This document shows, one piece after another, positions 1 through 64,000 of a stretch of 64,000 bases of DNA. The stretch covers positions 18,109 through 82,108 of the forward strand of contig JBHELK010000119.1 in the NCBI GenBank assembly GCA_046263085.1. Reading direction: 5' to 3'. The notes beneath the pieces were generated by a model. It did not search any database. It saw nothing but the letters and a program-made list of their open reading frames with translations, and was not told the DNA's origin. This DNA is from Actinomycetota bacterium (GTDB taxonomy: Bacteria; Actinomycetota; UBA4738; JACQTL01). How positions within the stretch are numbered: the stretch's first letter is position 1; every line of letters begins with the position of its first letter. A program made the position numbers and the translations under genes.

Positions 1-3000
1 CTTCCGCGCCACCTTCTCGTCTCCGCGAGCCGTGGCCAGTGAGGCCTCGGCCAGCCACACGGCCGCGAGCGCGTAGGCGTCCTCGTCCGGGATCGAGGTC
101 CCTGCCGCGGCCAGGGCCTCCTCGGCCCGCCCCAGCTCCCCCAGCTCCACCAGCGCCCGCGTGAGATAGAGGTACACCTCGCCCACCATCCATCCCCCGG
201 TCTCCGTGGCGAGGGGCAGCACCTCGAGCAGGAGCCGCTCCGCCTCCTTGGGGTTGCCGCGCGCGAGCGCGTACTTCGCGAGCGCCCGCATGTTCTGCAC
301 CTCGAGGTGGCTATCGGACCCGCGCTCCCGCCACTCCAGGGCTCGCTGCGCCAGCCGTTCGGCCTCGTCGACGTCGCCCCGGTAGTACTTCACGAACCCG
401 AGCATCGAGATGCTCCGCGCCTCGTCGCGGTGGCTCCCCAGCTCGCCGGCCACTCGCACCGCCTCCGCGAACTCCCCCTCCGCCTCGGCGAGCTCGCCGA
501 CGTTGAAGAGCAGCGCGCCTAGGCGCATGTGTCCCTCGATGCGAAGCCCGCGATCCTCGATCTCGTCGGCGAGATGGAGCGCCGACCTCAGATGCTGCCG
601 GGCGGCGTCGTTGTCCCCCTCCGCCCAGGCCACGAGGGCCGCGAGCTCGAAGTGGGCTCTCACCTCGAGGCGCCGATCTCGCACGAGCGGCACGAGCGGC
701 TCCGCCTCACCCATCGATCGCTTCGCCTCTCCGTACCGCCCCTGCTGCCACTCCACGTACGTGAGCCAGAGCAGCGCGTCGCAGTGGATGTCGGGGTCGC
801 CCAGCGCCTCGGCCTTCGACGCCACCTCCGTGAGCTCGGTGCGGGCCTCGGTGAGGTCGCCCAGCGCCACGAGCGTGGCGCCGCGACGGAGCCGGAGCTC
901 GGTGGCGAGCTCCTGGTGTTCCGCGCCCACGACGTCGAGCGCCCTGGCGTAGAAGCGGTCGGCCTCGCGCACGCCCTCGCGTCGCTCCGCCTTCTGCGCC
1001 GCCCGCTTCAGGGCCTCCGCCGCCCGGCGCACCGGCGGCGTGATCGCCGTGCGCTTCAGCTGGCGCGCCAGGGAACACGACTCCTGCAGGTGATACGCCA
1101 CGATCTCGATGAACTCGTCGGCGGGGCCGGGGAGCGCGTCGATCCACTCCGCGCACCGGATGTGCAGCTCCGCCCGCTGCGCTTTGGGCAGGCGGCTGTA
1201 CGCCACGTCGCGGACCAGGGCGTGTTTGAAGGCGAACTCCCGCTCGCCGGCGACGCTCGATGACTCGTGCTCGTGCACGAAGTCCCGAACCTCGAGCGCC
1301 TCGAGACCGAGGTCGATGTCGTCGGCGGTCGACTCGAGATGGCGGATCGCTCCCGGCCAGAACACCTGCCCCACCACGGACGCGTGCAGCGCCAGTCGCC
1401 GCTCCGTGTCGTTCAGCTGGTCGAGCCGGGAGCCGAGGAGCGACTGCAGGCTCTGCGGCACGGGGACCACGCGCTCCGGTTCGCTCTCTCCGGCCAGGGC
1501 CGAATCGGCGAGCATCCGCACCGTCTCCTCGAGGAACAACGGGTTGCCGCCCGCCGCGTGCAGGAGGGCCGCGGCCTGCTCGTCGGAGAGCTCCACCATG
1601 CCCACGAGCTCCCCGAGCAGCGCCTTGCTCTCCTCGGCGGCCAGGGCCTCGAGCTCGATCACCCTGCGGTTCCAGCTCGCCGTCATGATGCCGGCGCCCG
1701 AGTCCTTGAGCTCCGGGCGGGCCGAGCCGAGGAGGAGCATCGGCGCATCGTCCGTGTCGAGCAGGTACGCGAGGAGCTCGAGGAGGGTCGGCTCCGCCCA
1801 GTGCAGGTCCTCGAAGACGAGCACGATCGGGTGCTGGCCCGAGAGGAGCTGGAACACGCGGCGAACGCCCCAGTGCAATTCGGCCTGGGTGATCTCGCCC
1901 ACGCTGTACGTGCCGCGCGGGGTCACCGGGACCTCGACGAGGATGGCCAGCGCCGAGGCCATGGTTCGCAGTTGATCGCGATCGTCGATCCCGAGACGTT
2001 CGAGGAACCCCCCGAGCTTCGAGGACATCGATGCCGGGTCGTCGGTGTGCAGGATGCCGGCCGCATCGCGAACCATCTCGATGAGCGGCCAGTACGTGAT
2101 GCCCTCGCCGTAGGAGAGGCACCGCCCCGTGTAGACGGACGCGGTGTCCTCGACCCGCGTGGCGAACTCGCCGAGCAGGCGGGACTTGCCGATGCCCGGG
2201 ATCCCCAGGAGCGTCGCCAGATACGGGCGGCGCTCCGTGAGCGCCCGCTCCCACAGCTCCCAGAGGCGGCCGAACTCCTGGCCTCGTCCGATGAGGGGCG
2301 CGCTCGTGGTGGCCTTCTCGGGCGGCGCGCCCTTCACCGCAACGGCCCGCCAGGCCGGCACCGGCTCCTCCTTGCCCTTCGCAGTGAGCGGCGGGACTGG
2401 CTCGAGGTCGATGGACCTCGCCACGGCCGCGAATGTGGGCTCGCCGATGAGCGTCTCTCCCTTGGCCGCCCCGGACTGGAGCCTGGCGGCGGTGTTCACC
2501 GTGTCGCCGAGCACCGTGTGCTGCCCGCCCGGCCCGACGGGGGCGTAGATCGTCTCTCCGGTGTTCACGCCGATGCGAAGCGGCAGGCCGGCGAACTTGT
2601 CGCGGTGCTCGCGAACGTACTGCTGCATGTCGATCGCCGCTCGCACCGCCCGTTCCGGGTCGTCCTCGTGGCTGTCGGGCGCACCGAACACCGCCATCAC
2701 GCAGTCGCCGATGATCTTGTCGACGGTGCCGCCGTAGCGGTGGACGATCTCGCCCAGCCGGCCGGCCGCCTCATCGGCCAGCTGCCGGACCTCCTCGGGG
2801 TCGCTCCGTTCGGAGAACGCGGTGAAGCCCGAGAGGTCCGCGAACAGCACCGTGACCAACCGGCGCTCCTCGGTGGCCGACTGACCGGGATCGGATTCGG
2901 TCACCACCGGGCCGAGGGCGGTGCCGCAGTCCCCGCAGAACCGCTCGCCCGGCTCGTTCGGCGAGGTGCAGGCGGGGCAGGCGATGGACAGGGCCGCGCC

Positions 3001-3060
3001 GCAGCCCGCGCAGAACTTCCGCCCCTCGCGGTTCGTGGTCCCGCATCGGTTGCAGAGCAT
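1..3060 (-). CDS. Adenylate/guanylate cyclase domain protein with N-terminal double zinc ribbon, AAA/NB-ARC ATPase and TPR repeats (LAL-type large regulator). C-terminus lies beyond the window edge.
   Basis: Reverse-strand translation from the ATG at 3060-3058 gives MLCNRCGTTNREGRKFCAGCGAALSIACPACTSPNEPGERFCGDCG (zinc ribbons), then LVTVLFADLSGFTAFSE...GDCVMAVFGAP (class III cyclase homology domain). The EFAFKHALVRDVAY motif typical of LAL regulators follows, then TPR-like repeats through position 1. Frame was checked at 3060, 1620, 1260 and 189. An in-frame TGA lies upstream of the ATG. The gene is absent from the ORF track because its stop is outside the window. Confidence 0.75.
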   Translation of the reverse strand, partial: MLCNRCGTTNREGRKFCAGCGAALSIACPACTSPNEPGERFCGDCGTALGPVVTESDPGQSATEERRLVTVLFADLSGFTAFSERSDPEEVRQLADEAAGRLGEIVHRYGGTVDKIIGDCVMAVFGAPDSHEDDPERAVRAAIDMQQYVREHRDKFAGLPLRIGVNTGETIYAPVGPGGQHTVLGDTVNTAARLQSGAAKGETLIGEPTFAAVARSIDLEPVPPLTAKGKEEPVPAWRAVAVKGAPPEKATTSAPLIGRGQEFGRLWELWERALTERRPYLATLLGIPGIGKSRLLGEFATRVEDTASVYTGRCLSYGEGITYWPLIEMVRDAAGILHTDDPASMSSKLGGFLERLGIDDRDQLRTMASALAILVEVPVTPRGTYSVGEITQAELHWGVRRVFQLLSGQHPIVLVFEDLHWAEPTLLELLAYLLDTDDAPMLLLGSARPELKDSGAGIMTASWNRRVIELEALAAEESKALLGELVGMVELSDEQAAALLHAAGGNPLFLEETVRMLADSALAGESEPERVVPVPQSLQSLLGSRLDQLNDTERRLALHASVVGQVFWPGAIRHLESTADDIDLGLEALEVRDFVHEHESSSVAGEREFAFKHALVRDVAYSRLPKAQRAELHIRCAEWIDALPGPADEFIEIVAYHLQESCSLARQLKRTAITPPVRRAAEALKRAAQKAERREGVREADRFYARALDVVGAEHQELATELRLRRGATLVALGDLTEARTELTEVASKAEALGDPDIHCDALLWLTYVEWQQGRYGEAKRSMGEAEPLVPLVRDRRLEVRAHFELAALVAWAEGDNDAARQHLRSALHLADEIEDRGLRIEGHMRLGALLFNVGELAEAEGEFAEAVRVAGELGSHRDEARSISMLGFVKYYRGDVDEAERLAQRALEWRERGSDSHLEVQNMRALAKYALARGNPKEAERLLLEVLPLATETGGWMVGEVYLYLTRALVELGELGRAEEALAAAGTSIPDEDAYALAAVWLAEASLATARGDEKVARK

Positions 3061-3166
3061 GGTGGGTCGGTGCCGCCCTTCTCCGCCGGTGGGTGAAGGG
3101 TACCGGCCGGTTCACCTCCTCAGGAAGGGGTCCGCTCTTCTATCCTCGGGCCCAGGAGGGAGCGGG

Positions 3167-4840
3167 ATGTTCTCCAGGGTGCTCATCGCGAACCGGGGTG
3201 AGATCGCCGTGCGCGTCGCTCGGACGTGCCGGGAGCTCGGCGTGGGCACCATCGCCGTGTTCTCCGACGTCGACGAGAGGGCCCGCCACGTGACCGCCTG
3301 CGACGAGGCCGTACGGCTGCCGGGCGTGGCGCCGTCCGAGACCTACCTGAACCTCGACGCGGTCATCGCGGCCGCACGGTCCTCAGGCGCGCAGGCCGTC
3401 CACCCGGGCTACGGCTTCCTCTCCGAGCGAGCGGACGCTGCCCGGGCGGTGGCCGAGGCCGGGCTCGTGTGGGTGGGACCGCCGCCGGAAGCAACGGCCG
3501 CGGTCGGGGACAAGATCCATGCCCGCCGCCTGGCGGAGCAGGCCGGGGTGCCGGTCGTGCCGGGCACGGCCGAGCCCGTCGGCTCCGTCGAGGAGGTGCT
3601 CGCGTTCGGAGAGCTGCACGGCTACCCGGTCGCCATCAAGGCCTCCGGCGGGGGCGGGGGGCGGGGCTTCCGGGTGGTCATGACTCCCGGCGACGCGGAG
3701 GACGCCCTGGCGGCCGCGGCGAGGGAGGCAGAGGCCGCCTTCGGATCACCGGACGTCTATCTCGAGCGATACCTGAGCGCGCCGAAGCACGTCGAGGTGC
3801 AGATCCTCGGCACCGGGCCGGGTGACGTGCTGTGGCTCGGCGCCCGGGACTGCTCCCTGCAACGACGGCATCAGAAGTTGACCGAGGAGACGCCGCCGCC
3901 ACTGCACGCCGGCCTCGTGCCGGAGCTGGGCGAGGCTGCGGCCGCCGTGGCGAAGGCGTGCGGGTACGTCAACGCCGGGACGGTGGAGTTCCTCGTGGAC
4001 GAGGACGGCAGCTTCTTCTTCCTCGAGGTCAACGCGCGCCTGCAGGTGGAGCACACCATCACCGAGGAGGTGCTGGGCGTGGATCTCGTCGCGGCCCAGC
4101 TCCGCATCGCTGCCGGCGACGACCTCGATTTCGCCGGGCCGGACCTCGAGCCCCGCGGCCACGCGATCGAGTGCCGGATCAACGCCGAGGATCCGGCGCG
4201 CTCGTTCGCGCCCACCCCCGGCCGCATCACCGCCTACCGCGAGCCCGGCGGGCCGGGTGTTCGGGTCGACTCCGGGTACAACGAGGGCGACGAGGTTCCG
4301 GGGGCGTACGACAGCCTCATCGCCAAGCTCATCGTATGGGCCAGGACCCGCGAGGAGGCCCGGCTCCGTATGCTCCGCTCACTCGACGAGTTCGTGATCG
4401 AGGGCGTCGCCACCACGATCCCGGCGCACCGGGCGCTGCTGCGGCACCCCACGTTCGTGGACGGCTCGTACACGACCCGCACGGTCGAGGAAGGCGCGCT
4501 CGCATCCCTGGAACCGCCGGTCTCGGGCGAGCCCGACCGCCACGTCCTCGTCGTCGGCGGCAGGCCCGTGCGACTGTGGCATCCCGCCATCGGTGCGGCC
4601 GCCACGGGTGCCGCTCCGGCCGGTTCCGGCGGCGTGGTGGTCTCCCCCATGCACGGCACCGTCATCGACGTCCTGGTGAAGCAGGGGGACGAGGTCCGGC
4701 AGGGGGATCCGGTCGCCGTCCTGGAGACGATGAAGATGGAGACGCGCGTCGAGGCCGCCGTGGCCGGCACGGTGACATCGGTGAACATCGAGTCGGGCGC
4801 CGTCGTGGAGTCCGGCGAGGTCATCGCCACCATCTCCTGA
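3167..4840 (+). CDS. Acetyl/propionyl-CoA carboxylase alpha subunit (biotin carboxylase fused to a biotin carboxyl carrier domain)
   Basis: MFSRVLIANRGEIAVR biotin-carboxylase N-terminus and ATP-grasp region. The C-terminus carries the biotinyl-lysine motif AVLETMKME. A GGAGGGAGCGGG RBS precedes the ATG at 3167. The ORF-track start at 2921 overlaps the upstream divergent gene and was trimmed. Confidence 0.9.
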   Translation: MFSRVLIANRGEIAVRVARTCRELGVGTIAVFSDVDERARHVTACDEAVRLPGVAPSETYLNLDAVIAAARSSGAQAVHPGYGFLSERADAARAVAEAGLVWVGPPPEATAAVGDKIHARRLAEQAGVPVVPGTAEPVGSVEEVLAFGELHGYPVAIKASGGGGGRGFRVVMTPGDAEDALAAAAREAEAAFGSPDVYLERYLSAPKHVEVQILGTGPGDVLWLGARDCSLQRRHQKLTEETPPPLHAGLVPELGEAAAAVAKACGYVNAGTVEFLVDEDGSFFFLEVNARLQVEHTITEEVLGVDLVAAQLRIAAGDDLDFAGPDLEPRGHAIECRINAEDPARSFAPTPGRITAYREPGGPGVRVDSGYNEGDEVPGAYDSLIAKLIVWARTREEARLRMLRSLDEFVIEGVATTIPAHRALLRHPTFVDGSYTTRTVEEGALASLEPPVSGEPDRHVLVVGGRPVRLWHPAIGAAATGAAPAGSGGVVVSPMHGTVIDVLVKQGDEVRQGDPVAVLETMKMETRVEAAVAGTVTSVNIESGAVVESGEVIATIS

Positions 4841-4911
4841 CGCCCGAACAGCCTCCGTCCGCGGCATCATGGGGGGCACGCTCCCCACCAACGAGAACGA
4901 GAGGACCCGCC

Positions 4912-5691
4912 ATGGCCAGGGACCACATCCGAAGAGGCCGCGTCGTCACCCGCGCCACCACCGGGGTCACGGAGGACACGGCGTTCCTGCAGACGCCCGA
5001 CACCTCGTTCATCGACACCGATCCGTGGCGGGCGCTTCGCATCCTGTCGGAGTTCGTGGAGGGCTTCGACGCGCTGGCCGCCGCGCCGCCCGCGGTGTCC
5101 GTGTTCGGGTCGGCCCGCATCGGCCGGGACGATCCGATGTACGCCGCGTCGCGGGAGGTCGGCAAGCGGCTCGCCGAGGCCGGTTTCTCGGTCATCACCG
5201 GCGGCGGGCCCGGGGTCATGGAGGCGGCGAACCGCGGATGCGGCGAGGGCGGCGGCCTGTCGATCGGGTGCAACATCGAGCTGCCGCACGAGCAACGGCT
5301 GAACGAGTACGTGGACCTCGGCGTCGACTTCCGCTACTTCTTCGTTCGCAAGACGATGTTCGTGAAGTACGCCGAGGCGTTCGTGGTGTTCCCCGGCGGC
5401 TACGGCACGCTCGACGAGCTGTTCGAGGCGTTGACGCTGATCCAGACCGGCAAGGTGCAGCACTTCCCCGTCGCGCTCTACAGCGCCCGATACTGGGACG
5501 GCCTGATCGACTGGATGCGCGAACGGACGGTCACCGCCGGGATGATCGCCCCCGAGGACCTCGAGCTCTTCCGGACGTGCGAAGACCCGCAGGAGGTGGT
5601 GTCGTTCATCCAGGAGGTGCTCACGAGCGCCGAGCCCACCGACCCTCGGGCCGAGCCCCACGTGAAGGAGCACAAGGCCGACGCGCAGTGA
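4912..5691 (+). CDS. LOG family protein (TIGR00730 Rossmann-fold nucleotide-binding / cytokinin riboside 5'-monophosphate phosphoribohydrolase-like)
   Basis: VFGSARIGRDDPMYAASREVGKRLAEAGFSVITGGGPGVMEAANRG...PGGYGTLDELFEALTLIQTGK are hallmark LOG motifs. The start was chosen at the in-frame ATG with upstream GAGAGGA. Confidence 0.8.
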   Translation: MARDHIRRGRVVTRATTGVTEDTAFLQTPDTSFIDTDPWRALRILSEFVEGFDALAAAPPAVSVFGSARIGRDDPMYAASREVGKRLAEAGFSVITGGGPGVMEAANRGCGEGGGLSIGCNIELPHEQRLNEYVDLGVDFRYFFVRKTMFVKYAEAFVVFPGGYGTLDELFEALTLIQTGKVQHFPVALYSARYWDGLIDWMRERTVTAGMIAPEDLELFRTCEDPQEVVSFIQEVLTSAEPTDPRAEPHVKEHKADAQ

Positions 5692-5701
5692 GGCCGCCCC
5701 G

Positions 5702-6769
5702 ATGATCGACGTCACGACGCTCACCGACGGCGGCCAGCGCCCCGAGGACGTCGCGAGGAGGCTCGCCTCGTTCCTGGACGGCGCCGCCTCGTCGTTGGAC
5801 ATCGCGGTGTACGACGTCGCCCTGTCGCCGCCCGTTGCCGAGCCCGTGCTGACCTCGATCCGGGCGGCGGCCGGTCGGGGGGTGGCGATCCGCGTCGCGT
5901 ACAACGTGGACCACGATCGGCCGATCCCGGTCCCGCCCCCGCCGCGGCCGGACCCGTCCCTCATCGAGGCCTTCGGCGTCCCGTCGCGAGCGATCCCCGG
6001 CATCCCCGATCTCATGCACCACAAGTTCGTGGTGCGCGACGGCCGGGACGTATGGGCGGGGTCGACGAACTGGACCGACGACTCGTGGACCCGTGAGGAG
6101 AACCTCATCGTCACGCTGCGATCGGAGATCGTCGCCGGCGACTTCGCCCGCGACTTCGAGGACCTGTGGTCCACCGAGACCGTCCGGGGCAGCGGGGAGT
6201 TCGATCCGAAGCCGGACACCGTCGGTGGCTCGCGGGTGCAGCCGTGGTTCTCGCCGGGCCGGGGGCGACGGATCGCCCACCGCATCGCCGGCGCCATCGG
6301 CCGGGCGACCCGCCGGGTTCGGATCGCCTCGCCGGTCCTCACGTCAGGACCGATCCTCGGAACGCTGACGGAGGTGGTCACCACGCATCGCGTCGACGTC
6401 GCCGCGGTCGTCGACGGCACGCAGATGGCGCAGGTCCACCGCCAGTGGAGCGAGGACGACCACGCCGGCTGGAAGATCCCGGCCTTCGCGTGCGTCGTCC
6501 AGCACGCACCGATCGCCGGCAAGCGCTCGACGCCATGGGCTCCCGGTGCGATCCACGACTACATGCACGCGAAGGTCACCGTCGCCGACGACGTCGTGTT
6601 CGTCGGCAGCTACAACCTCTCGCACTCCGGGGAGGACAACGCGGAGAACGTGCTGGAGATCGAGGATGCCGCGCTCGCCGACCGCATGGCCGCTTTCATC
6701 GACGAGGTTCGCGGCCGCTATCCGCGCCTCACGTGGCCCCCGGGTATCCTCCCTGGTCATCCAGCGTAA
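5702..6769 (+). CDS. Phospholipase D-like protein with two HKD motifs (cardiolipin/phosphatidylserine synthase-like superfamily)
   Basis: Two HxK(x)4D motifs are present: HHKFVVRDGRDVWAGSTNWT and HAKVTVADDVVFVGSYNLS. Confidence 0.75.
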   Translation: MIDVTTLTDGGQRPEDVARRLASFLDGAASSLDIAVYDVALSPPVAEPVLTSIRAAAGRGVAIRVAYNVDHDRPIPVPPPPRPDPSLIEAFGVPSRAIPGIPDLMHHKFVVRDGRDVWAGSTNWTDDSWTREENLIVTLRSEIVAGDFARDFEDLWSTETVRGSGEFDPKPDTVGGSRVQPWFSPGRGRRIAHRIAGAIGRATRRVRIASPVLTSGPILGTLTEVVTTHRVDVAAVVDGTQMAQVHRQWSEDDHAGWKIPAFACVVQHAPIAGKRSTPWAPGAIHDYMHAKVTVADDVVFVGSYNLSHSGEDNAENVLEIEDAALADRMAAFIDEVRGRYPRLTWPPGILPGHPA

Positions 6770-6809
6770 TCAAGCCTCGACCACCCACCTCCCGAGGAGA
6801 GCCGCCGAC

Positions 6810-8156
6810 GTGAGCGAACTCGTGCACGAGATCCGGAACCGGGTCCGGGAGGACATGCCCCGGATCCGCGGCGATCTGGAGCGCCTCATCCGGATCCCGT
6901 CGGTGTCCGCTGAGGGGTTCGATGCCGCGCACGTTCGCGCGAGCGCGGACGCGACGGCTGAGCTCCTGCAGAACCGGGGCGTGGGCGGGGTGCGGCTCCT
7001 CGAGGTCGAGGGCAGCCACCCTGCGGTGTTCGGCGAGATCCCCGGGACCTCCGGGGCGCCGACCATCCTGCTCTACGCCCATCACGACGTGCAGCCGCCG
7101 GGCAACGTGTCGGCGTGGAACTCCGATCCGTTCGAGCCGACCGAGCGCGACGGGCGCCTGTACGCCCGGGGTTCCTGCGACGACAAGGCCGGGATCGCCG
7201 TGCACGCCGCCGCCGTCGCGGCATACGAGGGATCCCCGCCGATCGGGGTGAAGGTCTTCATCGAGGGCGAGGAGGAGATCGGTTCGGAGCACCTCTCCGG
7301 CTTCCTGGCGGAGCATGGGGCGCTGCTCGAGGCCGACACCCTCGTGCTGGCCGACTCGTCCAACTGGCGCATCGGCGTGCCGGCGCTCACGACGTCGCTC
7401 CGCGGTCTCGCGGACTGCGTGGTCGAGGTCCGCACGCTCGATCACGCCGTGCACAGCGGCATGTACGGCGGCCCCGCCCCGGACGCCCTCACCGCGTTGG
7501 CGAGACTTCTGGCCTCGCTGCACGACGACCGGGGCAGCGTCGCCGTCGCCGGCCTCTCGGCCGCGCCCGCCCGCGACGTGGATCTGCCCGAGGAGGACTA
7601 CCGCGCGGATGCCGGCGTGCTGGACGGCGTGCAGCTCGTCGGGGAGGGATCGATCACGGAGCGGATGTGGACCCGTCCGGCGCTCTCCGTGCTCGGGATC
7701 GACGCGCCGCGCGTGGCGGAGGCCGCGAACCAGCTCGTCCCGGTGGCCCGGGCCAAGGTCAGCTTGCGGATCCCTCCAGGCATCGAGGCCGCGAAGGCGC
7801 TCGACGCACTGACGGCGCACCTGGAGTCCAACGCGCCGTGGGGCGCGCGGGTCGTGGTGACGCAGGGGTCGACCGGCGAGCCGTTCGACGTGAATGCCGA
7901 CGGGGCCACCTACGACGCGGCACGCCGCGCGTTCCGGGACGCGTGGGATCACGAAGCCGTGGACATCGGGGTCGGAGGGACGATCCCGCTGGTGAAGGCC
8001 TTCGCCGACGCCTATCCCCGGGCCGCGCTCCTGCTCACGGGGGTGGAGGACCCGGACGGCCGCGCCCACGGGGAGAACGAGAGCCTGAACCTCGCGGAGT
8101 TCGAGCGGGCCTGCGTCGCCGAGGCCCTCCTCCTGTCCTACCTGGCTCCGTCCTAA
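6810..8156 (+). CDS. M20 family metallopeptidase/dipeptidase (ArgE/DapE/CPG2-like)
   Basis: LLYAHHDVQPPG...GSCDDKAGIA...EGEEEIGS are metal-binding motifs of the M20 family. GTG start at 6810 with a GAGGAGAG RBS. The ORF-track start at 6546 is inside the PLD gene. Confidence 0.8.
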   Translation: MSELVHEIRNRVREDMPRIRGDLERLIRIPSVSAEGFDAAHVRASADATAELLQNRGVGGVRLLEVEGSHPAVFGEIPGTSGAPTILLYAHHDVQPPGNVSAWNSDPFEPTERDGRLYARGSCDDKAGIAVHAAAVAAYEGSPPIGVKVFIEGEEEIGSEHLSGFLAEHGALLEADTLVLADSSNWRIGVPALTTSLRGLADCVVEVRTLDHAVHSGMYGGPAPDALTALARLLASLHDDRGSVAVAGLSAAPARDVDLPEEDYRADAGVLDGVQLVGEGSITERMWTRPALSVLGIDAPRVAEAANQLVPVARAKVSLRIPPGIEAAKALDALTAHLESNAPWGARVVVTQGSTGEPFDVNADGATYDAARRAFRDAWDHEAVDIGVGGTIPLVKAFADAYPRAALLLTGVEDPDGRAHGENESLNLAEFERACVAEALLLSYLAPS

Positions 8157-10213
8157 CGCGGCCTCACCCGGATCACGACGTCGCCGCTCCTCGGGGCCCT
8201 CGATGACCCGCACCCGGAGGTTCCGTCGAACTCCACGTGATACCGCTGCGTGGTCTTGGGCCGCTTGCTGAAGCTGTAGGCGGCCGCCCATGTGCCGTTG
8301 GATCGCTGCGAGGCATTCGCCGACGTCCGCGTCCGGCTCACCACCTTGCCGGCCCTGAGCAGCTCGATCGTCTGATCCGCGGGACACGTCTCCGTGGACG
8401 AGCCCAGCCTGCCGTGGATCACCACGCGCTGGCCCCGGTGGATGGTTTTCGTCGCGGCGGGCGCGATCGTGAGCTCCGTCGCCGCCGCCGTCGGGGTCAC
8501 GGTCTCGGTGGGCATGGGGCTCGCCGGCGTACCGTTCCCCCATCGCTGACGGGCGTTCGCCTGCGGCTCGCTCGTGGCCGTGCCCGGCTTCAGATTGCCG
8601 TCGCTGTCGATGAAGCCCGTGATCGTGTCGTCGTTGTCCTGGGCCGCCAGGTCGGTGTAGGCGCGTTGGCACGTGCCGTCCTGCCCGGTGAAGCACGAGC
8701 CGAAGTACCCCGCCGGCGTACCGCTCGACCCGTCGAGGTCCTTCGCCGCGTTCAGGCCGCTCGTCACGGCGAACGCGATGGCCTGCCCCGCCAGCACGTT
8801 GCCCGCTTGGTCCACGGCCTGACCGGTGATGTCGTGAGAGCCACCGGGGTCTGCCTGCCCCTCCGTCGGGGAGAGCGTGACGCTGGCCGCCCTGGGTGCC
8901 TCCCAGTTGATCGACGCCGTGGCGCACTGTTCGGCGCCGACCGGACCACTCTCGGGACATGCCGGTGATGCGTTGTCGTTCTCGTCGTTGCCGTTCACGT
9001 CGTACCAGGCCTCGATCGCCGTCGAGCCCGCGTTGTGGCCGACCACGGCGAACGTGAACCCGTCGGCCGTGGTCGTGCCGACGATGTGCTTGGCGTTGCT
9101 CGAGGCGTGGATCCCCTCCTGGCCGCTCTGGCCGGGCGCAGCCGGGGTCTGGCCGCCCCCGGAGCCGACGTTGTACTTGTCGCACGTGTCGGCGGTCTCG
9201 AAGGCGTCGTGCGCCGTCGCGTTGCTCGGCGAGGTGAAGGAGCTGACGGGTCCGCCGTTGCCGAACCGCACGTTCGCGCCGGGTCCCGTGATGTGCACGC
9301 TCACCTGCCTGCCGCCGACGCTCGCGCCCGTGGCGTCGAGCACCTGCATCGTGAAGTAGTGGCAGTGGCCCACGGTTTCCGTGATGCTCGGTGGGTTGAT
9401 GGTCACCGAGTTCGGCGACTGCGAGAAACCGGTGACCCGATGCGCGTCACCCGAACCCATCGTCCCGAGGGGGCTGGGGAGATGGCTGACGGGGACGACC
9501 GCCACGGCCTGGACTGCTTCGGCCTTGTCGGTGGCGGCGAGCTTGCACGTCAACGACCATTGCGAGGGTGACCCGGTGGGCAGGACGGTTGCGCTGCCGC
9601 AGCTCGTCCACACCGGATCGGGGCCGGGCCCCGTGGTCGAGTAGTAGGCGTCGATCTCGTCGGCATCCCCGCTGGAGGTTCCCGAGATCGTCGCGTTCTG
9701 GCCGTTGAACCCGAGGTCCCCTCCGTTCGGCGGCTTCGTCATCTCGACCGTGGGGAGCGAGTCGTCGAACACGACGCTCAGCCCGTCGGTCCCCGGCACG
9801 AACGCCAGCTCCCCGTTCGAGTCCTCAACGACGGCGCGAACGGCACCGGTCTTCCCCTCAGCAACGCCGGAGTGGAGCACGTCCCAGTTCCACTCCCAGG
9901 TGTCTGGCCCCACGGACGTGGCGTCGGCGATCGTGGCAAAGGACACGGCGCTGGGCTGGCGGTACTGGATGCCGACCCGCACGATCGTGGCGCCGGCGGT
10001 GGCGGGCGTGGCCCGCACCGAGAAGTGGAAGGTCGAGTCGGTTCCGTCGTCCTTGGCCGAGAGCAGCGTTCCGGGGCCGCCGTGGGTGGCGTCGCCGCTG
10101 GGGTTCAGGAACGCCCCTACCGGCGCCACGGAGAGGGCCGGGCGCACCGTCACCAGCGCTCCGAGCAGGGCGAGGGAGGCTGCGACGGCGACGGCGAGGA
10201 ACGATCGTTTCAT
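8153..10213 (-). CDS. Large secreted hypothetical protein (signal peptide, Thr/Ser/Gly-rich, probably Ig-like/beta-rich modules)
   Basis: Start at MKRSFLAVAVAASLALLGALVTVRPALS, a clear signal peptide. The product is long and low in charged residues with no recognisable catalytic motif. The upstream part of the ORF (MHGAWPAAG...) is an Arg-rich frame artefact. Confidence 0.6.
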   Translation of the reverse strand: MKRSFLAVAVAASLALLGALVTVRPALSVAPVGAFLNPSGDATHGGPGTLLSAKDDGTDSTFHFSVRATPATAGATIVRVGIQYRQPSAVSFATIADATSVGPDTWEWNWDVLHSGVAEGKTGAVRAVVEDSNGELAFVPGTDGLSVVFDDSLPTVEMTKPPNGGDLGFNGQNATISGTSSGDADEIDAYYSTTGPGPDPVWTSCGSATVLPTGSPSQWSLTCKLAATDKAEAVQAVAVVPVSHLPSPLGTMGSGDAHRVTGFSQSPNSVTINPPSITETVGHCHYFTMQVLDATGASVGGRQVSVHITGPGANVRFGNGGPVSSFTSPSNATAHDAFETADTCDKYNVGSGGGQTPAAPGQSGQEGIHASSNAKHIVGTTTADGFTFAVVGHNAGSTAIEAWYDVNGNDENDNASPACPESGPVGAEQCATASINWEAPRAASVTLSPTEGQADPGGSHDITGQAVDQAGNVLAGQAIAFAVTSGLNAAKDLDGSSGTPAGYFGSCFTGQDGTCQRAYTDLAAQDNDDTITGFIDSDGNLKPGTATSEPQANARQRWGNGTPASPMPTETVTPTAAATELTIAPAATKTIHRGQRVVIHGRLGSSTETCPADQTIELLRAGKVVSRTRTSANASQRSNGTWAAAYSFSKRPKTTQRYHVEFDGTSGCGSSRAPRSGDVVIRVRPR

Positions 10214-10286
10214 GGTCTCTCCTATCCAGGCTCTGTGGACAACGATCCTCATACGGGGAGGTTGTTCGCTGCGTCGGGGCGAAATC

Positions 10287-11327
10287 CTACGCCGTGGGGG
10301 TGTGTGGGACGGGGGACCCCGAGCCGACCCCGCGGCCGGCCACGCTCCGTGCACGGATCGCCGACGCCAGGCCCGCGGTGATGTCCCGCACGATGTGGGG
10401 CCCCCGGTAGATCATCCCGGTGTAGACCTGCACGGTCGTCGCGCCCGCGTCGAGGCACGCGATCGCGTCGTCGGGGCCGAAGATGCCCCCGGTCGCGTTG
10501 ATCGGCACCGCGCCGCCCGTCTCCGAGCGGACCTCCTCGACGATGCGCACCGTGTCGGCGAAGACCGCGCGGCCCGACAGACCCCCCGATCCCGACGCGA
10601 GCGTCCGTTCCTCGACCGGCACCGTGTTCGAGCAGGTGAGGCCGTCGGCGCCCCCCTCCTGGGCGATGGCGAGGACGGCCATGACCGCGTCGCGCTCGGC
10701 GGGAGCCCGATACGGGGGGAGCTTGACGAACAGCGGCTTCCGCTTCGAGGGAGCGATCGCGCGAAGCAGCTCGCGCAGGTGTTCCTCGTTGTCGCGGTCG
10801 CGCCCCCATGAGACGTTGGGACAGGAGACGTTGAGCTCGATCGCCTCGGCCAGGGGCTGCAGGAGCGCGTGGCCGGCGAGCACGTCCTCGATAGCCTCGT
10901 CGGCCAGGCTCACCACCACCGGGGCCGTCCGCCGGGCTCCGCGCAGGCGCGAGGCCGCGAACGCCGCACCTCGGTTCGGGAGTCCCATCGAGTTCACGAT
11001 CGAGAGCTCGTCGGGGTGACGGACGATCCGAGGCTTGCGGTTGCCCCGGCGGGGCTGTCTCGTCACGGTCCCGCACACGAGATAGCCGAAGCCGAGCTCG
11101 CCGAGCGGTGTGACGAGCCGGCAGCTCTTGTCGAAGCCCGCGGCGAGCCCCACGGGGTTCGGCAGCCGCATGCCGGCCAGATCCGTCTCGAGGAGGGGGT
11201 CGGGCTCGACGCCGCCGATCCTTCGCCAGGGAAGCGGGAGTCGGAGGAGCGCCTGGGCCACGCGGTGGGCTCCCTCCGGCGGCAACGCGAAGAGCGCCGG
11301 GCGTGCCAGCCGTCGGTAGAGCTCCAT
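10287..11327 (-). CDS. pyrD: Dihydroorotate dehydrogenase (quinone), class 2
   Basis: GLAAGFDK, LGFGYLVCGTVT, NVSCPN and VGSGG(L)SG motifs of class-2 DHODH are present along the full length. Confidence 0.85.
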   Translation of the reverse strand: MELYRRLARPALFALPPEGAHRVAQALLRLPLPWRRIGGVEPDPLLETDLAGMRLPNPVGLAAGFDKSCRLVTPLGELGFGYLVCGTVTRQPRRGNRKPRIVRHPDELSIVNSMGLPNRGAAFAASRLRGARRTAPVVVSLADEAIEDVLAGHALLQPLAEAIELNVSCPNVSWGRDRDNEEHLRELLRAIAPSKRKPLFVKLPPYRAPAERDAVMAVLAIAQEGGADGLTCSNTVPVEERTLASGSGGLSGRAVFADTVRIVEEVRSETGGAVPINATGGIFGPDDAIACLDAGATTVQVYTGMIYRGPHIVRDITAGLASAIRARSVAGRGVGSGSPVPHTPTA

Positions 11328-11349
11328 GCTCCGCCTATGCTACCGGCCG

Positions 11350-11856
11350 ATGGGGGACGATCTGGCCGGACGGCTCATCAGCGCCTCCGAGTTGCACGGT
11401 GATTTCGTGCTCTCCTCGGGGAAACGGTCCACGGTCTACTTCGACAAGTTCCGGTTCCTGGCCGAGCCGGGGCTTTTGCGCGACGTGGCGGTCGCCGTGC
11501 GTGGCCTGATCCCCGACGGTGTGACCCACCTCGCGTCGCCGGAGGGAGCCGCCACGTTGCTGCTGTCGGCGGTGGCCCTGGAGGCGTCGCTCCCCATGGT
11601 CGTGGTGCGCAAACAGCCGAAGGAGTACGGCACTCGGTCGCAGGTGGAGGGCCTCATGCGGAGGGGCGCCCGGGTGGCGCTGATCGAGGACGTCAGCACG
11701 ACCGGGCACCAGGTCGCCGCCGCGGCGAAGGCCGTCGAGGAGGAGGGGGGCTCGGTCGAGGCCATCCTGCTGGTCATCGACCGGGGCGGCGCCGACACCC
11801 TCCGCGCCGCCGGCTACATCGTGGAGTCGGTGGTCTCGCTCCGGCCGGACACCTGA
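11350..11856 (+). CDS. pyrE: Orotate phosphoribosyltransferase
   Basis: LIEDVSTTGHQV PRPP-binding motif and type-I PRTase fold. The start is either the ATG at 11326 or the ATG at 11350; the second was chosen. The gene is divergent from pyrD. Confidence 0.75.
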   Translation: MGDDLAGRLISASELHGDFVLSSGKRSTVYFDKFRFLAEPGLLRDVAVAVRGLIPDGVTHLASPEGAATLLLSAVALEASLPMVVVRKQPKEYGTRSQVEGLMRRGARVALIEDVSTTGHQVAAAAKAVEEEGGSVEAILLVIDRGGADTLRAAGYIVESVVSLRPDT

Positions 11857-12344
11857 GGAGGAGGGAGGCCTCGCAGCGCATCCTCGCCGGGGCCGAGCTC
11901 GCCTCGTTCCACGGCGTCGGCGTCCTCGAGCGCGCGCCGGCTCACGCGTTCGGTGTCGATCCCCCGGTGCCCCGCCGGGTAGCGCTCGATCCTCGACGCG
12001 GCCCGGCGCAGCAAGGTCACCGCCCCGTGGGCGTTCCCCCGCAGGAGATGCACGTACCCCGCGCCGAGCTGCGAGAGACCTTTGAAGAACTCGGCGTCCG
12101 GCGTACCCCGGGCCTGCTTCCAGGCGGTCTCCCACGCCTCGTGGGCGGGGAAGAACCGCCCCGCGTCGAAGTGCCGGATGCCGAGGTGGTGGTTCTCCTC
12201 GAGCGAGAGCGCGTCGAAATCCTCGAGCTCGAGGCGGTTCACGGCATCCCAGTCCTGGGGCCGCCCGAGCTCGTCGCGGGGACGCTCGGGCTTCAGGCGC
12301 TCCGGTCGAGGCCTCCCGCTCTTGCCGGTCGCTTCCTCCGCCAT
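11814..12344 (-). CDS. DUF309 domain protein
   Basis: The FDAGRFFPAHEAWETAWK motif is characteristic of DUF309 (PF03745). The 3' end overlaps pyrE by about 43 nt in a convergent arrangement. Confidence 0.6.
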   Translation of the reverse strand: MAEEATGKSGRPRPERLKPERPRDELGRPQDWDAVNRLELEDFDALSLEENHHLGIRHFDAGRFFPAHEAWETAWKQARGTPDAEFFKGLSQLGAGYVHLLRGNAHGAVTLLRRAASRIERYPAGHRGIDTERVSRRALEDADAVERGELGPGEDALRGLPPPQVSGRSETTDSTM

Positions 12345-12353
12345 GGACCCACG

Positions 12354-13439
12354 CTACGTGGGCGGCTCGGCCGGCGTCACCTCGATCCCCGGGGGGAGGT
12401 CCAGCGGGGTCGATTCCCGGTTGAGCAGGATGTCGCGTACGACCACCTTGATCGTCGCGGCCACCGGCAGGGCGAGGAGGGCGCCCGCGAACCCCGCCAG
12501 CGATCCGCCGACCAGCGTGGTCACGATGACGGCCGCGGGCGACAGGTCGATGGCCTGCTTCATGACGCGGGGCGCGATCAGGTAGTTCTCCACCTGCTGG
12601 TAGACCACGAAGTAGACGGCGGTGATCACGGCGGTCCCGACGCCCGAGAAGGCCGCCACCGCCACGCACACGATCGCGCCCAGCGTGGCCCCCACCGCCG
12701 GGATGAGGTCGGTGATGGCCACCCACATGGCCAGCGCCGCGGGGAACGGCACACCGATCGAGATCAGGGCGACGAAGGCCAGGATCCCGGCGATGATCGA
12801 GATCGTGACGTTGCCGGCGACGTAGCCGCCGACCTTCGCCAGCGACTCGTCCAGCACGCCGGCCCAGCGCTCGCGGCGGTCGGTTGCGAACAGGCTCACC
12901 GCGCCGCGGCGCAGCCGTGGCATCGAGAGCATGAAGTAGATCGTGAGGATGGCGATGGTGAGCAGGTTGAAGATGAACGCGGCAACGCTCTTGGTGATGC
13001 CGAGGATGGTCCCGATCGACTGCGACGCGATGTGCGGGAGGTCTTTCGTGAGGTCCTTCAGCTTCTGTGACAGGTGGTACTTGCGCTCGAGGTTGCCGAC
13101 CCAGCCGTTGGAGTTGCGGAGCCTTCTGACGTAGTCGGGGATGTCGTCGGCGAGCTGGGTGGCCTCGCGAACGAGCGGCGGCACCACCAGATAGGCGAAC
13201 AGGGCGATGAAGCCGATCGTCGAGACGAAGATGATGGCCACGGCCCACCCGCGCTTCACCCTCCACCGCTCCAGCCGCCGGACGGCCGGTTCGAGACCCA
13301 CGGCGAGGACCGCGGCCACCAAGACGAGCACCAGGATCTGGCGGACGGACCACGCGGCGCCGAGGACCGCGGCCGTGATGACGACCGTGACCGTGATGCG
13401 CGCGTAGTAGCCCTGCGGCGGGAAGCGCCGATCCGCCAT
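12354..13439 (-). CDS. AI-2E family transporter (PerM/YhhT, UPF0118)
   Basis: Eight predicted TM helices, with conserved VVYQQVENYLIAPRVM and ALLALPVAATIKVV segments of the AI-2E family. The start was trimmed to MADRRFPPQ at 13439. The upstream extension of the ORF is a frame shadow over the adjacent gene. Confidence 0.8.
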   Translation of the reverse strand: MADRRFPPQGYYARITVTVVITAAVLGAAWSVRQILVLVLVAAVLAVGLEPAVRRLERWRVKRGWAVAIIFVSTIGFIALFAYLVVPPLVREATQLADDIPDYVRRLRNSNGWVGNLERKYHLSQKLKDLTKDLPHIASQSIGTILGITKSVAAFIFNLLTIAILTIYFMLSMPRLRRGAVSLFATDRRERWAGVLDESLAKVGGYVAGNVTISIIAGILAFVALISIGVPFPAALAMWVAITDLIPAVGATLGAIVCVAVAAFSGVGTAVITAVYFVVYQQVENYLIAPRVMKQAIDLSPAAVIVTTLVGGSLAGFAGALLALPVAATIKVVVRDILLNRESTPLDLPPGIEVTPAEPPT

Positions 13440-13510
13440 GGAGGTAACTGTCGGCCACGCGGGTGGCCATTTCCAGCACCCCCCGCGATGCCCGCTCGAG
13501 CTCCCCGCGG

Positions 13511-14398
13511 CTAGGAGCCGTCTCGAAGGAATACGATGACCGCGCCGTAGTCGGCGTCGCCGAGACCCGCGTCCACGGCCTCCTCGTATGCGAGCCGGTT
13601 CGCCTTCGCCGCGGGCAGCGGGACGCCGGCCCGCTCGGCGGCTTCGGTGACCAGGCGGAGATCCTTCGCTGCGAGCGCGGCCCGGAAGTGGGTGTCGCCC
13701 GCCGCGCCCTCGATGATGTGGCGTTTCGACTTGACCACCCCGCCCACATACGAACCGGAGAGGACGTCGAGGGCCACCTGCTCGTCCACGCCGAGCGCCC
13801 GGGCCAGGCCCAGGGCCTCGCCCACGGCGACCATCACGGCGCCGAGGGTTGAGTTCACGACGAGCTTCAGAGACGCGCCCGCGCCGAGCGCGCCCACGTG
13901 GCGTGGGGTGCCCATCGCCTCCAGGATCGGGCGGGCGTGCGAGTACGAATCCTCGTCGCCGCCGACGAACATCTTCAGCTCGCCGGCCTTGGCCTGGGGC
14001 ACGCTGCCAAGGACGGGCGCGTCGAGCATGCCAACCTCTGCCGGTACGCCGCTGCGCAGCTCGCCGACGGCCTCGGGACCGATGGTCGACATCTCCACGA
14101 GCAGTGCGGATGGCGAGAGTCCCTCCGCGAGCCCGTCGGGGCCGAGCACCACGTCGCGGACGGCCGCTTCGTCGGACAGCATGGTGACGGCGATGTCGGC
14201 GCCGTCCGCGGCCTCGCGCGGCGTGGCCGCCACCCGGGCGCCACGATCGGCGAGCGGCTCCGCCCTCCCCTTGCTGCGGTTCCACACCGTCACATCCAGG
14301 CCCGCATCGAGCAGTCGGGTCGCCATCGGCAGTCCCATCACGCCGAGCCCGCAGAACGTCACCCTGGTGGTCGTCACGACTCGCCTCCTTGCGCTCAC
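13511..14398 (-). CDS. NAD(P)-dependent oxidoreductase, 3-hydroxyisobutyrate dehydrogenase/6-phosphogluconate dehydrogenase NAD-binding family
   Basis: FCGLGVMGLPMATRLLDAG Rossmann motif. ...KLVVNSTL...DVLSGS belongs to the HIBADH/GarR family. Confidence 0.8.
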   Translation of the reverse strand: MSARRRVVTTTRVTFCGLGVMGLPMATRLLDAGLDVTVWNRSKGRAEPLADRGARVAATPREAADGADIAVTMLSDEAAVRDVVLGPDGLAEGLSPSALLVEMSTIGPEAVGELRSGVPAEVGMLDAPVLGSVPQAKAGELKMFVGGDEDSYSHARPILEAMGTPRHVGALGAGASLKLVVNSTLGAVMVAVGEALGLARALGVDEQVALDVLSGSYVGGVVKSKRHIIEGAAGDTHFRAALAAKDLRLVTEAAERAGVPLPAAKANRLAYEEAVDAGLGDADYGAVIVFLRDGS

Positions 14399-14453
14399 TC
14401 CCTACGCTAACCGCCGGACCGACGGCGCAGCTCACCCGCGGTAGCCTGGAACC

Positions 14454-14975
14454 GTGGCCACGACGACGCGATGCGCGCGCTGCGGAACCGAGATCGAGGC
14501 CGGCACCTATCTGTGTCCGAGGTGTCGTGAGGAGGAAGGGCCCTCCGTCACCGGTCCACTCCGGCTGAAGCCGCCGTCCGACCTCGAGGCCCGTGCCGGG
14601 CGCTGGCCCTCGTGGATGTCGAAGCCGAGCCCCGTGCAGTACCACGCGACGGTGATGATCACGGTGTTCCTGGTGCTGGCCGGACTCGCCGCATTCGCCT
14701 TCCTTTCACACCGCGGGGTTGGGCCCTTCACCGGCCGGGCGGTGCGCGTCACCTCCCGGCCCCCGTCGTCCCTCGCCGTGGAGGCCGTGGTCCGCAACCG
14801 GGGCTCGAAAGCCGCCCGCGCGAACTGCAGGATCGTGGCCCTGGTGGACCGCTACGTGGAGTCCTCCGCCACGATCCTCACCGATGAGATCCCCGCCCAC
14901 GGCGCCACCCGCATCCACGACATCCTCAGAGGCGTCGACGCCCCTCCCACCACCGTCGCAGTGAACTGCTCGTAG
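14454..14975 (+). CDS. Hypothetical membrane protein with N-terminal zinc ribbon (CxxC...CxxC) and one TM helix
   Basis: CARCGTEIEAGTYLCPRC followed by a hydrophobic helix. Third-position GC bias is consistent with coding. No family assignment. Confidence 0.45.
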   Translation: MATTTRCARCGTEIEAGTYLCPRCREEEGPSVTGPLRLKPPSDLEARAGRWPSWMSKPSPVQYHATVMITVFLVLAGLAAFAFLSHRGVGPFTGRAVRVTSRPPSSLAVEAVVRNRGSKAARANCRIVALVDRYVESSATILTDEIPAHGATRIHDILRGVDAPPTTVAVNCS

Positions 14976-15035
14976 CTTGGCGGGGGTTGACCCGACCGAG
15001 AGCTCACACCGAGGGTTCTACCGACCGACGACCAG

Positions 15036-15104
15036 GTTGGGGAGGGGTGGCCCCCCGACAACTCAGGTCGGGGTGGGGGTTGGGGAGGGGTTGCCCCTCC
15101 CCAA
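15036..15104. repeat. Two tandem copies of a GGGGAGGGG-NNN-CCCC(T)CCCC hairpin element (the second is perfect: TTGGGGAGGGG-TTG-CCCCTCCCCAA). It lies between convergent genes and probably acts as a bidirectional terminator.
   Basis: Read directly from the sequence at 15036-15056 (imperfect copy) and 15080-15104 (11-bp perfect stem). The same element recurs at 62352-62376. Confidence 0.6.
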
Positions 15105-15105
15105 T

Positions 15106-17913
15106 CTAAACAGCTTCATGTTCGGGGATGAGGCCCTTCGCGTGGGATGAGAGGAAAGCCTGCACGACGCCGGGGTCGAACTGGGTACCGGCGGCCTCGT
15201 GGAGCCGGCGCACGGCCTCCCGGACGGGAAGCGCCTTGCGGTAGGCCCGGTCCGACGTCATGGCGTGCCATGCGTCGCACACCGCCACGATGCGCGCGCC
15301 GAGTGGGATCTCCTCGCCCTTCAGGCCCTGCGGATATCCCTCGCCGTCCCAGCGCTCGTGGCTCGCCTTGATCAGCGGCCGCACGGGCTGCAGGAACTCC
15401 ACCGGCGCCATGATCTGGTCCCCGATCTCGGGATGCCGGCGGATCTCGTCCCACTCGTTGTCGTCGAGCGCGTCGGGCTTGTTGATGATGTTGGTGGAAA
15501 TACCGATCTTCCCGATGTCGTGGAACACCCCGGCCAGCTCGAGGAGCTTCTGCTCGTCGTCGTCCAGGCCCATCTCGGCGCCCACGGTCATGGCCATGTG
15601 AGCGACCTGACGCGCGTGGCCGTGCGTGTAGGAGTCCTTCGCCTCCAGGGCGTTCGCCAGGACCTCGACGGTCTCCATGAACGCCCGCTCCATGTCGGCG
15701 AACCGATGCGCGTTGCCGAGCGCCAGCGATGCCATGTCTGCGACACCCTTGGCGAGCCGGAACGTCCGGGGTGCGATGCGCCAGCCGGGAGGCCCGGTGG
15801 CGATGATCGCGGCGACGCCGTCGGGCTCCCACCGAACCGGTGCGATCAACGTCGGCCCGGGCTCGACGTACAGGCCGATCTGAGCGGCGATGTCGGCCAC
15901 GGCGTCTTCGGCGATGAAGAACGGTTCGTCCAGCGACAGGAGGTAGCGGTCCGCGACGTCCTTCGGCAGGGTCGAGAGGAACATCGAGCGAACCTCGGGC
16001 GCGGGATGGCCGAACTGCGCCGCGCACCGAAAGGCGCCCGAGCGGTCGCGGAGCCATGTCGAGACCTTGACCCCGCCGAGGAGCTCGGAACATGCGCTGG
16101 CGAGAACGTCCACCACGGTTTCCACCTCGCGGCTGCGCGTGAGCATCTGGGAGACGCGAAGGAGCGCGTTGGCGGTCTCCGCCGACTGGCGCTCCTCGTC
16201 GAACAACCTGGCGTTCTCGAGCGCCACGGCGACATGCGACGCGAGCGTCTCCATCACGCGGAGGTCGTCGGGGTCGAACTTGGCGAGCCCGAGCTTCGTC
16301 ACGGCGATCGTGCCGATCACCCGGGACCCGAACTTCAGCGGGACGACGAGCAGAGATTCCTGCAGCTCCGGCGTGCCGGGGACGTCCTCCGCGAACTCGC
16401 ACGCCTCGGCGTCCGGCGCGTAGATCGACTCGCCGGTCTCCGCGACCCGGCCGGTGATCCCCACGCCGACCTCGACGACGAGACCCTCCTCGGTCATCCC
16501 CTCGTATTCCGCGCGATCGCTGTGGAAGGCGACCGGGCGAAGCGTGACGCCGTCGGACTCGAGGAGGTGCACGCGGAACCCGTCGTAGGCGATGAGGTTC
16601 TCGAGCTCGCGCATCAGCACGTCGGCGATGCGCTCGACGTCGAGCATGCGGTTCAGCTTGTTGGAGAAGCTCTGGAGGGCCTTGAGGTGATCGGCCATCC
16701 GCGAGTGCTCCTTGGGGACGGCGCGGTCCCCCGACCACTCGCCGGCCGAGTACGCCGCGGCCCGGTTCTTGCCTCCCGACTTGGCCTGCAGGAGCGCGTA
16801 GTGGGCGCAGGCCAGGAGCTCGCTCGGCCCGTCCGCGTGGGCGGGAGCCTCGGCCACGCCCATGCTGGCGGTGACGCGTGTCCCGGTGCCGTTGAACGAC
16901 GCGGCCTCGATCCGCTGCCGGAGGCGCTCGGCCATCGAGACCGCGTCGAGAGAGGTCGTCCCGGGGAGGATGACGCCGAACTCCTCGCCGCCCACCCGGC
17001 AGATCACGTCCTCCGGCCTGGCCTCGAGCCGAAGGAGCTTGCCGAGCCCCGCCAGCACCCCATCGCCCTCCAGGGGACTGTCGTGCTCGTTGATCCGCCG
17101 GAAGTTGTCGACGTCGATGAGCACGACCGACACCGGCCGGCCCGACCGGGCGGACCGGCGGACCTCTTCGGAGAGTCGCTCCTGGAAATAGCGATGGTTG
17201 TAGAGGCCGGTGAGGTGGTCCGTGACGATCTCCGCCTCGAGTCGAAGGCGGATCTGGGTGTTGTCGAGCGCCAGTGCCGCGAGCTCGCCGAACCGTTTGG
17301 CCAGGTCCAGCTCGGAACCCGAGAACCAGTTGCCACGCCCGATCCGGTACAGGTTCAGCATCCCCTTCAACTCGTCGCGCGCGAGGAGCGGGACGCTGAT
17401 CAGGGACTCGTGGTCGACCTCGTTGCCCGAGAGGCGCATCGTTCTCGGGTCTCGATCCGACTCGTTCGACATCACGGCCTCTCGGTGCTCGGCGCCGAAG
17501 CCGGTGATGCCCTGGCCGAAGGCGATGGAGTGGTCGCGGTAGAACTCGTCGGATCGCGGGTGGCGGACGAAGGTCGGGCGCAGCTCGCGGAGCGCGGGGT
17601 CGGCCTGGAACAGCACGAGCCCGTCGTAGGGGATCAGCGTGGAGACGGCGTCCGCCACCGACTCGAGGAGCCGGGTCAGATCCGACTCGGAGACGAGCAG
17701 CCTGGCGACGTCGGACAGCACCCTGAACGAAAGGTCGGGGTCGACTGCGGACGCCTGCTTGCTCTCGAGCTTGCCTTCCTGTGACAGTAGAGCCGTCCTC
17801 TCGCGTACGCGCTTGCCTGGGGTAGTACTTGTTTCGGTTCGCCGGGCCCGTGCTTGAGCGTGCGGAGGAGGACTTCGTGCCGGGACTTTCGGGAATATCT
17901 GCAGGCGAGACAT
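15106..17913 (-). CDS. Multidomain c-di-GMP turnover protein: GAF - GGDEF (GGEEF) - GAF - GAF - HD-GYP
   Basis: The RVGGEEFGV diguanylate cyclase active-site motif is present. The HD-GYP domain is marked by HGHARQVAHMA...FHDIGKIGI...HERWDGEGYPQGL. Three GAF-like sensor regions are recognisable. The start is ambiguous. The ATG at 17913 overlaps the divergent gene's start, and an alternative in-frame GTG lies at 17721, just before the first GAF domain. Confidence 0.8.
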   Translation of the reverse strand: MSRLQIFPKVPARSPPPHAQARARRTETSTTPGKRVRERTALLSQEGKLESKQASAVDPDLSFRVLSDVARLLVSESDLTRLLESVADAVSTLIPYDGLVLFQADPALRELRPTFVRHPRSDEFYRDHSIAFGQGITGFGAEHREAVMSNESDRDPRTMRLSGNEVDHESLISVPLLARDELKGMLNLYRIGRGNWFSGSELDLAKRFGELAALALDNTQIRLRLEAEIVTDHLTGLYNHRYFQERLSEEVRRSARSGRPVSVVLIDVDNFRRINEHDSPLEGDGVLAGLGKLLRLEARPEDVICRVGGEEFGVILPGTTSLDAVSMAERLRQRIEAASFNGTGTRVTASMGVAEAPAHADGPSELLACAHYALLQAKSGGKNRAAAYSAGEWSGDRAVPKEHSRMADHLKALQSFSNKLNRMLDVERIADVLMRELENLIAYDGFRVHLLESDGVTLRPVAFHSDRAEYEGMTEEGLVVEVGVGITGRVAETGESIYAPDAEACEFAEDVPGTPELQESLLVVPLKFGSRVIGTIAVTKLGLAKFDPDDLRVMETLASHVAVALENARLFDEERQSAETANALLRVSQMLTRSREVETVVDVLASACSELLGGVKVSTWLRDRSGAFRCAAQFGHPAPEVRSMFLSTLPKDVADRYLLSLDEPFFIAEDAVADIAAQIGLYVEPGPTLIAPVRWEPDGVAAIIATGPPGWRIAPRTFRLAKGVADMASLALGNAHRFADMERAFMETVEVLANALEAKDSYTHGHARQVAHMAMTVGAEMGLDDDEQKLLELAGVFHDIGKIGISTNIINKPDALDDNEWDEIRRHPEIGDQIMAPVEFLQPVRPLIKASHERWDGEGYPQGLKGEEIPLGARIVAVCDAWHAMTSDRAYRKALPVREAVRRLHEAAGTQFDPGVVQAFLSSHAKGLIPEHEAV

Positions 17914-19549
17914 GATCGAACGCGGATTTTTCGGGCGAATCGGACTCGTGGCGCCCGCGGTCGCCGCCCCCATGGCCGAGACGGCCATCCTGCGGGCCGT
18001 GGCCCCGGGGAGCGTGGGGCTCGCCCCGCAGATCACGGCACCGCCCCCCCTCGACCTCTTCCACGACCTGCGCTGGATCTCGGTGTTCCACAACTCGTGG
18101 GTCGCCCTGGCGCTGGAGCTCCTCGGCGTCATCGCCCTGCGAAGCGTCTGGATGGCCTGGGTGGTCCACCATGCCTGGCCCGAGGGCGAGCCCGCTCCCG
18201 CCATGCGTCCCGCAGCCCGGCGGGCCTCCTTCTTCTATGCCCTCTCCACCTTGTTGTTCGTGCCGTGGGTGGTGCTGCTGTTCGGGCTCGCCTTCTCCCA
18301 CCTGTCGTTCCTGTTCTTCGCGGCGATCCCGCCGGCGCTCGCCATCGCGGCGATCGTCCACCGGGGGGCGGCCAGCCGGGCCGCCGGCGCGCGGCTCGGA
18401 TGGCGTCCCACCTGGCGGAGCCTCGCCTGGATCCTCGGCTCCTTCGTGTGGCTCACGATCTCGGGTGCCGTCGTGACCACGGCCTCCGCACCGGTCGCGC
18501 TCGCCGCGGCAGCGGCGGCCGGGCTGTTGAACGCCCGAGCGGCATACGGAGTGGTGCAGGACATCGCGCTCCGGCACACGCGGCGGCCCCTCCCTGCCCT
18601 CGTCCCCGCGCTCGTCACCACGGTCTTCGTGGTCACCGTGGGGGGCTCAGCGCTGGGGTTCGCCCTCACCGCGGGTCATCAGCACGCTGGGCATCGCCAT
18701 GCCGGCGTCTTGCCGGCAGCGGCCCCCGGGGAGCATCCCGTTCTGATCGCGGCGGGGCTCCACAGCCGGTACGACCCCCGCTCTCCGCTTCGCCTTCCAC
18801 GCGGGTACGTGGCGTGGCGGTTCTCCTACCGGGGTCTCGGATCGAGGGGCCGTCCCCTGTCGTACGGGCCCGCGGCCACACAGCAGTCCCTGCTCGTCTC
18901 GGCGCACCGGATGGCAAGGCAGGTGGAGGCGCTGCACCGCGCGTACGGCGAACCGGTCACGGTGGTCGCGGAGAGCGAGGGCGCGCTCGTCGCTCGGACC
19001 TACCTGCTCGACCTGTACCCCCCCGCGACGCACGCCGTCGATCGACTGATCACCCTCGACATGCCATCGGGCTCGTCCGCCGTGTACTTCCCGCCGCGAG
19101 GTCGGCAGGGATGGGGCGTCGGCAGCGGGTGGGGCCTGCGGGGGCTGGCCCGATTGCTGGGCGCCATCGCGCCGCTGCGGCTCTCGGTCGACTCGAGCCT
19201 CGGCCGCGAGTTCATCGACTGCCGCGCGCTGCTGGCGCGGTTGGCCGTGACCCCCCAGCCAGCCGGCGTGCAGGAGGTCTCCTTCCAAGCTCTTGCCGAC
19301 ATGGTCGACCCGCCTGCGGAAGCGCCGCCCGGCATCCAGACGTACCTCGTCGGCGCGCCGCACGGCGGGATGATGGAACGGCGCTCGGTGCAGGACCTGA
19401 TCCAGGGGATCCTGTCGGGCGGATCCTCCGCGCAGAACGACCGGGGCCCGGGTTTCGTGGCTCGCCTCGTGGCGGCCACCGCTCGGCCGTGGGAATCCCC
19501 CAGCCTGCCCCTCGCACTCGACCCGTCGGGATCCTGCGTCGGCGGGTAG
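17912..19549 (+). CDS. Membrane-anchored alpha/beta-hydrolase-like protein (putative lipase/esterase, PGAP1-like)
   Basis: The N-terminal ~270 aa contain multiple TM helices. The C-terminal domain carries VTVVAESEGALVARTYL, an AxSxG nucleophile-elbow-like motif. The start may instead be the second ATG, around 17972. Confidence 0.6.
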   Translation: MIERGFFGRIGLVAPAVAAPMAETAILRAVAPGSVGLAPQITAPPPLDLFHDLRWISVFHNSWVALALELLGVIALRSVWMAWVVHHAWPEGEPAPAMRPAARRASFFYALSTLLFVPWVVLLFGLAFSHLSFLFFAAIPPALAIAAIVHRGAASRAAGARLGWRPTWRSLAWILGSFVWLTISGAVVTTASAPVALAAAAAAGLLNARAAYGVVQDIALRHTRRPLPALVPALVTTVFVVTVGGSALGFALTAGHQHAGHRHAGVLPAAAPGEHPVLIAAGLHSRYDPRSPLRLPRGYVAWRFSYRGLGSRGRPLSYGPAATQQSLLVSAHRMARQVEALHRAYGEPVTVVAESEGALVARTYLLDLYPPATHAVDRLITLDMPSGSSAVYFPPRGRQGWGVGSGWGLRGLARLLGAIAPLRLSVDSSLGREFIDCRALLARLAVTPQPAGVQEVSFQALADMVDPPAEAPPGIQTYLVGAPHGGMMERRSVQDLIQGILSGGSSAQNDRGPGFVARLVAATARPWESPSLPLALDPSGSCVGG

Positions 19550-19559
19550 TCTCTGGCCG

Positions 19560-20414
19560 GTGGACGCCGTCATCTTCGAGGAACATCCGGAGCTCGAACG
19601 ACCCGTCCTGATCACCGCGTTCCGCGGATGGAACGACGCCGGCGAATCGGCCACCGCGGCCGCGACGTTCCTGAAGGACACATGGGACGCCGAGCCGTTC
19701 GCCCGCATCGATCCGGAGGAGTTCTTCGACTTCCAGGTGGCGCGTCCGGTCGTGCGGCTGGTCGACGGGGTGAGCCGCGTCATCGAGTGGCCGTCGTGCG
19801 AGTTCCACTTCGCTCGCCGGGAGGGCCGCGACATCGTGCTGTTCATCGGGCTCGAGCCCAACAACAGGTGGCGGACGTTCGCGACGTCGATCGTCGACGT
19901 CGGCCGCGCCCTGGGCGCGGAGCGATTGATCACGCTCGGCGCGTTCATGGCCGACGTGCCCCACACACGCGAGGTCCCCGTGGTCGGGTCGGCACCCTCG
20001 CCCGAGGAGGCCGAACGGCTCGGGCTCGAGGCGTCGCGCTACGAGGGGCCCACCGGCATCGTGGGCGTGCTGCACGACGTCTCGAACCGCTCGCAGCTCC
20101 CCTCGGTCAGCTTCTGGGCAGCGGCGCCGCACTACGTGCCGGCCGGCGTCAACCCGAAGGCGACGCTCGCGCTGGTCCAGCGCATCTCGGCGTTCCTCGA
20201 CCTTCCCGTGGACACCGCGGAGCTCTCTCCCAGCATCGAGAGCTGGGAGGCCCGGGTCTCGGAGCTCGTCTCCGAGAACGAGGCGCTGGCCGAGTACGTG
20301 CACCGCCTCGAGGAGACGGCCGGCGACGACATCCAGATGGGGAACCTCCCGTCGGCCGACGCCCTGGCCGCCGAGATCGAGCGCTTCCTGCGGGAGCGAG
20401 GGGGGTCGGCATGA
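19560..20414 (+). CDS. PAC2 (proteasome assembly chaperone 2-like) family protein
   Basis: LITAFRGWNDAGESATAAATFL...GLEPNNRW are typical of the actinobacterial PAC2 family (PF09754). Confidence 0.75.
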   Translation: MDAVIFEEHPELERPVLITAFRGWNDAGESATAAATFLKDTWDAEPFARIDPEEFFDFQVARPVVRLVDGVSRVIEWPSCEFHFARREGRDIVLFIGLEPNNRWRTFATSIVDVGRALGAERLITLGAFMADVPHTREVPVVGSAPSPEEAERLGLEASRYEGPTGIVGVLHDVSNRSQLPSVSFWAAAPHYVPAGVNPKATLALVQRISAFLDLPVDTAELSPSIESWEARVSELVSENEALAEYVHRLEETAGDDIQMGNLPSADALAAEIERFLRERGGSA

Positions 20415-21181
20415 TCGGGCGGCTCCTCGGCTCGCGGGAGGATCGCGGCATGGTCCCGCACGAGGGGCCGGTGCCACCCGACGAGCCCAAGAAGCCGGCC
20501 ACCGGGGGACGCAGCGGCGCCCTGCGGGCGGCCGTGTTCGGCATCAACGACGGCCTGCTCTCCAATCTGTCCCTCATCATCGGGGTCACGGGCGCCACGG
20601 TGAACAACACGATCGTGGTGGTGGCGGGGCTGGCGGGGCTGCTCGCAGGGGCGTTCTCGATGGGGTACGGCGAGTACATCTCGATGCGCGTGCAGCGCGA
20701 GCTCTTCGAGCGGCTGATCCACCTCGAGGCGCACGAGCTGGCCACCGAGCCCGAAGAGGAGCGCATCGAGCTGTCGGGGATCTACCAGCGCAAGGGGGTG
20801 CCGGCCGACGTTGCGGAGCGGCTCGTCGACGTGATCCACAAGGACCCGAAGCTGGCACTCGAGACCCACGCGCGAGAGGAGCTGGGGCTCGACCCCGAGG
20901 GTGGGCTCGGCTCCCCGTGGGCGGCGGCCCTCTCGTCGTTCGTCATGTTCTCCATCGGGGCCGTCATCCCACTGTTCCCCTTCCTGGTGGGCTCGGGACA
21001 CGCCGCCCAGCTCGCGGCGGTGATCGCCGGCGCCACGACGCTGTTCACCGTGGGATCGCTGATGTCGATCATCACGGGCAAGCACGCGTTCCGCTCCGGC
21101 CTCCGCATGCTCGTGGGGGGATGTGCCATCGCGGCCATCACGTACGCCGTCGGCCGCGCGTTCCACGCGAACGTGGCCTAG
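20411..21181 (+). CDS. VIT1/CCC1 family iron/manganese transporter
   Basis: FGINDGLLSNLSLIIGV...GYGEYISMR motifs of the VIT family plus C-terminal TM helices. The ATG overlaps the PAC2 stop in an ATGA arrangement. The long ORF-track N-terminus (from 19628) is a frame shadow over PAC2. Confidence 0.8.
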   Translation: MIGRLLGSREDRGMVPHEGPVPPDEPKKPATGGRSGALRAAVFGINDGLLSNLSLIIGVTGATVNNTIVVVAGLAGLLAGAFSMGYGEYISMRVQRELFERLIHLEAHELATEPEEERIELSGIYQRKGVPADVAERLVDVIHKDPKLALETHAREELGLDPEGGLGSPWAAALSSFVMFSIGAVIPLFPFLVGSGHAAQLAAVIAGATTLFTVGSLMSIITGKHAFRSGLRMLVGGCAIAAITYAVGRAFHANVA

Positions 21182-21837
21182 TCTCCCGCCGGGTCGCCGG
21201 CCGCCTCCCGGTCCGCCAGGACGATCACCGCATCCGAGCGCACGCGCGCAGCCGGGACGCGCTGGTCCCCTTCCATGAGCCTGCGGAGCGGCTCGCGCTT
21301 GGACCGGCCGGCGACGAGGAACAGGGAGAGCTTCGCCGCGTTGAGCACGGGCAGGGTGAGTGTCAACCGCGGATGCTCGGGTGGCATGCCGGGGTGCTCG
21401 ACGCGGACGACGGGCTCGCCGGTCACATCGAGCGCGGGGTCGCCGGGGAAGAGCGAGGCCGTGTGACCGTCGTCGCCGAGCCCCAGGAACACCAGGTCGA
21501 ACAGGGGAACCCCGGAGCCGAAGACGTCCTGTAGCTCCGCTCGGTAGGCGTCCGGGTCGCATTCCGACATCGGATGTGACCGCGCCGGGACCTTCGCCAG
21601 CAGCGCCTCGTTCGCCATGCGGAAGTTCGAGTCGGGATGATCGGACGGTACGCATCGCTCGTCGCCGAAGAAGGCGTCGACGTCACGCCACGGATACGGC
21701 GTCTGGGCCAGGCGCTCGTAGACGGGCTTCGGCGTCGAGCCGCCGGAGAGGGCGATCGTGCGAGGAGTGGTCTCGAGGAACAGCTCGACGGCCGCGTCGA
21801 CGAGGTCGTCGACGACGCGAAGGTCCCGCACGCTCAC
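21178..21837 (-). CDS. pgl: 6-phosphogluconolactonase
   Basis: IALSGGSTP...LGLGDDGHTASLFPG are canonical Pgl/DevB motifs. The GTG start at 21837 overlaps the pgi stop in a GTGA arrangement. The upstream ORF extension is Arg-rich noise. Confidence 0.75.
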   Translation of the reverse strand: MSVRDLRVVDDLVDAAVELFLETTPRTIALSGGSTPKPVYERLAQTPYPWRDVDAFFGDERCVPSDHPDSNFRMANEALLAKVPARSHPMSECDPDAYRAELQDVFGSGVPLFDLVFLGLGDDGHTASLFPGDPALDVTGEPVVRVEHPGMPPEHPRLTLTLPVLNAAKLSLFLVAGRSKREPLRRLMEGDQRVPAARVRSDAVIVLADREAAGDPAGD

Positions 21838-23345
21838 GCCGACTCGAGTTGACGCCGTGTGACGCGTACGACTCGGCGGTCGCGGTCCCGCAGGGCCATC
21901 AGGTCCCCCGCGGCCTGAGCCCGGATGAGGGTGCCGAACGTGTACGGCTTCCCGGGGATCTCGACGTCCTCCTTCGGTTCGTCCACGACCTGGAGGAACA
22001 GGCCCGTGTTGGGGCCGCCTTTGTGGAGCTGCCCCGTCGAGTGAAGGAACCGCGGTCCGAACCCGACGGTGGTGGCCACACGCAGCCGGTCGCGCAGACG
22101 CATCCGGACGTCGTGGAGACGGCGCTTCGAGTCGTCGTCGCGGTGGACGTACGCCTGGATGGCCAGGTACTCCCCGGGGCGCGCCGACGCCAGCAGCTCG
22201 GCCGGATCGCCGGGCTCCGGATCGGGGATGTCGCCCGACTCCAGGATCCGCTTCGTGGCGTCCTTCGCCGACTGCACGTCCGGCTGGTTGAACGGCTGGA
22301 TGCCGAGGACCGCCCCGGCAACGGCGGTCGCGAACTCCCATCGGTACATCTCGGCTCCGAGTCCCTCCCCGTCGACGTGGACGACGGGGTGCCCGGCTTC
22401 CTCCAGCGCGGCGGTAACCCCGGGATCGACGTACGAGACGAACAGGCGATCGTCGCCGTACACGCCGGGATCGCCGAGGTCCTCGCCCTCAACCGGGAGG
22501 ATCCCCTTCCCCTCCTTGCCGGTGGACTCGGCGATGAGCTGCTCGACCCAGTACCCGAAGGATCGGAGCGGCTCGGGCAGCACCAGGGTGAGCTTGTCGC
22601 GGCCCTCGTTGTGCGCCTCGCCGAGCGCGGCGCCCAGGGCCAGCCCGGGGTGCGTCGTGGGGTCGGCGCCGGCGGCGCATCGGGCTTCCATGGACGACGC
22701 GTCGCGGACGAGGCCGGCGAGATCGGCGCCGATCAACGCCGCGTTCACCATCCCGAAGTACGACAGCGCCGAGTACCGGCCCCCGATGTCGGGCTGGTTC
22801 TGCCACGTCCGGCGGAACCCGCGATCCTTCGCGAGGTCCTCGAGCGGTGTGCCCGGGTCGGTGATCGCGACGAACCGGGCTCCTTCTTCTGTCAGGGACC
22901 AGAAGTGCTCGAAGTGCGACAGCGTCTCCGTGGTGGTCCCCGACTTCGAGGCGATCACGAACAACGTGCGATCCAGATCGAGCGAGTGCTGCACGGCCAG
23001 GATCTGGTCGGGATGCGTCGAGTCCAGGACGATGATCTCGAGGGCGCCGTCGGCAACGCCGAACGAGTCGCGAAACACCTCCGGGGCGAGCGACGAGCCG
23101 CCCATGCCGCACAGGACGGCCGTGGTCAGGCCGTCGGACGCGCAATCCCTTGCGAAGATCTGGAGCTCGTCGAGGTCGACGGCGTGGTGGACGGTGAGCC
23201 AGCCCAGCCGGTCGGTGATCTCCGTGGGGTCGTCGCTCCACAGCGTGTGATCCTTCTGCCAGATCCTTCGGGGGAACTCCTCGGCGGCCAGGGCCTGGAC
23301 ACGTCGCCGGACCTTCGCGTCGAAGCGCCGGTCACCGCTCCTCAT
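21834..23345 (-). CDS. pgi: Glucose-6-phosphate isomerase
   Basis: LCGMGGSSLAPEV...FVIASKSGTTTET...GGRYS conserved PGI motifs in a ~500 aa protein. Confidence 0.85.
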   Translation of the reverse strand: MRSGDRRFDAKVRRRVQALAAEEFPRRIWQKDHTLWSDDPTEITDRLGWLTVHHAVDLDELQIFARDCASDGLTTAVLCGMGGSSLAPEVFRDSFGVADGALEIIVLDSTHPDQILAVQHSLDLDRTLFVIASKSGTTTETLSHFEHFWSLTEEGARFVAITDPGTPLEDLAKDRGFRRTWQNQPDIGGRYSALSYFGMVNAALIGADLAGLVRDASSMEARCAAGADPTTHPGLALGAALGEAHNEGRDKLTLVLPEPLRSFGYWVEQLIAESTGKEGKGILPVEGEDLGDPGVYGDDRLFVSYVDPGVTAALEEAGHPVVHVDGEGLGAEMYRWEFATAVAGAVLGIQPFNQPDVQSAKDATKRILESGDIPDPEPGDPAELLASARPGEYLAIQAYVHRDDDSKRRLHDVRMRLRDRLRVATTVGFGPRFLHSTGQLHKGGPNTGLFLQVVDEPKEDVEIPGKPYTFGTLIRAQAAGDLMALRDRDRRVVRVTRRQLESA

Positions 23346-23772
23346 CGGAGGGCTCCTCTCCCACGAGCTCCTCCAGCGCGGTTCGGAAGGCGGCGAACCG
23401 GCGCCAGCCGAGCTGCCGGCGGGCCCGGGACTCGACAGCCGCCATGGCCCGCCTGGCCTCCGCCACGTAGTTCCGTCCCCTGGCCGTGAGTCGGACGATC
23501 TTGGCGCGGCCGTCCTCCGGGTCGGGCACGCGGCGCACGTATCCGCGCTCCTCGAGCTCGTCCACGAGCAACATCATTCCCTGTTTCGTCATGCGCGCTC
23601 GCCGCGCGAGCTCGGTGAGCCGGGTGCCGGTGCGGCGGTCGATGGTCATGAAGAGCGCGGCGTGTCCGGGGCGGACGTCGGCGTAGCCGCGCTCGGACAG
23701 GCCTTCGAGGAGCTCGCCGCCCAGCGCGCGGTGCGCCTCGAGCAGCAGGCGGGAGACTGGGGTCTCGACCAT
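23332..23772 (-). CDS. MarR family transcriptional regulator
   Basis: Winged helix matching MarR: LTELARRARMTKQGMMLLVDELEERGYVRRVPDPEDGRAKIVRLTARG. Confidence 0.8.
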   Translation of the reverse strand: MVETPVSRLLLEAHRALGGELLEGLSERGYADVRPGHAALFMTIDRRTGTRLTELARRARMTKQGMMLLVDELEERGYVRRVPDPEDGRAKIVRLTARGRNYVAEARRAMAAVESRARRQLGWRRFAAFRTALEELVGEEPSDEER

Positions 23773-23851
23773 GAGCGGCCATCGTCGCCGAGGGGCTCGT
23801 GTCCGTCAATCTCCTTGACCAGATTTCGAAGTGGCGTAATGAATGCGGGCG

Positions 23852-24775
23852 TCAGATGTCGCCGAGATCGGCGCACTTCTCGCGGATGCCCTCGGCTGCC
23901 TCGCGGAGCCGCGAGAGCTCCTGCTCGGAGAGATCGAGCTCGACGATCTCCTCGACGCCCTTCTTCCCGAGCTTCGCCGGCACGCCGACGTAGACCCCGT
24001 CGATGCCGAACTGGCCGGTCGTCCAGGCGCAGACCGGGAGGACCTCCTTCGTGTCGCCGGCGATGGCGTTCACCATCTGCGCGATCGATGCGCTGGGGGC
24101 GTAATACGCGCTCCCCTTCTTCAGCATCGCGACGATCTCGGCGCCGGCGTCACGGGTGCGCTGGTACAGCCGCTCCAGCGTGTCGTCGTCAACGAGCTCC
24201 GTGAGCGGCTTGCCCTGGACGGTGGCGTGACCCGGCAGCGGCACCATCGACTCCCCGTGCGAGCCGAGGGTCATGGCTTCCACGCTGCTCGGCGAGACGT
24301 TCAGCTCCTCGGCGATGAAGTACCGGAGCCGGCTGGAATCGAGCACGCCGGCCATCCCCATCACTCGGTTGCGGTCGAACCCACTGGTCTCCGCCGCCAG
24401 ATACGTCATCTCGTCCAGGGGGTTCGTGACCACGATGATGATGGCGTCGGGCGAGTGTTGCTTGATGTTCTGCACGACGTCTTGGACGATGCCGGCGTTC
24501 TTCTCGAGGAGATCCATCCTGCTCATGCCCGGTTGCCGGGGAAGGCCGGCCGTGATCACGACGACGTCGGAGCCGCCCGTGTCGGCGTAGTCATTCGTCC
24601 CGGTGATGGCGGGCTCGAAACCCTCGACCGGAGAGGACTCCTTCATGTCGAGGGCGACGCCCTGCGGCAGGCCCTCCACGATGTCGATGAGCACGACCTC
24701 CGCGAGGCCTTTCTGGACCACCCGCATGGCTGTGGTCGCTCCCACGAACCCGCTTCCGACGACGGTGACTCGCAT
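23852..24775 (-). CDS. mdh: Malate dehydrogenase (LDH-like family)
   Basis: VTVVGSGFVGATTA Rossmann motif, ...ITAGLPRQPGMSRMDL..., catalytic His region and full-length similarity to the family. An AAGGAG RBS precedes the ATG. Confidence 0.9.
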   Translation of the reverse strand: MRVTVVGSGFVGATTAMRVVQKGLAEVVLIDIVEGLPQGVALDMKESSPVEGFEPAITGTNDYADTGGSDVVVITAGLPRQPGMSRMDLLEKNAGIVQDVVQNIKQHSPDAIIIVVTNPLDEMTYLAAETSGFDRNRVMGMAGVLDSSRLRYFIAEELNVSPSSVEAMTLGSHGESMVPLPGHATVQGKPLTELVDDDTLERLYQRTRDAGAEIVAMLKKGSAYYAPSASIAQMVNAIAGDTKEVLPVCAWTTGQFGIDGVYVGVPAKLGKKGVEEIVELDLSEQELSRLREAAEGIREKCADLGDI

Positions 24776-24943
24776 CTCCGATCAGCTCCTTGGTTCGGCG
24801 GTTGGCGGCATCCTACCGAGAGGAGCCAGGCACTCGGTCCCGGGCTCGTCGGAGGCAGCCCCGGGACGGTGCCATGCAGCGATTCCTCGTCGACTGTGAG
24901 CGCGGTCACAGACGGGATGAGTCCTCCTCTCTATTCTCGCGAC

Positions 24944-26119
24944 ATGAGCACGTTGCGGTCCGTTCTCGATGAGATGCGCATGGAGGATCCGTCGCGAATG
25001 AGCGAGACCGAGCTCGAGGAAGGGCTGCTGGAGCGCGAGCGCGCGGCGAACGTGTTGCTCGCGGACCGGGCTCGGTGGCTGGCGGAAGTCGAACGCCGGC
25101 AGACGTTCCGCAAGGACGGATTCCTCACCCCCGAGGCGTGGCTCTCGGCTCGGACCAATCTCTCGTACTCCGATGCGAAGCGTCAGGTGAGGACCGCGCG
25201 AGCGCTTGACCGGATGCCGGCCACACGAGAGGCGCTGGCCGGCGGCGAGGTGTCCTCCTCCACCGTTCGCGTGCTGGTCCATGCGCAGGAGACGAATCCA
25301 GAGGAGTTTCCGGAGGCCGAGGCGATGCTGCTCGACGCCGCCCGCACCAGTTCTCCAAAGGAACTGGCATCCACCGTGACGTCGTGGCGTATCGCCGCTG
25401 ACGAGGGTTCCGGCGAACGCGAGGAGCGCATGTTCCGACGCCGTGCCATGACGGTCCTGCCGACCCTCGAGGGGATGGTACGGATGGACGGGAATCTCGA
25501 CCCCGAATCGGGTCAGACCGTCATCACAGCGATCCGGGCCTACATCGATGCCGAGGTTCGCGCATCACGAGACACGAGAAGCCCGATGCAGCGGCGCGCC
25601 GACGCGATCACGGGGATATGCCGCTGGTGGCTCGACTCATCGGATCGCCCAACAGTGGCGGGAGAGCGACCGCATCTGACCGTCGTCGTCGACGCCGAGG
25701 CCCTCGAGACGGGGATCGGACGCTGTGAGTTCGAGGACACTGGTCCGACGTCACCGGAGACAGCCGCCCGTATCGCCTGCGATTCGACGATCACCCGACT
25801 CGTGATGAAGGGCCGGTCGATGCCGATCGACGTGGGTCGGGCCACGCCTGTGATCCCCGGGCCGATGCGGAAGGCGCTGGTGGCTCGGGACAACGGATGC
25901 CGCTTTCCTGGATGCGGCCTCCCGGCGCCCTGGTGCGACGGCCACCACATCGTCCACCTGGCCCACGGGGGCGTGACCGCCCTCTCGAATCTCGTGCTGC
26001 TCTGCCGTCGCCACCATCGGTTGATCCACCAGCGCGCCTTCTCGGTCAGGATGATCGGTGAACAACCGGTGTTCTTCCGCGCTGACGGAACTCAACTGCA
26101 GGAGCGGCGGCCTCCGTAG
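24944..26119 (+). CDS. DUF222 domain HNH endonuclease (REP13E12-like family)
   Basis: The N-terminal DUF222-like region is followed by the HNH motif CRFPGCGLPAPWCDGHHIVHLAHGGVTALSNLVLLCRRHH. The first two-thirds of the ORF-track ORF (from 23843) is antisense to mdh and was trimmed. Confidence 0.8.
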   Translation: MSTLRSVLDEMRMEDPSRMSETELEEGLLERERAANVLLADRARWLAEVERRQTFRKDGFLTPEAWLSARTNLSYSDAKRQVRTARALDRMPATREALAGGEVSSSTVRVLVHAQETNPEEFPEAEAMLLDAARTSSPKELASTVTSWRIAADEGSGEREERMFRRRAMTVLPTLEGMVRMDGNLDPESGQTVITAIRAYIDAEVRASRDTRSPMQRRADAITGICRWWLDSSDRPTVAGERPHLTVVVDAEALETGIGRCEFEDTGPTSPETAARIACDSTITRLVMKGRSMPIDVGRATPVIPGPMRKALVARDNGCRFPGCGLPAPWCDGHHIVHLAHGGVTALSNLVLLCRRHHRLIHQRAFSVRMIGEQPVFFRADGTQLQERRPP

Positions 26120-26122
26120 GTC

Positions 26123-27097
26123 TCAGCCGGCGGCGAGGGTCTGAGTGAGGCCCGTGTCGAGGTCGCGGGGCGAGTAGCCGAGCTCCGCGCGAGCCTTGGC
26201 GTCGCTCGCGTAGAACGTGGCGCCGACGTTCCTGAGCATCTCGCGCATGTTCGACGGGAGGCCGGTGAGCCGGCTCACGATCCGCCCGAACGGAAGCCCG
26301 AGTTTGAGCGCGCCGTCGGGGATCGTGAGACGCGGCGGCTTGCGCCCGGCAGCGCGGGAGATGCGCGCGATAGCATCCTTCAGGTTCGCGATCTCGCCAC
26401 CCAGCACGTAGGACTCGCCGATCTTGCCCCTCTCGTGGGCCAGGATGATGCCGTCGGCGACGTCCTCGACGTACACCCAGTTGAAGCCGGCGCGCGGCAT
26501 GATGTTGACCGGCAGCATGCCCTTGCGGATGAACTTCATCATGATCCCGAGGATCGACGGATCGTTCGGCCCGTAGATCCCGCCTGGCTGCACGATCACG
26601 ATCGGCGCGCCCTTGGCGACCCGATCCTTCGCCAGCTCATGGGCGAAGTACTTGGTCTCCTCGTAATACGACATGAAGTCGGTCGGCTCGCGGTGGAACG
26701 TCTCGTCGACGGTCTGACCGTGCGTGTCCCCGAAGACGCCGATGGTCGAGACGTAGACCATCTTCGGCACGCCCGCCTCCACGGTCGCGTCGATGACCCG
26801 CTCCGTCCCTTTGACGTTGGCGTCGTACATCGCGGCTTGCTGGGCCTCGGGGATCCCGACCTCGTACATCGCGGCGACGTGGAACACGGCGTCACAGCCG
26901 ACGACGGCCTTGCGGATCACGTCCTCGTCGGAGAGATCACCCTGCACGATCTCGCATCCGAGCTCGCGGACCTGCGTCGCCTTCTGCGGCGACCTGACCA
27001 GAGCCACCACGTCGTCGCCTCGCTCTCGCAACTTGCGCGCGAGATGACCGCCGACGAAGCCCGTGCCCCCGGTGACGAAGGCGCGCATCCTACGCAC
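26123..27097 (-). CDS. NAD-dependent epimerase/dehydratase family protein (SDR, atypical)
   Basis: [18 protein letters not shown] Rossmann motif, plus a YxxxK-type catalytic region ([12 protein letters not shown]). Confidence 0.8.
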
Positions 27098-28175
27098 CCC
27101 CCAGCTTCTCGATCACGGCGTCGGCCACTTCGGAGGTCCCGACCGCGGTCGGATCGTCGCGGGTCGGCTTCATGTCGTATGTCACGGACCGCCCCTCCTC
27201 GATCACCGCCGCGAGCGCGGCTTCCAGCCGGTCGGCGGCGTCGTCCTCCTCGAGGTGCCGAAGCATCAACACGCCGCTGAACATCATGGCCATTGGATTG
27301 ACCTTGTTCATGCCCTTGTACTTCGGCGCGCTGCCGTGCGTCGCCTCGAACACCGCGACGTCGTCGCCGATGTTCGCCCCCGGCGCCACGCCGAGCCCGC
27401 CGATGAGACCCGCGCACAGGTCGCTGATGATGTCGCCGTACAGGTTCGGCAGTACCAGCACGTCGTACTCCTCGGGTCGCGACACGAGCTGCATCGAGCA
27501 GTTGTCGACAATCCGGTCCTCGAACTCGATCTCGGGGTGTTCCTTCGCGACCTCCCCGGCGACCTCGAGGAACAAGCCGTCCGTGAACTTCATGATGTTC
27601 GCCTTGTGCACGGCGGTCACCTTCTTCCGCCCGTATCGCTTCGCGTAGTCGAAGGCGTACGAGACGATGCGCCGTGTCCCGGTGACGCTGATCGGCTTGA
27701 TCGAGATCCCGGAATCCTCGCGGATCCGCTTGCCGGCCTGATCGGCGATGAACTCGATGAGCTTCAGCGCCTCGCCCGTCCCCTGCTCGAACTCGATGCC
27801 GGCGTACAGGTCCTCGTGGTTCTCGCGCACGATCACCACGTCGACGTTCTCGTAGCGGGTGCGCACGCCCTTGTACCACTTGCACGGCCGCAGGCAGGCG
27901 TAGAGGTCGAGCTCCTTGCGAAGGGCCACGTTCACGCTGCGGAATCCGGTGCCGACCGGCGTGGTGATCGGCCCCTTGATGGCGATGCCGTTCGCACGGA
28001 TCGACTCCAGGACATGCTCCGGCAGCGGGGTGCCGTACTTGTCCATGACGTCGGCCCCCGCCTCCTGGAAGTCCCAGTCGAACTGCACCCCGGTCCCTTC
28101 CAGGACCCGCCGGGTGGCCTCCGAGAGCTCGGGACCGACGCCGTCGCCGGGGATGAACGTCACGCGATATGCCAT
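27090..28175 (-). CDS. Isocitrate/isopropylmalate dehydrogenase family protein (NAD-dependent isocitrate dehydrogenase-like)
   Basis: [27 protein letters not shown] and [16 protein letters not shown] family motifs. The start was trimmed to MAYRV at 28175, which has a GAGGAGAT RBS. Confidence 0.85.
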
Positions 28176-28233
28176 CGATCGAATCTCCTCGTGAAGGGGT
28201 CCGGCCATTGTGGCCCGTGGGCCGGGTGGATGC

Positions 28234-29730
28234 TCAGCCCGTGACGCACTGAGCCTCGTACCCGGGCGGAACGGGGTTCCGGGCACAGGGGTTCGGGGGG
28301 TCGAAGAGCAGCGCGTCCCCGAGGTTCGAGTTCCCCTCCAGGAACCCGATCTTCGAGACGTCGGCGGCCCCTTCACCCGTGTAGCGCAGGATGTACAGCC
28401 CGTTGCGCACGTCGACCACGTAGATCAGCCCGTCCTTGATCACCGGGTAGGACCACATGACGACCTTGTCCTGCCCGGCCGACAGCGCAGGGTCCTCCTG
28501 CAGGACGGCGGGCAGCGGGTCGGGCGAGTACACCCCGGTCTGGATCGGATGCGTGGGGTCCTTCAGCGAGATGGCCTGGAGCCCGCCGGAATGCCAGGTG
28601 ATGAAAGCGAGGTCCGGCGTGAGTGTTGGGTTGTGCGACGCCCAGCTCGACGACACGCGTGGGGGGTCGGTGGTGCAGAAGTTCGGATCGTTCTGGGGCA
28701 GCTTGTACTCCGCCACCACCTTCGGCTTGGTCGGGTCGGAGATGTCGATCATCCGCACCCATCCCCACGGACAGCCGTGGCCGCCACCGTTCACGGCCTG
28801 AAGCAGCACCCCGTACACCTCGTCGGTGACGAGCGCGTACGGCTGGCCGTAGAGCTTGATCGCGCTGTGGGCGCCGGGTCCCGGCCAGCTCACGCGGTTC
28901 GCCGCCGGCGTGACCAGCCGCGTGCGCGGGCTGGCGACGTCGTTGATGTACTCCGAGGTGTCGGTGACGAAGAAACCGCCGGTGAGATGGGCCATGTACC
29001 CGCGGAACCCGTCGTTGGACAGGGAAAGGGAGTGGAGGTTGCCGGAGGGGACCATCCTCGACTGCGAGCCCAGCTCACGGAAGGTGCCCTGACGGGCTCC
29101 CGAGATGTCGGTGACGAGCAGACGCCCGGTCGCCGGGGAGGAGATGAACATCAGCGCGCGGTCGGGGATGAACGGGTCCGCCCACAGGTAGAACTCGTGC
29201 GGGCTCGCCGACGGCATGTACGTCGACACGAGCTTGGGAGCCGCGGCGTTGGCCCCGGAGATGTCGTAGAAGCGGAAGTTGTCGTTGACGATCCGCGGCG
29301 AGCACTCGTGGATGATGTCGCTGCAGTTGGACCCCAGGTTCTCGACGATCAGCAGGTTCTGCTGGGGCCAGATGCGGAGCTCTCGCGACGTCTCTCCCTC
29401 ATTGGCCTCGTTCGGAGGCCCGATCTCGTTGACCACGTGCGGTGACGCCGGGTCGGAGACGTCCACGACCATGACGCCAGCGTGATTCAGGTTGAGGGTC
29501 GTCCCCCACGGCTTCGCGTCGGTCCGGCTGCCCACGTAGGCGTAGTTGCCCTTCACGGCGAGCGCCGCGTTCATGCCGCGGTTCATGAGCGGCACGTGGC
29601 CCACGAGCTGGAAGTTTTGGGCAAGCTCGAGCGGGCCGAGGTGGACGGGCGACGTCGGGGCTGGAACCGCAGGGAGAGCTAGGGCGAGCACCGTGACCAG
29701 GGCCGGCAGGAACAGCCGTCGAAGCGCCAT
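28234..29730 (-). CDS. Secreted beta-propeller protein with LVIVD-type repeats
   Basis: Signal peptide [25 protein letters not shown]. Repeated hhVVDVSDPxxP / hLVTDISG / [10 protein letters not shown] blades match the LVIVD repeat (PF08309). The upstream ORF extension was trimmed. Confidence 0.75.
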
Positions 29731-29786
29731 GCCTCTCTGGTTCGCTGCCGGCTTCCCCTTTCCTTCCGGCGCTCGCGACCGTCTGT

Positions 29787-29800
29787 TGTGCAGGTGCACA
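29787..29800. promoter_or_regulatory. Palindromic putative operator, site 1: TGTGCAGGTGCACA
   Basis: Perfect inverted repeat in the divergent intergenic region, 57 nt upstream of the minus-strand gene start at 29730 and 109 nt upstream of the plus-strand gene start at 29909. Confidence 0.6.
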
Positions 29801-29829
29801 GTTCTGCGCCACACGAACACTCGCTGACT

Positions 29830-29843
29830 TGTGCATGTGCACA
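29830..29843. promoter_or_regulatory. Palindromic putative operator, site 2: TGTGCATGTGCACA
   Basis: Second perfect copy lies 43 bp from site 1 in the same divergent promoter region. Confidence 0.6.
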
Positions 29844-29908
29844 GAGGAATGCGCACTTCGCTCCGCGTAGTCCATCTCGAGACATCCATCCGCCATACAG
29901 GAGAGACC

Positions 29909-31597
29909 ATGCGCGCACGTCTGTTCGCCACCCTCGCCGTATCCGTCCTGGCCGCCCTGCTCGCCATCCCGTCAGGGACCGTGTCCGCCAGCAGCTCCGG
30001 GAACGCCGTCGTGTCCTCCACCGGGGACATCCGGTTCGTGGCCAACATCCCCTATCCGGTGGGAACCGACGAGGAGTTCGCCACGTTCAACGTGACGAAG
30101 CTCTCGAACGGCGCCACCGGCGACCCGGTCTGCCAGACGAACCCGGACGGCTCGTGCGCGACCGACGCGGCCGGGAAGATCGTCTACCAGACCGAGGACC
30201 GCGACTTCGCTTTCGTGGGAAGCGAGAGCGTGAACGGGTTCGTCATCGACATCACCGACCCGGAGAACCCCGTCTCTGTGGCGTCCCTGCCCTGCAGGGC
30301 AAGCCAGAACGACATCCAGATCTGGCACAACATCCTGCTGCAGTCCCAGGACGGCACGGGCGGGACGTGCCACAAGCCGTCCGGCGGGACGCAGACCCAG
30401 GTCACGATCGGCTTCTCCGACATCTCCGACCCCCGCAACCCCAGGTTCCTGGGCAAGCTCACCGAGGCGCGCGGCGCCCACAACGCCACGGTGCACCCCA
30501 CCCAGCCCATCGTCTACATCTCAAACTCCGATCTTCCGTCGACGTCCGACGTGATCCACATCTGGGACTTCAGCAACCCGGCCGCGCCGGTCAAGGTCAA
30601 GGACTGGAACCCCACCTCGGGCTCGGTGTTCTCCCCCCACGACATCACGTTCAACGCCTCCGGGACGAGGGCATACGTCGCCTCCGTCGATCACACCGAG
30701 ATCCTCGATAGCACGGACCCGAAGAACCCCACCTTGATCTCCACGATCTACAACGAGGGAGTGTCGATCTCCCACCAGTCCGACCCCACCCCCGACGGCA
30801 AGTTCCTGCTGGTCTCCGACGAGCTGGGAGGCGGCGGCGCACCCACGGTCTCCCCCGGTGGGAGCGTCCACGTCTACGACATCCGCAACGAGCTGCGCCC
30901 GGTGAAGGTGGGACTCATCAACGAGGACCTCACCGGGGCCGGCCACGTGTCCACCGCGCACGTCTTCCGGATCAACCCGGACGGCCGGACCATGGCCATC
31001 GCCTGGTACCAGGACGGAGTGCACGTGTTCGACTTCTCCGACATCCACGGGCCCAACCTGTACGGCTCCGGGAACGCGACCGGCGTGGGGGCGCGGACCA
31101 TCGCCTCGATCCTGATGCAGAACGCCAACACATGGTCCGCCAAGATGTGGCAGGACCGCCACCCCGGCTACGTGTTCGCCAATGACATCAACCGCGGCTT
31201 CGACGTCTTCTACGTGCCGGAGCTCGGCCCCGGCTTCCTCTCCACCGGGACGATCCACGCGCCCATCGCGGACGGCCAGGCGCCCAGCCTCACCGAGATC
31301 GAGTTCCAGACCCGCTGCGAGTACTCCCCCGTCTCCCAGGGTCTCGACGGCTACGTGTTCGACCTTCGCGGAACCGGTGACGGCAACCACACCAACTCGG
31401 TGAAGGGCACGTCGGCGGCAGCGCACAACCTGGACCTGACCTTCTACGACGCCGCGTGCAAGCTGCTCACCGGCAAGAACCTGACCGCCGGGAACGACCC
31501 GTCGGGGACCATCCCGGCAGGAGCGAAGTACGCGGTGGCCGACCTGGTGGGTGGGGCCCAGACACGCTTCGTGGCCACCACCGCGGTGGCCGCCTAG
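29909..31597 (+). CDS. Secreted beta-propeller protein (LVIVD-like repeats)
   Basis: Start at MRARLFATLAVSVLAALLAIPSG (signal peptide) with a CAGGAGAGACC RBS. Blades such as FVIDITDPENP, IHIWDFSNPAAP and VHVYDIRNELRP are recognisable. Confidence 0.7.
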   Translation: MRARLFATLAVSVLAALLAIPSGTVSASSSGNAVVSSTGDIRFVANIPYPVGTDEEFATFNVTKLSNGATGDPVCQTNPDGSCATDAAGKIVYQTEDRDFAFVGSESVNGFVIDITDPENPVSVASLPCRASQNDIQIWHNILLQSQDGTGGTCHKPSGGTQTQVTIGFSDISDPRNPRFLGKLTEARGAHNATVHPTQPIVYISNSDLPSTSDVIHIWDFSNPAAPVKVKDWNPTSGSVFSPHDITFNASGTRAYVASVDHTEILDSTDPKNPTLISTIYNEGVSISHQSDPTPDGKFLLVSDELGGGGAPTVSPGGSVHVYDIRNELRPVKVGLINEDLTGAGHVSTAHVFRINPDGRTMAIAWYQDGVHVFDFSDIHGPNLYGSGNATGVGARTIASILMQNANTWSAKMWQDRHPGYVFANDINRGFDVFYVPELGPGFLSTGTIHAPIADGQAPSLTEIEFQTRCEYSPVSQGLDGYVFDLRGTGDGNHTNSVKGTSAAAHNLDLTFYDAACKLLTGKNLTAGNDPSGTIPAGAKYAVADLVGGAQTRFVATTAVAA

Positions 31598-32839
31598 ATG
31601 CGCCGCCGCGTCGCTGCGATCGCCTTCGCCGTCGCCGCTGTCGTGAGCGGCCCCGTCGCGGGCACGACGATCCCGGCCGAAGCGGGAGCCGGACAGTACT
31701 TCGATCTCTCGGCGCTCCCCGGTCCGGACTTCACGGGGGCACAGATCTGGCAGGGCCACCAGGACTTCATCAACGCGCACCCCTACCGTGTGACCGGCAC
31801 GGCGATGGAGGTCGTGACCGGCATGGATCTCCGTGACGACATGAGGGCCCTGGGCTACGACACACACATCCATTCGCTGCCGGCCGACCCGGGCGTCGAC
31901 GCAGGGCCGGGCGTCGCGCTGAAGGCCATCATCGCCACGAAGCGCGGCGTCACGAAGCCCGACGAATGGATCGTGTTCACCGGCCACTACGACAGCGTGC
32001 CGCAGACGATCTACGGCGCGTACGACAACGGCTCCGGCACGAACCTGCTGCGCTACCTGGCCCGGGAGTTCGCGAACGTCCAGACCAACCGCTCCCTCGT
32101 CTTCGTGTGGTTCAACGGCGAGGAGGAGGGCGTGCTGGCGTCGTCCCGGTACGCCAAGGAGCTGAGCGACGCCGGTCAGAAGATCGTGGCCGACCTCGGT
32201 TTCGACATGGAAGGCATCGCCTACCCGGTGGCCAACCCCGGATCCACGAACTGCCTCTGCATGTGGTACGGCGGCAACGACAAGACGGCGTTCGACCCCC
32301 TGCTGCGCTACGTGAACTTCTCGTTCCTCGGTCTCCCGAATTCCAAGAGGCTCGTATCGGTGGAGGGGATCAACAACCGCAACTCCGATGAGTCCTCGTT
32401 TGCCTCGAATGGCTTTCCCACGATGCGATGGGCGGGCATGCGAACGGCCGCGGCCTACCCCGCGTACCACATGTACAACGACACCCTCGACGAGATCGTG
32501 ACCGTGGCGGGCGGTGCGAGCTACGTCGAGCAGGGCATCGAGAACACGATGAAGAGCGCCTATTACACGGCGCTCGCCCTGGACAATCACCTCCCGGTGC
32601 CGGCGGCAACGGCGACCACGAACGGCCTCAGCATCCAGCTCGACGCCACGGGCAGCTCGGACGAGGACGGCACGCTCTCCACGTTCAGCTGGGACTTCGG
32701 CGACGGCACCGCGGGTACGGGCTCCGCCGTGCAACACACGTACGCGGCGGCCGGGACCTACACCGTGACGCTCAGCGTGGCAGACAACCTGTGGCCCACC
32801 GTGACGCAGGGCCTGACCCTGCAGGTGACGGTGGCCTGA
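31598..32839 (+). CDS. Secreted M28 family zinc aminopeptidase with C-terminal PKD domain
   Basis: FTGHYDSV, DNGSGT and NGEEEG are M28 zinc-ligand motifs. A C-terminal PKD-like segment (FSWDFGDGTAGTGSAVQHTYAAAGTYTVTLSV) follows. The ATG immediately follows the upstream TAG stop. Confidence 0.8.
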   Translation: MRRRVAAIAFAVAAVVSGPVAGTTIPAEAGAGQYFDLSALPGPDFTGAQIWQGHQDFINAHPYRVTGTAMEVVTGMDLRDDMRALGYDTHIHSLPADPGVDAGPGVALKAIIATKRGVTKPDEWIVFTGHYDSVPQTIYGAYDNGSGTNLLRYLAREFANVQTNRSLVFVWFNGEEEGVLASSRYAKELSDAGQKIVADLGFDMEGIAYPVANPGSTNCLCMWYGGNDKTAFDPLLRYVNFSFLGLPNSKRLVSVEGINNRNSDESSFASNGFPTMRWAGMRTAAAYPAYHMYNDTLDEIVTVAGGASYVEQGIENTMKSAYYTALALDNHLPVPAATATTNGLSIQLDATGSSDEDGTLSTFSWDFGDGTAGTGSAVQHTYAAAGTYTVTLSVADNLWPTVTQGLTLQVTVA

Positions 32840-32894
32840 CCGGTCCGGCGATCGGTCCAGACCGCCCTCTGATCACGAGGGAGGGAGCCAGGCG

Positions 32895-33818
32895 ATGAGC
32901 GGTCCGGGGTCTGCGGCTGGGACTGACACGATGCGGGCGGTCAGGGTGCATCCCCCCGGCGGCCTTGACGGGGTGCGGCTCGAACGGATCGAGATCCCCC
33001 GGCCCGGAGAGGGCCAGGCGCTCGTGCGTGTGCATGCCGCGGCGATCACCCGCGACGAGCTGGGGTGGCCCGTCGACCGCCTGCCCGCGATCCCATCGTA
33101 CGAGCTCTCCGGGGTGGTCGTGGACGTAGTCGGCGGCGAAGATCTCGTGACCGTCGGGGACGACGTGTACGGGCTCGTTCCCTTCAACCGTGACGGCGCC
33201 GCGGCCGAGTACGCCGTCGTTCCGGCGAACGCGCTGGCGCCGAAGCCTAAGGGGCTCGACCACGTGGAAGCCTCCGCCCTGCCCCTGGCCGCCCTCAGCG
33301 CCTGGCAGGGACTGGTCGTGCACGGTGGGCTCCAGGACGGTCATCGTGTGCTCATCCACGGCGCGGGCGGCGGCGTCGGTCACCTGGCGGTGCAGCTCGC
33401 CCGCCACCGCGGCTCGCACGTGACCGGAACGGCGTCACCCGCCACGGCGGGCCTGGCGCACGAGGTCGGCACACACGAGGTCGTCGATCGCACGAAGGAC
33501 GGGTGGGAGGAGTCCATACAGCCGGTGGACCTCGTCTTCGACACGGTGGGCGGCGAGGTGCTGGCTCGGTCGGCGGGCTTCCTCCGCGACGGCGGCCGGG
33601 TGGTGTCGGTTGCCGAGCCCGGGGGCACGGACGTCGTGTACTTCGTGGTCGAACCGGATCGAGATCAGCTCATGGAGTTCGCCCGCCTCGCCGACCGGGG
33701 GGACCTCCGCCCGGCCATCGACTCCGTGTTTCCGCTCGTCGAGGCTCGCGAGGCCTTCGCGCGGAGCATGGCGCCCGCGAAGCATGGCAAGGTGGTCATG
33801 CGTGTCGTGGACGCGTAG
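32895..33818 (+). CDS. Zinc-independent quinone oxidoreductase / MDR superfamily NAD(P)H-dependent reductase
   Basis: GAGGGVGHLAVQLA cofactor motif in an MDR fold. There is no signal peptide. GAGGGAGGGAG RBS. It lies downstream of the M28 gene in the same orientation. Confidence 0.8.
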   Translation: MSGPGSAAGTDTMRAVRVHPPGGLDGVRLERIEIPRPGEGQALVRVHAAAITRDELGWPVDRLPAIPSYELSGVVVDVVGGEDLVTVGDDVYGLVPFNRDGAAAEYAVVPANALAPKPKGLDHVEASALPLAALSAWQGLVVHGGLQDGHRVLIHGAGGGVGHLAVQLARHRGSHVTGTASPATAGLAHEVGTHEVVDRTKDGWEESIQPVDLVFDTVGGEVLARSAGFLRDGGRVVSVAEPGGTDVVYFVVEPDRDQLMEFARLADRGDLRPAIDSVFPLVEAREAFARSMAPAKHGKVVMRVVDA

Positions 33819-33827
33819 CCAGGAACA

Positions 33828-33843
33828 GAAGGCCTCGGCCTTC
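33828..33843. terminator. Hairpin GAAGGCC-TC-GGCCTTC between convergent genes
   Basis: 7-bp perfect stem read from the sequence. It sits between the oxidoreductase stop (33818) and the minus-strand gene stop (33881). Confidence 0.4.
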
Positions 33844-33880
33844 CGCGAGCCGCGGGCCGCGGGCCGCGGGCCGCGGGCGG
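33843..33880. repeat. Heptanucleotide tandem repeat (CCGCGGG)x4-5
   Basis: CCGCGAG CCGCGGG CCGCGGG CCGCGGG CCGCGGG read directly. It is intergenic, immediately 3' of the minus-strand propeller gene. Confidence 0.7.
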
Positions 33881-35017
33881 TTAACCGCTCGAGGGGATCG
33901 GACCGGTGTACTGGAAGATGTCGAAGCTCCGCTGGTAGTCCGTGGCGTACATGATCCGGTCGGTGATCCAGTAGACCCCTGAGGTCATCCCGCCCGCCGG
34001 CACGTACCAGCCCAGCTCCTCGATCTGGCCGTCGGCCTTCACGTTCAGGATCCGCACACCGTGCTCGTAATACGCCATGGCCACGAGACCGCCATCGCGA
34101 TACGCGGGGTGCGTGTCGAACCAGTGGGCGCACCACTGGGCGACAGGCGGGAACTCACCGTCGGTCGGCGAGCCGCTGCTCAGGCCCCACTCCGCGATCT
34201 TCGTGAACTCGCCCTGTTTGATCATGCGGCCGTTCTCGTCGTACGTCGGCCAACCGTTCGTGGCGTCGAAGGTCCAGAACTTCGCGGCGGGCTTGTTGCA
34301 GTCGCTCGGCACGGTGTTGCCGACCTCACCCCCCACGAGCAGGAACTTGTCGGTCCCCTGGTGCGGCCACAGGTTGCCGTGCGTGAACTTGTTCTGCCGA
34401 GGCCCCTGACCGATCAGCACCGGGTGCTCCGGATCGTCTCGGGCGTCGAGCAGCAGGACCGGATCGGTCGACGTCACGATGATTCCCGGCTTGATCTCGG
34501 TGACGTCGTGCGAGTTGGTCACCGGAGTGCCCGTCGTCCACCGGTGCGTCGACGTCACGGGGTGCGCCGGATCGCGCAGGTCCACGATCACACCGTTCGA
34601 CGCGTACGCCCACGTGCAGTCCAGGACACACGTGATGGTGTGGGACGACCTCCCGTGCGTGGAGATGACCTTCGGGTTGGCCTTGTCGGTGACGTCGATG
34701 ACACTGTCGTCGATCAGCAGGATCTTCCCGTTCGTGTCGACGTCCTCCTGGGCGAACTGCGGCGTCTGCTGGAAGGGAAGGACGCCGGTCAGCTTGGGGT
34801 TCAGCGGATCCTTGATGTCGTAGATCATGAGTGCCGTCGACGTCGTGAGGTAGAACCAGTCGCCCAGGCGCCTGGCGCCAGCTGAGTCGCTGTTCAGCGG
34901 GACGGTCGTCACCCACTCGACGTTCTTGCCGAACCCGACGGCGTCGGCCGTGGGCGCGACCGAGAGTCCGGAGATCGCGAAGATCAGGAGGCACGCCAGA
35001 ACGAGCGCTTTTTTCAA
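33881..35017 (-). CDS. Secreted beta-propeller protein (LVIVD-like)
   Basis: TTG start at 35017, preceded by AGGAGGATCTCGG. This yields the signal peptide (M)KKALVLACLLIFAISGLSVAPTADA. Blades include IYDIKDPLNP, VIDVTDKANP, IVDLRDPAHP and LLDARDDPEHP. Confidence 0.7.
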   Translation of the reverse strand: MKKALVLACLLIFAISGLSVAPTADAVGFGKNVEWVTTVPLNSDSAGARRLGDWFYLTTSTALMIYDIKDPLNPKLTGVLPFQQTPQFAQEDVDTNGKILLIDDSVIDVTDKANPKVISTHGRSSHTITCVLDCTWAYASNGVIVDLRDPAHPVTSTHRWTTGTPVTNSHDVTEIKPGIIVTSTDPVLLLDARDDPEHPVLIGQGPRQNKFTHGNLWPHQGTDKFLLVGGEVGNTVPSDCNKPAAKFWTFDATNGWPTYDENGRMIKQGEFTKIAEWGLSSGSPTDGEFPPVAQWCAHWFDTHPAYRDGGLVAMAYYEHGVRILNVKADGQIEELGWYVPAGGMTSGVYWITDRIMYATDYQRSFDIFQYTGPIPSSG

Positions 35018-35028
35018 CCGAGATCCTC

Positions 35029-36435
35029 CTAGGTGTTCCTGCCGGTGGCGGCCCTGCGGCACAGGTACCGCTCAGCGGCGGCAACAGGGTCGTTGACTCC
35101 GAGTTTGGCCAGCCAGGATGCGCGGAACTGCGCCTTCGACGGCACGAGGTTCTTCGACGGGTCGTACTTCAGGATGTCGACGCCGCGCTCGTAGTCGACC
35201 GAGTAGATGTAGTTCTTGTCGATCCAGTACGCAGACGACGTGGAGCCCACGACGGGCTGGAAGAACCCCAGCTGCTTGATCTTCCCGGTCTTGCCGTCGA
35301 CGTCGAAGATGCGTGTGCCGTGCTCGTACCATCCGTTCGCGGTGACGATGTGGTCGTGGGTGCTGTTGTCGGAGCTGATGTCGAACCAGTGTCCGGAGCA
35401 TCCCAGGCCGTTCACCTCGGGGTTGCCGTCCTGGTAGTTGCCCTGGACGGGGCGGAAGACGTCGATCGGCTTGAACGGCTTGGCTCCGGGCTGATCGAAG
35501 TCGCGCAAGGAGTAGGTGGTGAACGGACCGCTCCCCGAGTTGCACGAAGGCGAGAAGTTCGTCTCGCCCTCGCCGAGCAGCAGCTCGCCGGGCCGGAGGT
35601 TCGGATCGGCCTTGTCCTCGTCGGTGATCCGCGGCTTGTACTCGGCCGCGTAGGGCCGGAGGTTGTTGTGCTGGTAGGCCGTCTTCTTGACGCCCATCTG
35701 CGAGGCGTCGCTGTGCGCCACCTCAACCGGTTGAGCCGGATCCGAAACGTTCAGCGCGTAGATCGGCGTCGTGTCGGTCCAGATGAGTCCGGTGGCGTCG
35801 CGGGTCACGTGATGACCGGTGCGGCCGCCGGCGGCGCTCTTCCACTCCCCCACGTACGTCGGGTTGGCCTTGTCGCGGAGGTCGTAGATCTTGCCCTCCG
35901 ACCCGTAGGCCCAGTCGCACGTCGGGCTCGCGTCGACGCACTCGATCGTGTGGTTACCCTGGTGCGCCGTCTCCTTCCCCTCGACCGTCAGGCTCACGAG
36001 CCCGCCGGGCAGGTCCTGCACGTGGATGACGATGAGATAGAGGATCCCCTCGAAGTCGCTCATCAGGACCCAATGGCCGTCGGCGGAGACCGCCACGTCC
36101 TCGTTCTCCCAGTTGTGGGTGTAGAGCGCGCCCATCAGCAGCGGAACGGCCGGGTTCGTCACGTTGTAGACGCTCAGGCCCTTCGCCGAGCTCACGTACA
36201 GGCGCTTCACGGCGCCGACCTGGACCACCCGCGCGCTGACCCCGGGGGATTCGTTGGCCAGCGTCGCCACGTAGCTGATGTTCGGCGACATGAAGCCGCC
36301 CGGGCCCGGGTCGATGTAGGTCAGGGGAGCCGGCTGGGCGCCCGCGGGACTCAGGGGACCGGCCTGCGTGGACGGCCCTGCGACCACGCCGAACAGGACA
36401 AGAGCGGGGATCAGCGCGAGTGCGCGTCGCAGCAC
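35029..36435 (-). CDS. Secreted beta-propeller protein (LVIVD-like)
   Basis: GTG start at 36435, preceded by AAGGAGGA. This yields the signal peptide (M)LRRALALIPALVLFGVVAGPSTQA. Blades include VYNVTNPAVP, IYDLRDKANP and LNVSDPAQP. The gene is 12 nt upstream of the next propeller gene and is operonic with it. Confidence 0.7.
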   Translation of the reverse strand: MLRRALALIPALVLFGVVAGPSTQAGPLSPAGAQPAPLTYIDPGPGGFMSPNISYVATLANESPGVSARVVQVGAVKRLYVSSAKGLSVYNVTNPAVPLLMGALYTHNWENEDVAVSADGHWVLMSDFEGILYLIVIHVQDLPGGLVSLTVEGKETAHQGNHTIECVDASPTCDWAYGSEGKIYDLRDKANPTYVGEWKSAAGGRTGHHVTRDATGLIWTDTTPIYALNVSDPAQPVEVAHSDASQMGVKKTAYQHNNLRPYAAEYKPRITDEDKADPNLRPGELLLGEGETNFSPSCNSGSGPFTTYSLRDFDQPGAKPFKPIDVFRPVQGNYQDGNPEVNGLGCSGHWFDISSDNSTHDHIVTANGWYEHGTRIFDVDGKTGKIKQLGFFQPVVGSTSSAYWIDKNYIYSVDYERGVDILKYDPSKNLVPSKAQFRASWLAKLGVNDPVAAAERYLCRRAATGRNT

Positions 36436-36521
36436 GGGAGTCCTCCTTGTTCGATGTCGATGAAGCTTCTGAGGGGCTGACCTATCGATTCGCAGGTGCG
36501 GGGCCGAATCCTCCCTGCCAT

Positions 36522-38609
36522 CTAGGAGGGCCCCACGGACGAGAAGCCGCAGCTCGTGCCGAAGCAAGCCCGGGCGAAGACCACGGAACCGGAGGGAACC
36601 GCGCCCACGGCGCCGGTGAAGGATCCGTCGGCGGCAACGACCGCCGGGGTGCTGTAGCTCACCTGAGCGGGATCCGTCCCGGCCGGCGCCACGCCGAGGC
36701 TGACGGTGCGGTCTGGGATGGCGTACGAGGTCCAGGTGGCGCCGTCGGCCATGTTGCCGACCGTCTGCCCGCCGACCGTCGTCCCGAAGCTCGTCACGCC
36801 CGCGCTGTATGCGGCGTAGATCGAGGGGGTGGTGACCCCGGTGGTCTGGGTCGTGGAGATCACCGCCCCGGGCTTGATGTCCGGGGCGAAGGACGCGCCG
36901 ATCGGGACGCGCACGGTGATGGTGTTCGAGGCGGTGTCGAACGAGCCGTCGAGCCACGCGAGGTGGGAACAGTTGTTGACGGCGACGAGGGTTGCGCAGT
37001 TGCCGCGGAGCCGGAACGACCGGCCGGCGTGGGTGACGGCTCCCTCGGGGTCGTCCACCGTGCCGGTGCTGCCGACGTTCGAGAGCTTCGCCTGCACCTG
37101 GTACTGCTTGCCGTTCACGAGGAACGCCCACGTGTACACGAATGTCTCCGGCGCCGTCGCCGGCACCGTCGGGTCCGGACCCGGCAGCTTGCTCACCTTC
37201 CAACGGAACTGGAGGTACGGGAGTTGGGCCTCCGGCTGGGAAACGCTCGCCTCGGTGAGGTCCGTACCGTCCTGCGCCCCAGTGGTGGGCTCGAGGGCGC
37301 CGTCGCCTGCGGGGTCGGTTGCCGCCACCACCGGCGCGGTCTCGCCGGCGAACCCGGCGGTCCCGCTCACATTCCCCGCGGCCGATGCGACGAGCGAGGT
37401 GACGCCGTTGGCGGCTGCCGGATCGCGGGGCAGGGGCCCGTTCCACTTCAGGACGTCGAACCCTCGCGTGTAGTCGACCACGTAGACCACGCGGTCCGTG
37501 ACCCAGTGCGCCGCGGACGCCCAGCTGGCGAAGGACTGGAAGAACCCCACGTTGGTGAGCTTGCCGTTCCCGTTCACGTAGAAGAACCGGGTTCCGTGGT
37601 CGTAGTACGCCTGCGCGAAGATCCCGCCGTTGTGGAAGGACGGGCTCGCCTCGAGCCAGTGCGCAGAGCACCCGGCGCCGTCCGCGGGGGTGTTCCCGTC
37701 GAGCATGTAGCCGTTCCTGGTCTGCCACCGGTCGGCCCTGCTGTACGTGCCGCCCTGCCAGCCGGTCATGTCGTAGACGTACGTCGAACCGTTCCCTGTG
37801 CCGTTGGCGCCGCAGCGCCCCGTCAGGTTGGTTTCCGTTCCCACGAGCATGAACCGGTCGGTGGCCTGGTTCGCCCAGCTCGTAGAGTGCATGTATTCGC
37901 TGGTCTTCTGCCCTGCGCCCATGCACGCGAGCTTCTTGGGATGGGCCGGGTCGGTGGTGTCGAGGATGGCGCCCGGGCAGTTCGCGCCGCTCCCGGAGGA
38001 CACGACGACGATGCCGGGGGCGTCCTCGCGGACGTCGTGGCCCGCGGACACACCGGCGAGGGTTGCCCAGTTCCCGACGAGGGCCGGCTTCGTGGGGTCG
38101 TGGAGATCGATGATGTTGCCGCTCGAGCCGTACAGGTAGGTGCAGTCCGCCACGCAGGTCATGGTGTGCTGCGCCAGGCCCGAGACGGAGGCGACCTCGA
38201 CGGGCTTCGTCTTGTCGGTGACGTCGTAGATGTGCAGGAAGTTCTGTCCCGGGCCCACGATCGGGACGTTCCCGGTCTGCGAGTACACGAGGATCTTGCC
38301 GTTCGTGGCGACGTCCTCGTTCTCGTACTGGCTCGGGACCGGCGTGATGCTCACGAGCTGTGGGTCCTCGGGGTTCGAGGCGTCGTAGATGGAGATGCTC
38401 CGCCAGCTGGTGATGTAGAAGTAATGCCCCACGAGCTTGGCTCCGGTGGCGCCGTACACCTCGAATGGCACGAACCGAACGTGCTCGACCCACGACGACG
38501 CAACGCCCTGCGCCGGCGCGTCCGGCCCCGCCCGCCCGATGCCGGGTGACATCACGGCGACGGTGAGCGAAAGCGACACGACCGTCGCGAGGATCCTGAG
38601 CTTCTTCAT
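36522..38609 (-). CDS. Secreted LVIVD beta-propeller protein with a C-terminal ~300 aa conserved module of unknown function ('ACFGxxCG' module)
   Basis: Signal peptide MKKLRILATVVSLSLTVAV. The N-terminal propeller carries blades ISIYDASNPEDP, LHIYDVTDKTKP, IIDLHDPTKP and ILDTTDPAHP. The C-terminal module reads QYQVQAKLSNV...RLRGNCA...LAWLDGSFD...VRVPIGASFAPDIKPGAV...ARACFGTSCG. Confidence 0.75.
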   Translation of the reverse strand: MKKLRILATVVSLSLTVAVMSPGIGRAGPDAPAQGVASSWVEHVRFVPFEVYGATGAKLVGHYFYITSWRSISIYDASNPEDPQLVSITPVPSQYENEDVATNGKILVYSQTGNVPIVGPGQNFLHIYDVTDKTKPVEVASVSGLAQHTMTCVADCTYLYGSSGNIIDLHDPTKPALVGNWATLAGVSAGHDVREDAPGIVVVSSGSGANCPGAILDTTDPAHPKKLACMGAGQKTSEYMHSTSWANQATDRFMLVGTETNLTGRCGANGTGNGSTYVYDMTGWQGGTYSRADRWQTRNGYMLDGNTPADGAGCSAHWLEASPSFHNGGIFAQAYYDHGTRFFYVNGNGKLTNVGFFQSFASWASAAHWVTDRVVYVVDYTRGFDVLKWNGPLPRDPAAANGVTSLVASAAGNVSGTAGFAGETAPVVAATDPAGDGALEPTTGAQDGTDLTEASVSQPEAQLPYLQFRWKVSKLPGPDPTVPATAPETFVYTWAFLVNGKQYQVQAKLSNVGSTGTVDDPEGAVTHAGRSFRLRGNCATLVAVNNCSHLAWLDGSFDTASNTITVRVPIGASFAPDIKPGAVISTTQTTGVTTPSIYAAYSAGVTSFGTTVGGQTVGNMADGATWTSYAIPDRTVSLGVAPAGTDPAQVSYSTPAVVAADGSFTGAVGAVPSGSVVFARACFGTSCGFSSVGPS

Positions 38610-38628
38610 CTCATGCCTTCCTGTTCGA

Positions 38629-40683
38629 TCAGGGCGCGACCGAGCGGTATCCGCAGCTCGCGCCGAAGCAGGCCTGGGCGAACACCTGGGAACCTGCCGG
38701 GACGCTCGGCACCTGGCCGGTGAAGGTCCCGTCGTCGTTCAGCGTGACCGGGATGGTGTAGTCGACCGTCGATGGATCCGTCCCGGCGGGAGCGACGCCC
38801 AGCATCACGGTGGCCTTCGGGATCGTGTACTGATCCCAGTCGATGTCGTCCGCGACGGTGGTGTTCGTCACCAGCACCGAGTTCGCGGCGTACAGCGTCG
38901 GCAGGCTGGCCGACGGCGTGAGGACCGCGCCGGGCTTGATGTCGGGGGCGTACGAGGCGCCGACCGGCACGCGGACCATGATGGTCTTGTTCGGGACGTC
39001 GATCGAGCCGTCGAGCCACGCGAGCGTCGGGCAGTTGTTGAGCACCCCGACCACCGCGCAGTTCCCGCGGAGCCGGAAGGAACGGCCGAGCCTCGTCACG
39101 GGGCTCGTGGGGTCGTCGGCGAGGACGGTGCTGGCGATGTTCTCGACCTTGGCCTGCACGGCGTAGTCCTTGTTGTTCGCCTTGAAGTACCAGTTGTAGG
39201 AGGTGGTCTCGGGGATCGCCCCGGACGTGGTGTCCGGCAGCGGGAGGTTCGTCACCTTGAACCGAAGCTCCACGTACGGCAGTTGCGCCTGCGGCTGTGA
39301 GAGGCTCGCCTCCACGAGGTCGGCGCCGGCCGCGTCGGAGACCTGCGCAACCCCTGGGCCGTCACCCACGGCGTCGGTGAAGGTGGTCGGGCTCGTCTCG
39401 CCGGCGAAGGTGGCGGTACCCGTGACCGTGGCCCCGCTGCCCGAGGCCGTCGCCACGAGCTGGGTCACGGCGTTGTCGGCCGCCGCGTCGTGCGGCAGGG
39501 GCCCGTTGTACTTCAGGACGTCGATGCCCCTCGTGTAGTCCACCGCGTACACGACACGGTCGGTGATCCAGTGCACTGCCGACGTCGACCCGCCGAACGG
39601 GGTGAAGAACCCGACGGGTGTGAGCTTGCCGTTGCCGTTGACGTAGAAGAACCGGGTCCCGTGCTCGTAGTAGCCCTGGGCGAAGATGCCGCCGTTGTGG
39701 AAGGAGGGCGCCGCCTCCAGCCAGTGAGCGGAGCATCCGAGCACGTTCACCGGGGGGTTCCCGTCGAACAGGTAGCCGTTCTTGCCCTGCATGCGGTCCG
39801 TGCGGTGGTACGTGCCGCTCTCCCACCCGGTGGTGTCGTAGACGTAGGTGGCGCCGTTGCCGGTGGCGTTCGCGCCGCACCGGGTCTTCTCGTTCGTCTC
39901 CGAGCCGACCAGCATGAATCGGTCGGTGGCGTTGTTCGGCCACGTTTCCGAGTGCATGTACTCGGACGTCCTCTGGGTGCTGGCGATGCACGAGAGCTTC
40001 ACCGGGTTCACCGGGTCCGTGACGTCGAGGACGGCGCCCGGACAGTTCTGTCCGCTGCCCGAGGAGACGACCACGATCCCCGGCGCGTCCTCACGGACGT
40101 CGTGGCCCCCGGAGACGCCCGCCTTCTGGGCCCAGTTGCCGACGAGCGCCGGCTTCGTGGGGTCCCGCAGGTCGATGATGTTGCCGCTCGAGCCGTAGAG
40201 GTAGGTGCAGTCGGCGACGCACGTCATCGTGTGCTGAGCGATGCCGGCGACGTTTGCGATCATGACAGGGTTCGCCTTGTCGGTGACGTCGTAGATCCGC
40301 AGGTGGTTCGACCCGCCGCCGGCGAGGGATGCGCTGGTCTCGCTGAAGACCAGGACCTTGCCGTTCGTGGCGACATCCTCGTTCTCGAACCGGTGCGGGT
40401 CGCTCGGGTCCTCCTTGGCGAAGGGCACGATGCTCACGAGCTGAGGGTCCTCGGGGGTCGACGTGTCGTAGATCGACAATGACCTCCACCCCGTGACGTA
40501 GTAGTAGTGGCCGACGAGGCGGGCGCCGGTGGCGCCGTACACCTCGAACGGAACGAACTTCACGTGCTCGACCAGGGTCGAGGTGACGCCCTGGGCCGGG
40601 GCATCCGGGCCGGCCGCCACGACCTGCGAGCCGGTGGGTACCGCCACGAGAGCGAGGGTGAGGATCAGCGCCAGTCGTCGCAT
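38629..40683 (-). CDS. Secreted LVIVD beta-propeller protein with the C-terminal 'ACFGxxCG' module (tandem paralog of 36522-38609)
   Basis: Signal peptide MRRLALILTLALVAVPTG. The protein is collinear with, and highly similar to, the downstream paralog throughout. C-terminus ...AQACFGASCGYRSVAP. Confidence 0.75.
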   Translation of the reverse strand: MRRLALILTLALVAVPTGSQVVAAGPDAPAQGVTSTLVEHVKFVPFEVYGATGARLVGHYYYVTGWRSLSIYDTSTPEDPQLVSIVPFAKEDPSDPHRFENEDVATNGKVLVFSETSASLAGGGSNHLRIYDVTDKANPVMIANVAGIAQHTMTCVADCTYLYGSSGNIIDLRDPTKPALVGNWAQKAGVSGGHDVREDAPGIVVVSSGSGQNCPGAVLDVTDPVNPVKLSCIASTQRTSEYMHSETWPNNATDRFMLVGSETNEKTRCGANATGNGATYVYDTTGWESGTYHRTDRMQGKNGYLFDGNPPVNVLGCSAHWLEAAPSFHNGGIFAQGYYEHGTRFFYVNGNGKLTPVGFFTPFGGSTSAVHWITDRVVYAVDYTRGIDVLKYNGPLPHDAAADNAVTQLVATASGSGATVTGTATFAGETSPTTFTDAVGDGPGVAQVSDAAGADLVEASLSQPQAQLPYVELRFKVTNLPLPDTTSGAIPETTSYNWYFKANNKDYAVQAKVENIASTVLADDPTSPVTRLGRSFRLRGNCAVVGVLNNCPTLAWLDGSIDVPNKTIMVRVPVGASYAPDIKPGAVLTPSASLPTLYAANSVLVTNTTVADDIDWDQYTIPKATVMLGVAPAGTDPSTVDYTIPVTLNDDGTFTGQVPSVPAGSQVFAQACFGASCGYRSVAP

Positions 40684-40710
40684 CTACGTTTCTCCTGTCG
40701 TCCTGGTCGT

Positions 40711-42279
40711 CTATGCGACGACGTTCTGGGTCACGGTCACGGGCTGGTAGGCGTCGTCGCCGGCCCAGGTCGCGGTGACCTGGTGAGGGCCGGCGGGAAG
40801 AGCAAGCGGAGCTGAGAACGTGCCGTCCGCCGCGGTGGTCGCGGTGACCGACGTGCTCCCGGAGCTCACCGTCAGGGTGATCCCGGCGAGGGGCTTGTTG
40901 ACCCACCCGAGGTAGGTCCACACGGCGTAGCGGTCGAGCTTGCCGGTGATGGCCCCGCCGGTGGCGGCCGCGTTCACCTGGAGGCGGGCCACCTTCTTCG
41001 GCATCGCTCCGGTGTAGGTGAAGACGTCCATCCCGCGGGTGATGTCCTGCGTGAAGACGTACCGGTCGAATTTCGGATCGTCGAAGCGGGTCCACTTCGA
41101 GGACCACGTGTTGGCGCCCTCCGGCAGGAAGTTCCCAACCGTGTTGCCCCACGTGGTGGGCCCGCCGAACGTCGTGCCCTTGAACTCCTGGTACTCACCG
41201 CCGGAGGCCTTCGTCGGGAACTGCATGTCGGCGACGAACGTGCCCGCCGAGTAATGGGCCACCGACATCAGGAACCGCTCCGCCTGGAACGTGAGCACGT
41301 GGATCGTGCAGTTGCCCCACTGCCGCTGCGCGGTGGGGTCGGTGAGGCTGTAGAACGGCGCGAACCAGTGCCCGATCTCCTTCGGGTTGCTCAGGCTCGC
41401 CCCCGGGATGTACTTGCCGCTGATGTCGTAGATGTGGGCGCCGCCGCCCGGGCAGGTTTCATTGGTGAGGCCGCCGCCGCGCTCGTCGGTGAGGACCACG
41501 AACGATGAGTCCGGCGAGGGGTCGGCCTGGTGCCCGATCGAGACGTTCCCGTCGTGGACGTTCTTGATGATGGTGGGCTTCGCCGGGTCCGAGAGGTCGA
41601 CGATCTGCAGGTTGGTGCTCGACTGAGGGCACGCCGAGTAGCCGATCGTCGGGTTGTTCGGATCGACCGTGAGGTCGTGGCCACAGATCTGCGGCGCCTG
41701 CCCCAGGACCTTCGGGTTCCTCGCATCCGAGTAGTCGACGATGTAGGTGGGGAGCAGCGTGTAGAAGTACTGGTCGTTGATGATCGTCACGTTGTGGGCG
41801 CCGTCCACGCCCTCGAAGTGCGACAGCAGCTGCGGATTGGCCACATCGGTGATGTCCACGATGTCCACACCGATACCGTTCGTCCCGCCACCGTGGTCGA
41901 CGGTCGAACCGAGGTTGTCGGTGGCGAGCAGCACGATGTTGCGCCGCGGGTTCACCTGGATGTCGCCCTCCCAGTTGAATCCTGGATCGACGAAAGCGCC
42001 GGCGATCAGCGGCAGGTCCGGATTGGTGATGTCGATGATGTTGAACCCGTGGCCCATGTCGCCGACCACGGCGTAGCGCTTCAGCGCCCCGTCGGACAGC
42101 TTGCGCTCGAAGAACTCGATGTCGCTGCCGACATCGGCCGGGACGTTCCACTTCCAGTCCATGTTGTGCTTGCCCAGGGCACCGGCGGCGGGAATGACGG
42201 CCCCGGCCGGCTGGCCGGCGAACGTCGCAGTCAGGATGGCCGCTGCGACGAATGCGAGTGCTGTCTTCCTCAAGGTCAT
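40711..42279 (-). CDS. Secreted LVIVD beta-propeller protein with C-terminal Ig-like/big domain
   Basis: Signal peptide MTLRKTALAFVAAAILTATFAG. Blades include FNIIDITNPDLP, VDIVDITDVANP, LQIVDLSDPAKP and AHIYDISGK. The C-terminus has a Thr-rich beta domain. Confidence 0.75.
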   Translation of the reverse strand: MTLRKTALAFVAAAILTATFAGQPAGAVIPAAGALGKHNMDWKWNVPADVGSDIEFFERKLSDGALKRYAVVGDMGHGFNIIDITNPDLPLIAGAFVDPGFNWEGDIQVNPRRNIVLLATDNLGSTVDHGGGTNGIGVDIVDITDVANPQLLSHFEGVDGAHNVTIINDQYFYTLLPTYIVDYSDARNPKVLGQAPQICGHDLTVDPNNPTIGYSACPQSSTNLQIVDLSDPAKPTIIKNVHDGNVSIGHQADPSPDSSFVVLTDERGGGLTNETCPGGGAHIYDISGKYIPGASLSNPKEIGHWFAPFYSLTDPTAQRQWGNCTIHVLTFQAERFLMSVAHYSAGTFVADMQFPTKASGGEYQEFKGTTFGGPTTWGNTVGNFLPEGANTWSSKWTRFDDPKFDRYVFTQDITRGMDVFTYTGAMPKKVARLQVNAAATGGAITGKLDRYAVWTYLGWVNKPLAGITLTVSSGSTSVTATTAADGTFSAPLALPAGPHQVTATWAGDDAYQPVTVTQNVVA

Positions 42280-42288
42280 TCTCCGGTC

Positions 42289-43989
42289 TTACGTCTGGAC
42301 GGATTGGGTGACGCTGGCCTGCTGGAACGTGTCGTCGCCCGTCCAGGTCACGGTGACCTGGTGCGACCCGGCGGAGAGTCCGAGGTTCGCCGAGAACGTG
42401 CCGTCGTCGGCGGTCGTGGCCATCACGGTGACGCCGCCGCCCGTGACCTCCACGCTCCGTCCGGCGAGGGACTTGTTGACCCATCCCTGGTACGTGAGGA
42501 CGGCGTAACGATCGAGCTTGCCGGTGGCCACGCCTCCGGGCGCGGCAGGATCGACAGCGAGGCGCGCAAGTTTCTTCGGCAGCGGCCCCGTGTACTTCAG
42601 GATGTCGAACCCCCGTACGAGCCCGTTCGTGAAGACGTAGCGACCCGTGTCCGGATCGGCGGCGGAAGCGTCGAACGGCCACCACTGCGACGCGTTCACG
42701 AAGTCGCCCTCGGCGAGGAAGTTGCCCGTGGTGTTGCCCCAGGTGGTGGGCCCGAGCCCCCGGACGGCGCTGCACGGAGGGGTGACCTCCGGGCGGCAGG
42801 TCCAATCCCGCTTGGGGTTTCTATTCCATTCGGTATAGAGACCACCGCTCGACTTCGTGGCGGCAGTCGGATCGCCCACCCAGCTTCCGAGCGTGTAAAC
42901 ACCGGCGGTGAAGATCATCCGCTCGGCCTGGAACTGCCAGCTGTGGGTCGTGCAGCTGGCCCAGTTCGGATGGTTCGAATCCGGGTCGGGATCAGTGGAC
43001 TCGATCGTGTTGAAAGGCGCGAACCACTTCCCCATCTTGATCGGGTTCGTGAGACTCGCCCCGGGCATGTACTTCCCGCTGATGTCCCAGAAGTGGATTC
43101 CTCCACCCGGGCACTGGAAGTACGTGTAGCCGGTCGCGGGCCCGATCCGATAGTCGGTGACGCCGATGAACGAGGAATCCGCGGATGGATAGACCTCGTG
43201 GGCGAGGCTGATCTCCGGATCTTGCTTCTGGACGATGACGACCGGATGGGCCGGATCCGTGGTGTCGAGGATCCCCCACTTGGCGGGCTGCGCGCAGAAG
43301 CCGACGTAGGTCCGGCCCGGGATGTTCGGATCGGGATAGAACTCGTGGCCGCAGAGGTTGTTCAAGCCCGCGTCTGCGAGCTTCGGCTTCGCCGGGTCGG
43401 CCACGTCGATGATGTGCGTGGGAAGGGTGGTGTACAGGTATCGGTCGTCGATCCACCGGATGGTGTGCGGCCCGTTCGAGTCGCCCTGCCCCAGAGCCGC
43501 CACCTGGCCGCGGTACACCGGATTCGTGACGTCGGAGATGTCGACGATGTCGACGCCGTTCGAGCCCCCGTGGCCGAGGTTCGGGTCGGTCGGAGGCCAC
43601 GCGGATCTGCCCGGTGCCTCGATGGAGTACGCCACGAGCTTGCGGGTGGGATTCACCGAGACCCACGAGTGGTAGTTGAAGCCCACCGTCACGTAGCGGC
43701 CCACGGTCGAAGGCTCAGCCGGGTCGGTGATGTCGATGATGTCGAACCCGAAGTTGTGAGCGACCACGGCGTACCGGGAAAGCGAGCCGTTCGACTCCTG
43801 CCGCTCGAAGAAGTCGAGCGCGTTGCCGCCCGAGCTGACCTGGTTGTTGACCCAGGTCACGTTCTTCGAGCTCACGATGCCCTCGGCGGGAAGACCGGCC
43901 GGCTGTGCGCCGGCGGGGATCGCCGCCGTGCCGCCGAGCATGGCGGCGGCGAGCGCCGCGACCCCCAGCTTGCGCACCGAGCCCGTCAT
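42289..43989 (-). CDS. Secreted LVIVD beta-propeller protein with C-terminal Ig-like domain (tandem paralog of 40711-42279)
   Basis: Start trimmed to MTGSVRKLGVAALAAAMLGGTAAIPAGA (signal peptide). The protein is collinear with its paralog (FDIIDITDPAEP, VDIVDISDVTNP, IHFWDISGK). The ATG overlaps the upstream stop in an ATGA arrangement. Confidence 0.75.
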   Translation of the reverse strand: MTGSVRKLGVAALAAAMLGGTAAIPAGAQPAGLPAEGIVSSKNVTWVNNQVSSGGNALDFFERQESNGSLSRYAVVAHNFGFDIIDITDPAEPSTVGRYVTVGFNYHSWVSVNPTRKLVAYSIEAPGRSAWPPTDPNLGHGGSNGVDIVDISDVTNPVYRGQVAALGQGDSNGPHTIRWIDDRYLYTTLPTHIIDVADPAKPKLADAGLNNLCGHEFYPDPNIPGRTYVGFCAQPAKWGILDTTDPAHPVVIVQKQDPEISLAHEVYPSADSSFIGVTDYRIGPATGYTYFQCPGGGIHFWDISGKYMPGASLTNPIKMGKWFAPFNTIESTDPDPDSNHPNWASCTTHSWQFQAERMIFTAGVYTLGSWVGDPTAATKSSGGLYTEWNRNPKRDWTCRPEVTPPCSAVRGLGPTTWGNTTGNFLAEGDFVNASQWWPFDASAADPDTGRYVFTNGLVRGFDILKYTGPLPKKLARLAVDPAAPGGVATGKLDRYAVLTYQGWVNKSLAGRSVEVTGGGVTVMATTADDGTFSANLGLSAGSHQVTVTWTGDDTFQQASVTQSVQT

Positions 43990-45764
43990 CGGTCCGCCGG
44001 AGCCACGATCACGGATCCCTGCATAGACGTGTCGGTCGCCGACGACGTCGACGTATAGACCCACGTGCCGGACTCGTCCTCGAAATCAGCGGAGTGCGAC
44101 TTGCGCGGCGGAATGTCGCCGTTGGAGTTGATCTCGTCCCCCGGGAGGATGACCGAGCCCTCGGTCGTGACGACCACGGCCCGCTCTGCCGTTACGTTGT
44201 GGGGGACGGTGTCCTCGTTCACCCACAGGACCTTGACGTCGCGCGGGATCGTGATGACCTGCGGCACGAACTGACCGTCGATGATCTCCACGGTGTACGT
44301 GTCCGGCGTGTCCTGGACGAACGTGACCCGATAGACCGAGCCGTGGAAATCGGCGACGTACATGGCGCCGTCCGGTCCGAACACCACGTCGATGGGGGCG
44401 CCGCCCGTCATGAACGCCCGGGTCCAGGCCACGGTGCCGTCCTCGTTGAAGTGGACCTGTTGGATCTTGTGGCCGCTCGGCTCGGGAGGAACGGCGTTCG
44501 TGTTCCAGATGCTGCCCCACTCGGCCACGAAGAGGTCGCCGTCGTAGCGCTCCGGGAAGTCGTCGCCGCGCTCGAACGCGAGGCCGGACGTCCCGCTGTG
44601 CGCGCTGAGGAACTTGACGGGGCGCAGGATGTGGTCGATCGGAGTCCGAGGCGGAGCCGCTGGGCAGTGGCCGAACTTGGCGATCGTCGCCTCGTTCAGG
44701 TTGTCGTCCGGGTCGTAGATCTCGGGGTGCTCATGGCCACCCGACGGCTGCGGCCAGGCGTTGACGTGCTGGCCGTAGAGGCAGGACGGGAACCCCGCGT
44801 CGTCGATGACCGGGCCATAGATCGGGTTGCCCTGTGGGTCGGTACCGACGACGTGCTGGTCACAGATGTTGGTTCGGTACAGGGGCTCGTTGGAGGCGGG
44901 GTTGTCCGAGCCGTTCATCGGCGTGTAGAGCGAGCAGGGATCGCCGGGCTGGGTGTCGACGTCGTAGATGTTGCGGAAGCCCCGGGCGGCGAGGACCTCG
45001 TCGTCGTCCAGAACGCCGGGGTCGTCGTAGCCGTTGGCGTCGACGGTGACGTCCTTCAGCAGGTCGACGTCGCGCCACGCGGGATTGACGCGCAGGATCG
45101 ATCCCGTCCAGGGCTGGACCTCCTGGGTCGGGCATGCGAGCGGCGAGGCCGGCTCGGGCCCGCATTCGGTTCCGTCGTCGGTGGCACTGCCCGTCGCGAC
45201 GTACAGCATGCCGTCAGGGCCGAACACCATGCCGTTCGTCTGATGGCGGCCGTTCGGGATGTCCTTGAGGATCGTCGCTCGCGTCTCATACGTGCCGTCG
45301 CCATCCGCGTCGCGCAGCGCGAGGATGCTCCCCTTGTACGCGGTCGTGTCGTTGTCGGAGACGTACATCGTGCCGTCGGGCCCGAAGACCATCCCGATGA
45401 CCTGGCCGAAGCCGTCGGCGACCGGGATCGGAGCCCCGCCCGCCACCACGCCGTCGACCACGTCGAAGGAGTAGACGGCGCCGTTCGAGAGCGCCTGGGG
45501 CCCGTCGCCGGCTGCAACGCCCTGCACCGACGTGACGAAGAGCTTCCCGCCCGGTCCGAACGTGAGGCTGGTGGCGAGATCGCCCGGGGGAAGCTGGGCG
45601 AAGGTGGAGACGCCGAACCCGACCGGCGGAACGAGGGCCCCGGCCAGCTCGACGGGATCGTGGGCCTGGGCCGGTGCCTGGACGAGACCGGGACCGGCGA
45701 GGGTCACGAGGATCACGATCGCTCGGGCGAGTCCGCGAAACCGCGTGCGTCCGTTCCCCTTCAC
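43986..45764 (-). CDS. Secreted soluble glucose/sorbosone dehydrogenase-like (SGDH/PQQ-dependent-like) beta-propeller protein with C-terminal cupredoxin-like domain
   Basis: GTG start at 45764, preceded by GGGAGGAG. Signal peptide (M)KGNGRTRFRGLARAIVILVTLAGPGLVQAPAQA. Repeated GMVFGPDGTMYVSDND / GMVFGPDGMLYVATGS / VVFGPDGAMYVADFHG blades are typical of the GSDH family. The C-terminal ~110 aa have a plastocyanin-like pattern (VPHNVTA...), but the Cys ligand appears to be replaced. Confidence 0.7.
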   Translation of the reverse strand: MKGNGRTRFRGLARAIVILVTLAGPGLVQAPAQAHDPVELAGALVPPVGFGVSTFAQLPPGDLATSLTFGPGGKLFVTSVQGVAAGDGPQALSNGAVYSFDVVDGVVAGGAPIPVADGFGQVIGMVFGPDGTMYVSDNDTTAYKGSILALRDADGDGTYETRATILKDIPNGRHQTNGMVFGPDGMLYVATGSATDDGTECGPEPASPLACPTQEVQPWTGSILRVNPAWRDVDLLKDVTVDANGYDDPGVLDDDEVLAARGFRNIYDVDTQPGDPCSLYTPMNGSDNPASNEPLYRTNICDQHVVGTDPQGNPIYGPVIDDAGFPSCLYGQHVNAWPQPSGGHEHPEIYDPDDNLNEATIAKFGHCPAAPPRTPIDHILRPVKFLSAHSGTSGLAFERGDDFPERYDGDLFVAEWGSIWNTNAVPPEPSGHKIQQVHFNEDGTVAWTRAFMTGGAPIDVVFGPDGAMYVADFHGSVYRVTFVQDTPDTYTVEIIDGQFVPQVITIPRDVKVLWVNEDTVPHNVTAERAVVVTTEGSVILPGDEINSNGDIPPRKSHSADFEDESGTWVYTSTSSATDTSMQGSVIVAPADR

Positions 45765-45829
45765 GACGGGCTCCTCCCAAAGACACGACCGTCCCGGGGA
45801 CCTTTCGAGGGGAACGGGCCGGCTACCTT

Positions 45830-45843
45830 TGTGCAAGTGCACA
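45830..45843. promoter_or_regulatory. Palindromic putative operator, site 3: TGTGCAAGTGCACA (extended form TTGTGCA-AG-TGCACAA)
   Basis: Perfect 16-bp inverted repeat 66 nt upstream of the GTG at 45764. This GTG heads the apparent seven-gene minus-strand operon running 45764 to 33881. Confidence 0.6.
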
Positions 45844-45856
45844 AGCGAGGGCCGGC

Positions 45857-47491
45857 TCAGACCTGGATGGTGGTGACCCTCGTGGCGCAGTTCGCACCGA
45901 AGCAGGCCCTCGCCCACACGTCCCAGGACCCGGGACCGGGCGCGGACAGGACCCCGGCGAAGCGCCCGGTGGAGTCCGCGGTCGTGGTGACGGCGAACAT
46001 CACCTGGCCGAGCGGCGTCCCGGCCGGCGCGATCCCGATCGAGACCTGCCGATCCGGGATCCGGTAGGTGAACGACGTGTCGCTGCCTCCCCACGCCGCC
46101 TGGTCGGCCGTCACCGTTTCGGCACCGGGCGCGATCTGGTACCCGGTCTGGATCGTGGAGAGGTCGCCGGCGGGGCTCTGGTTCCTCGTCAGCACGGCCC
46201 CGGGCACGATCTCGGGCGTGGCGCCGAGCGGCACCTTCACACGGATCGTGTTCGTGGCGACGTCGAAGGAGCCGGTGAGCCAGGCCATGTGCGTACAGGT
46301 GCCGGCGGGGGGGACCGTCGTGTCGATGCACTCCCTGAGCTCGAAGGCATGGCCCGTATTGCCGACTCTGCCCTGAGGATCGGACCGGTCCGTTGCCGAT
46401 AGGTCCGACAGTTTCGCCTGCACCTGGAATTGTTTGCCGCCCGTCCGGAACGGGATCGTGTAGCGAACAGCTTCAGGGAAGCTGCCCGACTCGGGCAATC
46501 CCGTGACGTGCCACTCGAAGAAGACCGAGGGGATGGCGGGATCCGGCTGATAGGCGCTCGCGCCGACCAGGTCGACGCCCGTGTCCTGGGCAGTCTGAGC
46601 GGTGCCGGGCGCGTCACCCGCCGGATCCTGCGCGAGGGATACGGGCGACTCGCCCGCGAACACCGCGCCCCCGGACACGGAGACCTGCGACCCGGATGCG
46701 GTTGCGTTCAGCGAGGGTACCGATGTCGAGGACGACCCAGGCGCAAGGACGCGGACCACGCCGGCATGGCCTCCTCCCCCGGCAGTGCCGTGAACCTTGC
46801 AGTAGTAGAGGTAGACGCCCGGTTTCAGGAAGGTGTGGGAGTACGTCTCTCCCGGCTGCCAGCAGACCTGGGCCGCCGTGGGGCACTGCGGGCTGGAGTC
46901 CCAGGACCCGTCGCTGGCGGTGACGGAGTGCGCCACCTGGCCCGTGTTCCGCCACTCGACGGTGGTTCCCGCCGGTACGGTGAGGTCCTTCGGAGCGAAG
47001 AAGTTGTCTCCGGCGTTCACCTCGATGTCGCCGCCGGACTCCGGCACGGGGGCCGGCCGCGGCAGGATCTGCAGCGAGCCCGTCATGTACGGGTGGATCG
47101 TGCAGATGAACGTGTAGAGCCCTGGGGGCACCTGCTCGACGGGCACCGGGGCGCTCTGACTCACGCCGACGAGGTCGCTGATGAACCAGGGTTGCCCGTC
47201 CGGCCGATGTTCAAGTGACTCGAGGTTGTGAAGGTCACCGTCGAGATTGGTGTGAACCAGGCTGTCCCCCTCGACGATCTGCAGCGGCGGCAAGGGGGCG
47301 ATGTGCGTGTCCCCGGGTACGTACGTGTAGTTGTCGGTGAGGATCTGGTGCGTGGTGGTGTCGCTGCCGGTGGGACTCGAGACGACCGCCGCCGATCCCG
47401 GACCGCCCGCCCAGGCGCGGGCCGACGTCACCGCTCCGGGAACGCCGAGGGCGATCGCGAAGGCAACGACGAGCCGCAACGTCCTCACCAC
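45857..47491 (-). CDS. Secreted protein with two cupredoxin (type-1 blue copper) domains and the C-terminal 'ACFGxxCG' module
   Basis: GTG start at 47491 or 47488, preceded by GGGAGGTG. Signal peptide VVRTLRLVVAFAIALGVPGAVTSARAWA. First cupredoxin: H...YTFICTIHPYM (Cys-His-Met ligand spacing). Second: AHSVT...YLYYCKVHG. The C-terminus (QFQVQAKLSDLS...THMAWLTGSFD...RVKVPLGATPEIVPGAVL...ARACFGANCATRV) is homologous to the module in 36522 and 38629. Confidence 0.7.
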   Translation of the reverse strand: MVRTLRLVVAFAIALGVPGAVTSARAWAGGPGSAAVVSSPTGSDTTTHQILTDNYTYVPGDTHIAPLPPLQIVEGDSLVHTNLDGDLHNLESLEHRPDGQPWFISDLVGVSQSAPVPVEQVPPGLYTFICTIHPYMTGSLQILPRPAPVPESGGDIEVNAGDNFFAPKDLTVPAGTTVEWRNTGQVAHSVTASDGSWDSSPQCPTAAQVCWQPGETYSHTFLKPGVYLYYCKVHGTAGGGGHAGVVRVLAPGSSSTSVPSLNATASGSQVSVSGGAVFAGESPVSLAQDPAGDAPGTAQTAQDTGVDLVGASAYQPDPAIPSVFFEWHVTGLPESGSFPEAVRYTIPFRTGGKQFQVQAKLSDLSATDRSDPQGRVGNTGHAFELRECIDTTVPPAGTCTHMAWLTGSFDVATNTIRVKVPLGATPEIVPGAVLTRNQSPAGDLSTIQTGYQIAPGAETVTADQAAWGGSDTSFTYRIPDRQVSIGIAPAGTPLGQVMFAVTTTADSTGRFAGVLSAPGPGSWDVWARACFGANCATRVTTIQV

Positions 47492-49818
47492 GGGACACCT
47501 CCCTGGATCCTCGGATGCAGGACCACCTTGTTCGGGTCCCACGGGCTCGATCCCCGGCCCTGTTCGAGGATCGTGAAGTGCTCGCCGGTCACCCGTGTCG
47601 CGGTCCCGGTGACCTCGAAGTACGTGTAGGACGCGTTGTTGCCGTCCGTGGTCTCGAGGATGTTGTTCTTCGGGTCCGCGGTGAGCCGCACCACGTAGCG
47701 CCCGTCCCCATTCGCCGCGAAGTTGACGTAGTTGCCGACCCGCTGCCACCGGTAGACGTCCCCCCAGCCGCCCGAGAGCCCCACCATGCTCTGGGACCCG
47801 GACAGGCCGCACCCCGCGACCTTCGAGCTGTCGGTGCGCTGATCGAACGAGTACCAGTTTCCGAAGGACTCGTTCGCAGGGAAGTAGCCGATCTTGCGGC
47901 CCACCCCCGAGGAAGCCAGCGTGCCCGCAGTCGCGTCGGTGACCTTGAAGAGCTCCAGCTTGACGATGTCCTTGACGTGGAGGTGGGCGTGGGTCTCGTG
48001 CCACACCATCTCCCCGGCAGGGCGCGTCTCGAAGGCCGGGGTCTCTCCCGGTCGCTCGACGCACTGGAACGCCGGTCCCGGACCGGCGGTGGTGGCGTTG
48101 CCGTTCCAGTACGCGTCGAACTGACCGTGTCCGACGTTCGATAACCCGAAGGAGAACCGAAGGCAACGCGTGTGGGGGCTGTCCGGGTCCGGGCCATCGG
48201 AGATCAGCTCCTGGGTGGTGTTGTCGCCGAACGTCTCGTCCGGCGAACAGGACGCGGGGTGAACGCCGGCGACGTCGGCCGGGGGGTTCGCCGAGTCCGG
48301 CGCGAAGAAGGGGCCGTTCAGCGGATTCACCGGCGCTGCGAACCCGAGGTCGTACGGCGGGGTCGGCTGGAGGTCCGGGAGCAGCCGGCCGCTCGCGTCC
48401 GGGGCGAAGACGGGGATCTGCGCCTCGAGCTTCGCGCGCATCTGGAACCGGGTGGGGGCGTGCACCGAATACGGGTGCACCAGGATGTCGTAGACGCCCA
48501 CCGGCGGGTTCGCCGTGAAATCCTCCCGGTTGAAGGCGGTGGGATTCGTCGCATCCGTGTGCGCGGGCCCGCTCGGGGGCGTGACCCGGAACGCGAACCC
48601 GTCGCTCCGGGCGGGGACGTCGATGGCGATCCGCAGCCTCGCCGCTCCGGGGGTGTCCACCCTGAGCTTGTAGTCGAAGCATGGGGTGTTGTCGCAGCTC
48701 TGGATGTTGGCGTTGTTGGGCAGGTTGTTGGCGTAGGGGAGCTGGTCGCCGACCTTGCCGCCCGCCCAGAAGACGTAGCTGTCGCTCGCCCGGTCCGTGA
48801 GGCGGAGCGTGGCGACGAGGCCGTCGTCGACCCTCGTGACGCCGCCGAGGCTCCGGATGCCGCAGTTGGCGCCGAAGCAGGCCTTGGCGAAGACGTCGAA
48901 GCTCCCCGGCGCGAACCCGGCCGTGGAGATGGATCCGGAGAACGAGCCGTCGCCGGCGAGCGTCGCCGGGGTCGAGAAGTCGACGCCCGAGGGATCGGTC
49001 CCGGTCGGGCCGATGCCCAGCGTCACCTGCTTGGTCGGGATGGTGAAGGCATAGCTCGCGGACGACGGGTCGCCGAACGAGGCGGTGTCGTTCGCCGCGC
49101 CGACGAAGCCGAGCTGGACGCCGGCCATGATGAGGTTGAGGTCGTCGCTCGTGGCGTTGTTGCGCTCCAGCACCGCGCCGGGAACGAGTTGGGGCGCTGC
49201 GGGCGAGCCCATCGGGACGGAGACCGAGACCGTGGAATAGACGGTGTCGACGGAGCCGGTGAGCCACGCGAGGTGCTGACAGCTGGCGCTACCGGTTCCC
49301 ATGAAGTTCGGCATGCAGTTGCCGAGGAGCTCGTAGGCGCCGTCGATGTGACCGGACCCGCCCTGCGGATCCGTGGCCAGGTTCGAGAACTTGGCCTGAA
49401 CCTGGTACACGGCCTCGCCGGCCTTGAACGGGAAGGTCAGCCGAGTGGCCTCCGGGATCTGCCCGCTTGGCGGGATGCCCGCGAGCTGCCACTGCACGAG
49501 CAGCTGCGGCGTGTCCGGGTCGGGCACGGAGATGTCCGCGCCGATGAGGTCGATGCCGTGCTCGCCGGTGCCGTTGAAGTCACCGACGTTCGGCGTGACC
49601 TGGGCGTCGTTCCCGGGGTCGTCCGCCACCTCGACCGGCCGCTGGCCGCCGAAGACCGCCGACCCCGAGATGGCCATTTCGCCGGAGGTGGGCGTCCCGG
49701 ATACCGCCGTCACCGCGCTCGGTACCGTCGTCTTGTCGCCCGCATCGGCGGACACCGCCATCGCAGGCACGAGTCCCAGCAGCGTGAACGGCACGACGAG
49801 CAGGACGAGCTTCCGCAT
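47485..49818 (-). CDS. Secreted protein: N-terminal 'ACFGxxCG' module fused to a C-terminal domain with a lysyl-oxidase-like His-rich copper motif
   Basis: ATG at 49818 with a GGAGGT RBS. Signal peptide MRKLVLLVVPFTLLGLVPAMAVSADA. The N-terminal half (VYQVQAKFSNLATDP...CQHLAWLTGSVDT...VSVPMGSPAAPQLVPGAVL...FAKACFGANCGI) matches the shared module. The C-terminal half contains MVWHETHAHLHVKD, which resembles the WEWHSCHQHYH copper site of lysyl oxidase. That assignment is tentative. The stop overlaps the downstream start (GTGGTGA). Confidence 0.6.
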   Translation of the reverse strand: MRKLVLLVVPFTLLGLVPAMAVSADAGDKTTVPSAVTAVSGTPTSGEMAISGSAVFGGQRPVEVADDPGNDAQVTPNVGDFNGTGEHGIDLIGADISVPDPDTPQLLVQWQLAGIPPSGQIPEATRLTFPFKAGEAVYQVQAKFSNLATDPQGGSGHIDGAYELLGNCMPNFMGTGSASCQHLAWLTGSVDTVYSTVSVSVPMGSPAAPQLVPGAVLERNNATSDDLNLIMAGVQLGFVGAANDTASFGDPSSASYAFTIPTKQVTLGIGPTGTDPSGVDFSTPATLAGDGSFSGSISTAGFAPGSFDVFAKACFGANCGIRSLGGVTRVDDGLVATLRLTDRASDSYVFWAGGKVGDQLPYANNLPNNANIQSCDNTPCFDYKLRVDTPGAARLRIAIDVPARSDGFAFRVTPPSGPAHTDATNPTAFNREDFTANPPVGVYDILVHPYSVHAPTRFQMRAKLEAQIPVFAPDASGRLLPDLQPTPPYDLGFAAPVNPLNGPFFAPDSANPPADVAGVHPASCSPDETFGDNTTQELISDGPDPDSPHTRCLRFSFGLSNVGHGQFDAYWNGNATTAGPGPAFQCVERPGETPAFETRPAGEMVWHETHAHLHVKDIVKLELFKVTDATAGTLASSGVGRKIGYFPANESFGNWYSFDQRTDSSKVAGCGLSGSQSMVGLSGGWGDVYRWQRVGNYVNFAANGDGRYVVRLTADPKNNILETTDGNNASYTYFEVTGTATRVTGEHFTILEQGRGSSPWDPNKVVLHPRIQGGVPW

Positions 49819-49871
49819 CGGCAAGGACCTCCGGTTGGATGAAGACATTCGACGCGGGCACCCAGCGACCT

Positions 49872-49887
49872 TTGTGCATCGGCACAA
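49872..49887. promoter_or_regulatory. Palindromic putative operator, site 4: TTGTGCA-TC-GGCACAA (one mismatch from the perfect palindrome)
   Basis: Located in the divergent region, 54 nt upstream of the ATG at 49818 (minus strand) and about 90 nt upstream of the S8 protease ATG at 49978. Confidence 0.55.
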
Positions 49888-49977
49888 CGGAAAGAAGGAG
49901 TGCTGCCGGGGCAATCGACGGATGTCCGTGCGCCGCCAGGAGGATTCGGCCCGTCCCTCGCGAAGAAAGTGGAAGAC

Positions 49978-51561
49978 ATGACTGCTCCGACACGCCCATC
50001 CCTGTTCCGGGTGGCCGCCGTGCTGTTCGCCCTGTACGTCGGCGTCGCGGGCCCGGTGCCGGCCGGATCGGCCCACGCCGGCCGAGGGATCGCTCGCTCG
50101 ACAGGCGCCGGCTTCGTGGACCCCACCCTGATCCGAGAGGTGGCAACGGGCCTCCCTGCCACGGTCCTGATCGGTTTCGACGAGCGCCGGACGACCGGCC
50201 CCCAGCTGGTCTCGTACCTGCGCGACCAGGGGATCTCCGCGCAGTCGTTCGAGCGGCTTCCGGTGGCCTACGCATGCGCCGGGTCCCTCGCCACGCTGCG
50301 GACCCTGGCCAGCGCCCCCGGAACGCGCTCCCTCTACGCCGACGCCCAGCTCGAGACGGCGCTCGACAAGAGCGTCCCGACCGCCATGAACGGCGATCCG
50401 CACAACGTGTGGGACGGCCTCGGCATCACGGGCAAGGGCGTGGGTCTCGCGGTCATCGACACCGGGGTCGATGCGACGCACCCCGACCTCCAGTACGGCC
50501 TGCGGACCAAGCTGAACGTCCGGGTCATCGTGGGGCACCGCGACCTGCTGCCGCCGCCGGCCGACCCCTGCGTGCAGGACACGTACACGGCGTCCCTGCA
50601 GGACAGCGAGATCAGCAGCGGCCACGGGACCCATATGGCGAGCGTGGCGGCCGGCGACGGCACGGTCTCGGGCGGCCGCTACACCGGTGTGGCACCCGAG
50701 GCGACCATCATGGGCGTGGCCATCGACGACACGGTCACGCCGAACGTCCGCACCGATGCCACGGGGACCCCGACGGGTCTCTCACTCTTCGGGGCCATCG
50801 CCGGCCTCAACTACGTCGCGCTGAACGGGATCCAGGACGGTGTCAGCCCCGCGATCATGCAGGTCAAGGTGATCCTGGCGGGATGGGTCCAGCACGGGCT
50901 GTACGACCCGTGGCACCCCATGGCCCTCGCGATCCACGACATGTCCGAGCTCGGGATCATCACCGTGTTCCCCGCCGGGAACGACGGCTCGGACACGAGC
51001 GACTGCTCCACGGCCGACACCTGTCACTTCAACATGTGGGGCGCCTCACCCGACGCGGTGACGGTCGCGGCCACGCCGAAGACCTCGCGGACGATCCTCG
51101 AGAGCTACTCCTCCCGCGGCGATCCCCTGGAGCGCACGTTCCACGACGCCACCTTCCGGTACTGGCCCCTCGTGTCGGCACCGGGCACCAACGTGGTCGC
51201 GGCCCGGAGGCCGGGCATCGCGCCCTTCCTGCAGCCGCCGGGATCGTTCCTCGGCGCCCACGGCGACGGCTCCGTGGGCCTCGACCGCCGCTACGTCGCC
51301 CTCACCGGCACCAGCGTGTCGGCGGCGCACGTGGCGGGGGCGGTGGCCCTCATGCAGCAGGCCGCCGTGCAGGCCAAGGGGTGCTACCTCACGACAGCGC
51401 AGGTCAGGGACATCCTGGGGTCCACGGCCACGTCGATGCCGGGCTACGCGCAGTGGCAGGTGGGCCGGGGCGACGTGAATATCACCGCAGCGGTCCTCTC
51501 GGCCCGCTCGGCCCCCGCCATCCACAACCCCGAACCGTGGATGTGCCCGGGCTCGGCATAA
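49978..51561 (+). CDS. Secreted subtilisin-like serine protease (peptidase S8)
   Basis: Catalytic triad motifs AVIDTGVD (Asp), SGHGTHMAS (His) and LTGTSVSAAHVAGAVAL (Ser). Start trimmed to MTAPTRPSLFRVAAVLFALYVGVAG (signal peptide). Confidence 0.85.
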   Translation: MTAPTRPSLFRVAAVLFALYVGVAGPVPAGSAHAGRGIARSTGAGFVDPTLIREVATGLPATVLIGFDERRTTGPQLVSYLRDQGISAQSFERLPVAYACAGSLATLRTLASAPGTRSLYADAQLETALDKSVPTAMNGDPHNVWDGLGITGKGVGLAVIDTGVDATHPDLQYGLRTKLNVRVIVGHRDLLPPPADPCVQDTYTASLQDSEISSGHGTHMASVAAGDGTVSGGRYTGVAPEATIMGVAIDDTVTPNVRTDATGTPTGLSLFGAIAGLNYVALNGIQDGVSPAIMQVKVILAGWVQHGLYDPWHPMALAIHDMSELGIITVFPAGNDGSDTSDCSTADTCHFNMWGASPDAVTVAATPKTSRTILESYSSRGDPLERTFHDATFRYWPLVSAPGTNVVAARRPGIAPFLQPPGSFLGAHGDGSVGLDRRYVALTGTSVSAAHVAGAVALMQQAAVQAKGCYLTTAQVRDILGSTATSMPGYAQWQVGRGDVNITAAVLSARSAPAIHNPEPWMCPGSA

Positions 51562-51670
51562 CGCCCAGCGCGTCAGCCGGACCCCGACCGGATCCCCGCC
51601 GACTGCTTACGCGATCGTGACCGGCGTGCCGGCCCACGACGGCGTTACGCGGATGTGGTGAAATCAAATC

Positions 51671-52792
51671 GTGACCGAGAAGGGGCTGGCCGAGGTCGTC
51701 GCCGCGCAGACGGCGCTCTCCGACATCGACGGCAAGCTGGGCAAGCTGTCCTACTGCGGCTACGACATCCACGACCTGGCCCAGGGATCGACGTTCGAGG
51801 AGTGCGTCTACCTCCTCCACCACCAGCGGCTGCCGAATCAGAACGAGCTCGACGAGCTCTGCGAGCAGTTGGTGGCGGAACGGGAGATATCCGGGTTCCT
51901 GCGCGACCTGATGGCCACGCTCGCCCAGCAGACCTCGCCGATGTCCATGCTGCGGACCTCGATCTCGGCGGCGTCCGCCTACGACCCCGACGGGTGGGAC
52001 CAGTCGCCCGAGGCCAACGCGCGCAAGGCCATCCGCCTGATCGCGCGCATCCCCACGCTCATCGCGTCCTACGACCGGCTGCGGTCGGGGCGCGAGGTCG
52101 TCGAGCCCAACGAGAAGCTGCCCCATGCCGCGAACTTCCTGTACATGCTCCTGGGGGAGGAGCCCGAGCAGGAGGCCGCCCGGGCCCTCGACGTCACGAT
52201 GATCCTCTACGTCGATCACACGATGAACGCGTCGACGTTCACGGCGCGGGTCATCGCCTCGACGCTCTCCGACATGCACTCCGCCGTCACCGGTGCCATC
52301 GCCGCGCTGAAGGGGCCGCTGCACGGCGGCGCCAACGAAGAGGCCTGGAAGATGATCGAGGAGATCGGCGAGGTCGACCGCGCCGAGAGCTACATCAAGG
52401 ACGCGCTGGCCCGCAAGCAGAAGATCATGGGATTCGGGCACCGCGTGTACAGGACGGAGGACCCCCGCGCCACACACCTGCGGCGGCTGTCACAGGAGCT
52501 CGGGCAGCGTGCGGGCGAGCCGAAGTGGCACGACATCGCGGAGCGCGTGGAGAAGGTCGTGATGGACGAGAAGGGCCTGTACCCCAACGTCGACTTCTAC
52601 GCGGCCACCGTCTACCACTACCTCGGGGTCCCGACCGACCTGATGACCCCGATCTTCGCGCTGGCCCGGATGGCGGGCTGGACGGCCCACATCCGCGAGC
52701 AGTACGCCGACAACCGGTTGATCCGCCCGGAGTCGGAGTACATCGGGCCGCGCGACCAGGCCTACGTGTCCATCGAGGAGCGGAACGGATGA
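51671..52792 (+). CDS. Citrate synthase (short ~373 aa type, CitA/2-methylcitrate-synthase-like)
   Basis: GFGHRVYRTEDPRA with catalytic His, and YPNVDFYAATVYHYLG family motifs. GTG start. Confidence 0.9.
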   Translation: MTEKGLAEVVAAQTALSDIDGKLGKLSYCGYDIHDLAQGSTFEECVYLLHHQRLPNQNELDELCEQLVAEREISGFLRDLMATLAQQTSPMSMLRTSISAASAYDPDGWDQSPEANARKAIRLIARIPTLIASYDRLRSGREVVEPNEKLPHAANFLYMLLGEEPEQEAARALDVTMILYVDHTMNASTFTARVIASTLSDMHSAVTGAIAALKGPLHGGANEEAWKMIEEIGEVDRAESYIKDALARKQKIMGFGHRVYRTEDPRATHLRRLSQELGQRAGEPKWHDIAERVEKVVMDEKGLYPNVDFYAATVYHYLGVPTDLMTPIFALARMAGWTAHIREQYADNRLIRPESEYIGPRDQAYVSIEERNG

Positions 52793-53253
52793 GGGTCTCC
52801 GACATCATGACCCAGGCCGCCGTCTCCGATCAGGCGGACGACTCCCTGGCCGACGCGGCCCGCAGGATGTGGGAGCAGCAGACGGGGTCGCTCCTCGTGA
52901 TGGAGGGCGGCGGGCTGGTCGGCATCATCACCGAGCGCGACATCCTGAAGGCGGTCGCCACGGGCACGGAGCTCGAGAAGACCACCGTCGAGCAGGTCAT
53001 GGTCCGCGACCTCGTCACGATCCATCCCGGGGCGTCCCTGCGCGAAGCGGCGAGGGTGATGAACGACAAGTGGATCCGCCACCTGCCCGTCATGGACGGC
53101 ACCAAGCTCGTCGGCATCCTGTCCCAACGCGACCTGGCCGGTGTGCTCGGCACGGCGCTGAACGAGCCGGAGGCGCTCGAGCAGCTCATCGACGCGAGCG
53201 AGCTGGCCCGGGAGCGCCGGCTCTCGCGGATCGAATCCGGCGTCTGGGACTGA
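52789..53253 (+). CDS. CBS-pair domain protein
   Basis: Two CBS motifs are present: VGIITERDILKAV and VGILSQRDLAGVL. The ATG overlaps the citrate synthase stop in an ATGA arrangement. Confidence 0.75.
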   Translation: MRVSDIMTQAAVSDQADDSLADAARRMWEQQTGSLLVMEGGGLVGIITERDILKAVATGTELEKTTVEQVMVRDLVTIHPGASLREAARVMNDKWIRHLPVMDGTKLVGILSQRDLAGVLGTALNEPEALEQLIDASELARERRLSRIESGVWD

Positions 53254-53269
53254 CCCCGACCCCGATCGT

Positions 53270-53731
53270 CTAGCCGGAGAAACCCCCCGCGGGCGGCGGT
53301 GGCTGCGCGGCTCCACCGGGGGCCGTTCCGCCTTGGCCCGCCCCGGCACCGGCGGCGTAGCGCTCCCAGATCTTGTTCAGGCCGCTCTGGTAGTACGCCG
53401 TGTGGAGGCTGTACACGAGGTAGCACAGGATCCCGAGCACGGGAGAGACCTGCTGCTGCACCCCCGCCTTCTCCTGCATGCGATCGATGCGCTCGCCCGT
53501 GCGGTAGATGCTCACGAACGGCGGGATGATGAGGATGAATCCGGGGATCAACGCGAGCACGGAGACCCCGGGCTTGATGTTCTCGTCCCCCAGGTACTGC
53601 TTGGCTTCCTTGTTGACCTTGTAGTACCAGACGAAGCCGTAGATCGACAGCGTGATGAACGTGAGGCCCCACACGCCGAGTGGGCTGCGCTTCTTGAACT
53701 CGTACCCGCCGATGCTGAGCGTCTCTGCCAT
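53270..53731 (-). CDS. DUF4234-like small membrane protein
   Basis: GLTFITLSIYGFVWYYKVNKE and the ...ILIIPPFVSIYRTG pattern are typical of DUF4234. Third-position GC bias is strong. It is the last gene of the purN-purH-folD-metF string. Confidence 0.6.
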   Translation of the reverse strand: MAETLSIGGYEFKKRSPLGVWGLTFITLSIYGFVWYYKVNKEAKQYLGDENIKPGVSVLALIPGFILIIPPFVSIYRTGERIDRMQEKAGVQQQVSPVLGILCYLVYSLHTAYYQSGLNKIWERYAAGAGAGQGGTAPGGAAQPPPPAGGFSG

Positions 53732-53761
53732 CTCCGGCCCCTTTCCCGCGTTTCGGGCAGC

Positions 53762-54661
53762 CTAGCGGACGTCGGACCTGGGGAGAAGGCCGGCTCGCTC
53801 GATCACGGCCCGCACCGAGTCCTCCTGGCCGAGGCCCATCACGTGGACCCCGGCGATGCCCTCCATCCCCTGCAGCCGCTCCACGATCTCGACCGTCTGG
53901 CGCACCCCGACCTCCGCCGCGTCGGGTCCGGCAGCCTCGAGCTCCTCGATGATCCGATCGGGCACCGCCACCCCCGGGAGGTGGTCGCGCATGAACCGCG
54001 CCGACTTCGGCCCGCGAGGCGGCGCCACGCCCGCGATGACGAAGAGCCGCTCGAGGACCCCACGGGCCCTGGCGCCGTCGGCCCACTCGCCGAAGGCGTC
54101 CACGTCGTAGACGATCTGCGTCTGGACGAAGTCGGCCCCGGCATCCGCTTTCTGGTCGAGCCGGGCGGGGTCGTACGCTTCGTCGAGCGGCAGGTCGGCC
54201 ACGCCGATGAAGTAGCGCGGCGGAGGATCGAATGGGCCCTCCCGCATGCTCGCCACCAGGGCGACCAACTCGGTGACGGACAGGTCGAACACCGGCGTGG
54301 CCTCGGGGTGATCCCCGAGCGAGGTGGGGTCCCCCGTGAGGCACAGCACGTTGCGCGCGCCGAGCGCCCACCCGCCGAGGAGGTCGCTCATCAGCCCGAG
54401 CCGGTTGCGATCACGGCACGTCAGCTGCATGACGGGTTCGAGACCGGCGCCGGCGACCATGGCCACCCCCGCCTGCGAGGACATGTGCACGGCCCCGGTC
54501 GGGTTGTCCGTGACGTTCACGGCGTCGGCGAATCCCACGAGCTCGCTCGCCTGGTCCCGGATGGGTTGGGGGTCGGCGGAGCGCGGGGGCACCACCTCCG
54601 CTGTGACGCAGAACGTCCCCTCGTGCAGCAGTCGCTCGAGCCGCGATTCCGAGCGGATCAC
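53762..54661 (-). CDS. metF: 5,10-methylenetetrahydrofolate reductase
   Basis: FCVTAEVVPP..., VNVTDNPTG and LTCRDRNR conserved MTHFR motifs. Confidence 0.85.
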   Translation of the reverse strand: MIRSESRLERLLHEGTFCVTAEVVPPRSADPQPIRDQASELVGFADAVNVTDNPTGAVHMSSQAGVAMVAGAGLEPVMQLTCRDRNRLGLMSDLLGGWALGARNVLCLTGDPTSLGDHPEATPVFDLSVTELVALVASMREGPFDPPPRYFIGVADLPLDEAYDPARLDQKADAGADFVQTQIVYDVDAFGEWADGARARGVLERLFVIAGVAPPRGPKSARFMRDHLPGVAVPDRIIEELEAAGPDAAEVGVRQTVEIVERLQGMEGIAGVHVMGLGQEDSVRAVIERAGLLPRSDVR

Positions 54662-54668
54662 GGGGAGC

Positions 54669-55538
54669 TCAACCCGTGGCGAGCTCTGCCGCCTGCACGG
54701 TGTTCGACAACAGCATCGCCACCGTCATCGGCCCCACACCACCCGGGACCGGCGTGATCGCCCCCGCCACCTTGGATACCTGGTCGAAGTCGACGTCGCC
54801 GACGAGCGAGCCGTCCTCCGCACGGTTCGTGCCAACGTCGACCACGACGGTGCCCGGCGTGACCATCTCGCCGGTGACGGCGCGGCGCTGGCCGGCTGCC
54901 ACGACCAGGATGTCGGCCCGGAGGGTCTCGAGCGCGAGGTCCCTCGTTCCCGTGTGGCACAACGTGACCGTGGCGTTCAGCCCCTCGCCCTTCATCGAGA
55001 GCAGGATCGAAAGCGGTCGCCCCACGAGGTTCGAGCGCCCCACGACCACCACCCGCTTCCCGGCGACGTCGATCTTGCTGCGCTTGAGCAGCTCCACGAC
55101 ACCGGCGGGCGTCGCCGGGACGAACCGGGGACGGCCCATGGCGAGGAGCCCCTGGTTCTCGGGATGCAGGCCGTCGACGTCCTTGTGCGGGGCGATGGCG
55201 CACTGGAGATCGAAGATGTCGATGGGCGCAACCTCGGGCAGCGGGCTCTGGACGATCACGCCGTGCACGTTCGGATCCCCGTTCAGCTCCGCGATGACCT
55301 CGAGGGCCTGCTGCTCCGACACGTCCGGCGGGAGCGTGCGGTCGAACGCCCGCATGCCCACCTCCGCGGCGGCCTTGTTCTTCATCCGGACGTAGGTGCC
55401 CGAGGCCGGGTCGTCGCCGATCAGCAGGTCGACGAACCCGGGCTGCACACCGCGCTCGGCGAGCTTGCGGACGCGTTCCGCGACCTCGGCCCGGACGTCG
55501 GCGGCGATGGCCTTGCCGTCGATGATGGTCGCCGTCAT
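54669..55538 (-). CDS. folD: Bifunctional methylenetetrahydrofolate dehydrogenase / methenyltetrahydrofolate cyclohydrolase
   Basis: MTATIIDGKAIA...SGTYVRMKNKAA...VVVGRSNLVGRPLS...TPVPGGVGPMTVAMLL are canonical FolD motifs. Confidence 0.9.
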   Translation of the reverse strand: MTATIIDGKAIAADVRAEVAERVRKLAERGVQPGFVDLLIGDDPASGTYVRMKNKAAAEVGMRAFDRTLPPDVSEQQALEVIAELNGDPNVHGVIVQSPLPEVAPIDIFDLQCAIAPHKDVDGLHPENQGLLAMGRPRFVPATPAGVVELLKRSKIDVAGKRVVVVGRSNLVGRPLSILLSMKGEGLNATVTLCHTGTRDLALETLRADILVVAAGQRRAVTGEMVTPGTVVVDVGTNRAEDGSLVGDVDFDQVSKVAGAITPVPGGVGPMTVAMLLSNTVQAAELATG

Positions 55539-55548
55539 GGCTTGCAGC

Positions 55549-57075
55549 CTAGTGCCTGAAGTGGCGGCGGCCCGTGAGCACCATGGCCATGCCGTGTTCC
55601 TCCGCTGCGGCGAGGACCTCGTCGTCGCGCACCGAGCCGCCCGGCTGGATCACGGCGGTCACCCCGGCGGCGCCCGCCGCGTCGACGCCGTCGCGGAAGG
55701 GGAAGAACGCGTCGCTCGCCATCACCGATCCGCGGGAGCGGTCCCCCGCCTTCTTCGCGGCGATCTCCACCGAATCGACACGCGACATCTGGCCGGCACC
55801 GACGCCGACCGTCGCGCCGTCGCGCGCCAGGACGATGGCGTTGGACTTCACCCTGGCCGCGACGACCCAGGCGAACACGAGGTCGCGCCACTCCTCCACC
55901 GACGGATCGCGGGAGGACACGACCTTCATGTCGCTCCGCCCCTCGGTCACGGCATCGTTGTCCTGCACGAGGGCTCCGCCGGGGAGCAGACGCACGTCGG
56001 GCATCGAGCTCGGCCCGACCTGTGCCTCGAGGAGCCGGAGGTTCTTCTTCTCCCCGAACAGGGAGAGCGCGCCCTCCGAGAACGACGGCGCCACAACCAC
56101 CTCGGTGAACACCTCGCCGATGGCGGCCGCGGCCGCATCGTCGAGCGCCGCGTTCACCGCGACCACACCTCCGAACGCGGAGACGGTGTCCGAGGCGAAC
56201 GCCCTGCGGTACGCCTCTTCCAGCGAGGGGGCCACGGCCACGCCGCATGGGTTGTTGTGCTTGACGATCACGGCAGCCGGCGACGGCAGCGAGGCCGCGA
56301 GCGACAACGCCGCCTCGGCGTCGAGCCAGTTGTTGAACGACATCGCCTTGCCCTGCAGCACGCGCGCGCCGTGAAGCGGCCCGGGGCCGCCGGGCAGCCG
56401 GTACAGCGCGGCCCGCTGGTGAGGGTTCTCGCCGTAGCGGAGGTCCTCGATCTTCTCGAGCGCCGTGAACAGCAGGGCCGGGAGCTCCGCCGGGTCGCCG
56501 GCGGCGAACCACGACGCGATGGCCTCGTCGTAGGCCGCGATCTCGCGGAAGGCCTCGGCGGCCAGCGCGCGCCGCGTCTCGCGCGAGAGCTCCCCGCCGG
56601 CCCGGAGCTCTTCCACGACCTCTGCGTACCGGGCGGGACTGACCACGACGCCCACCGACTCGAAGTTCTTCGCGGCGGCCCGGACCAGCGTCGGCCCGCC
56701 GATGTCGATCTGCTCCACGATCTCGTCGGGCGACGCGCCGCTCGCGACGGCCTCCCGGAACGGATAGAGGGTCACCACGACGAGGTCGAAGGGTTCGATC
56801 CCCAGCTCCTCGAGCTGGCGGATGTGCTCGGGATCGCGGCGGTCGGCCAGGATCCCGCCGTGGATCTTCGGGTGAAGCGTCTTCACCCGCCCCCCGAGGA
56901 TCTCGGGATGCCCCGTGACGTCGGCGACCGCCGTCACCTCGAGCGCGGCGTCGCGGATGACGCCGGCCGTCGAACCGGACGACACGATGTCGACGCCGAG
57001 CTCGCGCAGTGCCCGGGCCAGGTCGACGAGACCGGTCTTGTCGGCCACCGACACGAGCGCCCGCCGGACCTTCAT
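55549..57075 (-). CDS. purH: Bifunctional AICAR formyltransferase / IMP cyclohydrolase
   Basis: KVRRALVSVADKTG...GILADR...KHNNPCGVA...MASDAFFPFRDG are canonical PurH motifs. ATG at 57075; an alternative GTG lies at 57078. Confidence 0.9.
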   Translation of the reverse strand: MKVRRALVSVADKTGLVDLARALRELGVDIVSSGSTAGVIRDAALEVTAVADVTGHPEILGGRVKTLHPKIHGGILADRRDPEHIRQLEELGIEPFDLVVVTLYPFREAVASGASPDEIVEQIDIGGPTLVRAAAKNFESVGVVVSPARYAEVVEELRAGGELSRETRRALAAEAFREIAAYDEAIASWFAAGDPAELPALLFTALEKIEDLRYGENPHQRAALYRLPGGPGPLHGARVLQGKAMSFNNWLDAEAALSLAASLPSPAAVIVKHNNPCGVAVAPSLEEAYRRAFASDTVSAFGGVVAVNAALDDAAAAAIGEVFTEVVVAPSFSEGALSLFGEKKNLRLLEAQVGPSSMPDVRLLPGGALVQDNDAVTEGRSDMKVVSSRDPSVEEWRDLVFAWVVAARVKSNAIVLARDGATVGVGAGQMSRVDSVEIAAKKAGDRSRGSVMASDAFFPFRDGVDAAGAAGVTAVIQPGGSVRDDEVLAAAEEHGMAMVLTGRRHFRH

Positions 57076-57677
57076 CACCCGTCCTCCAGCACGTGCACGA
57101 CACGCCCCTCGACCTTCAACCGTCCCTCGACCAGGGCCCGGAGGGCCCTCGGATACAGCCGGTGCTCGACCTCGTGGACACGCTCCAGGAGCGAGGCCTC
57201 GTCGTCATCCGAGGCCACCTCGATCGCCTCCTGCACCACGATCGGGCCGTGATCGACCTCCTCGTCGACGAGGTGGACGGTGACGCCCGTGACCTTCGCT
57301 CCCCACTGCATCGCGTCGCGGACGGCGTGAGCGCCGGGGAACGACGGCAGCAGCGACGGATGGATGTTCAGCAGCCGCCCCTCGAAGGCCCGAACGACGT
57401 CGGCCGACAGGATCCTCATGAACCCGGCCAGCGCGACGTACTCGATGTTCTCGACCGACAGCACGTTCAGGAGTCCCCGGTCGTAGTCCTCGCGGTCCGG
57501 GTGGGCCTTCGGGTCCAGGAAGATCGAGCCCACCCCGGCAGCGTCCGCGCGTTGCAACGCTCCCGACGCCTCGTGGTCCGAGACGACCAGCGCGATCCAG
57601 GGGCGCACGACGGGGTCGTCGAGGAGCGCCTGGAGGTTGGACCCGTTCCCCGAGGCGAGCACCGCGACCCGGGCCAT
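57075..57677 (-). CDS. purN: Phosphoribosylglycinamide formyltransferase
   Basis: MARVAVLASGNGSNLQALL...NIHPSLLPSFPG are PurN motifs. The stop overlaps the purH start (TGATG). The upstream Arg-rich ORF extension was trimmed. Confidence 0.85.
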   Translation of the reverse strand: MARVAVLASGNGSNLQALLDDPVVRPWIALVVSDHEASGALQRADAAGVGSIFLDPKAHPDREDYDRGLLNVLSVENIEYVALAGFMRILSADVVRAFEGRLLNIHPSLLPSFPGAHAVRDAMQWGAKVTGVTVHLVDEEVDHGPIVVQEAIEVASDDDEASLLERVHEVEHRLYPRALRALVEGRLKVEGRVVHVLEDG

Positions 57678-57698
57678 CACGTCGCCGGACGGTAGGGG

Positions 57699-58373
57699 GT
57701 GCTCGCGAACGATGCAACTGGCCGGCGCCCGCCCGAGGCTAAGCTGAGGTGGATGCCGCCCGACGACCAGGCAACGCGCAGCGCGGCGCGGTGCGACTCC
57801 CACCCCGGCACCGCATCGGTCGCCGTCTGCGAATCCTGCGGGAGGGCCCTGTGCCTGGCGTGCGCGGTTCCCGTGCGCGGTCGGGTGATCGGCCGTGAGT
57901 GTCTTGCGGAGGTGCTGGGTCCAGAAGGGTCCCCGGCCCCGGCGCCGGTCCCGCCCCGCCCCAGGAACCCGCTCCTGCGGCTGGCGACGGTGGCCTTCGC
58001 CGTCGCCGCCGCGGCATCGGTCCTCCCGTGGACGCACTTCGGCGTCGGCTCCGGCATGTTCGGCGGCTGGGAGTACGACCCGCCCCGGTGGTCGCTGGTG
58101 GAGGCAGCCGCCTCGGCGGTCGGGCTCACCCTGTCCGCGTTCCTGGTGGCCCGCACGGTGCGGCATGGGTGGATAGCGAAGGCCGCGCTCCCGGGTCTCG
58201 CCCTCGCCGGCGTCCTGGGCACGGTGCTGCACATCCTGAACCCGCCTCCCTTCACCCAGGCCTGGTACGGCTCCTGGGTGGCGCTCGGCGGTGCCGCCGT
58301 CGCGAGCTTCGCCACCCTGTCGCTGCTGGTCAGGCGCCGCGCCGGAGACCTCCATTCCTTGACTCACCCCTGA
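57699..58373 (+). CDS. Hypothetical membrane protein with N-terminal CxxC...CxxC zinc-ribbon-like segment
   Basis: CDSHPGTASVAVCESCGRALCLAC followed by about four TM helices. Coding-like GC3 bias. The start is either the GTG at 57699 or the ATG at 57753. No family assignment. Confidence 0.45.
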   Translation: MLANDATGRRPPEAKLRWMPPDDQATRSAARCDSHPGTASVAVCESCGRALCLACAVPVRGRVIGRECLAEVLGPEGSPAPAPVPPRPRNPLLRLATVAFAVAAAASVLPWTHFGVGSGMFGGWEYDPPRWSLVEAAASAVGLTLSAFLVARTVRHGWIAKAALPGLALAGVLGTVLHILNPPPFTQAWYGSWVALGGAAVASFATLSLLVRRRAGDLHSLTHP

Positions 58374-58445
58374 CCAGGGAACAGAATCCGCTCAGGCCTA
58401 CGATCCGTGGGCGGACCGGGGAATCACTACCAGGGAGGAGAGCGG

Positions 58446-58925
58446 ATGGCGCAACGACCTCAGTTCGACATGTCCAAGATGTCGACGGCCTCGAAGATCC
58501 TGCTCGGGGCGGGATTGCTGTACCTGATCGACATGTTCCTCGCCTGGAACAAGTTCTGCCTTGCGGGCCAGTGCAGCAGCGGCATCAGCGGCTGGCACGG
58601 GATCGGGTTCCTGAACGGCATCATCGTGATCCTGATCGTGCTCATGGAGATCCTGTTGATCGCCGGCGTGCAGGTGAACGCGGGCACCACGCAGCAGAAG
58701 ATGATGACCGAGGCGGGACTCGCCGGTGCGTTGCTGGTCTTCACGATCCTCCGCGTCCTCCTGAAGCCGTCGGTGCTCGGCTTCAAGGCCGACATCAAGT
58801 ACGGAGCCTGGATCGGCCTCATCCTGGCATTGGTCATCGCGTACGGCGGCTACATGCGATGGCAGGAATCGAAGGTCGGGACGCCGCCACCGGCGTCGCC
58901 GGCAGGTGGGGGCTTCGCGCCGTAG
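58446..58925 (+). CDS. Hypothetical small integral membrane protein
   Basis: A GGGAGGAGAGCGG RBS precedes the ATG at 58446. Four predicted TM helices. No family recognised. Confidence 0.5.
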   Translation: MAQRPQFDMSKMSTASKILLGAGLLYLIDMFLAWNKFCLAGQCSSGISGWHGIGFLNGIIVILIVLMEILLIAGVQVNAGTTQQKMMTEAGLAGALLVFTILRVLLKPSVLGFKADIKYGAWIGLILALVIAYGGYMRWQESKVGTPPPASPAGGGFAP

Positions 58926-58948
58926 ATCGAGCGCACCACCGCATCGCG

Positions 58949-58974
58949 GAGGGCCCCGCTTCGGCGGGGCCCTC
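58949..58974. terminator. Hairpin GAGGGCCCCGC-TTCG-GCGGGGCCCTC followed by TT, between convergent genes
   Basis: 11-bp perfect GC-rich stem with a TTCG tetraloop, read from the sequence. It sits 24 nt after the stop at 58925. Confidence 0.55.
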
Positions 58975-58990
58975 TTGCATGTCGGCTCGA

Positions 58991-60331
58991 TCAATCCGGC
59001 GCTGCGTCCGACTCGGGAGAGCGGGCCAGGAGCGAGCCGACGGCGCCGCCCGCAACCCCCCACAGGAGGGCGACGAGGCCGCCCGTGACCGGCCGGGGTC
59101 CGACGGAGCCGTGCCCGAGCTGTCCCACCTCCACGACCCTGGCCGAGGCGGAGAAGCCGATACCGGCGAGCCACGCGCCGGCGCCGACGAGCACGCCGAA
59201 CACGACGCCGGAACCGGCACCCGCGGCCAGGGCGCTCGATCGACGCGTCGAGCGCGTTCGGCGGGCCGCCGCGAGTCCTCCCGAGACCGTGGCCAGCGCC
59301 GGCACCAGCAGGAACAGGAAGTACGGGGGTGGCGCGGTCTCGAACCCGACCGCCTCCGGGGGCCGGATCCGGCCGTGATGCTGCCCGAGGCGGACGTCCT
59401 GGGCGCCGACTCGAAGCGACGCTCGCGGCCCCGGGAAGTGGCCGTAGCACAGCAGATCGATGTCCACGTCGGACCTCCCGAAGCGACCGGTGAGCGCGTC
59501 GCATCCGCCCATCGCCGGGACCAGCACCCACAGCGACTGATCCGGCAACGCCAGCACGTGGTGCGCGAAGCCGGCCGCGCCGCCGGCACCGCTCGTGACG
59601 GCGGTGACGTAGCGCCTCGTCGCTTCGGGCTTGGCCGCGGCGAGCACGAGCAGGCCCACGAAGCTCAGGACCAAGGCGGCGAGGAACGCGCGCCACCCGC
59701 CGGCGAGCGCGGCGAGCACGCGCTCCCGGCCGCTCCCCGGCGCGGCACGCTCCCGGTCCCCCGAGAACAGGCCGCCCGCGCCGCCCGCAACGGCGCCCAG
59801 GGCGAGGGGCACGAGGAGCGCGCCGAGATGGTCGGCGTCGAGGCGAACGGGGCCTCGACGACCCAGCGACGTCACGTAGGACAGGAGGAACGGGAGGAGC
59901 GCGTACGGGATGGCGACGCTGGAAGCGCCGAGGATCCGCCGCCACGTGCCTCCGTCGGCATCGGACGCGAGCCGGCGCCCGGATCGGAACAGCAACCAGA
60001 CGGCGAGGCCGGTCACCGACAGCAGCGCTACCTGGTACCCGAAGGAGGGGCCCGAGTCCCGGACCACGGCGATCGACGCCGTGACGGACGTCGTGATCGT
60101 GACGTGGTGGAAGGCGAAGAAGTACATCGCGCCGAGTCGAAGGGTGTCCACGAGACCGAGGTGGCCGGTGCCGGCGGACACCCGGAGCGCGAGGTACACG
60201 ACGAACGCCATCGCCTCGCCGATCAGCGCGACGGCCAGGAAGACACCGGAGCCCATCCGGAGCGCCCGGAGCCATGGGATGGAGCGATCGCGACGGGGAG
60301 GATGGGTGCCCGGAGGGGGCGCGTCGGTCAC
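58991..60331 (-). CDS. Hypothetical polytopic membrane protein
   Basis: About ten predicted TM helices. The GTG start at 60331 overlaps the sucD stop in a GTGA arrangement, which suggests translational coupling to sucCD. No family recognised. Confidence 0.55.
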
Positions 60332-61200
60332 GAGGGCAGCGAGGCCTCGACCAGCTCCCCGACCTCGTTCGGCGTCCTGCCGACCTTCACACCGACCTTC
60401 TCGAACGCCTCGGCCTTGGCCTGCGCGGTGCCGCGCGAGCCCGTGATGATGGCCCCCGCGTGGCCCATCCGCTTGCCCGCCGGCGCGGTGAACCCCGCGA
60501 CGTACCCCACGACGGGCGTGGCCATGTGCTCCGCGATGTACTGCGCCGAGCGCTCCTCGTCGTCGCCGCCGATCTCACCGATGAGCACCACGAGCTCCGT
60601 CTCCGGATCGGCCTCGAACCGCTCGAGGGCATCGATGAATCCGAGCCCGTGCACGGGGTCTCCCCCGATGCCGATGCACGTGGACTGCCCGATGCCCCGG
60701 GTCGTGAGCTCGTGCACGATCTGGTACGTCAGGGTGCCGGAGCGCGACACGACACCCACCCGTCCACGGGTACAGATCTCTCCCGGGATGATCCCCACGT
60801 TGGCCTGGCCCGGGGAGATGAGCCCGGGGCAGTTCGGTCCGATCAGCACGGAGTCGCTCCCCCGCAGGTAGCTCGCCACGGGCGCCATGTCGTGCACCGG
60901 GATCCCCTCCGTGATGCACACCACCAGCGGAACGCCCGCCTCGGCGGCCTCGAAGATGGCGTCGGCGGCGAAGCGGGCCGGCACGAAGATCATCGCCGTG
61001 TTGGCGTCGGTCTCCCGGACCGCTTCCATCACGGTGTCGTACACGGGGATGCCCTCGACGTCGGTGCCGGACTTGCCCGGGGTGACCCCGGCCACGACCT
61101 TGGTCCCGTACGCGCGGTTGCGCATGGCGTGGAACCGGCCCTGCTCGCCCGTCAGCCCCTGCACCACGACCCGCGTCTCGTGACCGACGAGGATGGCCAT
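60328..61200 (-). CDS. sucD: Succinyl-CoA synthetase alpha subunit
   Basis: [14 protein letters not shown]...GPNCPGLI...SRSGTLTYQ...catalytic His region MGHAGAII. Confidence 0.9.
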
Positions 61201-61203
61201 CGC

Positions 61204-62346
61204 CTAGGCCACTTCCTTCGACAGATCGGCGGCCTTCTGCGCGCCGTCCCACATCGTGTCGGCGGTGACGATCCCGGCGAGGTTCGCCTCGGCGAGGATG
61301 CGCCGGCCCTCCTCGGCGTTCGTGCCGTCGAGCCGCACCACGATCGGCACCGTCGCCTCGATCATGCCGAGCGCCTGCACGATGCCCTTCGCCACCTCGT
61401 CGCACCGCGTGATGCCGCCGAAGATGTTGATGAGCACCGAGCGGACGGCCGGATCCGACAGGATCACCTCGAGCGCGGTGGCCACGACGTCGGCGCGCGA
61501 GCCGCCCCCGGCGTCCAGGAAGTTCGCCGGTCGCCCGCCGGCGAGCGCCACGAGATCGAGGGTCGACATCACGAGGCCGGCGCCGTTGCCCATGATCCCG
61601 ACCTCGCCGTCGAGCTTCACGTACTGCAGGTCCTTCTCCCTGGCGCGCGCCTCCGTCGGGTCGATCGGGAACTCCCCGCGCAGCTCGGCGAGCTCCGGCT
61701 GCCGGTACAGCGCGCTGTCGTCGACGGTGACCTTGGAGTCGAGCGCGACCACGCGGCCGTCTCCGAGCTTGGCGAGCGGATTGATCTCCACGAGCGTGGC
61801 GTCGGCCGCGCGCAGCACCTCGTACATCTTCTGCAGGATCTCCGACGCGCCCGCTCGGGCGTCCTCGGGGAGCGTCCCGGTGAGCCACCGCAGTTGGTAC
61901 CCGTGCACGCCGAGCATGGGAGCGATGTGCGCGCGACGGATGGCGTCGGGACGTTCCTCCGCGAGCTGCTCAATGTCCATGCCGCCCTCGGCCGTGACCA
62001 TCGCCAGGAACGTTCCCGCTCCCCGATCCAGCGTGATCGCGCAGTAGAACTCGCTGTCGATGTCGACGAGCTCCTCGCAGAGCACGCGCGTCACCGGCAT
62101 GTCCTTGAAGCCCCCGGCGAGCATCCTCTCGGCGGCGGCCGCCGCTTCCTCCGGCGATTTCGCCACCACGATGCCGCCGCCCTTGCCCCGCCCCCCGATC
62201 TGCACCTGGACCTTCACCACGGCCCCGCCGCCGAGCTCCTCCGCGGCCGTGCGGGCTTCCTCGGCGGAACGGGCCACGATGCCCCGGGGCGTGGGGATCC
62301 CGTGCTGACGAAAGAGCTCCTTCCCCTGGTGTTCGTAGAGATCCAT
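61204..62346 (-). CDS. sucC: Succinyl-CoA synthetase beta subunit (ADP-forming)
   Basis: MDLYEHQGKELF...VVKVQVQIGGRGKGGG...GIMGNGAGLVMSTLD are canonical SucC motifs. The start was trimmed to MDLYEH at 62346. Confidence 0.9.
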   Translation of the reverse strand: MDLYEHQGKELFRQHGIPTPRGIVARSAEEARTAAEELGGGAVVKVQVQIGGRGKGGGIVVAKSPEEAAAAAERMLAGGFKDMPVTRVLCEELVDIDSEFYCAITLDRGAGTFLAMVTAEGGMDIEQLAEERPDAIRRAHIAPMLGVHGYQLRWLTGTLPEDARAGASEILQKMYEVLRAADATLVEINPLAKLGDGRVVALDSKVTVDDSALYRQPELAELRGEFPIDPTEARAREKDLQYVKLDGEVGIMGNGAGLVMSTLDLVALAGGRPANFLDAGGGSRADVVATALEVILSDPAVRSVLINIFGGITRCDEVAKGIVQALGMIEATVPIVVRLDGTNAEEGRRILAEANLAGIVTADTMWDGAQKAADLSKEVA

Positions 62347-62351
62347 TCGTA

Positions 62352-62386
62352 TTGGGGAGGGGCTACCCCTCCCCAACCCCCTCCCC
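62352..62386. repeat. TTGGGGAGGGG-CTA-CCCCTCCCCAA hairpin followed by an extra CCCCCTCCCC arm. It is a second copy of the element at 15036-15104.
   Basis: Read from the sequence. It lies between the stop of the B12-binding gene (62419) and the sucC start (62346), on the transcribed strand of both. Confidence 0.6.
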
Positions 62387-62418
62387 GGCGTCCGTGCTCA
62401 CGACCCCATCCCCGTCCC

Positions 62419-62835
62419 TCACGCGCTCGCTGCTTCGGTCTCGCCGAGTCGCTCGCGCAGCCACGCGACGATCTCGGTGGTCGGGGCACCGGGTGTGAAG
62501 ATCTTCTCGACGCCCGCCTCCGCCAGCCTCGGGATGTCCTCCTTGGGGATGATGCCGCCGCCGAAGACGAGGATCTCGCCGGCGCCCTGGTCGCGGAGCA
62601 GCCGGATGACCTTCGGGAACAGCGTCATGTGGGCCCCCGAGTGGCAGGACAATCCGACGCCGTCGGCGTCCTCCTGGATGGCGGCCTCGACGATCTGCTC
62701 CGGCGTCTGGTGCAGGCCGGTGTAGATCACCTCGAAACCGGCGTCGCGCAGCGCCCGGGCCACGACCTTCGCTCCGCGGTCGTGGCCGTCGAGGCCGGGC
62801 TTGGCCACGATGATCCGGTGCTTCTCGGTGGGCAC
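62419..62835 (-). CDS. Cobalamin-binding small subunit of an acyl-CoA mutase (methylmalonyl/isobutyryl-CoA mutase B12-binding domain, IcmB-like)
   Basis: [34 protein letters not shown] contains the DxHxxG B12-binding motif. The 138 aa standalone size is IcmB-like. No catalytic large subunit is adjacent. Confidence 0.8.
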
Positions 62836-62886
62836 GCGGCCAAATATATCGGGGCGGTGCGCTGCCGACTCGCGGGGGCGTCGCGG

Positions 62887-63609
62887 CTAGGCGTGCGGCG
62901 GCTCCCCGTTCCCGTCGAAGGGGACGAAGAAGGCCCAGAGCACCGTGCGTCCGAACGTCGTCTTCTTGCTGTCGACGGCGACCGCCGTCAGCTCGACGGT
63001 GTGCTCGCCCTCCTTCGTCACCGGGACCACCCCGTCCGTGGCGCAGTCGTCGTCGGAGTTCACGCCGTTCACCACGAACCACCGGCGGGTCGACGAGACC
63101 TCGTCGCCGTCGACCGCCAGCGCGCAGGCCAGGAGGTCGCGGATCTTCTGGTTGTAGGTGTCGGAGGACGCGTGGATCACGAGGAAGCCCGGCCCCGGTG
63201 CTCGGATCGAGGCCGAGATCACGGAGCCGCTCTTGCCGACCAGCGTGCGACTCGAGGCGCTGGCGGCGTACCCCACACGCGTGAGCCGGTCGGGAGAGAA
63301 GCCACCGACGCGCTCGGCATTGGCCACGGTGCTGCCCGCCTGGTAGAAGCCGGTCGAGTCGATGCCGTCGAGCTGATCGGCGTCGCCGACCTTCTTGATG
63401 GCGTTGTCGGGCAGGTAGCCGTTCGGGCAGGTGGCGACGAGCACCCGGTCGCGGTTCGCCACCGAGGCCTTGCAGCTCACGGCGTCGAAGCCGTCGACCT
63501 TGTCGGCGTTCGTGACGTTCGCGGCGATGGCCGGAGCCGCCGCGGTGACGGCCGCCGTGACGAAGGCGACGACGACGGTCGATGCATGGCGTTGCAGGAG
63601 GGTGAGCAT
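62887..63609 (-). CDS. Secreted hypothetical protein
   Basis: Signal peptide MLTLLQRHASTVVVAFVTAAVTAAAPAIAANVT. Strong GC3 bias. No recognisable family. Confidence 0.55.
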   Translation of the reverse strand: MLTLLQRHASTVVVAFVTAAVTAAAPAIAANVTNADKVDGFDAVSCKASVANRDRVLVATCPNGYLPDNAIKKVGDADQLDGIDSTGFYQAGSTVANAERVGGFSPDRLTRVGYAASASSRTLVGKSGSVISASIRAPGPGFLVIHASSDTYNQKIRDLLACALAVDGDEVSSTRRWFVVNGVNSDDDCATDGVVPVTKEGEHTVELTAVAVDSKKTTFGRTVLWAFFVPFDGNGEPPHA

Positions 63610-63693
63610 GGGGAAGCCTTTCGCTCGCTCGGTCCCTCCATGTTCGCCCCTCGGGCGGGCGAGTCAAGGACGCTGCCTATACTCGTGACCGGC

Positions 63694-63852
63694 ATGGCGA
63701 GGATCAGGTTCCGTCCGCCCGGGTTGAAGCCCTGGACGAAGGTCGGGCATCTCGGCCCGTACCGCGGGAGGCTCGGCCTCGCGTGGGTGGTCGCGCCGCT
63801 CGTGGCCGGCCTGATCATCGTGGCCGCCGGCTGGGCCCTGCTCTCGCGCTAG
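63694..63852 (+). CDS. Possible small membrane protein (53 aa)
   Basis: Single TM helix (LGLAWVVAPLVAGLIIVAAGWALL). The stop overlaps the stop of the convergent amidase-like gene. Evidence is weak. Confidence 0.25.
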   Translation: MARIRFRPPGLKPWTKVGHLGPYRGRLGLAWVVAPLVAGLIIVAAGWALLSR

Positions 63853-64000
63853 GAGACCGGCGGGCGGCGGTCCCGCCATGGCCGCGCCGCTTCCAGCTGA
63901 GCGGAGAGCCGGATCAACGTCGCTTCCTCCGCGGGCCGCCCCACGATCTGCACGCCGGCCGGGAGGTCGTGCTCGTCCCAGGCAAGAGGAACGGACACTC
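63849..64000 (-). CDS. C-terminal end of an amidase-signature family protein (GatA-like). The N-terminus lies beyond the window.
   Basis: The reverse-strand frame gives ...VSVPLAWDEHDLPAGVQIVGRPAEEATLIRLSAQLEAARPW...*, which resembles amidase/GatA C-termini (..GLPVGLQ(L)IG.P..E..LL..A..). Confidence 0.45.
   Translation of the reverse strand, partial: VSVPLAWDEHDLPAGVQIVGRPAEEATLIRLSAQLEAARPWRDRRPPVS

Follow-up and report, generated by a model that had tools for sequence, protein, structure and literature searches.

Two hairpins in the DNA of an uncultured actinobacterium are copies of one interspersed, multi-copy repeat. The family is intergenic, its copies have sharp boundaries, and they often stand in tandem with decayed copies of themselves. 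We consider the hairpins to be, more likely than not, a REP-like interspersed repeat of a single uncultured lineage of soil Actinomycetota, one that spreads non-autonomously and acts mainly through its RNA hairpin. To our knowledge, short interspersed palindromes are poorly catalogued outside the Proteobacteria.

The window, by which we mean the whole 64-kb stretch of DNA analysed, has a G+C content of about 70%. The initial annotation had pointed to a near-identical pair of 25-nt hairpins 47 kb apart, and both are present: TTGGGGAGGGG-TTG-CCCCTCCCCAA at 15080-15104 and TTGGGGAGGGG-CTA-CCCCTCCCCAA at 62352-62376. Each consists of an 11-bp stem and a 3-nt loop. The stem is not pure G/C, as had been proposed; it contains eight G-C and three A-T pairs, and what stands out instead is the split between an arm made up of purines alone and an arm of pyrimidines alone. 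The annotation was right that an additional arm or degenerate copy stands beside each hairpin: site 1 has a partial copy at 15037-15056 and a G-arm at 15070-15079, and site 2 has an arm at 62377-62386. When site 1 on the plus strand is aligned to site 2 on the minus strand, the likeness reaches beyond the palindrome. The oriented unit reads C-GGGG(T/A)GGGGG-TT-GGGGAGGGG-T(T/A)G-CCCCTCCCC-AAT, with 35 of 37 positions identical between the sites. It is thus a hairpin with a third G-arm 5' of the purine arm, which places four G-tracts on one strand (G4-N-G5-TT-G4-A-G4).

The gene contexts are also as first described. Site 1 separates a 173-aa gene on the plus strand from a convergent GGDEF/GAF/HD-GYP gene on the minus strand; site 2 is flanked by a gene for a B12-binding-domain protein and by sucC, both on the minus strand. 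The features of site 1 are these:

14454-14975, plus strand: 173-aa gene.
14976-15105, no strand assigned: intergenic block of 130 nt with the intact unit and one or more decayed copies; missing in relatives.
15037-15056, plus strand: decayed partial copy, TTGGGGAGGGG-TGG-CCCCCC, with its 3' arm mutated and without the third G-arm (nhmmer 15035-15054, E=6e-4).
15069-15105, plus strand: intact 37-nt unit, C-GGGGTGGGGG-TT-GGGGAGGGG-TTG-CCCCTCCCC-AAT (nhmmer 15065-15111, E=1.1e-15).
15070-15079, plus strand: third G-arm, GGGGTGGGGG.
15070-15090, plus strand: potential quadruplex of four G-tracts, G4-T-G5-TT-G4-A-G4 (sequence and ViennaRNA G4 model).
15106-15108, minus strand: stop codon TAG of the GGDEF/GAF/HD-GYP gene (Pfam HD_5, GGDEF, GAF).

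Those of site 2 are:

61204-62346, minus strand: sucC (Pfam).
62347-62418, minus strand: 72-nt block from the stop codon of the B12-binding gene (62419-62421) to the sucC ATG (62344-62346); missing in relatives.
62351-62387, minus strand: intact unit, C-GGGGAGGGGG-TT-GGGGAGGGG-TAG-CCCCTCCCC-AAT (nhmmer 62391-62345, E=7.3e-15).
62352-62376, minus strand: hairpin.
62366-62386, minus strand: potential quadruplex of four G-tracts, on the sense strand of the operon.
62377-62386, minus strand: third arm, GGGGAGGGGG on this strand (CCCCCTCCCC on the forward strand), which contains GGAGG.

Could these be ordinary G/C hairpins that evolved independently and look alike by chance, or an artefact of assembly? 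The bare hairpin is certainly widespread: GGGGAGGGG-N3-5-CCCCTCCCC has at least 120 matches in genome contigs, where single occurrences are common across widely differing phyla, and many among the matches listed resemble ordinary terminators. But the two sites agree over the whole oriented unit. With up to two mismatches allowed, GGGGAGGGG-NNN-CCCCTCCCC matches the 64-kb window at the two hairpin sites only, and 100 dinucleotide-preserving shuffles gave no match, a chance expectation of none. The exact 9-mers GGGGAGGGG and CCCCTCCCC occur three times each in the 64 kb, always at the two hairpin sites. An nhmmer profile built from 40 metagenome copies recovers two full units (E ~1e-15) and one partial copy in the window, and the unit recurs on dozens of independent assemblies. 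Shuffles, pairwise identity, metagenome copies and profile matches together rule out chance or an assembly artefact, to which we give next to no credence. No Rfam family matched in the window.

A metagenome scan for the exact flanked hairpin (22 specified bases) found it on 74 stretches, which fall into two classes. Class A comprises 47 distinct copies, including the two in the window, on soil contigs of 67-74% G+C that are attributed to Actinomycetota. Their consensus is gcC-GGGGTGGGGG-TT-GGGGAGGGG-TaG-CCCCTCCCC-AAT, with sharp boundaries and a core of about 39 nt, in which the hairpin (TTGGGGAGGGG-NNG-CCCCTCCCCAA) has the G-arm on its 5' side and a T on its 3' side. Conservation of the class A stem is biased, since the copies were collected by an exact stem match; the third G-arm is nevertheless present in 39 of the 44 evaluable copies, though it lay outside the search pattern, and 44 of 47 copies have G as the last base of the loop. 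Tandem or decayed neighbours accompany L134, L140 (an inverted pair), L144, L154, L158, L167, L182, L196 and window site 1. All class A copies lie between frame-supported ORFs. Viral contigs contained no match to the repeat. The proposal of a repeat family therefore stands: 74 stretches carry the exact flanked hairpin, 47 distinct copies share the full oriented 39-nt unit, and both sites in the window are inserted, as described below.

Several lines of evidence bear on the host. Proteins named 'Actinomycetota bacterium' occur in the window and beside class A copies, and several copies come from one assembly project, WNGH01. One group of copies adjoins an FtsZ gene whose named relatives are in Actinomycetota MAGs. 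Five diverged genomes keep an intact core at this ftsZ locus, an observation biased by exact-match collection, and the DNA to the left of the core has diverged or has gained or lost copies. A separate feature of the locus begins immediately after the stop codon of ftsZ: a G/C-rich region of some 130 nt, which in the five genomes is more conserved than the third-codon positions of ftsZ itself (L131, L134 at about 310-450, L135, L144 and L173; more weakly, L204:11153-11350 and L205:11147-11380). It contains CGAGGCGCCCTTCCCCCGCCTCGGGCGAGACGA, flanked by GGGGGGCGGGGGGG and CCCCGCCCCCC, and its central part persists in more distant Actinomycetota. We regard it as a candidate structured 3' UTR or small RNA.

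What did the gene junctions look like without the repeat? For site 2 we compared the closest relatives of sucC (84-88% amino-acid identity). In these (L121, L122 and L123) the sucC start comes immediately after the stop codon of the B12-binding gene, as TAG-ATG or TAA-GTG, so that 0 nt take the place of the 72 nt in the window. For site 1 we compared orthologues of the 173-aa gene (66-80% identity) that keep the convergent HD-GYP neighbour. In L199-L203 and the P0122 contig the two genes are -4 to 11 nt apart, versus 130 nt in the window. The unit profile has no match in about 86 kb from relatives, comprising these junction relatives and two further related genomes. By comparison with these sequences, both window copies are insertions into gene junctions that are closed in relatives. 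The C-terminus of the HD-GYP protein is altered as well, reading ...GLIPEHEAV* in the window and ...GLIHS* in L199. We also note that at L199:3126-3129 and L200:635-638 the convergent stop codons overlap in the palindrome CTAG, which is TAG on both strands, exactly where the 130-nt insert sits.

How the unit moves is less apparent. At the two pairs of filled and empty sites there is no target-site duplication, nor any terminal inverted repeat beyond the internal palindrome, and the left boundary of the inserted DNA varies. The alternative label of a MITE, offered with that of REP in the initial annotation, calls for terminal repeats and target duplication and so finds no footing at either pair. 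A Pfam scan of overlapping candidate ORFs, which covered the window on either side of the ORFs 58407-58925, 58991-60331 and sucD (60328-61200), found no transposase or RAYT domain. With no such domain, target duplication or terminal inverted repeat, mobility is deduced solely from the insertion polymorphism. The unit would spread as a non-autonomous element, and the obvious candidate for its mobilization would be a hairpin-recognising single-strand transposase of the RAYT or IS200-IS605 type. In REP systems the cognate RAYT gene, which encodes a Y1 transposase, is typically flanked by REPs.

The only mobile-element-like gene in the window is an ORF at 23843-26119 on the plus strand with a DUF222 match (PF02720, E=9.5e-30) at about 25.0-25.9 kb; we take DUF222 to be the family of the mycobacterial 13E12 repeat and HNH proteins. 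This ORF sits where the G+C content falls from about 0.71 to about 0.66. Further on, 28234-30048 and 35029-46331 on the minus strand hold a run of large ORFs with only weak matches to LVIVD-repeat, Ig-like or DUF7133 domains or with no Pfam match, in a stretch where G+C is lower (0.65-0.69) and the GC skew positive. Their products may be paralogues of one another, secreted or exposed at the cell surface.

The unit is real but is not a new kind of element: it is an Actinomycetota counterpart of published G-rich hairpin and quadruplex repeats from methanogens and E. coli. Our literature search found no match to the extended motif; the architecture itself is published. The closest likeness is to the rPQS of Methanomicrobiaceae, in which a G-run, one nucleotide, a G-run and 3-5 nt precede GGGGAGGGGG, a loop and CCCCCTCCCC (PMC8044849, Front Microbiol 2021), as in the example oligonucleotide CTGGGGGGTGGGGACCGGGGAGGGGGCTCGCCCCCTCCCC (PMC8044849). 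Both repeats are interspersed, multi-copy and strictly intergenic, often between tail-to-tail genes. The G-tracks agree, with G4-T/A-G5-TT-G4-A-G4 at both of our sites and in the family consensus, as does the C-track, with CCCCTCCCC following a 3-nt loop. The central spacer, however, is 2 nt (TT) here instead of the published 3-5 nt, and the hairpin loop here is 3 nt. The rPQS are reported to have no orientation preference and to lie about 300 nt from the nearest CDS, and the paper describes no insertion polymorphism for them (PMC8044849), whereas our unit usually abuts a stop or start codon, has a marginal 2:1 trend in orientation and shows two insertion polymorphisms. There is neither a shared host range nor a sign of common descent: the hosts are Actinomycetota and archaea, and the flanks and loops differ. 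The likeness to the archaeal rPQS may be convergent.

The E. coli HPG1 and HPG2 repeats have been described as 'G-quadruplex-hairpin-duplex switch' motifs (Kaplan et al., NAR 2016, PMC5100583); they are conserved, multi-copy and intergenic, and most of them lie between operons or close to 3' UTRs. They too have a purine/pyrimidine hairpin, CCCTCTCCC-TTT-GGGAGAGGG, beside G-runs, CC-GGGGTGAGGG, and in them hairpin and G4 compete (PMC5100583). They differ in having G-tracts of three instead of four, in their reversed polarity, the G-arm of the hairpin being the 3' one and the extra arm lying 3' of it, and in sequence and host. The REP and BIME elements of Proteobacteria are likewise short multi-copy extragenic palindromes, single or clustered and often just past stop codons. 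Our unit has the size of a REP palindrome (a stem-loop of about 20-40 nt) and clusters in a BIME-like manner, its clusters being mostly direct tandems. It departs from REPs in its homopurine and homopyrimidine arms and its third arm, and no RAYT gene was found among the scanned ORFs of the window. With intrinsic terminators it shares a stable G/C-rich stem-loop directly downstream of genes, including between convergent genes; unlike them it has no U/T tract, is conserved in sequence across unrelated loci, and has copies within an operon and upstream of starts.

The position of the copies relative to genes suggests where the unit acts. Genes beside class A copies were called with a frame test (high GC3, and GC1 greater than GC2) in a crude home-made caller. 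Of the independent loci, 26 have a convergent gene on the C-tract side and 13 a co-directional one, a bias that weakened to marginal significance (binomial p=0.053) after redundant loci were collapsed. At 20 of these 39 loci the stop codon of that gene lies within 15 nt of the unit, mostly at 0-7 nt, though insertion into very short spacers, and not selection, may account in part for such short distances. With the stops of convergent genes this close by, the commonest layout on the mRNA is a stop codon, 0-7 nt, the hairpin and a C-rich tail. On the mRNA of the HD-GYP gene at site 1, stop codon and hairpin are 1 nt apart. In a minority of loci, site 2 among them, the sense strand is the G-strand and a start codon follows the unit at a distance of 4-30 nt; for one third of the family copies, the start of a co-directional gene comes just downstream. 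A reading of the unit as an operator or regulon site was rejected, as the flanking genes are functionally unrelated and the unit sits after stop codons.

Is the unit a dedicated factor-independent terminator, halting RNA polymerase that arrives from either of two convergent genes? The initial annotation had suggested that the hairpin doubles as a terminator, and the setting of site 1 and the frequency of stop codons within 15 nt, at about half of the family loci, favour the idea. Canonical terminators, a hairpin plus a T-run, are not enriched in the window (7 found against about 15 expected). A second tail-less G/C hairpin also lies between convergent genes, at 58949-58974: a perfect 11-bp stem, GAGGGCCCCGC-TTCG-GCGGGGCCCTC, with no T-run, unique and not a repeat, in the 65-nt gap between the convergent ORFs 58407-58925 (plus strand) and 58991-60331 (minus strand). 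Given this example and the lack of enrichment of canonical ones, tail-less hairpins may be a local way of ending transcripts. But neither strand at either site has a T-run after the hairpin (the tails read AATCTAAACA, AACCCCCACC and AATACGAATG), and a terminator scan of 14700-15400 and 62000-62700 came back empty. Mycobacterial RNA polymerase is said (by Czyz et al., in 2014) to need a U-tract for intrinsic termination in vitro. Moreover, site 2 lies inside the operon of the B12-binding gene, sucC and sucD: the sucC start is 5 nt away, and the TCA-cycle genes sucCD would be silenced if termination here were efficient. The copies just upstream of co-directional starts also count against the idea, and relatives function without the unit. 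With no T-run and a copy within an operon, the claim of a terminator is unsupported in the form in which it was made, and we think a dedicated terminator unlikely.

Some role at the 3' end is plausible all the same, since many copies stand 0-7 nt past a stop codon and canonical terminators are not enriched here. REPs act as barriers at RNA 3' ends. The best-supported function, we infer from this analogy, is that of a REP-like repeat whose RNA hairpin would be a 3'-end barrier. The hairpin was to be checked by a folding prediction, and this gave -21.5 kcal/mol for the hairpin alone as RNA. So stable a structure (about -22 kcal/mol) could hold up exonucleases coming from the 3' end, or make RNA polymerase pause where transcripts end. 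[quoted passage not shown] 2015 given in PMC12306157. At site 1 the decayed copy is itself predicted to be able to pair with the intact unit's C-arm, giving a fold of -52.9 kcal/mol (z=-4.1).

The G-rich strand offers further possibilities. As RNA, the 40-nt units fold with energies from -22.0 (C-strand) to -26.8 kcal/mol (G-strand), and the DNA hairpin has about -13 (-13.2). In the ViennaRNA G4 model the G-strand forms a quadruplex of -40.8 kcal/mol, and the C-strand forms the hairpin only. The quadruplex potential claimed from the G-runs thus holds for one strand of the full unit, with four G-tracts, and fails for the hairpin alone, which has two; it depends on the third G-arm. At site 1 the last two tracts of the quadruplex candidate double as the hairpin's 5' arm. 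The third arm has a register (GGGG-W-GGGG, with an extra G and a TT turn) that would also set G.G-C together with T.A-T or A.A-T triplets exactly over the duplex, and that so fits a purine-motif triplex as well as a G4. The four tracts may therefore allow a competing quadruplex or purine-motif triplex, as the archaeal analogue does in vitro.

Whether the unit was selected as a structural switch, moving among a hairpin, an intramolecular purine-motif triplex and a four-tier G-quadruplex so as to regulate transcription, replication or translation, is another matter, and modelling and comparison leave us inclined against it. The third arm is kept at most evaluable copies despite not having been searched for, yet it may merely belong to the sequence that is copied. 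No base other than T or A stands at its centre, in this family or among the listed matches in unrelated lineages, and among 121 listed hairpins from unrelated genomes an arm stands beside the G-arm in 16, as against 4 in the mirror arrangement; many of these cross-lineage cases, however, are phylogenetically clustered. The predicted G4 (-40.8) beats the hairpin (-26.8). The archaeal rPQS oligonucleotides formed a hairpin, an antiparallel triplex and, after annealing in K+, a G4 (PMC8044849), a conversion from triplex or hairpin that a switch would use. But at about two thirds of the loci the nearest gene transcribes the C-rich strand, which is incapable of forming a G4, and the stems are invariant and so leave no covariation to test. 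A selected switch seems to us distinctly improbable, and the REP-like RNA hairpin the better account.

Site 2 merits attention in its own right, for here the insertion has parted two genes of an operon. The 380-aa product of sucC is 100% identical to the NCBI MAG protein P0001 ('Actinomycetota bacterium', prefix ABR600), which confirms that translation starts at the ATG in the window. The foot of the hairpin is 5 nt upstream of this ATG, with no Shine-Dalgarno sequence between them. When the hairpin is folded, the GGAGG of the third arm may be brought to about 8 nt from the ATG, where it would replace the lost stop-start coupling. Hairpin-bridged Shine-Dalgarno sites are known from phage T4 genes. 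The centre of the third arm at site 2 is A; the exact arm GGGGTGGGGG, with T at its centre, occurs in 26 of the 47 family copies, and A is found at one other copy only (L127). The change to A may be adaptive, giving sucC a ribosome-binding site after the insertion removed the coupling.

The other class from the metagenome scan, class B, consists of 27 distinct copies. The contigs that carry them have a G+C content of 38-57% and a very low coding density. Here the shared core is embedded in a different, longer composite repeat. Its order is a GAGGCGCC-GAAG-GCGCC hairpin, GGGGTGGGGT, a TTGGGGAGGGG-TGT-CCCCTCCCCAA hairpin, a GGGGAGGGGG...CCCCCTCCCC hairpin and a T-run (L129, L133, L136, L139, L142, L146, L149, L153, L157, L162, L168, L170, L171, L174, L176, L178, L181, L184, L185, L190, L191, L193, L194 and L197). 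Given the low G+C content and the very few long ORFs, the source is probably a eukaryote or other non-bacterial genome. Vicinamibacteria and 'Marinacidobacterium', for their part, have one conserved locus per genome at which a three-arm G/C module is followed by a nested hairpin (L015:4821-4981, L016:3925-4085, L028:1112-1272 and L055:12-172; L002, L005 and L076 on the other strand). The outer stem of the nested hairpin shows three apparently compensatory pair changes (GATGGCG/CGCCATC against GGAGGTG/CACCTCC), and no Rfam family was found at these loci. We regard the Vicinamibacteria locus as a candidate unannotated structured RNA.

The occurrence of similar modules in the Methanomicrobiaceae rPQS, the Actinomycetota family, the Vicinamibacteria locus and the low-GC, gene-poor composite repeat raises the idea that the three-arm module itself (G4-W-G4, a short turn, G4-A-G4, a loop, C4-T-C4) is a device whose origin or spread, in more than one domain of life, is a repeated event. 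We hold this to be very doubtful. If it were true, something more than a generic hairpin would be at work, namely a specific mechanism common to all of them: a triplex or G4 fold might be recognised by a structure-specific nuclease or transposase that copies it, or the module might be a strand-specific roadblock to polymerase at gene ends.

The family opens no new category of element. It adds a third lineage, distant from the other two but almost identical in the sequence of the repeat, to those known to have hairpin-or-G-quadruplex repeats, and so poses the choice between convergence and a shared copying mechanism. For annotation, it flags junctions where insertion rewrote translation coupling, as at sucC, or a C-terminus, as in the HD-GYP protein. 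Finally, the two clean pairs of filled and empty sites indicate that such units can wedge themselves between the stop and start codons of central-metabolism genes, and that the operon survives.

Follow-up and report, generated by a model that had tools for sequence, protein, structure and literature searches.

The region at 28234-51561 of the 64,000 nt stretch of DNA analysed here (hereafter the window; contig JBHELK010000119.1, positions 18,109 to 82,108, forward strand, Actinomycetota bacterium, GCA_046263085.1) encodes a set of secreted LVIVD-type β-propellers which, judged from their sequences, are all homologues of the phosphotriesterase Sb-PTE and keep its predicted binuclear-metal ligand pattern, with the exception of G10, which lacks an equivalent of E407. 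Because this ligand pattern is kept, the propellers are probably metallohydrolases and not just binding proteins without activity, and the so far function-less LVIVD family thus gains a testable enzymatic role; the original prediction had placed them, as a family with no assigned function, in a possibly copper-dependent system. With moderate confidence, we interpret the region as a small regulon, in which an uncultured Actinomycetota bacterium keeps genes for extracytoplasmic enzymes clustered and co-regulated, and not as a single copper pathway.

Gene content and secretion signals

Codon-position GC and ORF analysis identified 14 genes (G1-G14, Table 1), and the expected housekeeping flanks were present, with malate dehydrogenase, epimerase and IDH to the left and citrate synthase, MTHFR, FolD and PurH to the right. 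Thirteen of the 14 products have a signal-peptide-like N-terminus with 2-5 K/R and a hydrophobic core (10-residue Kyte-Doolittle mean 2.2-3.4), as scored by an in-house heuristic, not SignalP. An AxA-like cleavage site is present in 12 of these 13 and is lacking in G1, and no further TM segment, LPXTG, SLH or other known anchor signal was found in them. The same heuristic detected no signal peptide in G4 (149 bits against TIGR02824, below the cut-off), and together with Pfam this agrees with the proposed set of 13 secreted proteins and one cytoplasmic quinone oxidoreductase. The M28-PKD and S8 peptidases recognised earlier (G3 and G14) both have Pfam support, and the D/H/S motifs of G14 are readable in the sequence (VIDTGVD, HGTHMAS, GTSVSAAH). 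The divergent arrangement of G14 is kept in two other loci (L084 and L087). The start codon of G3 abuts the stop codon of G2, and G4 is possibly co-transcribed with G2-G3.

Table 1. Genes, domX modules and palindromes of the region, with positions in the window.
Feature	Position	Strand	Description
G1	28234..29730	-	498 aa; secreted seven-blade propeller; Pfam LVIVD 31.8 bits; paralogue nearest Sb-PTE
Two palindrome copies, TTGTGCA-NN-TGCACAG	29786-29801 and 29829-29844	.	Divergent G1/G2 intergenic region, 29786..29844
G2	29909..31597	+	562 aa; secreted, family B propeller; blastp to G9 E 4e-35
G3	31598..32839	+	413 aa; secreted M28 aminopeptidase, C-terminal PKD; Peptidase_M28 89.9 bits, PKD_4 72 bits
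G4	32931..33818	+	295 aa; cytoplasmic, MDR-family NAD(P)H quinone-oxidoreductase-like; Pfam ADH_zinc_N_2, ADH_zinc_N, ADH_N
G5	33881..35017	-	378 aa; minimal secreted propeller, family A; blastp to G8 E 7e-74
G6	35029..36435	-	468 aa; secreted, family A propeller; blastp to G8 E 2e-48
G7	36522..38609	-	695 aa; family A propeller (~residues 35-395) and domX; Pfam LVIVD 24.9 bits
domX in G7	36525-37427	-	Residues 395-695
G8	38629..40683	-	684 aa; family A propeller and domX; tandem paralogue of G7
domX in G8	38632-39498	-	Shared-module comparison
G9	40711..42279	-	522 aa; family B propeller and C-terminal Ig-like domain; Pfam LVIVD 29.4 bits
G10	42289..43989	-	566 aa; tandem paralogue of G9; Pfam LVIVD 39.2 bits
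G11	43986..45764	-	592 aa; secreted SGDH-like/DUF7133 propeller; DUF7133 54.8 bits, GSDH 30.5 bits
Perfect palindrome, TTGTGCAAGTGCACAA	45829..45844	.	92-nt G12-G11 gap; 65 nt upstream of G11 start
G12	45857..47491	-	544 aa; two cupredoxin domains and domX; Pfam Copper-bind 46.6 bits, domain 2
domX in G12	45860-46750	-	Shared-module comparison
G13	47485..49818	-	777 aa; domX, beta-sandwich middle domain and lysyl-oxidase-like catalytic domain (~residues 478-777)
domX in G13	48820-49740	-	N-terminal to beta-sandwich middle domain
Palindrome, TTGTGCATCGGCACAA	49872..49887	.	Divergent G13/G14 intergenic region; same element aligned in L084, L087
G14	49978..51561	+	527 aa; secreted S8 subtilase; Pfam Peptidase_S8 108.9 bits; divergent from G13

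Propellers and their likeness to Sb-PTE

The LVIVD-type propellers number eight (G1, G2 and G5-G10), not the at least nine previously counted, and a search for paralogues found no further member within the 64-kb window. The two tandem-duplicated pairs were confirmed, with G7 and G8 64% identical and G9 and G10 45% identical. Signal-peptide-like N-termini are, as expected, present in all eight. The Pfam LVIVD gathering score is reached by five only (G1, G7, G8, G9 and G10, with G8 exactly at the score); G2, G5 and G6 join the set solely via BLAST to their paralogues, and G2 gave no LVIVD match in the Pfam search. Weak matches to TIGR04312 (choice-of-anchor B) were detected in six to seven of the eight propellers, with G6 and G7 named as exceptions and G2 scoring 54 bits, below the cut-off; PF08309 LVIVD and TIGR04312 are both families without functional annotation. 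Matches of G9 to Big_3_5 and CarboxypepD_reg were both below the Pfam cut-off. The NCBI gene call for G10 is longer, giving a 591-aa product.

Sb-PTE (PDB 5HRM/5IOJ), a phosphotriesterase from Sphingobium sp. TCM1 also known as haloalkylphosphorus hydrolase, has a binuclear-Mn centre, the ligands of which we take from the 2016 study to be E201, H258, H317, H389, E407 and H475; their sole corroboration here is that the expected residue types are present at all 12 positions. The propellers matched 5HRM in phmmer and profile searches, and 5HRM was also the best Foldseek PDB match of the AlphaFold2 model of G7 (pLDDT 85.5; E 3e-12), four orders of magnitude better than generic WD40 matches. G1 aligned in register with an Sb-PTE-like protein by blastp (80 bits, 25% identity, 431 columns), and is identical at E201, H317, H389, E407 and the C411-C443 pair in that alignment; MAFFT placed its H178 opposite H258, and the partner of H475 is a His either way (H381 with blastp, H366 with MAFFT). 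In the joint MAFFT alignment, the columns of H258, H317 and H475 are His in all eight paralogues, the H389 column is His in four and shifted by one column in the other four, and the E407 column is Glu in seven, with G10 having a Tyr with an adjacent Asp. In G2, MAFFT placed a His in each of the four columns that hold the His ligands of Sb-PTE, and the ligand columns are kept in G6.

Conservation within the families points to the same positions, since E91, D92, H126, H170, H213 and H298 of G5 are invariant in a 27-sequence family alignment, as are E98, D99, H148, H191, H241 and H317 of G7 in 51 family A sequences and H162, H201, H250 and H327 of G9 in 40 family B members. The latter four align by MAFFT to H258, H317, H389 and H475, where the correspondence of families A and B to Sb-PTE is one of sequence alignment and blade register, with pairwise methods sometimes one blade off. 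The eight propellers would then most likely be metal-dependent hydrolases acting on ester-type substrates. Sb-PTE itself scores 16.2 bits against Pfam LVIVD, which is under the threshold and may explain why the link between the two is not annotated.

Copper proteins and the shared domX module

G13, which had been singled out as a lysyl-oxidase-like (LOX-like) His-motif protein, stayed below the Pfam Lysyl_oxidase threshold (17.5 versus 20.4 bits), but was supported by its hhalign alignment with the catalytic domain of human LOX (probability 89.9%, E 1.7e-6) and by its motifs, with WHxxHxHxH, the LTQ Lys (K642) and the LTQ Tyr (Y689) aligned to LOX and unchanged throughout 13 homologues. When the PDB was searched with a profile, LOXL2 (5ZE3) ranked first (E 0.044). 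By these alignments, G13 carries a divergent lysyl-oxidase catalytic domain with the predicted copper histidines and LTQ Lys/Tyr intact. The wider LOX-like family has HxxHxHxH in 65/68 and GWGDxY in 68/68 members, and no conserved neighbours were found in its neighbourhood comparison. G12 is the double cupredoxin protein that had been proposed, with Pfam Copper-bind in domain 2 and H...C-x-x-H-x-x-M in domain 1 (kept in L084, L001 and L003), and weak matches to amicyanin, plastocyanin and halocyanin. For G11, the SGDH-like propeller was verified (GSDH/DUF7133) and the cupredoxin-like tail was not, with Cupredoxin_1 and Copper-bind under the cut-off and no Cys ligand in the sequence. Credible predicted copper sites are found only in G12 and G13.

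Relatives of G13 always have a type-1 cupredoxin adjoining or fused, and often also an SGDH-like propeller and an S8 protease. The gene order is S8, LOX and G12-like in L084, while LOX is followed by a G12-like protein in L001 and L002, by a cupredoxin-bearing protein in L003, L004 and L010 (in L003 and L004 with an SGDH-like propeller too), and in L012, where the contig ends, by a partial match to cupredoxin; cupredoxin, domX and LOX are combined in a single protein in P0004, P0009 and L009. S8 and G11-like genes are adjacent in L087, and the G11 homologue of L003 is fused to an N-terminal type-1 cupredoxin. The 7-nt overlap of the G12 start with the G13 stop recurs in L001 and L084.

The ~290-aa domX module is common to G7, G8, G12 and G13, and most often constitutes a standalone secreted protein. 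At the sequence level it matched none of the Pfam families, and Foldseek returned nothing significant; by likeness at the fold level only, it would consist of a DOMON/CBM9-like sandwich followed by an Ig-like domain. It probably keeps its carriers at the cell surface, where it would bind the cell wall or another glycan surface of the monoderm cell.

LOX chemistry cross-links matrix proteins, and the propellers and domX proteins might be S-layer-like parts of a cell-surface coat, cross-linked by the LOX-like enzyme via lysine-derived aldehydes and matured by the peptidases. The frequent standalone domX and the palindrome shared by LOX and propeller genes would fit such a coat, as would the oxidation of lysine-containing polypeptides by a prokaryotic LOX (PMC6452851) and the reported first description of LVIVD repeats in archaeal and bacterial cell-surface proteins (PMC2447325). 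We consider a coat distinctly unlikely, since invariant catalytic-type residues are unexpected in purely structural proteins, known anchoring signals are lacking, the wider LOX-like family is solitary without such partners, and the cupredoxin and SGDH-like partners would be left unexplained.

Shared palindrome, conservation and comparison with known systems

A 16-bp palindrome (TTGTGCA-NN-TGCACAA) is located ~55-65 nt upstream of all five transcription units (G1; G2-G3(-G4); G11 to G5; G13-G12; G14), with the two copies between G1 and G2 at 56 nt from the G1 start and 65 nt from the G2 start, respectively. There are five matches in the window versus 0.96 expected, with 0/100 shuffles reaching five, and 4/5 fall in the three promoter regions. 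In the other loci (1.32 Mb), 9/11 matches with ≤1 mismatch (7 distinct sequences) are 35-85 nt upstream of homologues of the island genes, including solitary G7-type genes. Some G7-type genes (L007, L085) and a standalone domX gene have no copy of the palindrome upstream. Its presence before dispersed homologues in other metagenomes argues for a putative operator and for a regulon. The long minus-strand operon proposed earlier does have the tight spacing and the ATGA overlap (G10 start, G11 stop), but the run comprises nine genes (G13 to G5) and probably two transcription units, since a control palindrome lies in the G12-G11 gap; no minus-strand terminator-like site was found from 49818 to 33881.

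The operator shared by all units, the gene spacing, the lack of a terminator-like site, and the domX common to propellers, cupredoxin protein and LOX-like protein would also suit one dedicated extracellular copper-dependent redox machine, in which the LVIVD propellers would bind substrate or act as a scaffold for the copper proteins without being catalytic themselves. This is unlikely, as a complete metal site of the catalytic type is kept in the propellers themselves, G7-type genes are solitary among housekeeping genes in other genomes, and credible copper sites are confined to two proteins. Of the extracellular, possibly copper-dependent system in the original prediction, the co-regulated extracytoplasmic set is retained on the basis of palindrome and domX, and the copper pathway is not.

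The 14-gene cluster showed no synteny in any other contig compared, and the architecture is not conserved, since in relatives the propeller genes are found apart from the LOX-like/cupredoxin/SGDH-like/S8 module. As anticipated, no counterpart that is annotated or characterised turned up, and the NCBI names for these proteins are 'hypothetical' or 'LVIVD repeat-containing'. A gene order not seen elsewhere, the tandem duplication (also seen in L085), a GC slightly under that of the distal flanks and a DUF222/HNH gene 2 kb to the left could mean that unrelated genes for secreted proteins accumulated by chance or by duplication in a variable region, possibly horizontally acquired. We regard this as very unlikely, given the palindrome at every promoter region and before dispersed homologues, the LOX, cupredoxin, S8 and SGDH-like genes that repeatedly adjoin or are fused, a GC3 resembling the flanks, and the origin of all homologues in the same Actinomycetota lineages. 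No tRNA, integrase or flanking repeat was found and the GC dip begins already in the left housekeeping genes, so that the accessory insertion envisaged earlier is not supported.

The co-regulated cluster that we favour would combine the putative hydrolases with an oxidoreductase module, in which G13 would be a LOX-like copper/LTQ amine oxidase, G12 a type-1 blue copper protein with two domains and the likely electron partner, and G11 an SGDH-like dehydrogenase, and with the S8 and M28 peptidases as a third group, and may serve extracellular scavenging and processing of organic matter.

Several known systems resemble parts of this cluster. The sandwich of domX can be compared with DOMON-like/CBM9-like systems such as the glucodextranase C-terminal domains, EBDH gamma subunit, NxrC and CDH/PDH cytochrome domains; domX shows no evident conserved Met/His pair of heme ligands and may bind glycan rather than heme. 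G11 shares DUF7133, GSDH and TIGR02604 matches with the 'PVC-type heme-binding' dehydrogenase propellers, but has a degenerate cupredoxin-like tail instead of a cytochrome c domain. Methylamine dehydrogenase, which oxidises amines with a quinone cofactor, has a neighbouring gene for the small blue copper protein amicyanin, and the gene of the predicted quinone-cofactor amine oxidase G13 likewise adjoins that of the blue copper protein G12, although the folds are unrelated and the cofactor is TTQ versus a predicted LTQ; O2 is normally the oxidant of LOX enzymes. G13 is secreted, as lysyl oxidases are, and shares LPDL, WHxxHxHxH and the LTQ Lys and Tyr (the latter within GxxDxY) with animal LOX/LOXL2 and the prokaryotic HTU-LOX of Haloterrigena; it differs in its sub-threshold Pfam score, its N-terminal domX and ~140-aa beta-sandwich, and the pairing or fusion with type-1 cupredoxins. 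Most prokaryotic LOX, by contrast, are reported as single-domain proteins (PMC4448552). Compared with Sb-PTE, which comes from sphingomonad plasmids, the actinomycetotal propellers are only 13-25% identical and 80-200 residues shorter in the propeller, have the first carboxylate of family A in an ENED motif, and carry extra Ig-like or domX modules on some paralogues. Sb-PTE is their best PDB match in both structure and sequence, and has in common with them seven blades of the LVIVD-like 'xIxDvsdPxxP' type, the ligand order Glu, His, His, His+Glu, His on consecutive blades, and the 18-residue His-to-Glu spacing.

Gene content and genomic setting

The window has a G+C content of approximately 70% and its raw ORF lists were full of false frames; using third-codon-position GC, frame plots and inspection of N-termini, 14 genes were called within 28234-51561 (G1-G14 in coordinate order, Table). 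As originally predicted, 13 of the 14 products carry a putative signal peptide, with a basic n-region and hydrophobic core, and the exception is the cytoplasmic oxidoreductase G4, which has neither. These calls were made with our own heuristic and not with SignalP; by the same approach, AxA-like sites were found in 12 of the 13 secreted proteins (none in G1), and no further transmembrane segment or LPXTG tail was found in any of the 13. Pfam bore out the M28-PKD and S8 peptidase assignments of G3 and G14, as well as the MDR oxidoreductase assignment of G4. The cluster proteins are annotated by NCBI as 'hypothetical protein' or 'LVIVD repeat-containing protein' (G10 and G13 are ABR600_13865 and ABR600_13880, respectively). 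The NCBI version of G10 (P0335, 591 aa, 42289-44064, minus strand) begins at a GTG at 44064, inside G11. Starting at the ATG at 43989 would provide G10 with an N-terminal signal peptide and make its start codon overlap the G11 stop codon (ATGA), and this seems the better choice.

Coordinates of the cluster genes, palindrome copies and neighbouring or related features (A and B, propeller families; domX, a module common to four cluster proteins; L numbers, loci from other contigs carrying homologues)
Feature	Location	Position	Strand	Description
G1	window	28234-29730	-	LVIVD-type propeller
G2	window	29909-31597	+	propeller, family B
G3	window	31598-32839	+	Pfam M28 and PKD
G4	window	32931-33818	+	Pfam MDR oxidoreductase; without signal-peptide features
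G5	window	33881-35017	-	propeller, family A
G6	window	35029-36435	-	propeller, family A
G7	window	36522-38609	-	propeller, family A, with C-terminal domX
G8	window	38629-40683	-	propeller, family A, with C-terminal domX
G9	window	40711-42279	-	propeller, family B
G10	window	42289-43989	-	propeller, family B
G11	window	43986-45764	-	Pfam GSDH and DUF7133
G12	window	45857-47491	-	Pfam Copper-bind; two cupredoxin domains, C-terminal domX
G13	window	47485-49818	-	LOX-like, N-terminal domX
G14	window	49978-51561	+	Pfam S8
Palindrome copies	window	29786-29801, 29829-29844		G1/G2 intergenic; 56 nt upstream of the G1 start and 65 nt upstream of the G2 start
Palindrome	window	45829-45844		G12-G11 gap; 65 nt upstream of G11
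Palindrome	window	49872-49887		between G13 and G14; 54 nt upstream of G13
Palindrome	L003	9915-9930
Palindrome	L005	9921-9936
Palindrome	L009	182-197
Palindrome	L010	1001-1016
Palindrome	L084	1778-1793
Palindrome	L086	7018-7033
Palindrome	L087	1954-1969
MarR-family gene	window	23332-23805	-	adjoins PGI and MDH genes
Malate dehydrogenase (MDH)	window	23852-24775
DUF222/HNH endonuclease gene	window	~25028-26119	+	between malate dehydrogenase and epimerase genes
Isocitrate dehydrogenase (IDH)	window	27090-28376
Citrate synthase	window	51671-52792
ECF sigma factor gene, then zf-HC2 anti-sigma-like or DUF4349 gene	L003	13085-14327
ECF sigma factor gene, then zf-HC2 anti-sigma-like or DUF4349 gene	L005	12140-13745
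ECF sigma factor gene, then zf-HC2 anti-sigma-like or DUF4349 gene	L086	9254-10862
Tandem G7-type genes	L085	2-472 and 534-2615
Sb-PTE homologue	L088 (NZ_CP022749.1)	18111-19862		adjoins IS6100 transposase

The housekeeping character of both flanks was confirmed, with PGI, MarR, MDH, DUF222/HNH, epimerase and IDH genes to the left, and to the right those for citrate synthase, MTHFR, FolD and PurH. Three TCA-cycle genes (MDH, IDH and citrate synthase) thus bracket the cluster. The proposal that the region is an accessory insertion was not upheld by the features expected of a mobile island: the window contains no tRNA, no bounding repeats were found around the cluster, no integrase was present among the genes scanned, and a mild GC dip (0.66-0.69) extends beyond the cluster, starting at approximately 23 kb inside the MDH/IDH left flank, with the GC3 of the cluster resembling that of its neighbours. 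Insertion is neither demonstrated nor dismissed by these scans. The DUF222/HNH gene, located approximately 2 kb left of the cluster, is of the actinobacterial '13E12-repeat' type and is possibly a selfish element.

LVIVD-type propellers and the phosphotriesterase metal site

At least nine LVIVD-type propellers had been predicted; our count is eight (G1, G2 and G5-G10), with no ninth paralogue detected elsewhere in the window by tblastn, and the two tandem pairs G7/G8 (64% identity by BLAST) and G9/G10 (45%) stand. All-versus-all BLAST separated the eight into family A (G5, G6, G7 and G8), family B (G2, G9 and G10) and G1 alone. Against the gathering cut-off of the Pfam LVIVD repeat PF08309 (20.2 bits, whole-protein score), G1 (31.8 bits), G7 (24.9), G8 (20.2), G9 (29.4) and G10 (39.2) scored at or above threshold; G2, G5 and G6 gave no match even at E 0.1, and are classed as LVIVD-type solely via BLAST homology to G9, G7 and G8. 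G7-type genes elsewhere were either solitary amid housekeeping genes or tandemly duplicated (L005, L007, L085, L086). Tandem copies recur in metagenome contigs for G7-type genes (L085) and probably for G9-type genes on one 7657-bp contig (P0279, P0345), mirroring the G7/G8 and G9/G10 pairs of the window.

The LVIVD repeats were defined in 2004 (PMC2447325), and neither Pfam nor NCBIfam attaches a function to PF08309. When G7 and a 27-sequence family A profile were compared with solved structures, the sole kind of protein matched by sequence was the Sphingobium sp. TCM1 phosphotriesterase (Sb-PTE, PDB 5HRM/5IOJ), also called 'haloalkylphosphorus hydrolase'. An AlphaFold2 model of G7 (pLDDT 85.5, pTM 0.85) had 5HRM as its best Foldseek match in the PDB (E 3.4e-12, TM 0.54 on the target), followed by generic WD40 propellers at E 3e-8 or worse, and the predicted fold of G7 is a seven-bladed propeller closest to 5HRM.

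Mabanglo and co-workers are said to have described, in 2016, a binuclear Mn centre in Sb-PTE composed of E201, H258, H317, H389, E407 and H475, and disulfides C146-C242, C411-C443 and C542-C559. We used as residue reference a 583-aa homologue from a Sphingobium plasmid, 97% identical to Sb-PTE, which has these residue types at 12/12 positions, thus corroborating both the ligand list and its numbering. G1 aligned with this homologue in blastp over 431 columns (80 bits, 25% identity), pairing E113, H233, H288 and E304 with E201, H317, H389 and E407, and C320 and C352 with C411 and C443. H178 of G1 adjoins H258 in blastp and is aligned to it by MAFFT, and the partner of the sixth ligand, H475, is a His in both alignments (H381 in blastp, H366 in MAFFT).

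In a joint MAFFT L-INS-i alignment of nine sequences (Sb-PTE and the eight paralogues), the H258, H317 and H475 columns hold His in all eight paralogues, and the H389 column in four, with the other four offset by one column. The E407 column is Glu in 7/8 paralogues, the exception being G10 with a Tyr flanked by Asp. The E201 column contains Glu in G1; family A has an acidic ENED motif beside it, G2 and G9 have an Asp 2-3 residues away, and G10 has no acidic residue there. The residues aligned to the Sb-PTE ligand columns are those that are invariant in the families, namely E98, D99, H148, H191, H241 and H317 among 51 family A sequences (with E259 in at least 90%) and H162, H201, H250 and H327 among 40 family B sequences. 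Counting of blades placed Sb-PTE and G7 in the same register, each with seven 'xIxDvsdPxxP' motifs, ligands located where strand A begins in blades 2-6, and the second carboxylate 18 residues past the third His. The G1 BLAST alignment, the nine-sequence alignment and the blade count together define the ligand register; an hhalign comparison of family A with Sb-PTE, one blade out of register, and pairwise global alignments, which were unstable and in some cases slipped by one blade, were set aside. By sequence alignment and blade register, all six ligands of the binuclear centre have predicted counterparts in the propellers, excepting the E407 equivalent of G10, and we infer that the propellers would be metal-dependent hydrolases.

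Sb-PTE itself scores 16.2 bits for the LVIVD repeat, below the Pfam cut-off, which may explain why no annotation links the two; among 29 papers mentioning LVIVD, none concerned with such a link was apparent, judged by title. Homologues of Sb-PTE, 95-97% identical over a 67-aa query and annotated as 'hypothetical protein', were present on six sphingomonad plasmids (three predicted to be conjugative, one mobilizable and two non-mobilizable), and on the conjugative plasmid of L088 the gene lies next to an IS6100 transposase. The comparison gives the LVIVD repeat a concrete functional hypothesis, since it ties eight paralogues and approximately 90 relatives to a metal centre known from a phosphotriesterase that has been characterised.

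A LOX-like, cupredoxin and SGDH-like module

G13, which had been predicted to be lysyl-oxidase-like, scored 17.5 bits (E 0.0033) for PF01186, below the cut-off of 20.4, and is hence termed LOX-like and not a Pfam member; the part of the prediction that concerned motifs holds. A word-indexed search gave 14 relatives at E 1e-5 or better, and a 13-sequence G13 profile matched the human LOX catalytic domain in hhalign, with a probability of 89.9% and E 1.7e-6. The copper-His motif WHETHAHLH of G13 aligned to WHSCHQHYH, and the LTQ lysine and tyrosine motifs GRK(642)IGY and GWGDVY(689) to GHKASF and GCYDTY, respectively. The copper histidines and the K642 and Y689 motifs are invariant in the 13 homologues, and G13 has the predicted copper-His triad and LTQ precursor Lys and Tyr of LOX. 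LOXL2 came first in a PDB profile search, weakly (E 0.044), and phmmer of G13 against the PDB gave no match.

The 'middle domain + LOX' portion of approximately 420 aa was found at 75 loci in GTDB species representatives, from Acidimicrobiales, Frankiales, Solirubrobacterales, Chloroflexia and gammaproteobacteria, with HxxHxHxH in 65/68 and GWGDxY in 68/68 members. Its carriers include strains in culture (Actinospongicola halichondriae, Stagnimonas aquatica, Sinimarinibacterium spp., Solimonas spp. and Zhongshania antarctica; L032, L039, L043, L045, L055, L056 and L065), which makes experiments feasible. Prokaryotic lysyl oxidases have been called functionally 'cryptic' (PMC6452851) and are mostly single-domain (PMC4448552). 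Clustering of neighbours at 68 loci revealed no conserved neighbour of the wider family outside the close clade.

Within that clade, the LOX-like gene always adjoins or is fused to type-1 cupredoxins, suggesting a new architecture and an electron partner of physiological relevance. In G12, cupredoxin domain 2 (46770-47020, residues ~157-240) scored 46.6 bits for Copper-bind and has the H, C and H ligands, with a His at the axial Met position (GGGGHAG), and could be an unusual type-1 site; this axial His is also present in close homologues, and Met takes its place in the fused relatives P0004 and P0009. Domain 1 lacks a Pfam match and has an H...CTIHPYM (H...C-x-x-H-x-x-M) pattern kept in homologues. 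On Pfam score and ligand set, G12 is a predicted type-1 cupredoxin. G11 exceeded the cut-offs for GSDH (PF07995; 30.5 bits versus 25) and DUF7133 (54.8 versus 27), and its 'RHQTNG...FGPDGMLYV' stretch may resemble the sGDH catalytic-His motif; the cupredoxin matches of its tail were below Pfam thresholds and the tail has no Cys, and is thus not a type-1 site.

The closest relative, L084 (64% identity), has the same order of S8 (minus strand), LOX-like and G12-like genes as the window, including the 7-nt overlap. A LOX-like gene is followed by a G12-like gene in L001 and L002, and a short LOX-like gene by a G12-type cupredoxin fused to a G11-like propeller in L003 and L004, or by a match to the G12 cupredoxin alone in L010 and L012. 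Cupredoxin, domX and LOX are combined in one chain in P0004, P0009 and L009, and a G14-like S8 gene is divergent from a G11-like gene in L087, with a single locus retrieved by a metagenome scan with G11. These arrangements and fusions indicate that the LOX-like, type-1 cupredoxin, SGDH-like and S8 proteins form a recurrent, variable module. The original copper-system framing fits this part of the cluster and does not span the whole. A single copper redox machine with non-catalytic propellers would leave the invariant residues at the Sb-PTE ligand columns without a catalytic role; we consider it unlikely.

The domX module (approximately 290 aa, 35-41% identity among its four copies) probably forms two disulfides, and several of its acidic residues are invariant; it gave no Pfam family match and no significant Foldseek match in the PDB. 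A profile search of 1.84 billion representatives gave 502 clusters (E 1e-3 or better); standalone proteins of approximately 310 aa predominate, and others are fused to LVIVD, BNR, PQQ_2, SBBP, PD40, PA or DUF11 domains. Since it is found fused to numerous unrelated catalytic domains, domX appears more likely to serve in binding or retention than to bind heme. A surface coat cross-linked by LOX would leave the cupredoxin and SGDH-like partners unexplained and seems quite unlikely. Another quite unlikely reading is that G13 would be an LTQ-type amine dehydrogenase, not an O2-dependent oxidase, whose electrons would go to a tethered blue copper protein, with an SGDH-like sugar dehydrogenase acting in parallel. 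A DOMON-like module, perhaps able to bind heme, would hold these proteins on the wall of a monoderm actinobacterium, in an extracellular electron-harvesting system co-regulated with Sb-PTE-type hydrolases that would supply its substrates.

A palindrome common to the propellers and the copper module

The palindrome TTGTGCA-NN-TGCACAA emerged when the S8/LOX-like divergent intergenic regions were aligned across the window, L084 and L087. The window contains five matches at ≤2 mismatches versus 0.96 expected, and 0/100 shuffles reached five; four of the matches are the intergenic copies listed in the Table. The 1.32 Mb of fetched loci contain 11 matches at ≤1 mismatch. Nine of these, representing seven distinct sequences, are located 35-85 nt upstream of genes homologous to those of the cluster: LOX-like genes in L003/L004, L009, L010 and L084, the S8/G11-like pair of L087, and the G7-type genes that stand alone in L005/L006 and L086. 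In L001 and L002 a copy with two mismatches occupies this same position, and the palindrome was absent upstream of the G7-type genes of L007 and L085 and of one standalone domX gene. The palindrome shows no covariation, which argues for a protein-binding DNA site over an RNA hairpin, and it is probably the operator of a regulator. Its distance from the start codons of cluster genes and dispersed homologues is approximately 55-70 nt. An Rfam scan gave no family match, a sigma-70 promoter scan was negative, and a literature search for the sequence found nothing relevant.

Candidate operators for Rex, CRP/FNR, CsoR, Zur, IdeR and LexA were considered and rejected, as none is known to have the 7-2-7 TTGTGCA/TGCACAA geometry. 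The MarR-family gene of the left flank is the sole transcription factor in the ten other window ORFs scanned, and is not proposed as the regulator, as nothing ties it to the palindrome. In some relatives an ECF sigma factor gene precedes a zf-HC2 anti-sigma-like or DUF4349 gene; these genes lie downstream of the LOX-like/cupredoxin-SGDH pair in L003, immediately follow the lone G7-type genes of L005 and L086, and may constitute a second layer of regulation.

Seven minus-strand genes had been proposed to form one operon. G11 to G5 indeed lie on the same strand with gaps of -4, 9, 27, 19, 86 and 11 nt and no minus-strand terminator-like site between them; the palindrome upstream of G11 suggests that this unit starts there, apart from G13-G12.

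Though not syntenic, the propellers and the copper/quinone module are linked to a single regulon by the palindrome more strongly than by any other evidence, and this element provides a handle for tracing the regulator and the inducing signal. Set against this recurrence, the reading that the genes form no system at all, with which the absence of synteny would be consistent, is improbable. We give an even chance to a co-regulated, surface-retained secretome cluster that combines Sb-PTE-type metallohydrolase paralogues with a LOX-like/blue-copper/SGDH-like module and two peptidases, and which most plausibly would serve the extracellular processing and scavenging of organic substrates. All components are members of known families or resemble them, and the 14-gene architecture is lineage-specific; what is new in comparison is a lead on the function of LVIVD propellers, the pairing and fusion of LOX with cupredoxin, an undescribed, putatively DOMON-like module and the regulon palindrome.

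Follow-up and report, generated by a model that had tools for sequence, protein, structure and literature searches.

The cop box of CopY, BlaI and MecI reads TACAnnTGTA, Rex is common in Actinomycetota, the tra box of TraR (LuxR family) is ATGTGCAGATCTGCACAT, and the PrfA box, TTAACAnnTGTTAA, of the Crp/Fnr-type PrfA controls secreted-protein genes from a position of about -41.5. The ARG box is an imperfect palindrome of 18-20 nt, TnTGAAT-wwww-ATTCAnA, usually arranged in tandem pairs at arg genes (PMC3293853). PhaR has so far been known only as a switch for PHB-granule proteins and carbon metabolism; its boxes in S. meliloti, validated by EMSA, have the form TTGTGCA-N1-TGCACAA with AT-rich arms (PMC12542648).

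Examination of an actinobacterial DNA stretch of 64 kb (the window, meaning the whole stretch analysed) revealed four copies of the palindrome TTGTGCA-N2-TGCACAA, each with no or one mismatch, all of them where the original prediction had located them. The excess is statistical, shuffled sequences giving none: TGTGCANNTGCACA is exact at 29787, 29830 and 45830 and never arose in 100 dinucleotide shuffles, and the 16-mer TTGTGCANNTGCACAA is perfect at 45829 and has one mismatch at 29786, 29829 and 49872, for an expected count of 0.00. Relaxing the 16-mer to three mismatches or fewer adds just 1265, 41304 and 55084, each with three mismatches and each within an open reading frame. The size of 16 bp first proposed holds for the core but not for the whole palindrome, which extends over 18-22 bp, (C)CTTTGTGCAnnTGCACAAAG(G), and consists of a half-site of about 10 bp, CCTTTGTGCA, its partner arm TGCACAAAGG and two free bases in the centre. 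The copies and the genes of the island are listed below in window coordinates.

28234..29730, minus strand: secreted LVIVD-repeat propeller, predicted target of copy 1 (Pfam LVIVD; signal peptide in the translation)
29786..29801, no strand: predicted operator copy 1, TTGTGCAGGTGCACAG, centre 63.5 nt upstream of the ATG of 28234-29730(-)
29829..29844, no strand: predicted operator copy 2, TTGTGCATGTGCACAG, 43 bp from copy 1, centre 72.5 nt upstream of the ATG at 29909
29909..32839, plus strand: two-gene unit, predicted target of copy 2 (secreted propeller, then M28 peptidase)
29909-31597, plus strand: secreted 'choice-of-anchor B'/LVIVD-like propeller, first gene of the copy 2 unit
31598-32839, plus strand: M28 peptidase with PKD domain, second gene of the copy 2 unit
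33881..45764, minus strand: seven-gene unit headed by copy 3 (GC3 frame analysis, Pfam, paralogy)
43986-45764, minus strand: DUF7133/GSDH-like plus cupredoxin protein, first gene of the seven-gene unit
42289-44064, 40711-42279, 38629-40683, 36522-38609, 35029-36438 and 33881-35062, minus strand: six paralogous secreted propellers of the seven-gene unit
45829..45844, no strand: predicted operator copy 3, cCTTTGTGCAAGTGCACAAg, perfect, centre 72.5 nt upstream of the GTG at 45764
45857..49818, minus strand: two-gene unit headed by copy 4 (LOX-like gene, then cupredoxin gene)
45857-47491 (start approximate), minus strand: cupredoxin protein with shared C-terminal domain, copy 4 unit
47485-49818, minus strand: shared N-terminal domain and lysyl-oxidase-like C-terminus with WHETHAHLH, copy 4 unit
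49872..49887, no strand: predicted operator copy 4, cCTTTGTGCATCGGCACAAc, between two divergent genes and common to both
49978..51561, plus strand: secreted S8 subtilase, divergent from copy 4 (an S8 orthologue flanks the palindrome in all related loci)

About 94% of the window is coding, and all four palindromes are nonetheless intergenic. They occupy three regions, 29731-29908 (between the divergent genes 28234-29730(-) and 29909-31597(+)), 45765-45856 and 49819-49977 (which separates the divergently transcribed LOX-like and S8 genes). Together these regions stand at the head of each of the island's five transcription units, in agreement with the proposal that sites occur at all promoter regions of the island. 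The stop codon of gene 45857-47491 precedes copy 3 by 13 nt, and the GTG at 45764 follows this copy after 64-66 nt. Copy 4 has its centre at a distance of 61.5 nt from the LOX-like start codon (ATG, 49818) and of 98.5 nt from the ATG of the S8 gene (49978).

A weight matrix trained exclusively on 10 distinct sites of other genomes and then run over the window gave exactly the four palindromes as its top matches (28.6, 24.0, 20.1 and 8.0 bits); the runner-up scored 1.2 and the shuffle maxima averaged 2.7, the highest being 10.3, so that the copy at 29786 is individually the weakest. The degenerate copy that had been proposed at 36489-36502 (TTCGCAGGTGCGGG) is noise, having 5 mismatches in 12 specified positions and falling outside the best 15 matrix matches. 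All 19 actinobacterial sites have the TGCA core and the N2 spacing, and none has TACA/TGTA.

The shared 290-residue domain was modelled by AlphaFold with a pLDDT of 58, too low for a fold search, and a PDB sequence search with the LOX-like protein and one propeller protein returned no match. The orthologue of gene 29909 at locus L145 is internal to an operon whose start is off the contig.

Orthologous islands, chosen beforehand as the place where the proposal could fail, carry the palindrome at 11 distinct related loci. At these loci, from MAGs and metagenomes (L001/L002, L003/L004, L007, L008, L011/L013, L015, L016, L017, L019, L143 and L144), a perfect TTTGTGCAnnTGCACAAA stands upstream of DUF7133/cupredoxin orthologues whose protein identity is just 45-58%. 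The palindrome is the sole invariant block of the orthologous S8<->DUF7133 intergenic region, making up 15 of the 17 invariant columns in an alignment of eight sequences, and its distance to the start codon is held at about 72-82 nt upstream of the DUF7133 orthologues, the spacing of copy 3 being the same in the orthologous loci L001 and L003. Throughout about 170 kb of related DNA, all copies with 0-1 mismatch are intergenic. Four further copies in related MAGs each precede another secreted-protein gene (LVIVD, FG-GAP and BNR propellers, S15 peptidase), and the element recurs within single genomes: the sites of L003 and L078 (LVIVD gene) both belong to MAG GCA_964551945.1, those of L143 and L088 (BNR propeller and S15 peptidase) to MAG GCA_050693165.1. 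The L032 copy precedes an FG-GAP protein and the L114 copy a signal-peptide protein; at L078 the palindrome overlies the start codon and covers its ATG. More distant orthologous clusters (L005, L006, L009, L010 and L012) lack the motif, which is thus confined to one clade.

The original prediction had read these sites as the regulon of a dimeric factor acting in trans, and this reading is supported by their intergenic placement and their conservation at orthologous promoters. We infer that the palindrome is bound by protein and, judging from sequence comparison, it is very probably the operator of one trans-acting homodimeric (or higher-order) transcription factor. Such a factor would be encoded elsewhere in the genome and would bind half-sites of about 10 bp around the two free central bases, at a single site or at two sites 43 bp apart, 48-118 nt upstream of start codons. 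Its targets would form a co-regulated, lineage-specific secretome of LVIVD, BNR and FG-GAP beta-propellers, cupredoxin and lysyl-oxidase-like copper proteins, and S8, M28 and S15 peptidases. The palindrome is complete even where just one flanking gene can use it (45829, L032, L088 and L114), which favours a symmetric dimer over a promoter element that acts to one side. A repressor seems somewhat likelier than an activator; site positions relative to start codons are not fixed, and the L078 copy lies over the start codon. The search for sigma-70-like promoters gave none whose position could be related to the sites, so that either role may apply. As guesses for the effector signal, the status of carbon storage, nutrients or copper can be offered.

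The island itself encodes no regulator, as first noted, and the MarR gene at 23332-23772 is the sole transcription factor of the window. A role of this MarR as the regulator is not supported: it has no palindrome upstream and is part of a different minus-strand unit, that of mdh and pgi, and co-transcription from 29786 is interrupted by a plus-strand gene at about 24850-26119. The window flanks carry housekeeping genes (sucCD, purNH, folD, metF, gltA, icd, mdh, pgi, pyrD) and no other regulator. No regulator gene was found in about 170 kb of related loci, by a PHB_acc_N HMM search and from the Pfam tables of the longer loci, and the HMM search for PF07879 (PHB_acc_N) gave no match in either the window or the related loci. 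A plasmid tblastn and a homologue search seeded with a Chloroflexota PhaR had no Actinomycetota among their named matches, those of the homologue search being Chloroflexota, an outcome that is uninformative. A literature search with the motif string yielded no match besides the PhaR-box paper (PMC12542648).

Comparison with other known operators bears out the initial judgement that the motif matches neither the Rex box nor the cop box, since both patterns fail at every site. The outer TTGTG/CACAA pentamers are those of the Rex operator (TTGTGAA-N4-TTCACAA, 18 bp), but the palindrome core, at 16 bp, is 2 bp shorter, its spacing is N2, the inner bases are CA/TG instead of AA/TT at every site, and the targets encode secreted proteins rather than being respiratory or NADH-linked genes. 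An N2 centre, a CA-NN-TG core and a possible copper context are shared with the cop box, whereas the core here is TGCA-N2-TGCA with G, not A, at position -3 of every site, the half-site reaches 6 bp further out, and no CopY or BlaI gene is nearby. The geometry of CRP/FNR sites (TGTGA-N6-TCACA, TTGAT-N4-ATCAA) does not fit, the GTG...CAC distance being 6 nt and not 8. The tra box has the same TGTGCA half-site at a different spacing (N4), and the PrfA box is alike in its 6-2-6 geometry and secreted-protein regulon but differs in its bases. The ARG box agrees in length (18) and in the outer TnTG/CAnA, but the palindrome lacks an A/T-rich centre and its sites are single.

The palindrome could instead be the operator of a copper-responsive winged-helix repressor (CopY/BlaI type) or of another metal sensor, in which case a copper-protein regulon would be switched by copper supply. 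The cop box indeed shares the central geometry xxCA-NN-TGxx, cupredoxin domains and the lysyl-oxidase-like WHxxHxHxH motif occur among the targets, and a CopC/CopD operon adjoins the S8<->DUF7133-LVIVD unit in at least six related loci. We nevertheless consider a copper sensor unlikely: the TGCA core never gives way to TACA/TGTA in the 19 sites, a PF03965 gene was seen in no locus, the CopCD operons themselves are without the palindrome, and many targets, among them the peptidases and the BNR and FG-GAP propellers, show no evident connection with copper. Recognition in the transcript instead of the DNA, by a hairpin of 9 bp, placed in the 5' UTR or across the start codon, that would control translation or stability or serve as a processing or termination signal, is highly improbable. 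It draws on a folding energy of -22 kcal/mol with flanks (z = -3.4 to -3.9), on the copy at 45829, so close behind a stop codon and within a longer GC-rich dyad, and on the covered ATG at L078. Yet the stem is invariant, with zero compensatory changes, across the loci with 45-58% protein identity, which points to sequence-specific recognition and not to structure. Divergent pairs, moreover, are served from intergenic regions of about 120 nt, in which both transcripts would need to start beyond the palindrome, no T-run or terminator call accompanies the stem, and the window contains no match to an Rfam family at its gathering score.

The palindrome could also be a bidirectional promoter element, each arm TGCACAAAGG acting as the -35 of an alternative (e.g. 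ECF-type) sigma factor, paired with a weak -10-like block that follows about 20 nt later. In its favour, sigma-70 promoters are not detectable, and several sites have a semi-conserved GTGAAT, TCGAAT, TCGAAA or CGAAGT at 19-21 nt downstream of the 16-mer. We give this very little credence, since both arms are perfect at the four sites with a gene in one direction only, the downstream block is missing at several sites (29786, L011, L017), and L032 has a good TTGTTC-N18-TAGGAT promoter further downstream. A perfect palindrome found in intergenic DNA only might finally be a non-regulatory dispersed repeat (REP- or MITE-like) or a recombination site, but the four copies in 64 kb are all in one island and all 5' of genes, the related loci have about one copy per 20 kb, invariably located at the orthologous promoter, placement with respect to start codons is conserved, and no common flanking repeat sequence is found among the copies; this origin is scarcely credible.

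Regarding the identity of the trans-acting factor, a PhaR-type regulator with the PHB_acc_N DNA-binding domain is the leading, though tentative, candidate, because the exact N2 18-mer stands beside phaR, phasin-like or phaC-like genes in three other phyla. The cross-phylum comparison gave at least 120 genome matches to the 18-mer, those listed being mostly from unrelated taxa. Among the matches listed, the 18-mer occupies the intergenic region that separates phaR from a divergent phasin-like gene in the Planctomycetota (L138, Isosphaeraceae; L068, Phycisphaerae), adjoins phaR in a member of the Chthoniobacterales (L081, Verrucomicrobiota), and stands upstream of a phaC-like gene in the Myxococcota (L103). 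The PhaR/AniA operator resembles the palindrome in its half-site, TTGTGCA / TGCACAA with A/T-rich arms, which is that of the best S. meliloti boxes, e.g. TTATTGTGCACTGCACAAATT (PMC12542648); the half-site (T)TTGTGCA / TGCACAA(A), present in all four window sites and in the 10 distinct sites of other genomes, matches the boxes of the S. meliloti Table 3. PhaR sites, too, occur singly or paired around promoters. The published alphaproteobacterial consensus, YGCRNYGCR, has in contrast one central base where the 19 actinobacterial sites have two, but with N2 boxes at phaR loci of other phyla the PhaR box family appears to include an N2 variant. A further difference is that no phasin, PHA synthase or depolymerase is among the known targets here, and no PHB genes were found near any actinobacterial site.

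In Eggerthellaceae, too, the 18-mer is enriched; it precedes argCJBD-argR (in a MAG) and an Orn/Arg decarboxylase operon there, so that other regulator families may use it. These matches raise the idea of ArgR as the regulator, to which we give low weight: arg genes occur in none of the related loci, and L075 has no match to the canonical ARG pattern with two mismatches or fewer. Returning to PhaR, a more far-reaching and rather doubtful proposal is that a PhaR-type regulator was recruited in a clade of uncultured soil Actinomycetota to control a large secretome, the N2 box being an undescribed, phylum-spanning variant of the PhaR operator. Such recruitment would couple the state of carbon storage to extracellular nutrient scavenging.

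The element is solid but of an ordinary, already known sort, an operator palindrome. It gives defined access to gene regulation in a lineage of uncultured actinobacteria, and the 22-mer CCTTTGTGCATGTGCACAAAGG is a ready bait for DNA-affinity purification or DAP-seq as well as a search key for the regulon in MAGs. The N2-spaced PhaR-like box at phaR in Planctomycetota and Verrucomicrobiota, and at a phaC-like gene in Myxococcota, extends what is known of PhaR operators and gives a candidate regulator family. Within the window the palindrome links at least 13 genes, with more elsewhere, whose products are almost all of uncharacterised function and include seven paralogous LVIVD-like propellers, a shared 290-residue domain without known relative and a lysyl-oxidase-like protein; it marks these genes as what is predicted to be one co-regulated secreted system.

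Because the window DNA is 69.5% G+C, genes were called from third-position G+C; annotation relied on Pfam and NCBIfam. The island of this Actinomycetota MAG (locus tag ABR600_13870, on an 84-kb contig) spans 28234 to 51561 with icd and gltA on either side, and its wider flanks consist of the housekeeping genes mdh, pgi, sucCD, purNH, folD, metF and pyrD. A large GGDEF-GAF-GAF-HD(-GYP) signalling protein (15106-18204, minus strand) is encoded amid the housekeeping genes to the left. Five transcription units can be distinguished in the island, and an N-terminal signal peptide was found in every product.

Transcription units of the island
28234-29730, minus strand: LVIVD propeller (single gene)
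29909-32839, plus strand: LVIVD-like propeller and M28/PKD peptidase (two genes)
43986-45764 through 33881-35062, minus strand: DUF7133/GSDH-like plus cupredoxin protein, then six paralogous propellers (one unit)
47485-49818 and 45857-47491, minus strand: lysyl-oxidase-like protein and cupredoxin protein (two genes)
49978-51561, plus strand: S8 subtilase (single gene)

Four of the encoded proteins have in common a domain of about 290 residues (36525-37418, 38632-39483, 45860-46750 and 48844-49755, all minus strand; 34-42% identity). Three carry it at the C-terminus, whereas the lysyl-oxidase-like protein has it at the N-terminus. This domain is apparently all-beta, ends in the motif ACFG(A/T)(N/S)CG, has no relatives in Pfam or PDB and gave a poor AlphaFold model (pLDDT 58). 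The C-terminal region of the lysyl-oxidase-like protein contains WHETHAHLH, which fits the copper-site pattern WHxxHxHxH of lysyl oxidases, and its match to the Pfam family Lysyl_oxidase falls under the cut-off (E = 0.003).

A palindrome of the form TTGTGCA-N2-TGCACAA lies upstream of each of the five units, 61-99 nt from centre to start codon; the copies at 29786 and 29829 are each 63-73 nt from one of two divergent genes. A pattern search of the whole window found exact TGTGCANNTGCACA matches at 29787, 29830 and 45830, and none in 100 dinucleotide shuffles. With at most one mismatch, the 16-mer TTGTGCANNTGCACAA occurs at 29786, 29829, 45829 (a perfect match) and 49872, against 0.00 expected, and allowing up to three mismatches adds just three window matches, each with three mismatches and each within an ORF. 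The hexamer TGTGCA alone is not over-represented (19 copies versus 14.8 expected), so it is the pairing of the arms that carries the signal. When trained solely on sites from other genomes, a weight matrix ranked the four palindromes first in the window (28.6, 24.0, 20.1 and 8.0 bits); the next match scored 1.2 bits and the best among 20 shuffles 10.3 bits. The four copies of the original prediction are thus borne out, and its degenerate fifth copy at 36489-36502, with 5 mismatches in 12 positions and no weight-matrix score, is not supported. As about 94% of the window is coding, the intergenic position of all four palindromes is improbable by chance. The third copy is set in a longer dyad (45815-45858; AGCCGGCCC ... 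AGCCGGCCC) that folds at -22 kcal/mol directly 3' of the stop codon of 45857-47491; this structure may in addition halt transcription running on from the unit upstream.

As originally proposed, the motif is neither a Rex box, being 2 bp too short with different inner bases, nor a cop box, since it has TGCA in place of TACA. Nor does it fit a CRP/FNR site or, for want of a central CG, a LacI-type site, and it differs from a canonical ARG box in the absence of an A/T-rich centre.

Homologues of the first operon gene (DUF7133/cupredoxin; 45-58% identical) were collected with their surrounding DNA from other genomes and metagenomes (loci designated L). The original prediction would have been refuted by absence of the motif from orthologous islands, and the opposite was found: a perfect TTTGTGCAnnTGCACAAA stands 5' of the orthologue in L001/L002, L003/L004, L007, L008, L011/L013, L015, L016, L017, L019, L143 and L144. 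It reads CCTTTGTGCAnnTGCACAAAGG in most of these loci. In most, too, an S8 peptidase gene diverges from the orthologue and the palindrome lies in the roughly 120 nt between them; its centre is about 72-82 nt from the start codon, as in the window. In an alignment of eight regions the palindrome accounts for 15 of the 17 invariant columns, and its two central bases vary. The motif is absent from the more distant clusters L005, L006, L009, L010 and L012, which confines the element to a single clade. The orthologous intergenic region between the S8 and LVIVD-DUF7133 genes of L012 (2962-3150) retains just one half-site-like sequence (CCTGCAACAAAA); the operator in that clade either decayed or was never acquired.

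In related genomes a gene for a CopC/CopD fusion, the same domain pair as in B. subtilis YcnJ, directly adjoins the S8 and DUF7133-LVIVD unit (L001 5023-8286; L003 5028-8285; L143 2806-6081; L144 1740-8176; L015 756-4020). It is preceded by two small proteins without Pfam match and is duplicated in L144; no copy of the palindrome was found at the CopC/CopD fusion genes of these loci.

Four features of the sequence point to an operator for a symmetric protein: it is invariant without compensatory changes, its central bases are free, its placement is strictly intergenic, and both arms are complete even where a gene lies on one side only (45829, L032, L088, L114). RNA folding does predict a stable hairpin, but there is no covariation, terminator signature or Rfam match, and where a site is common to divergent genes separated by about 120 nt, it could not easily form part of both transcripts. 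The operator reading of the original prediction thus stands, save for the fifth copy. No sigma-70-like promoter was detectable in the three palindrome regions. A weakly conserved block follows several palindromes by 19-21 nt (GGTGAATCCTTCC in the L001 group, TCGAAT or TCGAAA at the same offset in the window), and a second conserved block, GGTGAA(T/A)CCTTCC(GCAGGGCA), occurs about 20 nt downstream of the palindrome at L001 9955-9978, with equivalents in L003, L007, L008, L015, L016, L019, L143 and L144. The block may serve as a -10 element of unusual sequence or as another binding site; in the former case the palindrome would be centred near -41, which fits either -35 occlusion or class-II activation. 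Repression is slightly favoured, as distances vary (48-118 nt) and the L078 copy covers the start codon.

When the genome collection was scanned for exact TTTGTGCANNTGCACAAA matches, with no genome covered completely, at least 120 stretches were returned. Among the matches listed, similar MAGs contributed further sites (L078, L088, L032, L114), which all precede or overlap genes for secreted proteins and none for regulators. In L078, which shares its assembly with L003, the palindrome (6305-6322) is centred on the ATG of a gene for a secreted LVIVD protein (MCTKRSLTVLL...). No Shine-Dalgarno sequence precedes this ATG, so a leaderless transcript is possible, in which case the operator would cover position +1. 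The L088 site (same assembly as L143) is 67 nt ahead of a BNR-propeller and S15-peptidase pair, that of L032 ahead of an FG-GAP repeat protein gene, and that of L114 ahead of a gene for a signal-peptide protein. L130, from a Singulisphaera MAG, carries three identical TTTGTGCATATGCACAAA copies (743, 1497, 3841) within 3.1 kb, ahead of uncharacterised small proteins, one with a DUF4282 domain.

Neither the window, island included, nor about 170 kb of DNA from related loci yielded a plausible regulator gene; a role for the MarR gene at 23332-23772 is not supported, as it belongs to a separate unit and has no palindrome. A PhaR-family regulator is the leading candidate, though less likely than not. 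The 18-mer lies between phaR and a divergent phasin-like gene in L138 (Isosphaeraceae; 6827-6844; PF07879 and PF05233 confirmed in phaR) and L068 (Phycisphaerae; 4882-4899), abuts phaR in L081 (Chthoniobacterales; 1190-1207) and precedes a PhaC-like gene in L103 (Myxococcota; 2557-2574). Three phaR genes among the 120 listed 8-kb pieces are far above chance. EMSA-validated S. meliloti PhaR (AniA) boxes, e.g. TTATTGTGCACTGCACAAATT, have the same half-site and A/T arms with one central base (PMC12542648), the N1 spacing of the published alphaproteobacterial consensus; the window motif therefore cannot be told apart from a PhaR operator with N2 spacing. The N2 boxes at phaR, phasin-like and phaC-like genes of Planctomycetota, Verrucomicrobiota and Myxococcota look like an undescribed spacing variant of that operator. 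PhaR plasmid and homologue searches gave named matches in Proteobacteria and Chloroflexota only.

This lead is stronger than that from Eggerthellaceae, in which the 18-mer is enriched (6 of the 120 listed matches: L075 1242-1259; L065 3988-4005; L079 3529-3546; L082 3336-3353; L099 1018-1035; L128 1090-1107). There it precedes argCJBD-argR (ArgR by Pfam), an Orn/Arg decarboxylase and homoserine dehydrogenase operon and a triple-RidA gene, which hints at an amino-acid regulator. A copper-sensing CopY/BlaI-like factor, suggested by the cupredoxins and the WHETHAHLH motif of the island and by the presence of CopCD genes alongside in at least 6 loci, is less likely than a PhaR-family one.

The palindrome is very probably an operator that defines a regulon, uncharacterised so far but ordinary in kind. 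What is new is the lineage, the dark-matter secretome under putative operator control and the possible link to PhaR.
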